31,920 bases of DNA from a virus (taxonomy: Duplodnaviria; Caudoviricetes), in IMG/VR virus record IMGVR_UViG_3300043220_000028, positions 1 through 31,920 of that record. One strand, 5' to 3'. The position numbers and the translations under genes are program-made. Positions 1-31,920 of the stretch are shown piece after piece. Within the stretch, counting starts at the first letter, position 1, and each line of letters opens with the position of its first letter. The notes below the pieces were generated by a model. The model was not told where the DNA came from and searched no databases. It worked only from the letters and a program-made list of their open reading frames with translations.

Positions 1-303
1 GAAAGAATCCTGCACTAGAGTTCCTTTTCGTGCGCCGTGTATGTCTTTGAGGCGCTTGACCAGGCGTTCAGGGCCGACCTCCTGCTCTATCAGCAGCGCC
101 CTCTTCGGGCCACTGACGGGAAAGGTACCCATCACTAGGGAGCCTTCGCAGAGAGAGTACGCAATGTTGAGGGCGAGCATGGACTTGAAGGCTTTGGGGT
201 CAGCAGCCAGGAGGAGTTTGCCTTTGCGCGGCAATAGGGGCTTGATGTAGAAGTAGCCGGGCTTGATGACCTGGGTGATGAACGATTTGAAGACCGTCGC
301 CAT
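1..303 (-). CDS. RepA/AAA_25-type RecA-fold helicase, N-terminal part (runs off window edge)
   Basis: Manual translation: MATVFKSFITQVIKPGYFYIKPLLPRKGKLLLAADPKAFKSMLALNIAYSLCEG...RALLIEQEVGPERLVKRL. Variant Walker A (AADPKAFKS) and a downstream hhhExE motif typical of AAA_25. Not in the ORF track because it is truncated. Confidence 0.75.
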   Translation of the reverse strand, partial: MATVFKSFITQVIKPGYFYIKPLLPRKGKLLLAADPKAFKSMLALNIAYSLCEGSLVMGTFPVSGPKRALLIEQEVGPERLVKRLKDIHGARKGTLVQDSF

Positions 304-519
304 CTACCACGACAACCCATAGTGACGGGCACAATCAGGGCAGAAAAAGGGTCTGGCCCCACGCGGAGCTATACTAATCCACCTCTCAATAGAGAGCTTT
401 CGGAGCGGGTCGTCACAGAGGGTTCCACATCGGTCGCAGTCCTCTTTGATATCGTACCAGTCACCATCATAGGCAGCTAGATACTTCAGCAGAATCGTAT
501 CATCTCTATACATTACCAT
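304..519 (-). CDS. Small Zn-finger protein, GxxW-terminal family
   Basis: CDRC...CPDCARHYGLSW*. Confidence 0.8.
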   Translation of the reverse strand: MVMYRDDTILLKYLAAYDGDWYDIKEDCDRCGTLCDDPLRKLSIERWISIAPRGARPFFCPDCARHYGLSW

Positions 520-773
520 TCCAACCCTACCTTTTGGAGAAAGTCCTTCTTGTCCATCTCCACTCGCTTGCCATCTTGGAGGATGACGATGATGTCGGCT
601 TGAGAGACATCCATCTCATACCAAGTCTTGCCTTCTATATCATTGACGGATTTGCGAAACTCCGGTGCTGTTGTAGTCCATGCGACGCCGCTTGGGATGG
701 TGGTAATTGGGTGGCCTGGGATGGTGAACGTACCCCCATTGGTGGGGACTGTGGTGCTGTCGGTGTTTGTCAT
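513..773 (-). CDS. Hypothetical protein with family-like tail but no Zn ligands
   Basis: Ends KDFLQKVGLEW*; starts by TAATG overlap with the ClpP-like stop. Confidence 0.65.
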   Translation of the reverse strand: MTNTDSTTVPTNGGTFTIPGHPITTIPSGVAWTTTAPEFRKSVNDIEGKTWYEMDVSQADIIVILQDGKRVEMDKKDFLQKVGLEW

Positions 774-1360
774 TACTCTATTACCCCGTCGATGAGATTC
801 AACTCAAGGGCTTCTTCGGGCGTGAACACCTGGTTACGCCGAGCGATAAGTCCTTGCAGCTTCTTCTTAGTCATGCCAGTACGAGCTGTGATAATGTCGT
901 TGAGGGTGCCTTGAGTTCTCCGAATCTCTTTCTGGGTATCTTCCGTGCTAGAGAACGAGCCGACGTTTGCAGCCGAGAGTTCGTGCAGACCGAGCGAGCA
1001 GTGGGCTGTGGCGAATCGCTTGGTGGCGGCCTGGAGGATGATGGCCCCCATGCTCATGCACTGACCAGTGGCGACGATGTTGATGGGCGTCTTACGGGCT
1101 CCGGTTATGGACTTGAGTAGGTCATAGATAGCCAGCCCATCAGCCACTAGTCCGCCTGGAGTGTTGAGGATGATGTTGATGGGCTTATTCGAGTCCTCTG
1201 ACAAGAAAGAGAGGATGCGAGTCAGGTAGTACTGGACTTCGGAGTTGATGACTCCGGTGATGTAGACTTCACGGCGGTCAATGGCCGAGCGGTCTATCAT
1301 CTCGTGAATAGGCATCGAGGGGTTGGTCGGGCGTCTGCTACGACGTTTATATCTCGGCAT
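773..1360 (-). CDS. clpP: ClpP-like (peptidase S14) protein
   Basis: INIILNTPGG, GLAIYD, GQCMSMGA (Ser), GLHE (His), FTPEEALELNLID. Start moved to ATG 1360, behind an AGGAG RBS. Confidence 0.9.
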   Translation of the reverse strand: MPRYKRRSRRPTNPSMPIHEMIDRSAIDRREVYITGVINSEVQYYLTRILSFLSEDSNKPINIILNTPGGLVADGLAIYDLLKSITGARKTPINIVATGQCMSMGAIILQAATKRFATAHCSLGLHELSAANVGSFSSTEDTQKEIRRTQGTLNDIITARTGMTKKKLQGLIARRNQVFTPEEALELNLIDGVIE

Positions 1361-1670
1361 TCTTATCTCCTTTAGGTCTGTCATCCAGCTCTGGATGGGT
1401 CTCTTCAAATTCCATCAGTGTGAGCGCGCACCAGGCTACGCTGGCTAGGTGGTGCTGTCCATCTTCAGGGTCTAGCCTCTCGCCGCCCCACCAAGCCCAG
1501 CCATGACGCATCATGGCACCGAAGATGCGCCACCACGGGATACCTTCCTCCCAATTCCTGTCACTGTACTTCTTGGCCCCTAGCGTATAGACCTCAACCA
1601 GCTTGAATAGCGGCTTGACAGGCAGCAGGTCGAAGCGTGCCTTACCAGAGTCGTGTTTAATCCCAGCCAT
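1347..1670 (-). CDS. DUF5664 / dATP-dGTP diphosphohydrolase N-terminal domain protein
   Basis: KHDSGKARFDLLP, GAKKYSDRNWEEG, AMMRH, DPEDGQHHLASVAWCAL. Confidence 0.85.
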   Translation of the reverse strand: MAGIKHDSGKARFDLLPVKPLFKLVEVYTLGAKKYSDRNWEEGIPWWRIFGAMMRHGWAWWGGERLDPEDGQHHLASVAWCALTLMEFEETHPELDDRPKGDKNAEI

Positions 1671-1872
1671 TGACTAGACTCGCTATGGCGTATCCGCTAT
1701 CCCCTTTGGGCTGACGCTCACTTATGTAACTCTCCATCCTACAGAGCTCATCAACTGTCACGGTGCCCCACGGCATGTAATACTCGGTGCGTTGCATCGG
1801 CTGACGTAGCCAAGAGCCTAAAAACATATTTTTTATCTCATGATTATAACGCAACCATGTGACTCTACGCAT
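1657..1872 (-). CDS. Hypothetical protein
   Basis: ORF fills the gap and overlaps both neighbours. Confidence 0.6.
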   Translation of the reverse strand: MRRVTWLRYNHEIKNMFLGSWLRQPMQRTEYYMPWGTVTVDELCRMESYISERQPKGDSGYAIASLVNGWD

Positions 1873-2305
1873 AGTACCTCCCGATAAACTCTATTGCTTC
1901 CTCCACTGTCTCGCAGTAGTGCGACACACACTCGTTGATGAAGGGATGGTTCCTCATGAACGTGTCCTCTTTATGGCACACGGCAACGACAGGCATCTTC
2001 ATCTGCCATGCCCATCCTAGCTCCATGAGTGTGCCAGTGAGGGGGCGCGTGCTGCCCCACAGGTCAAAGTTGGCCAGCATCACATCGGCCTGAATGATGT
2101 CATTGTAGTCTCGTAGGATGATTGACTTGCTGTTTTGGTCGGGTGTACTGATGCCCCCATCCCTGCTCGTAGTCATGTCCTTACCGCGCAAGGGAGAGAG
2201 GCTGTCAATCCCCCAGCCCGCATCGAGCTTGAATGCGGCATCCTCACGCCACTCCAGTGACTGTGGATGGTCGGTGCTAATCAGACCTGCTAGATAGACA
2301 ATCAT
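1865..2305 (-). CDS. Nucleoside 2-deoxyribosyltransferase family protein
   Basis: VYLAG, RDYNDIIQADVMLA, GTLMELGWA..MKMPVV. Confidence 0.85.
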   Translation of the reverse strand: MIVYLAGLISTDHPQSLEWREDAAFKLDAGWGIDSLSPLRGKDMTTSRDGGISTPDQNSKSIILRDYNDIIQADVMLANFDLWGSTRPLTGTLMELGWAWQMKMPVVAVCHKEDTFMRNHPFINECVSHYCETVEEAIEFIGRYYA

Positions 2306-2535
2306 TATTCGCCTCCTTCCATCTGAGCGTCCAGCTTGTCGTCCAACTTACGCTGGTGTAGCTGGTCGCCTAATGTCAGCTTCATGTGGTCGTGCTTCTT
2401 CAGGTAGAGGATAGCCGAGTCGGCCATCAGGGAGTAGAAGTCCCGGCAACCTTGAACGCAGGAGTCCCATGCCTGAACAGGATGGTGCCTGTCATGCAGA
2501 TACCGGGCTAACTTGAGCGTGATAGACTCTACCAT
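2305..2535 (-). CDS. Hypothetical protein
   Basis: Starts in an ATGGTAG overlap and ends in a TAATG overlap. Confidence 0.7.
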   Translation of the reverse strand: MVESITLKLARYLHDRHHPVQAWDSCVQGCRDFYSLMADSAILYLKKHDHMKLTLGDQLHQRKLDDKLDAQMEGGE

Positions 2536-2738
2536 ATTACCCCCAACTCCCGCCCATGATACTCACAGACGATCCAAGAATCCAGGTAGTGAGTATCAAG
2601 CATTTTTCTTGTTAGTCTTGAACAAATATCACATTCACCTTTATCCCATTCCATGGTGTCTGCGACTGTAACCCCGACGGACGTTTCCGCTATCCGCTCC
2701 TGAATTCTCTTGTAAGTGGACGGAGCTAAATCTACCAT
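2529..2738 (-). CDS. Small Zn-finger protein, GxxW-terminal family
   Basis: CDIC...CEYHGRELGVIW*. Confidence 0.85.
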   Translation of the reverse strand: MVDLAPSTYKRIQERIAETSVGVTVADTMEWDKGECDICSRLTRKMLDTHYLDSWIVCEYHGRELGVIW

Positions 2739-3052
2739 AGCCAGCCGTCCTTGCGTGCGTGGTCAATGCATAGCCGCACGTGCTCGACCTTTCGGGCATC
2801 CCACAACGCGTGGTGCAGCGTGTTGTAGAGACAGTTCATCGGATACAGCAAGTCACTCACATGGCCCGTAGTGACCTTCATAATCTCAAGGAGGAGCTTT
2901 TTATTTTTTGCGTAATCGCCAGTCTGTTCATCGGAGATAATACGTTCGCCGGTCATCTGATTGTTCACCAGCAGGATACGGCCCTGTTCCTGGCACCGCT
3001 TGTCGCCTAGGGCTTCCCACTCCTTGATGCGGTCATGCCACGCTACTGCCAT
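2732..3052 (-). CDS. Small protein, GxxW-terminal family
   Basis: Ends LCIDHARKDGWLW*; TAAGGAG RBS upstream. Confidence 0.8.
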   Translation of the reverse strand: MAVAWHDRIKEWEALGDKRCQEQGRILLVNNQMTGERIISDEQTGDYAKNKKLLLEIMKVTTGHVSDLLYPMNCLYNTLHHALWDARKVEHVRLCIDHARKDGWLW

Positions 3053-3062
3053 GTCTGTCTCC

Positions 3063-3269
3063 TTACCATAACAGTCCTAACTCCCTAGCATGTTCCAAGC
3101 ACAACCAGGATTCCCGGAGCCCACAAAAACTGCTGTTCCAATCACAAGCGTCACACATAGGGCCTTCACTTACAAGGAATAAAGGTTTCACCTTATAGTC
3201 AATCGGCAATTTCGATGTGCCAATGTGGTGCCTTGTCACGGTTTCTTTCGTCGAAGATTGCAAGGTCAT
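3063..3269 (-). CDS. Small Zn-finger protein, GxxW-terminal family (true start uncertain, probably nearer 3200)
   Basis: CDAC...LCLEHARELGLLW*. Confidence 0.8.
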   Translation of the reverse strand: MTLQSSTKETVTRHHIGTSKLPIDYKVKPLFLVSEGPMCDACDWNSSFCGLRESWLCLEHARELGLLW

Positions 3270-3522
3270 ACTCCTTTGCCAGATGCGCTAGTATCACATG
3301 GAACGTCAACTGGCCTAGCTCGGACTTGTCCCACGAGCGGATGTCGATGGCCATGTTACGGTAGTGTCGGCTGGTGCGGCTGTGTCTACCGTCGTTGGCG
3401 CTCGTGACGACGAGAGGCTTGCCGAACAGCAGGTCATGGAACGACCCGGCCTTCTCCAACGCTAGTGCCAACTGAGGGTATAGCTTGTCAAGGTTCACAC
3501 GGTCGCTCTTCTTACGCCACAT
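3199..3522 (-). CDS. M15-type (Hedgehog/DD-peptidase fold) Zn peptidase, possible endolysin
   Basis: VVTSANDGRH, SRHYRNMAID (H-x6-D), HWH. Confidence 0.8.
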   Translation of the reverse strand: MWRKKSDRVNLDKLYPQLALALEKAGSFHDLLFGKPLVVTSANDGRHSRTSRHYRNMAIDIRSWDKSELGQLTFHVILAHLAKEYDLAIFDERNRDKAPHWHIEIAD

Positions 3523-3685
3523 GACTTATTCTCCTCTTCCTCGCTAGAGTCAGACGCCTTTCTACAGCGAGTATAGCAGCCAGAAGTGAGGCTTCCACTT
3601 CATAATACTTTTTCTGGGCTGCTTGGGCTCGGAGATACTCTAACTGACGTGCCATAAGTCCTAAGCCTATAACTAGCTTCCTCAT
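3512..3685 (-). CDS. Hypothetical helical protein
   Basis: MRKLVIG... start at a TAATG overlap with the upstream stop. Confidence 0.55.
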   Translation of the reverse strand: MRKLVIGLGLMARQLEYLRAQAAQKKYYEVEASLLAAILAVERRLTLARKRRISHVA

Positions 3686-3909
3686 TAGCCTTTCCTCTCG
3701 ATGGTGGCCTTCATAGCCACGTCGCCTACTTCCTTCAAGCACTTGCCGGAGCACACTAGGTAAGTCTCCGGCCCCTGCTCCGTGTCAGTGACGATGTTAT
3801 ACCAGCCCACCATCTGCTCTTTGACCTCCTGCTCCTGACCCGTCAGCTCTACCTGCTTCTTGGTCGTGCAGATGTCACACACCAGCTCTAACCACCTCTT
3901 CAACGCCAT
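3685..3909 (-). CDS. Small Zn-finger protein (CxxC...CSxxC, TRASH-like)
   Basis: VCDIC...VCSGKCL; TAAGGAG RBS before ATG 3909. Confidence 0.7.
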   Translation of the reverse strand: MALKRWLELVCDICTTKKQVELTGQEQEVKEQMVGWYNIVTDTEQGPETYLVCSGKCLKEVGDVAMKATIERKG

Positions 3910-3919
3910 GTTAATCTCC

Positions 3920-4102
3920 TTACCAGTCATATATCTTGTACGCCTTGCTGCACTTTGGACAAGTAACTACGATTCCACCATGCGTTCCGCAGGATTCACA
4001 ATCACTGGATGAAGCTGACATACCGTAGAGCAGGTTCACTTCCCCCCAGCCACATTTAGGGCACTTCATCCTCAGTCGAACTTCCTTTGGTTTCTTCGCC
4101 AT
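3920..4102 (-). CDS. Zn-ribbon protein
   Basis: Three CxxC motifs (CPKC, CESC, CPKC). Confidence 0.7.
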   Translation of the reverse strand: MAKKPKEVRLRMKCPKCGWGEVNLLYGMSASSSDCESCGTHGGIVVTCPKCSKAYKIYDW

Positions 4103-4117
4103 AAGTCACCCCGATGG

Positions 4118-4720
4118 TTACTTGCTACCATACTCGTCGATGCGCGGGATGAACTTGCGTAGCTTGCCGACCAACTGTTCGAGTTTGACTACGTCTACGA
4201 TGCAGTGCTCCACCACTTCGTCCATCGCCCTGCGCTGTTCTTTGCCCGTGGCCAGCAGGGCACGCAGCCACATGTGCCCCTCCACACTGGACTTGGAACC
4301 CAAGCCGAAGTGTTGGAGGATGCGAGCGAGGCTGTTCCATGAGAAGCGCAGGTGCTTGCGCGCTATCGTCACGGGGTCAATCATCTTGCAGCGCGGGTTG
4401 ACTATCACCCCACCAGTACCACCCGACAGCCCACTGAAGGCGCGGGTGTTGAGGAAGGGCCGGTCGAACCGCAGCCCGTTATGGGCTATAAGCACATCAT
4501 GCTTGTTCAGCTCGACGATGATGTCCTTCACCAGCCCAGAGTCATCATACTTATTGCCCTTCTTCCATGCCGCGTAGTTGTCGCCCCTGAAGATGATGGG
4601 CTTCTTGCCTACCTGCTTCACCACCGCGCAGAGTACCCGACCGAAGTCGGCACTGAGGTTTGAGGTCTCAATGTCAAATGTGGCGATAGAAATTACTTCT
4701 TCTTGCTGTCGCTTTGCCAT
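4118..4720 (-). CDS. RNase H-like (DEDD/YprB-type) 3'-5' exonuclease
   Basis: TFDIETS, AHNGLRFDRPFL, EHCIVDV. Confidence 0.88.
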   Translation of the reverse strand: MAKRQQEEVISIATFDIETSNLSADFGRVLCAVVKQVGKKPIIFRGDNYAAWKKGNKYDDSGLVKDIIVELNKHDVLIAHNGLRFDRPFLNTRAFSGLSGGTGGVIVNPRCKMIDPVTIARKHLRFSWNSLARILQHFGLGSKSSVEGHMWLRALLATGKEQRRAMDEVVEHCIVDVVKLEQLVGKLRKFIPRIDEYGSK

Positions 4721-4729
4721 GTTATCTCC

Positions 4730-4903
4730 TTACCATAAGTGGCCTAACTCTCTTGCGTGCTTCTCGCACAACCAGATATTCGCATTCTTTCTAAAGTTCC
4801 CATACCAGTTGCAGATGTCACAATAACTCTCATCCTCTGCGGCGGTGTAAGGTTTCTCAAGATGGCCCGCCGGTAAATCTACAATGGCGATGGGGCTCAT
4901 CAT
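4730..4903 (-). CDS. Small Zn-finger protein, GxxW-terminal family (57 aa, below ORF-track cutoff)
   Basis: Manual translation MMSPIAIVDLPAGHLEKPYTAAEDESYCDICNWYGNFRKNANIWLCEKHARELGHLW*. Confidence 0.85.
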   Translation of the reverse strand: MMSPIAIVDLPAGHLEKPYTAAEDESYCDICNWYGNFRKNANIWLCEKHARELGHLW

Positions 4904-4905
4904 CT

Positions 4906-5058
4906 CTACCTTCCTAATGCTTTGTTTGCTTGCTGCTTAGTAAGTCCCGTCCGCATGAGTGCCTTCTCCATGTAGTCTCTACCCATGCAGTCGGCCTCCA
5001 TCGTCTGGACTAGAATCTGTACGAGCACGGACTCCAGCAGTGTCAGTGGTTTAGCCAT
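4906..5058 (-). CDS. Hypothetical 50-aa protein
   Basis: Manual translation MAKPLTLLES...QQANKALGR*; AGGAG RBS; fills the gap. Confidence 0.6.
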   Translation of the reverse strand: MAKPLTLLESVLVQILVQTMEADCMGRDYMEKALMRTGLTKQQANKALGR

Positions 5059-5320
5059 CTTCGTCTCCTTCCAACTGGTCTAGTATCTTGTCAAGGTTCT
5101 GATGAGAGCGGAGGATGCGGAGGGCCGACTTGGCTCGCCTCGCAGTCAGTTGGGCTGCCACTTTGGGACTTACGCCAGACCAACGACTGATGTTCTGGAA
5201 GTCCCGCGACGCTATCCATGTGCTCCGGTCAGGTTCATGGAGATGCGCGAGACTATCCAACAGCACTACCAGCCACAGTCTCTGTTCATTACCTGCCACT
5301 CCGCGTCCTCTCTCTCTCAA
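5051..5320 (-). CDS. Hypothetical protein
   Basis: ORF track; start uncertain. Confidence 0.6.
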   Translation of the reverse strand: MRERGRGVAGNEQRLWLVVLLDSLAHLHEPDRSTWIASRDFQNISRWSGVSPKVAAQLTARRAKSALRILRSHQNLDKILDQLEGDEDG

Positions 5321-5534
5321 ACTCTGACTAGCATTTTACTCCTTTATCCTGTCCGGCCAGGGGGCATTGCTTCCGTCTCAGTGGCCACTGAGGGAGTTAC
5401 CCTGCTAGTCATAACTATAATAGCGAGCCCCTGCCTGCTCTCAGGTCATTGACAGGGGCCAGTTGGGTTGGTTCCGGGTAAACCATAACCTCCCAACTAC
5501 CCTCACACCTATACTGCCTCAATCAAGAGTGTAG

Positions 5535-5963
5535 TTAGGTGCGAGGGGTGAAGAAGTAACTGACTTCGAGTCGTGACGCATCGTCCTTCTGGAGCTTCGT
5601 ACCGAAACCGACCATGCGGCCAGTCAAGGCGTTGAAGTCCATGTCGCCTTCGGTGATGCCAGCGCCAGTGAACAGACCGCGCATCAACTTACGGACGTTG
5701 ATGTTATAGCTTATCTGTTCGTTGGTGGTGGTGGCGGTGAAACCGGGCTGGAGCCACTCAGGCTTGATGTTGATACGTGCGTAGAAGGTGCGGTCAGACT
5801 GGTCAGTATCCTTCAACCGATAGGCTAGAGGGATAGTTACCTGTGTGTAGCCGTTCCTGACTTCGCGGGATTCGACCTCGCCTATCCTGCCGAGCGCCTT
5901 AAATGCGAAGGCTTCCGGCTTGGGCACATCCTCGACTCTGATATTGCTGACTAGCGTGTTCAT
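5535..5963 (-). CDS. Putative OB-fold ssDNA-binding protein (DUF669-like)
   Basis: Beta-rich, DFNALTGRMV motif; own promoter and GAGGAG RBS; AAA_24 and PD-(D/E)XK genes nearby. Confidence 0.5.
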   Translation of the reverse strand: MNTLVSNIRVEDVPKPEAFAFKALGRIGEVESREVRNGYTQVTIPLAYRLKDTDQSDRTFYARINIKPEWLQPGFTATTTNEQISYNINVRKLMRGLFTGAGITEGDMDFNALTGRMVGFGTKLQKDDASRLEVSYFFTPRT

Positions 5964-6003
5964 GTGTTGTTGTCTCCTCGTTTTGTATTCGACTTACGAG
6001 GGC

Positions 6004-6032
6004 ATTTTACCACACGCCGTGCTGAAAGTCAA
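6004..6032 (-). promoter_or_regulatory. Sigma70-type promoter with extended -10
   Basis: TTGACT-17 nt-TAAAAT, with TGn before the -10. Confidence 0.8.
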
Positions 6033-6042
6033 GTTCTTTCGC

Positions 6043-6252
6043 TCACCACAAAACCCCCGCCTCCCTAGCATGAGCCTCGCAGAGATAGGGTTGCTGTTTA
6101 TCTCGTGTCCACCCTTTGATTAGTCTGCCTAATTGCTTAGGTTTTGTCGCATTATCGCCACAAATATCACACAGGAAACCTGTTTCGGCAAGGAAGCTAC
6201 CATTGAAGCTCATAAGGTAGCCTTTTATTAAAATCATCTGTCGCTTGGTCAT
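6043..6252 (-). CDS. Small Zn-finger protein, GxxW-terminal family
   Basis: MTKRQM...CDIC...LCEAHAREAGVLW*; ATGA overlap start. Confidence 0.85.
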   Translation of the reverse strand: MTKRQMILIKGYLMSFNGSFLAETGFLCDICGDNATKPKQLGRLIKGWTRDKQQPYLCEAHAREAGVLW

Positions 6253-6509
6253 GGTAGTCTCTCGATGCGCTTGATGCAGACGCGAGGGATGAACATACAC
6301 CCTCCGTACTGCTGACCGTCAGTGGACTTGCTGCTATAGAGAAGGACGCCTGCCTTGACTCGCTTGTAGACTAGGGCTTCGGTGATGACTAAGGAGTTGA
6401 GGCCAAGGGCCTCCAACTCTTCAGGAGCATGCCAGTCTGCTCGGTTCTGTGCGTCTATCCATGTGACACGGACGCGCATGGTTGGTTCTAGCTCTTTGTA
6501 CTTTACCAT
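6249..6509 (-). CDS. Conserved phage hypothetical protein
   Basis: VRVTWIDA...W...IPRVCIKRI pattern common in phage proteins; starts in an ATGGTAA overlap. Confidence 0.7.
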   Translation of the reverse strand: MVKYKELEPTMRVRVTWIDAQNRADWHAPEELEALGLNSLVITEALVYKRVKAGVLLYSSKSTDGQQYGGCMFIPRVCIKRIERLP

Positions 6510-6709
6510 AGCAACCCCTCCCGGTGACAGCACTCTCGACACCAAGCCTCGCCAGGCGCGCCCATGCCCTTGCCTAGAATCCACCAACGCGGCTCCTCGA
6601 ATTGCGTGTCACATTGGTCGCAGGCTTTGTTCCTCAATTCCAGGCGACCCTTTATTCGTAGACCTCTAGGCGTATCTGGACTACCTTGTTCTTGATGCGA
6701 AATTGGCAT
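6503..6709 (-). CDS. Small Zn-finger protein, GxxW-terminal family (start uncertain)
   Basis: CDQC...WCRECCHREGLLW*. Confidence 0.8.
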   Translation of the reverse strand: MPISHQEQGSPDTPRGLRIKGRLELRNKACDQCDTQFEEPRWWILGKGMGAPGEAWCRECCHREGLLW

Positions 6710-7059
6710 TTGTATTTACTCACTCCGTTAATGCCCATCCAATACTTTGGGCGCTCTTCTCTCCAAGTTAGCATGAAGGAGATGCGGATAGGACTAAAGA
6801 TGTTTGAGGGGGGAATCATAATCTTGAGAACAGGATGGGGGTCGGCCATGAGGTTCCAGTCTAGTATCTGACAGGCATACTCATGCACGCCATCGTCGCG
6901 CCAGATGCCGATGTTCTTTAGTACTGTATCGAAGGGCACCCACTTCCTGTGGCTCTTCCCTGTGTCTTGCATGTGGCTCTCTTTCGGCTCGTCCTGCGCC
7001 GCCACACCCATAGCTAGGACTAGACAACTAATCAACGTCAAGTATTTCAAGCGATACAT
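6652..7059 (-). CDS. Putative exported protein
   Basis: Signal-peptide-like N-terminus MYRLKYLTLISCLVLAMGVAA|Q. Confidence 0.65.
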   Translation of the reverse strand: MYRLKYLTLISCLVLAMGVAAQDEPKESHMQDTGKSHRKWVPFDTVLKNIGIWRDDGVHEYACQILDWNLMADPHPVLKIMIPPSNIFSPIRISFMLTWREERPKYWMGINGVSKYKCQFRIKNKVVQIRLEVYE

Positions 7060-7441
7060 AGGTCACTCCTTGTTCTTTGAAGCCTAACTCCTCAGCCACT
7101 CTCTCACTCACATCCACTATGCGCCGCTGCTTACATGAGTAGTAGTACGAGCCGACGTACTCACAGTATGGCCCTCGGTCTGTTACGCGGACGGTAACAC
7201 GTCGTTGAGTATCACGGCGAGTAAGGCGAAGAAGACTATTAAAGGGAAGAGTAGGATGGGCCACGGTGAAGTCACGGCCAGTGAAAATGTCACCCCCAGC
7301 AGTAAGCCTTCCAACATACCACGTACCATACCACGATGCCAAGCCATGTTCAATCTCCTTCCACTTAGGTTCTTCGATAGGCGGTAGTGTGCCGCCTGTG
7401 TGAGGCAGCAACATGAGTAGCAGTACCAAGCGCCTTACCAT
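7028..7441 (-). CDS. rlpA: RlpA-family DPBB lytic transglycosylase-like protein
   Basis: GLASWYG, TAGGDIF, AHPTLPF, VRVTDRGPY, RIVDVS; hydrophobic N-terminus from MVRRLVLLL. Confidence 0.88.
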   Translation of the reverse strand: MVRRLVLLLMLLPHTGGTLPPIEEPKWKEIEHGLASWYGTWYVGRLTAGGDIFTGRDFTVAHPTLPFNSLLRLTRRDTQRRVTVRVTDRGPYCEYVGSYYYSCKQRRIVDVSERVAEELGFKEQGVTYVSLEILDVD

Positions 7442-7683
7442 AGCAGCCCCATCTCTTGCACACAGTCTCGACAAGCTCTTACACAATTAGTGCGGCTCCA
7501 CGGCTCTCCCCCAAAGCTCATGCGCATTGAGCTAAGGTTTATAGCCGGGTCTTGCGTAATCCAATAGCACCACTGTCCGGGCCTATCACAGAACCCACAG
7601 TAGGTTGGGGTCGAACGAAAAGCACGTAATAACTTAACGTATGGCTTGCTGGAACTTGGCCCAGAGCTGGTCACTTTTACCAT
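7435..7683 (-). CDS. Small Zn-finger protein, GxxW-terminal family
   Basis: CGFC...ACRDCVQEMGLLW*. Confidence 0.82.
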   Translation of the reverse strand: MVKVTSSGPSSSKPYVKLLRAFRSTPTYCGFCDRPGQWCYWITQDPAINLSSMRMSFGGEPWSRTNCVRACRDCVQEMGLLW

Positions 7684-7820
7684 AGCACGCCCGCCTGACG
7701 TAGACAGTCGTCGCACATTAGACTATACTGACCTGACCCCATACTCACAAATGAGACGAGTTCATTCTTAGTCGAGCAGAAGGAACAGCTAGTACGATTG
7801 TGGCGAAATTTGCGTAACAC
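7677..7820 (-). CDS. Small Zn-finger protein, GxxW-terminal family, ClpX-ZBD-like (start uncertain; GTG 7820 assumed)
   Basis: CSFCSTKNELVSFVSMGSGQYSLMCDDCLRQAGVLW*. Confidence 0.8.
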   Translation of the reverse strand: MLRKFRHNRTSCSFCSTKNELVSFVSMGSGQYSLMCDDCLRQAGVLW

Positions 7821-7821
7821 C

Positions 7822-8559
7822 TCAACGAATGGCGGCTTGGTACTTGGCCCACAACCGCTTGAGGTCGGAGGTCTCTTCGTCTGAGAAGGCATTGGTCTTG
7901 TCCTTTGGCAGTCTGTTGCCTGCGAAGATACGACGTGATGTGTCACGGCGGGTGCGGAGCTTGAAGTTAGGTGAGCCAAGACAGTAGAAGATGAACGAGA
8001 ACTTGCTTGTTATGAGAGACATAGTGGAGGGGGGGAGGTCGGGCTTAATCCACGGCAACTTGAAGTCATCTTCGAGTGAGCGTTCGAGGGCAGTCACTAT
8101 CAGGTGGTAGTCGCCTTCGAGCAGAGCTTCGAGTGAGTTCCTCGCGTGGTCTTTGATAGCCTTGTAGACTTGACGGCCATCCTTTATCTCCTCACGGAAG
8201 CGAGTCTCATAGAAGTTGATTAGCTCTGTGTAGTCATCTATGATGAGGGTGTTCCACTGGCCGGAGAAGAACCGCCGGGGAGCATCGAGCACGTGGTCTA
8301 CTTCTCTTGCTGTCCGAACCCTCACGTAGTCTATGCCTAGCCTCTTGAGGTGGGCCAGTTGCTCTTCAGGTTGGGTGCTAACTACTCGGATTAGTTCTGG
8401 CTCGACTATGCTGGTGGCACAGGTGGTCTTGCCGCTCTTAGTCTCTCCGAACAAGAGAATGTGCGCGTGAGCCTGGTCTAGCTCACGGGTGTTCTTGATA
8501 GCCAGTGCGAGGGGCGTGCCCACCGCACCGCTAGCCTGTGGTATGATTAGCTTGTCCAT
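7822..8559 (-). CDS. AAA_24 / Sak4-like P-loop ATPase
   Basis: Walker A GETKSGKT, Walker B LIIDD; start MDKL behind AGGAG. Confidence 0.82.
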   Translation of the reverse strand: MDKLIIPQASGAVGTPLALAIKNTRELDQAHAHILLFGETKSGKTTCATSIVEPELIRVVSTQPEEQLAHLKRLGIDYVRVRTAREVDHVLDAPRRFFSGQWNTLIIDDYTELINFYETRFREEIKDGRQVYKAIKDHARNSLEALLEGDYHLIVTALERSLEDDFKLPWIKPDLPPSTMSLITSKFSFIFYCLGSPNFKLRTRRDTSRRIFAGNRLPKDKTNAFSDEETSDLKRLWAKYQAAIR

Positions 8560-8584
8560 CGTGTCTCCTTTAGATTCAGGAGCC

Positions 8585-8613
8585 ATTGTACCACAGTTGG
8601 GAGTGAAAGTCAA
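8585..8613 (-). promoter_or_regulatory. Sigma70-type promoter with extended -10
   Basis: TTGACT-17 nt-TACAAT, with TGn. Confidence 0.8.
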
Positions 8614-8614
8614 G

Positions 8615-8818
8615 TCACCATAAGAGCCCTAGCCTACCGTATACACATTCCTCACAAGCCCACGGATGCTCCTCGTTGATACATTTCTCTAATTCATATG
8701 CCTCTTTTGCGAGCCGGAGGAGCCTACCACAGGAGGTGCAGCGATAGGTTGGGAAGTCATCCTTGATTGTTCTAAGATGGCGAGTGGAACGTATCTCTGG
8801 ATACCTAGACCTCACCAT
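8615..8818 (-). CDS. Small Zn-finger protein, GxxW-terminal family
   Basis: CTSC...ACEECVYGRLGLLW*; start in an ATGGTGA overlap. Confidence 0.82.
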   Translation of the reverse strand: MVRSRYPEIRSTRHLRTIKDDFPTYRCTSCGRLLRLAKEAYELEKCINEEHPWACEECVYGRLGLLW

Positions 8819-9081
8819 ATCAGCCCATGCTTGCGAGCGCAGTCCATGCACATCCATTTGCTACCAAATACTCCCGTACTTAGTGGGTGGACAAACTCTA
8901 TATACTGGAAGGGATAAGGGACTCTAGTATTACAGCACCCCGCATGCCACGGACTCTGTTCATCATCCCATCTAGGGTCGGTGCGTAGTAGCTCGTAGGA
9001 TGGCCAGGTGTTCTTCACGTTGCTTGAAGCCGGAGGTATCTTGCTCCGGTCTGCTGATGCCACAGATTTTGCCATACTCAC
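8812..9081 (-). CDS. Small Zn-finger protein, GxxW-terminal family (start unclear)
   Basis: HAGCC...WMCMDCARKHGLIW*. Confidence 0.75.
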   Translation of the reverse strand: MSMAKSVASADRSKIPPASSNVKNTWPSYELLRTDPRWDDEQSPWHAGCCNTRVPYPFQYIEFVHPLSTGVFGSKWMCMDCARKHGLIW

Positions 9082-9784
9082 ACTTCTCCTTGTTCATGCA
9101 GGGCCATGAGTTCTCAGAGTGGGGCCACGGCTGGTCTATGCCGAAGGTGCGGCGCATAAACTCTATCATCTCGCAGGTTTGGTGGACAGCCAGCCGCATC
9201 AACTCCAGTTGGTACTCAGTACGCTTGACTACCAGCTCCCATATCACAGGCGGTGAGGACTCCACGACAGTACGCACAAGCAAGCCCAACGGTTTGTAAC
9301 CTAGAGCCTGCGCGCCTATCAGCTCGAACTCAGCCTGCTTACGCGTCTGCCATTGAGCGCTTATCTTGGCAAAGGTGTTGCGAGGGTTGGTAGTCTTGAC
9401 CTCGCCTACCCATTGGCGTCCGTCTATCTCTAGTATCTGGTCTATCTTACCACAGATAGAGTGCGGCGAGTTGGGCAGTTGTTGAAGGAACTCCGGCTCA
9501 CTCACTAGGATGGTGGGGCCGCTTGGGTTGTAGCGCTGGAGCCAGTGGGCGAACATGCGCTTGGCTGCGGCTATGGCCTTGAGGTCTTGCACCTCTCTCG
9601 CCACCAGCAGGTCTATCTCACCTGCCTTCCTGCCTTTGGTGTGGTACTCTAGCATGAGATGGAAGGCTATGCCACGCTGGAGGTAGTAGTTAGGCACGGC
9701 AGGGGAGAGGTTCAACTCGTAGTGGATGCGGTACTTCTCCATGTTGCGGTGGAAACTATCGAAGCGAGAAAAGTCCAGATTCAT
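8972..9784 (-). CDS. PD-(D/E)XK (Cas4/RecB-like) exonuclease
   Basis: RGIAFH, GKIDQI, GEVKT, C-terminal C-x5-C-x5-C. Confidence 0.85.
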   Translation of the reverse strand: MNLDFSRFDSFHRNMEKYRIHYELNLSPAVPNYYLQRGIAFHLMLEYHTKGRKAGEIDLLVAREVQDLKAIAAAKRMFAHWLQRYNPSGPTILVSEPEFLQQLPNSPHSICGKIDQILEIDGRQWVGEVKTTNPRNTFAKISAQWQTRKQAEFELIGAQALGYKPLGLLVRTVVESSPPVIWELVVKRTEYQLELMRLAVHQTCEMIEFMRRTFGIDQPWPHSENSWPCMNKEKCEYGKICGISRPEQDTSGFKQREEHLAILRATTHRP

Positions 9785-9791
9785 AGTGCCT

Positions 9792-9820
9792 AGTATAGCA
9801 CACTATGAGTAGAATGTCAA
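9792..9820 (-). promoter_or_regulatory. Sigma70-type promoter, probably giving a leaderless mRNA
   Basis: TTGACA-17 nt-TATACT with TGn; ATG begins 8 nt after the -10; no RBS. Confidence 0.82.
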
Positions 9821-9821
9821 G

Positions 9822-10049
9822 CTACCATATCAAGTTCCTCTCTCTAGCACATGACTCACAAAACCACCCCGCCGGTCTATTATCCAACTCTGCATACCGC
9901 ACACTAATGAGTAAGAAATGGGGGTTTGTTTGTTCGACTTTACACCAGAAACAACTGGCAGGATAGCTCGTCCTATGGGTGTAACTGAGCCAAGCGCGGT
10001 CTACAGTACGAATGGACACGACTACCCACGGGCCATCTTTACGATACAT
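9822..10049 (-). CDS. Small Zn-finger protein, GxxW-terminal family
   Basis: CFWC...WFCESCARERNLIW*. Confidence 0.82.
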   Translation of the reverse strand: MYRKDGPWVVVSIRTVDRAWLSYTHRTSYPASCFWCKVEQTNPHFLLISVRYAELDNRPAGWFCESCARERNLIW

Positions 10050-11226
10050 GCACCACCCCGATTAGGTTGTGGACTTTAGGTGGTGACTCTACATCCTCGA
10101 CGGTCAGGACTACTAGGGTAGGCACGGCATAGCGGGAGAGCCACTCGACGTAGCCGTCGGTGACTATGATGTTGAACATACAAGCATCTTGCTTGGCCTG
10201 TCTATCTACTTCGTGGATGTCTGTGCCGCCGCTGCCCTCACGAGTTATCTTCTTGATTTGGCTGGCGGTAGTCAAGCGTAGGCGTTTGATGATGGCACAG
10301 GTGAAGTGATAGACATAGAGTTCCTTGAAGCCTAGTTGTTGAGTGGCGGAGTGGACGGTGCCTAGTATTTGGGAGAACATCTCGTCGCACACGGAGCCGC
10401 TGTTGTCGAGCGACAGCGCAAACCGACGAGCTATGGTGTCGCTGGCTAGGTTGGGGAGCACCATGTTGCGCCCGTCGCACATGGCACGGCGATAGATAGA
10501 ACGGACATCGAAGTGCTTGCAGTTGGTGTCGAGGGCGGTCAAATAGCGGGCTAGTTGACGCCGCCAATCAGGCGGTTTAGTCAAGCCCATCCTATCTAGG
10601 AGTAGCTGACGGAGTTCGCCTACTTGGTCGCCGGGCGGTTGGCCACCTACGCCCTCTTGAAGAGTCTTAGTAGCAGCCTCTCTCGCCTGTTCAGCTATCA
10701 TTTGGGCTACGCCGGATTGCGGCTCACCTTCACCGTCTTTGCCATCACCACCGCACAGGCACAGCACGGGCGGAAGCTTATTGGCTGGGTCTTTCTTCAA
10801 CTCCTTGTATATCTCTTCGGTAGAGAGCATCTTCCATACTTCTTCGGGCTTGACACCACCAGACGGGGTGCTCCAACCGGACAAGCTCTCAACCAGGGCA
10901 TTGACGGCATGCTCAGCGGCGGTGGAATAGAGGTCATGCCGGTAGTCGTCGCCCTCTTGACGCTTCATGGCCTGGCCCCGGCGAAGGTGGTCGCACAGGA
11001 AGTGGGCAGCTTCGTGAGCTAGGATGAAGGTGTTGTCAGCATCCTTCTGAGCGGCGACGAACTTGGGATTGACCTTAATCTTGAGGGTATCGTTGTTGAT
11101 GCCAATGGTACCAATGGACTCATCCTCTTCGTAGGTTGCGGCGTAAAGAATCGCGTCGAAGGCAGGTATAGCACGGCACACACCCCTACGCCACTTCTTA
11201 ATCTGTTCCATCAAGTCAGCGTTCAT
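10039..11226 (-). CDS. DUF2201-type metallopeptidase + VWA domain protein
   Basis: HEAAH (HExxH), MIDAS DNSGS, GGTD, TDG. Confidence 0.85.
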   Translation of the reverse strand: MNADLMEQIKKWRRGVCRAIPAFDAILYAATYEEDESIGTIGINNDTLKIKVNPKFVAAQKDADNTFILAHEAAHFLCDHLRRGQAMKRQEGDDYRHDLYSTAAEHAVNALVESLSGWSTPSGGVKPEEVWKMLSTEEIYKELKKDPANKLPPVLCLCGGDGKDGEGEPQSGVAQMIAEQAREAATKTLQEGVGGQPPGDQVGELRQLLLDRMGLTKPPDWRRQLARYLTALDTNCKHFDVRSIYRRAMCDGRNMVLPNLASDTIARRFALSLDNSGSVCDEMFSQILGTVHSATQQLGFKELYVYHFTCAIIKRLRLTTASQIKKITREGSGGTDIHEVDRQAKQDACMFNIIVTDGYVEWLSRYAVPTLVVLTVEDVESPPKVHNLIGVVHVS

Positions 11227-11305
11227 ACTTCCTCCTTACTGCGAACCGCAGTAGAAACAAGCCAACGAAAAGCAAAGCCATCGGCAGTAGCCTCTCCAAT
11301 AGCAT
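11216..11305 (-). CDS. Small membrane peptide (29 aa)
   Basis: Manual translation MLLERLLPMALLFVGLFLLRFAVRRKYER*; fills the gap. Confidence 0.45.
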   Translation of the reverse strand: MLLERLLPMALLFVGLFLLRFAVRRKYER

Positions 11306-11306
11306 C

Positions 11307-12392
11307 CTATTCTCCTTTGTACTTCTCAAGAAACAGATGATGCAACTTCTTTATCTTCTCGTCCTTCAGCAGCTCAGTGGTTGGGATGCGGTAGGTGAGC
11401 AGGCGGCCAACGATGTAACTCTTCTCGTCGCCTATCTGCTTCTTGGCTAGGGTGAGGAACTTGTAGGCTTGGGGTATTTTGGTCACTTGGCCCGCGGCGG
11501 TGAGATAGACGGCGAGCAGGAGGTTGGGGTCGTCAGTTTCGACGGACTTGCCGTTGAGGAGCTGTTCGATTAGCTCGCTATAGTCGTTGCGGAACTGGTA
11601 GTAGCGTTGATACTTACGACCTGCGTTTTCGCCGACGAACATGGCTGCGTCAGGAGGGCCTGCCGCTTTGTGGTTGAGGGCGTGAGAGAAGTTTGTCCAT
11701 GCACGAGGGTCGGCCACCTTCAGCAAGTCGGCGTCCTTGAAGTCATCGTGCTGGTTCAGGATGTCCGGGGCCAACTGAATGGCGGTGATGATTGACTCGT
11801 GTACGCCGTGGTCGAGCGCCCAATGCAGCCAGGAGCTGACGGAGGTTTCGATGTGCATGATGATGGGCCGAGAGGCGAAGGCTTTGTCCATCTCGAAGGT
11901 GTACTGCGCGTGCCATGCGTTGCCCGCTCCGATGACGTAGGTATCCTTCAAGTCGAAGCCGTTGAGCTTCTTCTCACTCAAGACCTGGAGCATACCCGAC
12001 TGTGCAATAGGTTGGATGCGGTCTATCTCATCGAGAAACAGGATACGAGGCCCAGGCTTGCCCATCACCTCGTCCACTAGAGGAGGCACAGCAAAGTACA
12101 TAGTCCTAGTAGCAGGGTCAATGCCAACACCGCCTGTGTCAAGGGGGTGGACTTGACTCAAGTGCCTGACAATAAGGGAGTTAGCTCTGCCCTCTCGCCT
12201 TAAGTTCTCGAACAGAGCATACACTGCCTCTGTCTTGCCGATGCCCACCGCCCCAATGGCTATCATGGCAGGGCACTTGTCAGGCGGCAAGTTGGTAATC
12301 ATGCGCTCGACCACCGCCTGATAGCCGGACACTGTGGTTTGGTACAGGTTGTGCGTAGTCAGTGTCTCTTGCTGCTCTTTCTTCTTTGTCAT
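11307..12392 (-). CDS. MoxR-like AAA+ ATPase
   Basis: GAVGIGKT, LFLDEIDR, GAGN, AFASR, PRAW; adjacent to the VWA gene. Confidence 0.88.
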   Translation of the reverse strand: MTKKKEQQETLTTHNLYQTTVSGYQAVVERMITNLPPDKCPAMIAIGAVGIGKTEAVYALFENLRREGRANSLIVRHLSQVHPLDTGGVGIDPATRTMYFAVPPLVDEVMGKPGPRILFLDEIDRIQPIAQSGMLQVLSEKKLNGFDLKDTYVIGAGNAWHAQYTFEMDKAFASRPIIMHIETSVSSWLHWALDHGVHESIITAIQLAPDILNQHDDFKDADLLKVADPRAWTNFSHALNHKAAGPPDAAMFVGENAGRKYQRYYQFRNDYSELIEQLLNGKSVETDDPNLLLAVYLTAAGQVTKIPQAYKFLTLAKKQIGDEKSYIVGRLLTYRIPTTELLKDEKIKKLHHLFLEKYKGE

Positions 12393-12395
12393 TCG

Positions 12396-12659
12396 TCACC
12401 TCTCCTTTAGTACGCGTCCTCTACCTTCCATGCTAAGCCTGCCTTCTCGGCACATGCTGTGCATAAGAGATTCAGATTGCCAAACTTACCTCTCGGAGCA
12501 TCAGTAATTAGCAAGGAGTGTATGTCTCCCTTTATCTCCTGGCCGCAACCCACGCCCATCGAGACTGAGTCAGTGGTAAATGCTGCTCCACAGTGACCTA
12601 AAATCACACACCCCTTCCTGTGGACACGTAGTATCCTCATCATATCACCTCTCCTTTAG
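12396..12659. repeat. 15-bp direct repeat (CTAAAGGAGAGGTGA on the minus strand) flanking one family gene
   Basis: tcacctctcctttag at 12396-12410 and 12645-12659. Confidence 0.8.
12407..12643 (-). CDS. Small Zn-finger protein, GxxW family with a 6-aa extension
   Basis: LLCTACAEKAGLAW-KVEDAY*. Confidence 0.75.
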   Translation of the reverse strand: MMRILRVHRKGCVILGHCGAAFTTDSVSMGVGCGQEIKGDIHSLLITDAPRGKFGNLNLLCTACAEKAGLAWKVEDAY

Positions 12660-12661
12660 AG

Positions 12662-12871
12662 CTACCACATTAGACTCAATTCCTGAGCGTGTTCCTTGCA
12701 TAGATAAGGTCTAATCAACGTACCAGGAGCCCTCACTTGTCTAGTCTTTAACCAATGGATTAGACCATACGAAGGCAGGCGGCACACGTCGCACCTCACC
12801 TCCGTCAATAGCCAACCCCGATTGACACGTGCCATGTAGACAAGTAGCAGCTTCCTCTCTTTGGCTGTCAC
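12662..12871 (-). CDS. Small Zn-finger protein, GxxW-terminal family
   Basis: CDVC...YLCKEHAQELSLMW*. Confidence 0.82.
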   Translation of the reverse strand: MTAKERKLLLVYMARVNRGWLLTEVRCDVCRLPSYGLIHWLKTRQVRAPGTLIRPYLCKEHAQELSLMW

Positions 12872-12896
12872 CTCTTATCCTTTCAGTGGATTGCAC

Positions 12897-13133
12897 TTAC
12901 CATACTACACCTAGCTCTCTGCCGTGGTCGGGGCATAGGTTGGGAAATTCATAGGAGTATTCTCCTGTATCATCACGAATTAGAAATTCCAGCAGCCCAT
13001 AGTTGTCGGGCTTGTCATCCACACAACACACATCACACTTGCTCCCAAGTATGAACTTCCCATTGTGCTGCTTCAAGTAGGCGCGCATGTGCTTCATTTG
13101 TTGGGTGGTCATTGACGGGCACTCCTGAGTCAC
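12897..13133 (-). CDS. Small Zn-finger protein, GxxW-terminal family
   Basis: CDVC...LCPDHGRELGVVW*. Confidence 0.85.
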   Translation of the reverse strand: MTQECPSMTTQQMKHMRAYLKQHNGKFILGSKCDVCCVDDKPDNYGLLEFLIRDDTGEYSYEFPNLCPDHGRELGVVW

Positions 13134-13318
13134 TCACGTAGAGTGGAGAGGATGTGGATGCGGGTATCAGTGGTGGGCAGGGTGGGCTTGCTAGTCGTGT
13201 TAGTCTCAGCCTCGGTCATGTAACCACGCACTCGTTGGAGTTGGAGGGAGTGGGCTGAGCACCACTGAGAGCGGGGCACAGCAGGCGTAAAGCAGCCCTT
13301 CAAAGCACAGTCAGTCAT
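13130..13318 (-). CDS. Small Cys/His Zn-finger protein
   Basis: C-x4-C...WCSAH; TAAGGAG RBS. Confidence 0.65.
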   Translation of the reverse strand: MTDCALKGCFTPAVPRSQWCSAHSLQLQRVRGYMTEAETNTTSKPTLPTTDTRIHILSTLRE

Positions 13319-13328
13319 CGAAGTCTCC

Positions 13329-13502
13329 TTACCACAGTAGTCCTAGTTCTCTTGCACAATCTACGCACAGGTCAGGCGTGAACACCCTCAGGCCCCTCTC
13401 TCGCCACTCGCACCAATCACAAATGTCTTTAAGCTCAGTGAGGGTGAACTTCCAATCATATCGGGCGAGAAACTCCAACACCACACTGTCAGGCACACTC
13501 AT
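13329..13502 (-). CDS. Small Zn-finger protein, GxxW-terminal family (57 aa, below ORF-track cutoff)
   Basis: Manual translation MSVPDSVVLEFLARYDWKFTLTELKDICDWCEWRERGLRVFTPDLCVDCARELGLLW*; AGGAG RBS. Confidence 0.87.
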   Translation of the reverse strand: MSVPDSVVLEFLARYDWKFTLTELKDICDWCEWRERGLRVFTPDLCVDCARELGLLW

Positions 13503-13563
13503 CAGACTCTCCTGAGCTTAGCTATCAACCACACCAAGAGCAGCAGCTCAATGGGACACACGG

Positions 13564-13707
13564 TTAGTCTCCCACTAGCACAGTAATGACAGCCCCACAC
13601 CCACAACATAACTGATGCCACACCCCAAAGTAACCTTCGACCCAATAGTGGTGGGCATAAGGACACAGCTTATGAGTGGTTGGCTTGTGAGGGTAGAGAG
13701 TTAGCAT
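13564..13707 (-). CDS. Small Cys/His-rich protein (47 aa)
   Basis: Manual translation MLTLYPHKPTTHKLCPYAHHYWVEGYFGVWHQLCCGCGAVITVLVGD*; AAGGAG RBS. Confidence 0.6.
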   Translation of the reverse strand: MLTLYPHKPTTHKLCPYAHHYWVEGYFGVWHQLCCGCGAVITVLVGD

Positions 13708-13824
13708 CGGAGTTAACTCCTTTGGAATCAGTGACGGTAAAATAAACTTAGAAAGTAGGCAACCTTTTGGTGATAGAAAGCATCTTACCCACCAAGGGGT
13801 AAGAAGGCGAGAGCTGTGGGGTAC

Positions 13825-14016
13825 TCACCACAGCAAACCTAGCTCTCTTGCGTGGTCGGCACAAAGAAACCAGAGTCGAAAGCCAAACCGAAGTCTCCGC
13901 CATACCCAGGCCTCAGCCCCTGCGCGACAGACATCACAACCCATAGAGTCGGGAGGACGATACTCTTCTATCTGCTCTCGTAACCGTGTGCGAAGAGACT
14001 CCGATAGCTTTATCAT
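13825..14016 (-). CDS. Small Zn-finger protein, GxxW-terminal family
   Basis: CDVC...FLCADHARELGLLW*. Confidence 0.87.
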   Translation of the reverse strand: MIKLSESLRTRLREQIEEYRPPDSMGCDVCRAGAEAWVWRRLRFGFRLWFLCADHARELGLLW

Positions 14017-14064
14017 AGCTCCCTTATCTCTCGACGCCGCGCCCTTTGGGGGCGCTCTTACTGG

Positions 14065-14274
14065 CTACCATATCATACCCCGCTTACGTAGGCACTCCTC
14101 GCACCACCACCAGCTCATGCCCTCGTACCCAGGCATGTCCTTGACAAGATAGGCTCGGCCACCAACAGAATGGTCATGAGTATCAGGCCGAGCATCCATG
14201 CACCACCCTCGGACATGCTGCCAATGGCGTCGCTCAGGCCAGGGCCTACTCCTTAGTATCTCTACCATATCCAA
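14065..14274 (-). CDS. Small Zn-finger protein, GxxW-terminal family
   Basis: WWWCEECLRKRGMIW*. Confidence 0.82.
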   Translation of the reverse strand: MDMVEILRSRPWPERRHWQHVRGWCMDARPDTHDHSVGGRAYLVKDMPGYEGMSWWWCEECLRKRGMIW

Positions 14275-14501
14275 CCACGCTCTTTACAGCAGTTTTCGCA
14301 CCACCATCCATCTGCGAGGGGGCTGTCATCTCTCTCGGTAGTTGGCACCCCCTCTACGCGGTAGATGACTTCGCATTGAGGATGGCCGTCAGGGTTCTCC
14401 CAATCCTTAGCTCCAAAGCAGTAGTACCTGACATGCCCTTCTCGTCTATTACCCAGGAATTGCTCAGCTATCGTGCTCCGCCGCCCAACCACAATAGTCA
14501 T
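14262..14501 (-). CDS. Small Zn-finger protein, GxxW-terminal family
   Basis: WWCENCCKERGWIW*. Confidence 0.82.
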   Translation of the reverse strand: MTIVVGRRSTIAEQFLGNRREGHVRYYCFGAKDWENPDGHPQCEVIYRVEGVPTTERDDSPLADGWWCENCCKERGWIW

Positions 14502-14503
14502 GG

Positions 14504-14608
14504 CTAGAAGTTGGAAGCTAGAGCAGCTAGACGAGCGAACTCAAGGACAGTCATGCCTAACAGCAGCAGGACAGCGAGGAAGATACCGACATCAGCTTTG
14601 TTCTTCAT
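14504..14608 (-). CDS. Small membrane peptide (34 aa)
   Basis: Manual translation MKNKADVGIFLAVLLLLGMTVLEFARLAALASNF*; GAGGAGG RBS. Confidence 0.55.
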   Translation of the reverse strand: MKNKADVGIFLAVLLLLGMTVLEFARLAALASNF

Positions 14609-14741
14609 CTTCGGCCTCCTCTTTAGGGATACACACCTTACCAGTGGCACACGTCTGAGCGAGAGCATCCAACTCAGCGCGGGTCATCTCATGTACCTTG
14701 CCCTGTTCGTCAATCTCTACACCGTGGGTAAATTGTAACAT
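14592..14741 (-). CDS. Hypothetical 49-aa protein
   Basis: Manual translation MLQFTHGVEIDEQGKV...EDEEQS*; GAGGTG RBS. Confidence 0.55.
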   Translation of the reverse strand: MLQFTHGVEIDEQGKVHEMTRAELDALAQTCATGKVCIPKEEAEDEEQS

Positions 14742-14744
14742 ATA

Positions 14745-14933
14745 TCACCTCTCTTGTCGTCTGACCGGAGCAGTTGGTTGGCCGCTCTGGTTCCAGCGGC
14801 GGATTTCCAATGGGCCTATTAGGAACCGCCAGAGATAGACCCATCCTTTGTTCTTACCAGCTATAGGATAAGGGCCAACATGCCCGAATCCCCACCGCCC
14901 CCACCACACGAATTGATACTTGCGGCGTCTCAT
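14745..14933 (-). CDS. Hypothetical Trp/Arg-rich protein
   Basis: ORF track; ATGA overlap with the upstream gene. Confidence 0.6.
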   Translation of the reverse strand: MRRRKYQFVWWGRWGFGHVGPYPIAGKNKGWVYLWRFLIGPLEIRRWNQSGQPTAPVRRQER

Positions 14934-15085
14934 CGGCTATAGTTAATGTCTTTGGCGGCGTGGTCACAGGCGGGGCACCAGTATAGGCGGCCTACCATCT
15001 GGCCCTTCGTGCCTTCGACTGGCTTGCTTGCGAGTGGGGTTCCGTGAACGCTGCACTTCTTGGTTAGCTCACGTATGGTTATCAT
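14930..15085 (-). CDS. Small Zn-ribbon protein (CxxH...YWCxxC)
   Basis: CSVH...LYWCPACD; AGGAG RBS; ATGA overlap. Confidence 0.7.
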   Translation of the reverse strand: MITIRELTKKCSVHGTPLASKPVEGTKGQMVGRLYWCPACDHAAKDINYSR

Positions 15086-15336
15086 CGTTTCTTTAGCTCC
15101 TTTACTACCTTGTGAAAGCTGGGGCTTGCGCCCCTGCACACTATGACGGTATCCTGCTTGCCCTTCTCATCGCACTCGCGGCACCAGTAGAGCGTGAACT
15201 CCAGGCCCATGAACGTGATGACCTTGCTCTTGAAGGGCAAGTTGTGGATGAGACAGCCTGCCTCTAGCTCTGCGACTGGCGTGTTGAGGTCGAGCTTGTC
15301 TCCGTCTTTACACTTGGTTCCCCTGATGTAACGCAT
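15082..15336 (-). CDS. Small Zn-ribbon protein (CxxH...YWCxxC), paralog of its neighbour
   Basis: CLIH...LYWCRECD; AAGGAG RBS. Confidence 0.7.
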   Translation of the reverse strand: MRYIRGTKCKDGDKLDLNTPVAELEAGCLIHNLPFKSKVITFMGLEFTLYWCRECDEKGKQDTVIVCRGASPSFHKVVKELKKR

Positions 15337-15664
15337 GGTTGTGTCTCCTTCCTCTGCTGCATACCCTCTCGGTAGCCCATATCCACAGCTTCAGTGTCTC
15401 CCATCCCAGCTTGTCTATGTTCCAGCACTTGACACACCACTGTCCACCAATGGCCCGTGTTATATGTCTGGTGAATCCATGACACGAGGCACAGTGTTGG
15501 TACTCTCTCATCGGGGCGTCTCTCCCACTGTGAGTGGCATAAGTCAAGCTGCTTATAGCCTGAATTATTTGGGTGGACTCAAGAGGCGAGTGTCTCTTGT
15601 CAGTTAGGAGATAGTTCAGCCCGTCAATGACGGACTCAACGCCCTCTATCTGTGGTTTAGTCAT
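15308..15664 (-). CDS. Zn-ribbon-containing hypothetical protein
   Basis: CASC...WCVKC. Confidence 0.6.
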   Translation of the reverse strand: MTKPQIEGVESVIDGLNYLLTDKRHSPLESTQIIQAISSLTYATHSGRDAPMREYQHCASCHGFTRHITRAIGGQWCVKCWNIDKLGWETLKLWIWATERVCSRGRRHNHALHQGNQV

Positions 15665-15854
15665 GCTTGTCTCTCCTCTTGATAGTGCCGCTGCCGTACA
15701 GCTTACCTAAGCGACACCTATCATCCCATGATAGCAGCCCTTCGATGTAGTCTCGCCAGATGCGAGTGTGGGTCTGCTCCTGGACTGAGCCACCAACGGG
15801 ACGGCGCTTGCGGTACTTACGTCTGGTCTGTGGGTAGCTTGGTTGGCCGATCAT
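15657..15854 (-). CDS. Hypothetical basic protein
   Basis: ORF track; packed in the operon. Confidence 0.55.
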   Translation of the reverse strand: MIGQPSYPQTRRKYRKRRPVGGSVQEQTHTRIWRDYIEGLLSWDDRCRLGKLYGSGTIKRRDKHD

Positions 15855-15856
15855 AG

Positions 15857-15970
15857 CTAGTCACCATAGGCCATGACGAAGGCTATCATCCACACCCATC
15901 CCAGGATAGCGACGGTAACTCCAACGTACACCACTAGATAGCGCAGCAGCGAGCGTACACCACCACTCAT
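15857..15970 (-). CDS. Small membrane peptide (37 aa)
   Basis: Manual translation MSGGVRSLLRYLVVYVGVTVAILGWVWMIAFVMAYGD*; ATGA overlap. Confidence 0.5.
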   Translation of the reverse strand: MSGGVRSLLRYLVVYVGVTVAILGWVWMIAFVMAYGD

Positions 15971-16185
15971 GGCCCGAACGGATGGTCTATCCCATCACCC
16001 TTGCTCCGGTCAGTTGGCTTGAGCTTGTCAAGCGGGTCGAGAGCCTTAGCCATATCGAGTAAGTCCATCGCCTCTTTCATCAACTTGAGGACGCGGATGC
16101 GCTCGGTTGTGAGTCTGATGTGGGCTGCCCAATAGCCAAGCACCCATGCTACTCCTAGCACAACTACTAATCCTATTCCTTCCAT
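15967..16185 (-). CDS. Single-TM hypothetical protein
   Basis: N-terminal hydrophobic helix; AAGGAG RBS. Confidence 0.65.
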   Translation of the reverse strand: MEGIGLVVVLGVAWVLGYWAAHIRLTTERIRVLKLMKEAMDLLDMAKALDPLDKLKPTDRSKGDGIDHPFGP

Positions 16186-16188
16186 TGT

Positions 16189-16416
16189 CTAACTCCTTGG
16201 CGGCCATGCTATGCCGCATTGACGTAGAAACTCTTGGTCATTCTTGTAGTGCACATGGAAAGCTAGGTCTAGATAGATTTCCTCCGCTGTCATGCTACGG
16301 TAGCGGTCGAGGTTGTCATGGGCATACTTTGTCAAGTCATCGTCGCTAAGCATGTCTGTCTCCTCTCTTGGTATAGTCCTGCTGTCCCGCTCTAGGCGGG
16401 AGATAGTGAGGGCCAT
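16189..16416 (-). CDS. Hypothetical protein, first gene of the left arm
   Basis: Ends QEFLRQCGIAW-PPRS, reminiscent of the family tail. Confidence 0.6.
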   Translation of the reverse strand: MALTISRLERDSRTIPREETDMLSDDDLTKYAHDNLDRYRSMTAEEIYLDLAFHVHYKNDQEFLRQCGIAWPPRS

Positions 16417-16419
16417 CGG

Positions 16420-17275
16420 TGACTAGCTAAGAGCTAGTGCTTTCAGCGGCGGATACCACTGACCGCAGCCCTCTAAATTCATGTGACTGGAGTGACCTTA
16501 TCGGTTCTCTCTGGCAGCCACCGCTGTCTATTGACTGTCTATAGAGAGCCCCATCTACGAGTGTAGGCGTTGCTGTTGGACGCCTCGTTTTCAGTTTGCT
16601 CCCAAGCCTCGACCGTTTAGCAACGTGTTGCTTAGGTCGTACGCTTAGCGACTTGCCTGACCCTTTGCAGCAGGCAAACTCACTTTTAGATGAGGCTGTC
16701 TATAGACAGCCTATTGACAGCCACGGAACCCACAGTATGCACTAGCCTTGACTCATGGGGCGCTCGGCATCTCTAAGAGAATCTCTTTACCAGCGCCTAG
16801 CCTATCCCTGCTCTTGCCTTAGTCAGTTCGCCTCACTTGCGGAGTGCTCTACTAAGGCGTGCTTGCTACCTGTTAGGTAGCTTGCGGGATGCTATACTCG
16901 GCTAGCCCGTCTTGTGGTGTGCTGAGCTAGACATAGCTGATTAAGTGGCGCTCAGGTTTGGGCCTACCCGTAGCATGCGTTGCACAGCCTTGAAGTTGTT
17001 GGCTACTCTCGGAGTGAGGGTGCAACAGTCTAACTTGAGGATGTTCAGTAGGTCGTCCGGTCAGTCTGTCCACGGCTACCACACTAGCTTAGCTTGTTGG
17101 AGTAGGGTGGGTAGGCTGCCTGCTGGAGTACGGCTACCGTGCCGGTGTCTGTGATAGTGAGGCTAGGTCACTAGCATAGCTTACTTGAGTAGCTTTCACC
17201 TCGCTTGCTACCCTTAGCCTATCAGATGTTTCCGGTTATGGCCCTATCTCTCTCGCCGCGTTTTCTCTCGCGGCT
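16420..17275 (-). ncRNA. Candidate large structured non-coding RNA or long 5' leader
   Basis: ~850 nt with no convincing CDS and dense hairpins; 41-bp imperfect inverted repeat 16523-16563/16681-16721; promoter at 17282-17309 points into it. Confidence 0.5.
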
Positions 17276-17281
17276 TTTCCG

Positions 17282-17309
17282 ACTTTACCAGAAAAAAATC
17301 GTTTGTCAA
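17282..17309 (-). promoter_or_regulatory. Leftward sigma70-type promoter
   Basis: TTGACA-16 nt-TAAAGT with TGn. Confidence 0.6.
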
Positions 17310-17483
17310 GTGTTTTCTTCGGCCATCAACGTGCTCGGCAAGCATTTCAGTGGCCGTTTGTGATTTGGTATGGCAAATGCTTGGGCAAGCAATTCGATGG
17401 CCGTTGACTGACCGGAGCAATAGATGCACGCCTAGCACGTTGAGGGCCATAGTGGGTGAGCTAAATGACTCATACGATTATGC

Positions 17484-17511
17484 TTGACTCACTAGAATCT
17501 TATGGTAAGCT
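17484..17511 (+). promoter_or_regulatory. Rightward sigma70-type promoter
   Basis: TTGACT-16 nt-TAAGCT with TGn, upstream of 17549. Confidence 0.55.
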
Positions 17512-17548
17512 ACGCTTGTTGTAAATCTACTCGACGGAAGGTGACACA

Positions 17549-17800
17549 GTGACTAACGCAGAACAGAAGATGCAAAGGTTGGAACGGGAGAACGAGAAGT
17601 TGCGGGAGAAACTGGCCGCCAAGAGTAACATTCGATTCAAGGTGGCGGCTAAAGGTGGCGTCTCAGTGTACGGCTTGAATAGCCGTTTCCCTGTGACGCT
17701 GTACGCGCAACAGTGGACGCGCTTGCTTGCTGCGAGCAAGTCCATCGAAGAGTTTATCGAAGTCAACCGTGATAAGTTGGCTTGGAAAGACTCCGAGTAG
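17549..17800 (+). CDS. Conserved small protein, possibly a PC4-like nucleic-acid binder
   Basis: Coiled coil, then KVAAKGGVSVYGL-SRFPVTLYAQQWTRLL; I recall this pattern from a conserved bacterial hypothetical family. Confidence 0.7.
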   Translation: MTNAEQKMQRLERENEKLREKLAAKSNIRFKVAAKGGVSVYGLNSRFPVTLYAQQWTRLLAASKSIEEFIEVNRDKLAWKDSE

Positions 17801-17855
17801 CCCAGCATCCGGCGCATCTATACGGTGCGTCGGCTGAAGTGCTAGGAGAGTGATA

Positions 17856-18020
17856 ATGGCCTATGAAATGAAATTGCGGTTGATGTGTTGGACTCACCAG
17901 ATGCAAGCGGTTGTGCGGCGTGCGGTCAAGGGAAAGCACGCGGGGGAGTATAAGCTGGCGTGCGGATGCTGGCGCGGTGCGACGATGCCGGACTCACGGT
18001 TGACTGAGCTACCTACCTAG
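17856..18020 (+). CDS. Small Cys/His protein (54 aa)
   Basis: Manual translation MAYEMKLRLMCWTHQM...YKLACGCWRG...; AGGAG RBS; terminator follows. Confidence 0.6.
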   Translation: MAYEMKLRLMCWTHQMQAVVRRAVKGKHAGEYKLACGCWRGATMPDSRLTELPT

Positions 18021-18025
18021 TCTAT

Positions 18026-18057
18026 AGCCCGGTGCTAGTACAGACCGGGCTTTTTCT
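18026..18057 (+). terminator. Rho-independent terminator
   Basis: agcccggt-loop-accgggct followed by a T-tract. Confidence 0.8.
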
Positions 18058-18107
18058 TGTCTGTTCCTTATATGTAGGCAGCCTACCTATAGCCAGCCTG
18101 TCTCCTT

Positions 18108-18298
18108 ATTTAGAATTATTCTAAAACTAATTCCATTGTACGCAATTTAGAATTATACTTAGACTAATTCCAAATAAGCAGTTGCAACTCAGTTGCATGT
18201 TTACAAGTGCGTTACATTTAAGTTTCATAGAATCAATAACATAGGGGTGTACCGCACATTGCGTTACATCGGGAAGGGGGGTAGGGGGGTTGATGTAA
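18108..18298. repeat. AT-rich 37-bp-period repeats, palindrome and G-tract; candidate ori or packaging region
   Basis: atttagaattat...actaattcca twice (18108, 18145); tgcaact-c-agttgca 18183-18197; G-tract 18271-18289 inside a ttacatc/gatgtaa inverted repeat. Confidence 0.5.
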
Positions 18299-18351
18299 AA
18301 GGGCCCTTTGCAGGGAGTCTCCAGTGAGTCTCCTGCTGGTCTCCTAGCCCC

Positions 18352-18381
18352 TTGACAGCCCCTGCCCCGGTATGCTATACT
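18352..18381 (+). promoter_or_regulatory. Sigma70-type promoter for the structural arm
   Basis: TTGACA-18 nt-TATACT with TGn. Confidence 0.75.
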
Positions 18382-18570
18382 ACTTCTAGGCGCTGTTTGC
18401 CGTCTCCACTGGCAGGGTGCGAGTTTTGGGCTGTTGCTCCCGCCTACTGCGCCGCGCTGGGTACGACACCACCCGTGAGTGGTTCCTCTCTGCGTCCAGC
18501 TATATGCGTAAGCCGACAGCCGTTGGTGAAATAGCGTAGTCAAGCAGCAGCCCATGTTTTCTGAAAGGAG

Positions 18571-18768
18571 ATGAATAGAATGATTGTCCACAAGAACTGT
18601 AATGGTCTCGTTGCGTCCATTCGCTACTGCGAGCAGCCTTTAGACTTGAAGAATCTCAGCCCCCTAGTCTGTCTCACCTGTAGAGTCATCGTCAAGGACA
18701 CTGACATAGAAGGAACCGAATTAGTGACAAGACCAGATTTCATAGCACCTTTGTTTCACAAGGAGTAA
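18571..18768 (+). CDS. Small Zn-binding protein
   Basis: HxxC...CxxC. Confidence 0.55.
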   Translation: MNRMIVHKNCNGLVASIRYCEQPLDLKNLSPLVCLTCRVIVKDTDIEGTELVTRPDFIAPLFHKE

Positions 18769-18771
18769 TAC

Positions 18772-19050
18772 ATGACTGACATAACTGTCAACCCTATGGT
18801 CATCACTGGCACCCAAGCCTCCGTGACCTCCCTTGCCCGCCCCATCTGGGTCAAGAAGGTCTACTGGTTCAACCCCGTCACTTCCGGCGACGACTTCAAA
18901 ATCACTGACGGTGACGATGCCAATGTCCTTCTAGAGGGGCAGTCCGAAGCGAACAACCAATCACAGAACTTCGACTTCGACCCACCCGCTCTCTGGAAGA
19001 ACTTTAAGACTACCGTGCTAGGAAGCGGCACTCTCTACATCTACCACTAA
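18772..19050 (+). CDS. Putative virion beta-protein
   Basis: AAGGAG RBS; beta-rich, ends GSGTLYIYH. Confidence 0.65.
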   Translation: MTDITVNPMVITGTQASVTSLARPIWVKKVYWFNPVTSGDDFKITDGDDANVLLEGQSEANNQSQNFDFDPPALWKNFKTTVLGSGTLYIYH

Positions 19051-19059
19051 GGAGAACTA

Positions 19060-19554
19060 ATGGCTTCTGGCGATACCCTTCTAATCTTCCGTCCACAGGA
19101 CAACGAACCTGTCGCGTCAGATTTTGCTACGCTAGACACTCGCAATCTGCATCCAGTCTTAGACTTCGATGCCACGACAAACGAGAGTGCTGTGTTCAGC
19201 GCCGTCATGCCCCGCTCCTACGCAGCCACCACCGGCTTGACAGTCTTTCTCCACTACGCCCTAACCTCAGCCACGTCGGGCACCATTGATTGGGATGTGG
19301 CCTTCGAGCGGATTGGCGACCAGCAGCTAGATATAGACGGGGATAGTTTTGCGGCTGTCAATAGCGTGGACAACACTACTGTTCCAGGTACTACTGGACT
19401 TGTAGATATTGTTAGCATCACTTTCACTGATGGAGCTGACATGGATTCAGTAGCCGTAGGTGAGGGCTTCCGCATGAAGGTCACGCGAGACGCTGCTAAC
19501 GATGATGCAACCGGCGATGGTGAACTTCGCTTCATTGAAATAAAGGAAACCTAG
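19060..19554 (+). CDS. Putative virion/tail-associated protein
   Basis: TAAGGAG RBS; acidic, Thr/Asp-rich beta-sandwich composition. Confidence 0.7.
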   Translation: MASGDTLLIFRPQDNEPVASDFATLDTRNLHPVLDFDATTNESAVFSAVMPRSYAATTGLTVFLHYALTSATSGTIDWDVAFERIGDQQLDIDGDSFAAVNSVDNTTVPGTTGLVDIVSITFTDGADMDSVAVGEGFRMKVTRDAANDDATGDGELRFIEIKET

Positions 19555-20297
19555 TGGCAAGAGATTTTGATGGTACTACAGGAGACTTTCTAAGGAATGA
19601 AACTGCTCCCTCTGCCGACATGCCTTTCACAATCTGCGGCTGGTTCAATGCAGATAATATTTCTGTCGAAAGCACTATAGCTGGCTGCACCGACTCTGCT
19701 TCTAGTGGCGATTACGCAGTATTAGAGTTCTTGGCAACCGGTGCTATTCGTGCCTTGGTCGTTAATCCGGGGGTAGGTTCAGCGGCTGCCTCTACCACTG
19801 CCAATGTCAGCGCAGGCGACCATCATGGCTGTGCCGTCTTTGCAACCAGCACTGACCGTCGGGTGTATCTGGACGGTGGTAACAAGGGAACCAGCACTGG
19901 CAGCGTAGCAACAACCGGAATTAACCGTTTCTTCATCGGCTTGCAGGATGTAGTTGGTGGTGCAGGACAGCGCTTTGGTCTTGATGGACGCATCTGGGAG
20001 GCGGCTGTTTGGACGGCAAGCCTAACTGATGCTGAAGTTGCAATTCTGGCTTTGGGATATTCTCCCCGGTTTGTTCGTCCAGCAAGTCTAGTAAGATATT
20101 GGCCTATCATTGGACGCACAAGCCCGGAAATAGACCTAATGAGCGGAAGTGATATGACGGTTACAGGAACAGCAGTAGCTGCTCATTCAGCCATGATTTA
20201 TCCCACCCAAGTAATCACAGGATTCGATACTGCGGCAGTCCCACCTGCTGGGATTTCTATTCCAGTTGTTTATCATCACAGACAAAGGAATTTCTAA
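19554..20297 (+). CDS. LamG/concanavalin A-like domain protein
   Basis: PFTICGWFN, HHGCAVF, RVYLDG, DGRIWEAAVWTASLTDAEV. Confidence 0.85.
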   Translation: MARDFDGTTGDFLRNETAPSADMPFTICGWFNADNISVESTIAGCTDSASSGDYAVLEFLATGAIRALVVNPGVGSAAASTTANVSAGDHHGCAVFATSTDRRVYLDGGNKGTSTGSVATTGINRFFIGLQDVVGGAGQRFGLDGRIWEAAVWTASLTDAEVAILALGYSPRFVRPASLVRYWPIIGRTSPEIDLMSGSDMTVTGTAVAAHSAMIYPTQVITGFDTAAVPPAGISIPVVYHHRQRNF

Positions 20298-21926
20298 ATG
20301 GGTTTCGGCGGACTATTAAGACAGTCAACGGCAGTTGATGTATTGATTGGGCCCTTCGTAGATTCTACTGACGGCGACACGGAAGAAGCCGCTCTAACTA
20401 TCAACCGGGCTGACGTGTTGCTTTCAAAGAATGGACAAGGAGCCGTGCAGAAGACTGATGTCACTGCTGCTGCCTCTGATGCTGATGGATTCTACAACTG
20501 TGAACTGGACGCAACCGACACAGATACAGTAGGCCAGCTTGTATTATACGTTCATGTGGCCGGGGCCTTAGCTGTCCGCCATGATTTCCAGATAGTAGAA
20601 GAGGAACCCTACGACGACATCTTCGCTGCTTCAGCCGTGGGCTACCTCAAGCCTACCACAGCAGGCCGTGACCTCGACGTGACAGCGGCGGGAGAGGCAG
20701 GAATCGACCTTGACAATACCTCAGGTACTATCGCTGCCGCACAAATCGCCACCGACGCCATCACCGCCGCGAAGATTGCTGCCGATGCGGGTGTGGAAAT
20801 CGCTCAAGCCGTTTGGGATAGAGTCCTTACTGGAGCTACCCATAACATCGCTAGCTCTGCTGGCCGTAGACTCCGGGGTATTCAAGAATTCCAAGGCTAC
20901 GCAAACGGCGCGATTTGGATTGACACCGTTGACGGCACAGCGGGCACTACAGACTTTGAAAATGGTACGGTTGAAAATCCCGTAGACAGTATTGCCGATG
21001 CAAATACACTAGCCGCCTCACTCAATATCGAACGGTTCGAGCTCGCTCCTGGTAGTTCTATCACGCTTGGAGCTGCACAGAACAACCAGTCATTCAACGG
21101 ACGGAATTGGACTCTTGTACTAAACGGTAAAGACATCGCAGGGAGTGTCTTCATAGGTGCGAGCGTCTCTGGCGTAGCCTCCGGCACTGGTACTATCCAA
21201 ATCTTCGATAAGTGTATCCTGAACGCCGTGTCACATATCAAAGACACCCATCTTATGGAGTGTGGCATCGCAGGGACACAAACAATCGCTGAAGCGGGAG
21301 ACTACTTCACAGACCGCTGTCACTCGGCGATTGCTGGAACTGCTACGCCCGCGTGGGACTTTGGCGGCGCGTTAAACTCCTCGAATCTCGGTTTCCGAAA
21401 CTATAGTGGTGGGATTGAGATTCAGAACATGGGCGCTGGGACAGGCTCCTACACCATGTCTCTTGAAGGCCGTGGGCAGCTCGTCATCAACGCGAACTGC
21501 TCCGCAACCTCCACCGTAACGATTCGTGGGCTCTTCACTGTCACCGACAACGCAAGTGGGGCAGTCACTCTAAGCGATGTCGCTCGCTTCGCGGAAGACC
21601 AGAATGTCACAGACGTTACAGGCAACGTAGACGGCTCCGTCGCCACCATTGGTACTGGTGGTGTGATTGATGGCGCTATTGCTGCTGCCGAACTCCTCAA
21701 CATCGCCGACGCTTGTCTAGACCGTCGCCTCGACCTCGGCACAGATACAGGCGGCGATACCACAACCAGCCGCACATGGCGCGACGCTCTACGTGTCCTT
21801 CGCAACCGGGCCGATATTTCAGGTGGCACCTTGACAGTCTACGAAGAGGACGACACCACCGCCGCCTTTACCGCCGCCATCTCAACAGCGGCAGGCGACC
21901 CAATCGCACAGGTGAACCCGACCTAA
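20298..21926 (+). CDS. Putative tail fibre/virion structural protein
   Basis: 542 aa, Ala/Gly/Thr/Asp-rich; AITAAKIA repeats; probable beta-helix middle. Confidence 0.65.
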   Translation: MGFGGLLRQSTAVDVLIGPFVDSTDGDTEEAALTINRADVLLSKNGQGAVQKTDVTAAASDADGFYNCELDATDTDTVGQLVLYVHVAGALAVRHDFQIVEEEPYDDIFAASAVGYLKPTTAGRDLDVTAAGEAGIDLDNTSGTIAAAQIATDAITAAKIAADAGVEIAQAVWDRVLTGATHNIASSAGRRLRGIQEFQGYANGAIWIDTVDGTAGTTDFENGTVENPVDSIADANTLAASLNIERFELAPGSSITLGAAQNNQSFNGRNWTLVLNGKDIAGSVFIGASVSGVASGTGTIQIFDKCILNAVSHIKDTHLMECGIAGTQTIAEAGDYFTDRCHSAIAGTATPAWDFGGALNSSNLGFRNYSGGIEIQNMGAGTGSYTMSLEGRGQLVINANCSATSTVTIRGLFTVTDNASGAVTLSDVARFAEDQNVTDVTGNVDGSVATIGTGGVIDGAIAAAELLNIADACLDRRLDLGTDTGGDTTTSRTWRDALRVLRNRADISGGTLTVYEEDDTTAAFTAAISTAAGDPIAQVNPT

Positions 21927-22174
21927 TGAAAGCACGACTTATCCAGTTTCTGTTATTCTTGCTGGCCAAACTCGGCTATAAGCCCTTTGCCTATGGCCTG
22001 TCTGACCGCCTATTAGCAGCGGCACACCAAGCAACTGCTGAGGCAGAACGGAAAGGCGGGGCAAAGTCAGGCGAGGCCAAGCGTGCCCAGGCCCTGCGAA
22101 TGCTGCTGAATCTTGTCCCCGATGCGAGTCAACGTCAGATAGGGTTGGCCATTGAACTATGCCTGCCCCGATAG
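21926..22174 (+). CDS. Small membrane-associated protein, LL-H-holin-like
   Basis: Start at a TAATG overlap (MKARLIQFLLFLL); AEAERKGGAKSGEAKRAQAL motif. Confidence 0.5.
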   Translation: MKARLIQFLLFLLAKLGYKPFAYGLSDRLLAAAHQATAEAERKGGAKSGEAKRAQALRMLLNLVPDASQRQIGLAIELCLPR

Positions 22175-22288
22175 CTCACATTTGGAGTTGGAGCGAGGGC
22201 CCGGCTGCCGCTGCAATCACCTCCAGTTGGGTCAGCGTGCTAGTTCGTGATTCCCTGAAGACGATTCCTCTATGGCTGAGTACAGCAT

Positions 22289-22690
22289 ATGACTATTGGC
22301 GAACTTAAACTCGAACCCGAATACAAAGCCTGCACGCAGCGGGAGCAGGTCTTCCTCGATACCTACTTGACGAACGACCGCAACCCCATCGAGGCCGCCT
22401 CGGTCGCCTATGACTGTAAAGACGAGAAATCAGCCGTCAGCATTGGCCGCCGCAACCTGGCACGTGCTCCCATCGTCGCAGTCATCAGCAAGTTCGATGG
22501 TGCCAAGCCAGTGACTATCTCGGAGATATGGCTGGCCATCCGCGAGAGCATGCAGGAGACCGGCAGCGTCCGGTTCCAGGCCACCAAACTAGCCGCCCAA
22601 ATGCTAGGCGTAATAGACAAGCGAGAAGGCGGCGTAGACAAAGCAGATATAACAGCACTACAGGAGTTATCGGAGAGAGAAGATGCCTAG
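22289..22690 (+). CDS. terS: Terminase small subunit (putative)
   Basis: HTH pattern REQVFLDTYLTNDRNPIEAASVAY...SAVSIGRRNLARAPI; upstream of TerL. Confidence 0.72.
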   Translation: MTIGELKLEPEYKACTQREQVFLDTYLTNDRNPIEAASVAYDCKDEKSAVSIGRRNLARAPIVAVISKFDGAKPVTISEIWLAIRESMQETGSVRFQATKLAAQMLGVIDKREGGVDKADITALQELSEREDA

Positions 22691-22892
22691 TCATACCCCA
22701 AGTGAACGTCGTAAGCGCGCCGGAGTCCGCCGCATCCTTAGCACGCCCAAAGGCCCACGTGCCCGCCGCAAGATTGGCCGTGTGCTCGGAGAGTTCAAGC
22801 GCCGCACCCTACGCTCCAGCGCAGGCCCAAAAGTACGTAAGCGCAGCCGGGCCGTGGCCATCGCCCTTAGCGAAGCCCGCAGGAGACGCTAA
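22683..22892 (+). CDS. DUF6496-like small basic protein
   Basis: KIGRVLGEFKRRTLRSSAGPKVRKRSRAVAIALSEARR. Confidence 0.75.
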   Translation: MPSHTPSERRKRAGVRRILSTPKGPRARRKIGRVLGEFKRRTLRSSAGPKVRKRSRAVAIALSEARRRR

Positions 22893-23347
22893 TGAAGTGG
22901 AAGAAACTACTTAAAGGTGTCGGGCTAGGCGGCTTAGCTGCCGCCAAGTACACGCCCTTTGCAGGCATCGCTAGTGCCCTAGAATCCTCCTTCAAGGAAC
23001 AGGGCCTGCTCAAAGACCCCGCTGCCGAAGCGCGCATGCGGGAGTTACTGCTGGCCTTCGAGAAGGAAATGCTTGTGACGGACGCGGCTCGCATCGCCGA
23101 CGTCAACAAGACAATACAAACGGAACTTCAGTTTGGTAACTGGTTCCAACGTGGCTGGCGACCCATGCTCGGCTACACCCTGGCTGCCTATGTCATCTCA
23201 AACTTCATCATCAACCCCTGGTTTCCTGAAGTGCCCTCCATCATCCTACCTACCGAAGTCGTGATGATACTAGGCGCGGCCATCGGCATTACAGCATGGC
23301 AACGCGGTCAGGAGAAGTTGGCAAGGTTGAAGAATGGAACTCGTTAA
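22892..23347 (+). CDS. 3TM-type (GTA-like) holin
   Basis: WFQRGWRPMLGY followed by two TM helices and a basic RGQEK tail. Confidence 0.75.
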   Translation: MKWKKLLKGVGLGGLAAAKYTPFAGIASALESSFKEQGLLKDPAAEARMRELLLAFEKEMLVTDAARIADVNKTIQTELQFGNWFQRGWRPMLGYTLAAYVISNFIINPWFPEVPSIILPTEVVMILGAAIGITAWQRGQEKLARLKNGTR

Positions 23348-23654
23348 GCACATCCTTGAGCGTTCCTTCATCCATCTGGGCTGGGCTCCGTGGGCCATTG
23401 GCCTGTCTATCTATGGCTTTTGGCTTCTAGGCCGTTACAAGCCAGCCTGGAAGCTCCCAGTAGGGCCGTGGCGCTGGGTTGTGCCTGGGATAGTCGCTCT
23501 GTTTATTACCTTTTCACGGGAAGCCTATGACGTATGGCAAGGGGGCTGGGTAGGAAAGTCCTATATTGACTTATTGGTATGGGCTGGAAGCATGACACTT
23601 GCAGGTCTCGGACTGCGGTGGTTCGTGAGGCACTTTGACGAAAGAGCAGACTAG
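23334..23654 (+). CDS. Membrane protein (3 TM)
   Basis: Three hydrophobic segments. Confidence 0.65.
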   Translation: MELVKHILERSFIHLGWAPWAIGLSIYGFWLLGRYKPAWKLPVGPWRWVVPGIVALFITFSREAYDVWQGGWVGKSYIDLLVWAGSMTLAGLGLRWFVRHFDERAD

Positions 23655-25182
23655 GCTTGAACAGAAACGGCAAGAGTGGCGGCTGCGCGCTCAGACTGAC
23701 CTCTACTGGCTCGCTAAGGAGATACTAGGCTATGACCTCGTGCCGCACGTCCACCAGCCAGTGTGCGACCTTTTCGTTCACAAAGACCCGACCAAGCCCT
23801 TCGCAGACCAAGACGATGTCAAGCAACGACTGCTACTTGACCCTAGAGGACACTTCAAGACGAGCCTCGACATGTGCGACATTATTCAGTGGATTCTTTG
23901 TTTCCCTAATACTCGTATCCTCGTTATGTCTGGCACTCGTGAGTTGGCTCAGCGGATGAACAAAGAGATTAAATACCACTTCCAGTACAACCAGCTCTTC
24001 CGCGAGTTGTTCCCTGAACATTGTCCTAAGCGTAAAGTCGGCGACTTTGGCAGCGTGGACGGCATGACTACCCTAGCTCGCACTAACCTCCGCCTCCGTG
24101 AGCCTACCGTCTCCATCTCCACCATCGACTCCGTCAAAGCCGGTTCCCACTACGACATCATCAAGTGCGACGACCTAGTACACGAAAACAATGTGACTAC
24201 CAAAGACCAGATAGAGAAGACCATCCAAGCCTTCCACTACACCACGCCTATTCTTGAGCCGGATGGCTACCGCGACGTGATAGGCACCCGCTACGACTTC
24301 AGCGACCTCTATGGCCACATCATGGACAATGACCCAGAATCCTGGCGCGTCCACATGCGGCCTGCCTGGCGCAAGACTAAGCTGACCGGAGCAGAGGTCG
24401 AGTATGACATCCTGTTCCCTGAACGCTTCACGCTCGCCAAGTTGAAGACTCTACAGAAGGAGAATCCCTATCTGTTCAACTGCCAGTATCTCAACAACCC
24501 CATCCCTGGCGAATCCCACCAGTTCCCTGAGAAGCTGATGCGCGACCACTTCATGCCTTTCTCCGGTATGCCCAAGCCCGACAAGGACAAAGACCTGGAC
24601 TTCCGCACCTTCGTCTGCTGGGACTTAGGCTTCTCTACCGGCATCCGCGCCGACTACACAGTCGGGGCTGTAGGAGCCTTTGATTGGGAGGGCCGTTTGT
24701 TCGTCCTTGACATCGTGCGTGGCCGCTACCTGCCCCACGAGCTGGTCAACGCCATCATCGCTACAGCCCGCAAATACAAGCCCGTGTTCATCGGCATCGA
24801 AGAGGCAGGCGGCGCTCGGCTCCTCTTGCCCGCCCTGGAGGCAAAGGCTCGTGAGCTTCGCATCCACCTGCCCATCCAATGGCTCAAGTTGAGCTATAAG
24901 AAGAACTCCAAGGAGTCCCGCATCGGCGCTCTCGAAGGGCTCCTACGTCAGAATAAACTCTACTTCATCAACGGCATGACGCACCAGGATGCCCTCATCG
25001 AAGAGTTCGCCCGCTTCCCCAAGTTCGTCCACGACGACATCCCCGACGCCATCGCCATGTTGGTCGAGAACTATCGTTCCAAGGTCGAAGTCCCTTATCG
25101 TGACGAAGAAGTCGAGGTCATCTCCACGCCCCACTACTCGTGGGAGCTAGGTTCTGAACTCGGCGGAGGGCTAATAGGATAA
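23635..25182 (+). CDS. terL: Terminase large subunit
   Basis: PRGHFKTS, GSHYDIIKCDDL, IGTRY, CQYLNNP, WDLGFS, HDDIPDA. Confidence 0.93.
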   Translation: MTKEQTRLEQKRQEWRLRAQTDLYWLAKEILGYDLVPHVHQPVCDLFVHKDPTKPFADQDDVKQRLLLDPRGHFKTSLDMCDIIQWILCFPNTRILVMSGTRELAQRMNKEIKYHFQYNQLFRELFPEHCPKRKVGDFGSVDGMTTLARTNLRLREPTVSISTIDSVKAGSHYDIIKCDDLVHENNVTTKDQIEKTIQAFHYTTPILEPDGYRDVIGTRYDFSDLYGHIMDNDPESWRVHMRPAWRKTKLTGAEVEYDILFPERFTLAKLKTLQKENPYLFNCQYLNNPIPGESHQFPEKLMRDHFMPFSGMPKPDKDKDLDFRTFVCWDLGFSTGIRADYTVGAVGAFDWEGRLFVLDIVRGRYLPHELVNAIIATARKYKPVFIGIEEAGGARLLLPALEAKARELRIHLPIQWLKLSYKKNSKESRIGALEGLLRQNKLYFINGMTHQDALIEEFARFPKFVHDDIPDAIAMLVENYRSKVEVPYRDEEVEVISTPHYSWELGSELGGGLIG

Positions 25183-27200
25183 TGGCGTTCCTACAAGACC
25201 AACCCGAAGCCCTCCGCGACATTCAGCCGGTCGAGGCCCAAAGCCTCTTCCCGCGCCAAGAACCTGAAGACCTGACTGCTCTCAGGTTAGTGGTGGGGGA
25301 TATGAAGAAGGCTGAAGCATGGGCCAACATGTTCATGTGGCGTTTCAACCGCTACGACGACCTTTACCTCTTCCGGGTGCCGATGGCTTTCTGGGAAGGC
25401 ACCACAGTCCCTCGCGCCCACCTCGGCGTTCCCCTGGTCTACGAGCACATCGAGTCGCTGCTGCCCCAGGTCATTAACACCCTCTTCCTCCAGCTTCCGC
25501 CCTTTATGAGCCGCCCTCGGCCCGGCACTAGCATGCAAGCCGCCCGCGCCAACGATGGCATCCTGGGTTGGGAACTCGACCAGACCTTCTTCCGCGAGCA
25601 AATCCGCCTGCTGGCCAAGAGCGCCCTCCTCTATGGCACTGGCATCGGCAAGTGGGGCTGGCTCACAGAGACCAAGCCCAAGGTTCGCGTCCGCAGAGTA
25701 GGTGAGCCGCCTTCTATTGAAGACCCCCTCACAGGCCGCCCCCAGCAAATCGAGACTCCCGATACGGATGACTTGGAGATAGTCGTCGAGGACGAGGTTA
25801 TCAACCGTCCGACCTTCGAGGCGCTTGACCTCCGCCACGTATTCGTTGACCCTGGCCTACGTCTGCCTGACGTTCGTAAAGCCAAGTACGCCATCCACCA
25901 AGCCTACATGACCATTCGGCAGCTTGACGCGCTACGCGATGTGGAAGGCTATGACATCCCTGACCAGAAGCGGCTAGTCAGTTTCTTCTTCCCTCCGAAG
26001 GAGGAAGCTATCCACTCCCTGGCGAGCCAGACCACGGGCGGCTCTCTGGCCTCCTTCACCAAGGAGTTCGAGCCTGCCAAGGTCGAGGAAGACACGTCGG
26101 TCAACCCCCTAGAACACCCATTGGAGGTGCTGGAATACTGGTCGAAGGATAGAGTAGTGACTGTCCTTCAGCGCAAGCTGGTGCTCCGGTCAGAACGCAA
26201 CGAATTCAACGTCATCCCCTTCGTCTCCACTGTCTACAGCGACGTACCCAACCAATTCTATGGCATCGGCGTCACCCAACTGATTGGCCCCGAACAGCGT
26301 CTCCAACAGGGCGTCATCAATGCCCGGCTCGATGACTTGTCCCTGATGATGAACGGCATGTTCATCCGCGTCCGTGGAGCCAATACCCCCACTCAGCAAA
26401 TCCGTGTTCGCCCCGGCGGAGTCATCGACAGCGACCAGAAAGACGGCGTGACTCCCATTGACCGGAAGCCCGCCGTACCTGAATCATTCGCGGAGATAGA
26501 CGCCAGCGACAAGCGAGCCCAGCGCCGCACCGGAGCCAACGAGCTTGTCGTGCAGGGCACCATCCCGTCCAGTGGTTCAACCTTCGGGCGCACCGCCACA
26601 GGCATCAATGCATTGTCGGCTGGCGCGGGCACGCGCATCCAATACTTCATCGAGAACTTGGCCGACCAAGTCTATGTGCCCGTCCTACGAGCCTTTACCG
26701 AGATGAACCGCACCCGCCTGGTGCCAAGCCAAATCCAGCGCGTCCTCAGCGAGGAGCTGGCCATCCAGTACGAGGGCGATGCTCTTGACATCCTGAATGG
26801 CCGGTTCGAGTTCGAGATACTGGCGGCGGGCAAACTCCAAGCCCGTTCCAGCATGGCTCAGTCTCTGCCTTTGCTGTTCCAATTCATCACCAATGAGCCG
26901 GTCATCGCCGCGCTTGCCGAGCAGGGCCGCAAGGTGAACTTTGCCGAGCTGGTCAATATGGTCTTCGACGTGAGTGGCTGGCCGAACAAGACCGACGTGA
27001 TAGTGGCCATGACGCCTCAAGAGCAGCAGCGACGGCTGATGAGTACTCCCGCCGTGGCCCAGCAGGCCCTGGCCCAGCAGAAGGCTCAGCTAAAGGCTGA
27101 CGACGCTGAGAAGAAGCTGGAAGGCCAAGCTGGAAGAGACATTCTGAAAGCGATAATCGAAGAGGAGGGCGCACGTGGAGCCGCAGAGTCAGCAGGATAA
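25182..27200 (+). CDS. Portal protein
   Basis: 672 aa directly after TerL; ALLYGTGIGK, FYGIGV, RTATGI motifs of P22/podovirus-like portals. Confidence 0.88.
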   Translation: MAFLQDQPEALRDIQPVEAQSLFPRQEPEDLTALRLVVGDMKKAEAWANMFMWRFNRYDDLYLFRVPMAFWEGTTVPRAHLGVPLVYEHIESLLPQVINTLFLQLPPFMSRPRPGTSMQAARANDGILGWELDQTFFREQIRLLAKSALLYGTGIGKWGWLTETKPKVRVRRVGEPPSIEDPLTGRPQQIETPDTDDLEIVVEDEVINRPTFEALDLRHVFVDPGLRLPDVRKAKYAIHQAYMTIRQLDALRDVEGYDIPDQKRLVSFFFPPKEEAIHSLASQTTGGSLASFTKEFEPAKVEEDTSVNPLEHPLEVLEYWSKDRVVTVLQRKLVLRSERNEFNVIPFVSTVYSDVPNQFYGIGVTQLIGPEQRLQQGVINARLDDLSLMMNGMFIRVRGANTPTQQIRVRPGGVIDSDQKDGVTPIDRKPAVPESFAEIDASDKRAQRRTGANELVVQGTIPSSGSTFGRTATGINALSAGAGTRIQYFIENLADQVYVPVLRAFTEMNRTRLVPSQIQRVLSEELAIQYEGDALDILNGRFEFEILAAGKLQARSSMAQSLPLLFQFITNEPVIAALAEQGRKVNFAELVNMVFDVSGWPNKTDVIVAMTPQEQQRRLMSTPAVAQQALAQQKAQLKADDAEKKLEGQAGRDILKAIIEEEGARGAAESAG

Positions 27201-27522
27201 AGAGCTAATCAAACTGTTCGAGCGAGGCAAATACCTCTATGACTTGACTTTCTCACCGGGTTGGGACGTACTCCTAGACATGATGGAGACCATCGTAGCC
27301 GAGTCCGAAGCCAACCTCTTCAACTCCACCAGCTCCGACCCCCAGGTCATCGTGGCCTACCAAAAGCGGGCCAATGCCTACCGGGCGTTCTTCCACCGCT
27401 TCCAACTTGATGTAAATGAAGCAATTAGGGTCGCCCGTGAAGTTCCCTTAGCCGCCACAAAGACCCCACTGCCGGGCGCTGACGAAGGACTTGACACAGG
27501 CCCCAAAGATGTGGTATACTAA
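27175..27522 (+). CDS. Hypothetical protein after the portal
   Basis: Helical, SPGW motif; typical position. Confidence 0.7.
   Translation: MEPQSQQDKELIKLFERGKYLYDLTFSPGWDVLLDMMETIVAESEANLFNSTSSDPQVIVAYQKRANAYRAFFHRFQLDVNEAIRVAREVPLAATKTPLPGADEGLDTGPKDVVY
27491..27520 (+). promoter_or_regulatory. Sigma70-type promoter for scaffold/capsid genes
   Basis: TTGACA-18 nt-TATACT with TGn. Confidence 0.72.
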
Positions 27523-27561
27523 CTTAGTAGGCGGTTGCTCTCCCCATTTGGAGGACACTAG

Positions 27562-27648
27562 ATGAGGTGGAAGATTTACAACTTGGCATTTAGAGTATTC
27601 GGTCGTACACCACTTTGGCCAAGACTTGGCCATATGATTTGGCGTTAA
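27562..27648 (+). CDS. 28-aa leader/mini-protein
   Basis: GGAGG RBS; MRWKIYNLAFRVFGRTPLWPRLGHMIWR*. Confidence 0.45.
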   Translation: MRWKIYNLAFRVFGRTPLWPRLGHMIWR

Positions 27649-27680
27649 GAACAAACCTATCGGATTGATAAGGAGATAAG

Positions 27681-28529
27681 ATGTCGGATTTCGGATTGAG
27701 TTCTGAATTGGACGTGTTTGATGCTCAGGTGGAGAAAGCTGCTGCGGCACTCCCAGCGGACGAGCCTAAGAAGTTCGTCAAAGAGATTGACCTCGGCGAT
27801 GGTAGTGGTGTCCAGAAGTTTGAAGCTGACACCGAGGCCGAGTTGATTGACAAGTTGGTCGAGGCTCAGACCAATGCTACCAAAGAGATTAGAAAGCTGC
27901 AACGAGCCAAGCCCCGCGTTCGACCTCAGAAGCGAGAGCGCGTGAATGAGCCTGAGCGACCCTACGCCGAGCCCATCCAGGTATCGGCACAGGATGACCT
28001 AGACTTCGCGTCCGGGTTGAGCGTTAATCCCAGCAAGGTGTTTGGTCGCTTGTTCGAGGCTAGCACGGGAATCAAACTCGCTGACCTGAGAGCAACCTCT
28101 GAGAAGGTCGGCGAGATTAGCTCCGCGATGGAAGAGCAGGCTGGCGCGCAATCATTCATAAGCGCTACGCCGGAGTTTCTGCCTAGCAAGGCGAACTCGG
28201 ATGCTCTACTTGGAATTTTGGAAGATGAGGAACTGCCGGTAACACAGCAGAACCTCTCTTACGCATATCAGCAGGCACTCGACGGCGCATTGCTTGAGCT
28301 GCCCGCTGCCCCTAAACCGGAACCTAAGCCGCAAGCTGAGGGGACGGTTACGAAGGTGAAACGCACACAAACCGGCTTGTCCGGCGCTGATGCAGGTCAA
28401 AAGCCTGTACCAGAAGCTGAGCAAGCGGGGGCGTTGCCTGACGTGAATAAGTTGCTCGAAGGCGACTTGGAAACAGCTCGTGAGCGCATTGTCCGCGAGA
28501 TGCAACGCCAACGTCAACCCGCCGCTTAA
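27681..28529 (+). CDS. Capsid scaffolding protein (putative)
   Basis: Acidic, helical, Pro-rich linker; directly before the major capsid gene. Confidence 0.7.
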   Translation: MSDFGLSSELDVFDAQVEKAAAALPADEPKKFVKEIDLGDGSGVQKFEADTEAELIDKLVEAQTNATKEIRKLQRAKPRVRPQKRERVNEPERPYAEPIQVSAQDDLDFASGLSVNPSKVFGRLFEASTGIKLADLRATSEKVGEISSAMEEQAGAQSFISATPEFLPSKANSDALLGILEDEELPVTQQNLSYAYQQALDGALLELPAAPKPEPKPQAEGTVTKVKRTQTGLSGADAGQKPVPEAEQAGALPDVNKLLEGDLETARERIVREMQRQRQPAA

Positions 28530-28564
28530 ACCTAGCTATTACTCTATCATAGAGGTTTAACCAA

Positions 28565-29545
28565 ATGGCTTATCAGCCTGCTTCTGTTCAAACTGGTACT
28601 GCTAGCCTGACTCACCTGGCTACTGTATGGTATGACAAAGTCGCAGTTGAAAACCTGAAGGCTAACCTGCCCTTCGTTGCCGCCACCTCTCGGCGTAAGC
28701 TGCCTAACCGCAGCGGCAAGACCATTCAGATGTTCTCATACAGTCTGTTGGCTGCCAACACTACGCCTGGTTCTGAAGGCACCGTTGGAGTGGGAATCGC
28801 CCCCACCACCGTCAACCGTTCCGCGACGGTCGAACAGTACTTTGACTTTATGTCCTTCTCGGACATTCTGGACGAGACTGCCATCGACCCCATCGTGGAG
28901 AACTCCGCTGCCGAGATGGGCTATCGTGCCGCTCTCACGGCTAATACCCTGGCTCGGTCAGAGTTCGAGACTACCGCCTCCCAAACTGGCGGACGGATTG
29001 ACTTGTCCGACAACGAGTTCATGTCCGGCTCAATCGTCAGACAGGCCGAAATGGACTTGCGCTCGGACGATGTTCGTCCCGGTTCGGGTGGGCTCTTCAT
29101 GGGAATCATCCACCCCTTCGCAGCCTTTGACCTGTTGAACGACAATACCGCTGGTAGTGTCGGAGACGTGTTGAAGCGCAGTGAGTCGGGTGCCCGTGAG
29201 TTGCAACGTGGCATTCAGGGCTTTCGTGTGACTGAGTTTGCTGGTGTTCGTTTCATTGAGACTACCACCACTGGCTCAACCGCCGCCTTCCCCTCCGGGG
29301 CAAAAGTCGGCTATCATACCTACGTCATCGGTCAGGACGCAGTCTTCACCGTTTCGCTTGGCTCGACTGAGATTCCGCAAGACCGGAACTTCCGTCTGTC
29401 CGTCAAGCGTTGGTCGCCGACTGTCGCCGACCCTGCTGGTGTCATCGGTGCGTCAATCGCATACAACTTCCGGTTCACTGCTCTTAGACCGCCGGGTTCG
29501 ACGATTCGTCTACGTCAGATTCGCTCCGAAACCAGCATCACCTAG
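28565..29545 (+). CDS. Major capsid protein (N4-gp56-like)
   Basis: 326 aa; LPNRSGKTIQM, EGT, VEQYFDF, IIHP, GVRFIET, DPAG. Confidence 0.88.
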   Translation: MAYQPASVQTGTASLTHLATVWYDKVAVENLKANLPFVAATSRRKLPNRSGKTIQMFSYSLLAANTTPGSEGTVGVGIAPTTVNRSATVEQYFDFMSFSDILDETAIDPIVENSAAEMGYRAALTANTLARSEFETTASQTGGRIDLSDNEFMSGSIVRQAEMDLRSDDVRPGSGGLFMGIIHPFAAFDLLNDNTAGSVGDVLKRSESGARELQRGIQGFRVTEFAGVRFIETTTTGSTAAFPSGAKVGYHTYVIGQDAVFTVSLGSTEIPQDRNFRLSVKRWSPTVADPAGVIGASIAYNFRFTALRPPGSTIRLRQIRSETSIT

Positions 29546-29561
29546 TTCGTAGTTTGCCACC

Positions 29562-30062
29562 ATGCTCGTAGGCACAACTGAGCAAGTTAAGCGAATCGCT
29601 GGCCGCGAAGCTCTCGCAAGGAGCTTTGAGGACACTGACCGCCAACTTGCTCAGCACCGCCTACCTGAGCAGGACGATTGGAAAGAGTGCGAACGCCGCC
29701 TGGGTCGTGGCATGACGCACGTCGCTCTCTTCAATTACGTCCGCAAATACATCCATAGTGTGGTCATGGAGACCAGCTTCAACGACCCTGCCGTAGCTGG
29801 CTTCTACTCACACGACACTCGTGGCAAACGCTACCTGGTGGCATTCAATACCGGGTTCTTGCCTGAGTGGAGCATCATCACAACCGACCGAGCCGACCTC
29901 CCCTGTAAGGAGCGTCGCGGTTGGCGCACGGTTCTTCTGCATCTACTGAAGCGGAGGGCCATCACCTTCAGTCAAGTCAGTGAGATAGTCCGCACACATT
30001 ACGGCTATACACCGGCTGACTGGAACAAGTATTGGCACTATCATGTGTCAGACTTCAAATAG
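29562..30062 (+). CDS. Hypothetical protein
   Basis: ORF track; RGWRTVLL motif. Confidence 0.7.
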   Translation: MLVGTTEQVKRIAGREALARSFEDTDRQLAQHRLPEQDDWKECERRLGRGMTHVALFNYVRKYIHSVVMETSFNDPAVAGFYSHDTRGKRYLVAFNTGFLPEWSIITTDRADLPCKERRGWRTVLLHLLKRRAITFSQVSEIVRTHYGYTPADWNKYWHYHVSDFK

Positions 30063-30073
30063 GAGAAACATAA

Positions 30074-30604
30074 ATGCCTAATGCTAACACATTTGCTGTT
30101 GCTCAGCAGTTCGGTGGCAACTCTGGCCAAGGCGCTTCGTCTACAGCAGAGTTTCAGTTTGCTGACGGTCAATCTACCGCTGTTCGTTTGCAACTATTGC
30201 TGCCTCCACAGTCTGTGGATGGAGCACGGTTGTTCCGCGTCAAGGCGGGTGGGCGTGTGACTGGTGGAACTACCACCAACTTCACCGTCCGTCTCGACCA
30301 TGGCAAGTCGTCCACCATCGGCTCCAACACCACGATTGAACAGTCGGCAACTCAGGCTGTTGATAGCGAGGACGCTGCTTGGTACATCGAAGCAATCCTC
30401 CAGACTGACAAGACCGAACAAGACCTGCATGGTGTGGGTCTCAGCATTCTCAACTCAGCCATTACAACCTATGCGGTGCTTAATGCATTCCCGACTAGCG
30501 TTGACCCGGCTGCGGAGATTCCCTTCACCGTGACTGGTCAGTTCTCGGCGTCGGATTCGGGTAGCTTCGCTATCTGCGACTACCTTGAAGCCGAAGCCCT
30601 GTAG
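30074..30604 (+). CDS. Putative virion (decoration-like) protein
   Basis: TAAGGAG RBS; beta-rich; follows the capsid gene. Confidence 0.6.
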   Translation: MPNANTFAVAQQFGGNSGQGASSTAEFQFADGQSTAVRLQLLLPPQSVDGARLFRVKAGGRVTGGTTTNFTVRLDHGKSSTIGSNTTIEQSATQAVDSEDAAWYIEAILQTDKTEQDLHGVGLSILNSAITTYAVLNAFPTSVDPAAEIPFTVTGQFSASDSGSFAICDYLEAEAL

Positions 30605-30660
30605 TACAAATCTAACTAACTACCTGGGTCGGTAGACTCTGACCCTATAGGAGTATCTCA

Positions 30661-31425
30661 ATGTCCGTAGCATCTACAAGTAAAGGCAGGCACTTTAAGT
30701 TCGAGAAACCGGCTTTCGGTGTCTACCTCACCGGAGCCTTCGGGGCTCAGAAAGCATTTTACGTTAAGGGGCACAAATCCAGTGCCGCCAACAACCTCGT
30801 TCGGGTGGACGACAATACCCGCTCGCTGGCTGGTGGCGCACGCACGATGGATGTGACCTGTAAGCAGACTGCCAACGTCCTGACTGGCACGAACACTGCA
30901 CTTCGCGCCAGCGGCGAGAATGGCGTAGCCTCCATGACCGGCACTGTCCAGGGCTTTGATGCCCGCGCTGCCAACCGTGAAGCCTCATCCAGTGGCACCA
31001 TTATGGGAGCCACTCTACAAGCCCTAGCCAAAGGTAAAACTATCGGCACCATCCGTGGCGTTGAAGTCATCTCTGACAACACGGAAGGCACCGGCACCCT
31101 GACCACTCAGGTTGGTGCTCGCATCCGTGTGATTGGTGCTGGCGTCGTGACCAACGGGCCGTGGGGCGTGCAAATCGTCAATGACTCAGAGTCCGCGCTA
31201 GCGGCGGCCAAGCCTCTCAAGGCGTTCATCCGCTGCGAGAGCGCCACAACCACCACCGTCAATAGCTGCATCATCGACGCAACAGATTGTCGTTTGACCG
31301 GAGCAGCCTTGTTCAGCGTCAGCTTGACAGCAAAAGACGCTGTCCTGATTTACTTTAAGGACTTTGATGGGACTGCCCACGCGGTCGTGGTTCAGGATAG
31401 CGACAACACACTGAAAGTCCGCTAA
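30661..31425 (+). CDS. Putative virion fibre-like protein
   Basis: AGGAG RBS; Gly/Thr/Ala-rich with periodic beta repeats. Confidence 0.6.
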   Translation: MSVASTSKGRHFKFEKPAFGVYLTGAFGAQKAFYVKGHKSSAANNLVRVDDNTRSLAGGARTMDVTCKQTANVLTGTNTALRASGENGVASMTGTVQGFDARAANREASSSGTIMGATLQALAKGKTIGTIRGVEVISDNTEGTGTLTTQVGARIRVIGAGVVTNGPWGVQIVNDSESALAAAKPLKAFIRCESATTTTVNSCIIDATDCRLTGAALFSVSLTAKDAVLIYFKDFDGTAHAVVVQDSDNTLKVR

Positions 31426-31437
31426 AAGGAGGCCCCG

Positions 31438-31626
31438 ATGCGTCGGTTGGTAATCTCAACAGATGGCTATACTCTTGGTGTCGAGCAGTGTGAACTGTCC
31501 GGCCTTGAAGTGATGTCTGTTCTATCCATTCTAACCCGGCTACTCGACGAGGGACAGTTCCCCTATCCAGGAGAACCAGTCGTTCTTGAAGTTGTCAAAC
31601 CTAAAGAATCAGAAGAGGAGAACTAA
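31438..31626 (+). CDS. Hypothetical protein
   Basis: AGGAGG RBS. Confidence 0.65.
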   Translation: MRRLVISTDGYTLGVEQCELSGLEVMSVLSILTRLLDEGQFPYPGEPVVLEVVKPKESEEEN

Positions 31627-31920
31627 ATGGCTGATGAACACGCCGTTGTAATGACCCCCGACCAGCTTGAATCGCTGGTCAAAGCTGCCCGCTCTCCCAT
31701 CGTGGACGAGGCTACTCTCAGGTCGAAAGAAGAATCTCGCCTACGAATGCGGGAGAAGATTGCTCAGAAGCGGCGCAATGACGAGATGAAATATGCTGCT
31801 TGTGGGCATCTGCGCGAAGACAATACCAGTCGTATGGCGTGGATGACCAACAGTGATGGTATTCGTCGTGGCGTTTGCCAGTTGTGTGGCATGGAGTGCT
31901 CTCCCTCCCACCCTGAGTAC
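31627..31920 (+). CDS. Hypothetical Zn-binding protein, truncated by the window end
   Basis: Manual translation MADEHAVV...ACGH...VCQLC...; GAGGAG RBS. Confidence 0.65.
   Translation, partial: MADEHAVVMTPDQLESLVKAARSPIVDEATLRSKEESRLRMREKIAQKRRNDEMKYAACGHLREDNTSRMAWMTNSDGIRRGVCQLCGMECSPSHPEY

Follow-up and report, generated by a model that had tools for sequence, protein, structure and literature searches.

Small genes with a common C terminus

The window, the whole stretch of 31,920 nucleotides that was analyzed, derives from an uncultured sediment phage. Its minus strand carries 18 ORFs that end in C-x2-[CH]-x4/5-[GNS]-x2-W-stop, at all of the stops listed by an earlier sequence-only reading, and no further match occurs in the six frames of the whole window. 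Simulation gives a chance expectation of 0.02 matches on average and 1 at most (200 order-4 Markov simulations of the 17-kb arm). As previously described, ORF 12407 contains the motif followed by a 6-residue extension, which is kept in the G004 orthologue. These 19 members, named by their stop positions, take up 4,173 of the 14,197 bases of the region. Several of the starts given below make the ORF shorter than the longest possible one.

304..519, minus: member; start overlaps the Trp-stop of ORF 513; G001 allele with 14 nonsynonymous and 0 synonymous bases
513..773, minus: ORF 513, zinc-less, same tail register (GLEW-stop); directly after ClpP; same end in 21/21 homologues
773..1360, minus: ClpP-family gene, approximate start; weakly supported candidate partner
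2305..2535, minus: 76-aa ORF; ATG within the tail of member 2529
2529..2738, minus: member; starts in the 2732 tail; absent from G001, gap flanked by the junction repeat
2732..3052, minus: member with a long conserved N-terminal part, without canonical first CxxC
3063..3269, minus: member; stop merged with the next ribosome-binding site
4730..4903, minus: member, 57 aa; precedes a DnaQ-like exonuclease
6004..6032, minus: sigma70-like promoter, just behind member 6043
6043..6252, minus: member
6249..6509, minus: conserved 86-aa ORF; ATG within the tail of member 6503
6503..6709, minus: member
7028..7441, minus: RlpA-like (DPBB_1) gene; ATG within the tail of member 7435
7435..7683, minus: member; starts in the 7677 tail
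7677..7892, minus: member with a sub-threshold zf-C4_ClpX match; N terminus overprints the Sak4 end
7822..8559, minus: Sak4-like annealase, approximate start; candidate for member exchange
8585..8613, minus: sigma70-like promoter; immediately follows the stop of member 8615
8615..8818, minus: member, 5-residue spacing variant; starts in the 8812 tail
8812..9075, minus: member with CC in place of CxxC; overlaps the exonuclease end
8972..9784, minus: PD-(D/E)XK exonuclease
9792..9820, minus: sigma70-like promoter; immediately follows the stop of member 9822
9822..10049, minus: member
10039..11226, minus: DUF2201 metallopeptidase-vWA protein; accompanies the expansion, missing in three distant relatives
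11307..12392, minus: AAA+ ATPase, MoxR-like by context, candidate partner; accompanies the expansion, missing in three distant relatives
12407..12643, minus: member with a 6-residue extension after Trp, conserved in G004
12662..12871, minus: member
12897..13112, minus: member
13329..13502, minus: member, 57 aa
13825..14016, minus: member; AlphaFold2 model with knuckle, hairpin and helix
14065..14268, minus: member; starts in the 14262 tail
14262..14501, minus: member without canonical first CxxC
16189..16353, minus: zinc-less ORF; its helix-Gly-Trp end is similar, with Trp neither terminal nor invariant

Two zinc-less ORFs had been credited with similar tails. This is true of ORF 513, which ends in G-L-E-W-stop; ORF 16189 fits more poorly, having four residues after the Trp and Met in its place in one of four homologues, and is probably outside the family.

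Members are about 45 to 110 aa long and all end at the tail. An upstream CxxC, said to be present in most, is canonical in 14 of the 18 in the window and missing from 2732, 8812, 14065, and 14262. Among the 119 unique members from nine records, 95 have the canonical zinc-ligand pattern, and the 24 without a canonical first CxxC keep the tail. Only the Cys/His ligands and the tail are conserved, with a mean column identity of 14% in the body. Nearly all members have three hydrophobic residues at the end, and 117 of 119 tails have Gly, Asn, or Asp at -4 and a fixed spacing from the last ligand. Selection of members was partly circular, as it used the Trp-ending pattern or a profile built from sequences that carry it; an HMM without the tail gave 111 unique matches at E<0.01, all Trp-ending, and 0 in reversed controls.

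The tail as a stop/start junction

The tail often serves as the next gene's start as well, a point missed in the earlier reading. The base before TGG is a purine in all 18 tails and in ORF 513 (14 A, 5 G), so that each contains an ATG or GTG whose overlap with the stop is 7 nt. This codon opens a downstream ORF of 67 to 137 codons in eight of the 19. Across the family, 61 of 119 tails have an A/G-TGG-stop with whose start codon the following gene begins, and 7-nt overlaps are almost confined to family tails. The claim that the constraint lies on the protein only is therefore not upheld, since about half of the tails are the next gene's start and a gain/loss junction.

The Trp-stop is also kept in the 58 tails without a coupled gene, in agreement with the proposal that a free terminal Trp is itself constrained. 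These uncoupled tails span promoter, ribosome-binding-site, and other contexts, and 16 have C or T before TGG. A purine precedes TGG in the other 42, against 28.3 expected (p ~1e-4); because this excess persists in uncoupled tails, it suggests that DNA-level history shapes the tail.

The Trp-stop of the 58 uncoupled tails, together with the GLEW end in 21/21 homologues of the zinc-less family, indicates that protein-level selection likely acts on the terminal Trp. The ORF 513 family has no profile similarity to the zinc-finger members (probability of 3% for ORF 513 against the family profile). In all four genomes that show ORF 513 a member is coupled to it, and a junction effect could therefore explain its Trp. 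The invariant end of this family and the tails of members lacking the first CxxC suggest that the tail outlasts the core.

Third codon positions in the tail are free, all three stop codons are used by the 18 members (TAG 7, TAA 7, TGA 4), and tail dS is 0.63 in 33 orthologous pairs, bearing out the synonymous variation noted earlier. Over these pairs the tail, with a dN/dS of 0.14, is more conserved than the body, with 0.29; seven core genes have 0.065 to 0.12. Pooled body dN/dS is below 1, and by these estimates the members are proteins under purifying selection. The 14 differences in one allele pair (member 304, G001) are all nonsynonymous (P=0.024); this pair is the extreme of 33, and its P value would fail multiple-test correction. 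Both alleles are found in run X1 across 374-492.

Turnover in related phages

The phage and its close relatives carry about 20 to 27 copies per genome, at one copy per 1.7 to 2.3 kb. Three near-complete relatives of 45 to 47 kb have 20 (G001), 25 (G003), and 26 (G004) motif matches, and profile search counts 19, 24, and 26 copies, respectively. The unique members form about 69 subfamilies; with the duplicates of the window and G002 included, 130 members give 69 subfamilies, 37 of them singletons, amid a conserved core gene order. In close relatives the fixed slots between core genes hold different subfamilies, one in place of another, and unrelated members occupy the same slot; turnover of the variable part is very fast.

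Member gains and losses are bounded by the junction repeat. An indel between G000 and G001 is flanked by 9-bp repeats, G003 has a duplicated junction of ~22 bp, and run X1 contigs skip whole members in the few cases examined (e.g., 2527-2731 and 12410-12897). These boundaries, and the near restriction of 7-nt overlaps to family tails, would also be expected of nearly neutral cassettes with little function of their own, inserted harmlessly while the Trp-stop/start preserves coupled translation. We regard this as very improbable: dN/dS is well below 1 in body and tail, zinc ligands are retained, and the 19 members fill a large share of the region (4,173 bases).

The PeSL cassettes of the T4-type phages RB49 and phi1, described in an excerpt of Arbiol et al. 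2010 (PMC2839356) as non-coding promoter/stem-loop units, are likewise short intergenic repeats at which accessory genes are gained, lost, or replaced by recombination. Here, unlike PeSLs as described there, the cargo gene supplies the repeat with its own coding end, and only ~7 to 22 bp are shared. A PeSL-type non-coding promoter and stem-loop repeat was ruled out, as the tail repeat is protein-coding with free third positions, and terminators show no excess (11 versus 14.5 in shuffles). A diversity-generating retroelement in cis was also rejected, with no reverse transcriptase (RT) motif in long ORFs and no RT Pfam match; no near-identical second copy (template repeat) was found in G000 to G004.

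As judged from these sequences, the expansion is confined to one clade. Among 25 records of distant phages, most of them incomplete, three contain a single weak finger apiece, and the expansion is seen in none. A tblastn search with member 13329 against 50,697 GenBank phage records found no match at E 10. The host is possibly an acidobacterium (Acidobacteriota). As for a host ancestor, 8 of 301 genomes of the phylum of G028 match weakly, and the seven listed are generic fingers without the tail; the MoxR-like protein has no match at E 1e-20 in the same 301 genomes.

Predicted fold and candidate function

A treble clef consists of a two-ligand zinc knuckle, loop, beta-hairpin, and helix, with two ligands coming from the start of the helix, according to the available part of PMC4999995. 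[quoted passage not shown] In the ESM Atlas, 12897 fell into unnamed clusters only, at 0.90, and nothing usable was returned for ORF 513. A homodimer prediction for member 13329 with zinc scored 0.02 (mark 0.42).

As the earlier reading anticipated, no catalogued family is matched. The window's members are all below the Pfam cut-off, 95 aligned members have only scattered weak matches in Pfam, NCBIfam, and PHROGs and none in PADLOC, and our literature search found no description of a tailed zinc-finger family. We rejected the ClpX C4 zinc finger (PF06689; 17.7 bits for 7677 versus a cut-off of 27, with 1 of 95 members matching at all) and DUF7455 (PF24254; best 17.4 bits versus 27, with weak matches in 3 of 95). 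A profile search of 1.84 billion proteins gave 132 matches, 38 short and 94 long. The eight long matches read were eukaryotic C2H2 arrays, rejected as artifacts because they matched across two fingers; C2H2 rows of the structure-profile search were likewise rejected. Sliding-clamp-binding motifs have a leading glutamine, and this candidate was dismissed, with Gln at -6 in 5 of 119 members and Glu in 66.

Treble-clef client-binding domains come close: ClpG N1 (PDB 8P66), its relatives at the N termini of ClpE and McsA, and the zinc-binding domain of ClpX (PF06689) share the order CxxC...CxxC/H, hairpin, then helix. The matches are weak (8p66, Foldseek E 2.6, 34% identity across 35 columns, profile E 0.15; ClpX 2ds7, profile E 0.29). 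Whereas those domains are single-copy parts of larger AAA+ or adaptor proteins, the phage members are free-standing, occur in 20 or more divergent copies with a Trp tail, and fall below Pfam cut-offs. They are not N-terminal domains belonging to an AAA+ ATPase or adaptor, as every member stops at the tail.

We favor, at a probability of roughly 0.4, an exchangeable, cassette-like library of host-protein binders that share a docking tail. The variable knuckle-hairpin surface would pick the target, and docking on one shared candidate partner would fall to the constant helix-Gly-hydrophobic-hydrophobic-Trp-COOH end. A role in host takeover or anti-defence, with the hairpin region binding the target, is suggested by analogy with ClpG N1, McsA, and CsfB; ClpG N1 binds clients via its first strand, as an excerpt of 10.1101/2023.08.31.555675 states. 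Exchange may proceed by short-homology recombination at the tail junction, possibly run by the phage's Sak4-like annealase and exonuclease, so that a member could be inserted ahead of a gene with its translation start left intact. Such recombination by phage annealases is a general point in PMC3945230, the available part of which does not mention Sak4.

The main rival, itself rather unlikely, is a set of independent inhibitors, each finger binding its own target with no shared partner, in which Gly-hydrophobic-hydrophobic-Trp caps and packs a minimal fold and the overlap architecture places the stop. CsfB, a Bacillus anti-sigma factor (PMC5890618), and YacG, a gyrase inhibitor (PMC4999995), are described in excerpts of these sources as small free-standing treble clefs that inhibit a partner protein; CsfB is not significant in the fold search (Z 2.0). 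Both are host-encoded, single-copy, and conserved, and unlike the phage members have no shared tail or gene library. A helix cap fits the -4 residue and fixed ligand spacing, and Ala-x-x-x-Gly/Asn-Leu-Ile is a generic cap also present in the phage's own ClpP. The extension tolerated in 12407 and its orthologue argues against a docking tail, and the many tails serving as start codons suit the placed stop. A structural tail, however, would need a packing site for Trp, and no body residue besides ligands and tail is conserved; the zinc-less ORF 513 family retains the identical end, and C-terminal extensions are rare even among the uncoupled tails.

Bacteria have non-polar C-terminal degrons, and the hydrophobic end, portable to a zinc-less domain, could be a generic degradation tag or membrane anchor that makes early proteins short-lived or peripheral. 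This is improbable, as Trp is invariant and its distance to the zinc site fixed, unlike degradation and membrane signals, which are usually degenerate. We similarly give little credence to nucleic-acid-binding regulators whose finger reads a promoter or mRNA and whose tail recruits RNA polymerase or the ribosome. Members do directly precede promoters and core-gene starts, but their charge is not uniformly basic (median pI 6.8; 35/102 below 6 and 25/102 above 8.5), and position does not track sequence because unrelated members share a slot. A transcription-factor role has been proposed for Bacillus phage G's lineage-specific expansion of ~35 zinc ribbons (Iyer et al. 2021, PMC7824862, in excerpt), likewise many paralogous small zinc-binding genes in one phage. 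By that description phage G has a zinc ribbon in a jumbo phage, whereas here we find a predicted treble clef and a dual-coded tail.

Our best guess for the partner of the binder library, an AAA+ unfoldase/protease system (host Clp or the phage MoxR-like ATPase), is a long shot. ClpP is a weak candidate because it is present in relatives without the tailed family (G009, G011, and G019). A fuller picture, which we hold only tentatively, is of integrase-free cassettes whose last codons are at once recombination junction, next start, and docking tag. With these a 46-kb phage could rotate dozens of target-specific zinc-finger adaptors, used like exchangeable substrate receptors, on a single machine of its own or of the host (an AAA+ protease, for example).

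Should the tail dock on one partner, a small phage would possess eukaryote-style interchangeable substrate receptors, and the family would be a natural panel of >100 binders for proteins of host defence or regulation in a little-studied group of bacteria. A 7-nt stop/start overlap may partly account for a conserved terminal Trp in other tailed phage families too. The dual-coded junction offers, independent of function, a simple route for accessory-gene exchange in tightly coupled operons.

Genome setting and distribution of the member family

The window covers the greater part of a tailed-phage genome; relatives at 91-100% terminase identity are 45-47 kb long, two of them with terminal repeats. 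Its minus-strand arm encodes ClpP, a dATP/dGTP diphosphohydrolase, a DnaQ-like exonuclease, an RlpA-like protein, Sak4, a PD-(D/E)XK exonuclease, a DUF2201 metallopeptidase-vWA protein, and an AAA+ ATPase, and its plus-strand arm encodes the terminase, an SU10-type portal, and the capsid. The close relative G001 has a gene for a family A polymerase whose N terminus forms a UDG-like domain.

513-773, minus strand: ORF 513, zinc-less
773-1360, minus strand: ClpP, in the replication arm rather than the head module, with a basic N-terminal extension
1347-2305, minus strand, and L007:1727-3937: dATP/dGTP diphosphohydrolase and nucleoside deoxyribosyltransferase genes, and in G001 the polymerase with the UDG-like domain
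3685-3930, 3920-4102, 14930-15085, and 15082-15336: additional small genes, rich in Cys, that lack the tail motif
6503-6709, 7677-7892, and 8812-9075, minus strand: members whose N-terminal codons overlap, in a different frame, the 3' ends of the core genes upstream
10039-12392, minus strand: metallopeptidase-vWA and AAA+ pair
16523-16721: 41-bp inverted repeat, in the noncoding stretch between the arms
18102-18181: AT-rich 28-bp direct repeat with dyad symmetry, in the same stretch

The diphosphohydrolase, deoxyribosyltransferase, and UDG-like polymerase domain point to possible modified-base DNA, and the inter-arm repeats may mark an origin or operator. The metallopeptidase-vWA and AAA+ arrangement, present here within a 46-kb phage, has been described for jumbo phages (PMC7824862). 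The sole run found to hold the region is labeled marine sediment; a capsid relative (56%) is contained in an Acidobacteriaceae MAG, and among cultured phages Tunturiibacter phage Tunturi_3 matches best (34%).

Because its arms match different records at different depths, the window may be a two-strain assembly. Positions 1-8507 are 100% identical to the close relative G002 and positions 16716-31920 to G001, each of which is only about 73-94% alike to the window on the opposite arm; exact-match contigs reach depths of about 60-69 for the left arm and 41-48 for the right. The window is likely a strain chimera, or else a recombinant, whose two parts meet near the inverted repeat. The member family is unaffected, as both strains carry it. 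The ends of another close relative, G003, are also duplicated (~80-93%).

Members are tiny predicted zinc-finger ORFs ending in C-x2-[CH]-x4/5-[GNS]-x2-W-stop and named by stop coordinate. All 18 minus-strand stops claimed in the sequence-only reading were confirmed, far above chance, and ORF 12407 indeed carries the motif plus a 6-residue extension, which is conserved. Two zinc-less ORFs had been credited with like tails: ORF 513 has such a tail without zinc ligands, and ORF 16189 is doubtful. There are 20 motif copies in G001, 25 in G003, 26 in G004 (also a close relative), and 16 in a 13-kb fragment (L025), with 119 unique members across 9 records and a density of one copy per 1.7-2.3 kb. 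The Cys-rich ORF 3920 is zinc-ribbon-like, has Trp-stop at its end too, and turned up in the records G000 and G002 alone.

Of the 132 hits obtained when 1.84 billion proteins were searched with a family profile, 38 were short. Trp ends 43 of 44 short proteins (these hits pooled with another search) and all 32 short proteins absent from the genomes compared here, a result partly built in for matches to this profile, which includes the tail. A DNA pattern for the tail matched only 5 contigs in IMG/VR, all from the members' clade, and the expansion was absent from 25 more distant records, 3 of which hold a single weak finger. The distant relatives G009, G011, and G019 share ClpP, SSB, and the exonuclease with the clade; in them, searches with the AAA+/vWA pair, Sak4, the DnaQ-like gene, RlpA, and ORF 513 drew no hit. 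On this distribution, the expansion is an invention of one clade, so its co-occurrence with any gene amounts to a single event. Possible outgroups are P0084, an outlier Trp-ending finger protein with different spacing, and a single finger in G011 (L093:16876-17058) that reads through Leu-Leu-Trp for 11 further residues.

ClpP, a weak candidate for the members' shared partner, occurs in relatives without the member family. Clade ClpP has Asn or Glu near the C terminus where G011 and G019 keep Asp, presumably the catalytic Asp. ORF 513 sits behind ClpP in the four clade genomes covering the locus; its model predicts a variable, Gly-rich N terminus of low confidence followed by a conserved domain of four strands and a helix, and a structure search with it gave no fold match.

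Turnover at the stop/start junction

The sequence-only reading placed the constraint on the protein alone. Protein-level selection on the Trp probably stands, but a role of the tail in DNA had been missed: clade-wide, 61/119 tails open an ORF of at least 50 codons. In these coupled tails A/G-TGG-stop doubles as the next gene's start, and with a 7-nt overlap the upstream gene can end only in Trp or Cys. A purine precedes TGG in all 19 Trp-ending tails of the window, 8 of which open the next gene. Such overlaps are nearly restricted to member tails and ORF 513, with none in G009. At the uncoupled members 9822, 8615, 12897, and 4730, the overlapped ATG often opens a mini-ORF of 3-8 codons, two of which span a promoter -35 box.

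Core gene order is fixed and the intervening members differ, forming 69 subfamilies, 37 of them singletons; from genome to genome, the same downstream promoter or gene start lies behind members that are unrelated. G001 lacks member 2529, the gap being flanked by 9-bp repeats, in G003 a junction of ~22 bp is duplicated upstream of the polymerase, and contigs from sequencing run X1 omit entire members. Since these gains and losses map to the Trp-stop/start junction, we infer that members would be swapped there through recombination between short homologies. PeSL cassettes are documented to recombine at repeats (PMC2839356), and Rad52-like annealases to recombine short homologies (PMC3945230, whose relevant passages do not mention Sak4). 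The genomes searched yielded neither a reverse transcriptase nor a template repeat.

Selection on the tail and, probably, on its terminal Trp

The Trp is still probably selected in the protein, because it is kept in uncoupled tails, in matches to a tail-less HMM, and in ORF 513 homologues. Among the 58 uncoupled Trp tails, the codon ahead of the Trp takes 17 forms, three stops are used, and what follows downstream varies; 16 of these tails lack a purine before TGG. The tail-less HMM, itself trained on Trp-ending members, returned no Cys-ending or Trp-less member in 111 matches (E<0.01), and GLEW ends all 21 ORF 513 homologues. Several observations nevertheless argue against a pure docking tail: uncoupled tails retain excess purine before TGG (42 versus 28.3 expected), Gly/Asn/Asp-hydrophobic-hydrophobic is an ordinary helix cap that ClpP has too, 12407 accommodates an extension, and in all four genomes where ORF 513 was seen, a member is coupled to it.

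The proposed comparison of dN/dS gave 0.14 for the last 13 codons versus 0.29 for the remainder in 33 cross-genome pairs, which were picked at ≥45% body identity and are non-independent, with body dN/dS biased low. Tail dS is 0.63, and seven core genes have dN/dS of 0.065-0.12. Base conservation has codon periodicity through the tail; judged by such signatures, the members are proteins. One allele pair has 14 nonsynonymous and 0 synonymous differences plus one codon (P=0.024), and both alleles are present in run X1, over 374-492; as the extreme of 33 pairs, this is only a hint.

Fold and candidate function

An AlphaFold2 model of a member (pLDDT 70) has a knuckle, a hairpin, and a short helix, in agreement with the treble-clef layout as defined in PMC4999995; its structural matches were all subsignificant. 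No Pfam family scored over its cut-off, and a literature search found no description of the family. Expanded small zinc-binding families are already known in phages, as in phage G (PMC7824862), which likewise has many copies, but density and the dual-coded tail set the members apart. The family is real, uncatalogued, unusually dense, and dual coded in its tail.

The nearest characterized domains of the same layout bind proteins. In ClpG N1, the first strand binds clients for the AAA+ ring, and homologous domains occur in ClpE and McsA (10.1101/2023.08.31.555675); CsfB inhibits sigma factors (PMC5890618). The client-binding region of ClpG N1-type domains is the variable region in the members. 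A general nucleic-acid role fits poorly with the members' mixed charge. Independent inhibitors whose tail is structural come close behind the preferred reading and are somewhat less likely. Because the nearest domains bind proteins, the client-binding region varies, and charge is mixed, we prefer, at roughly two chances in five, a library of host-protein binders sharing a docking tail for a putative partner. In such a library, the variable region would bind host proteins and the shared tail would dock.
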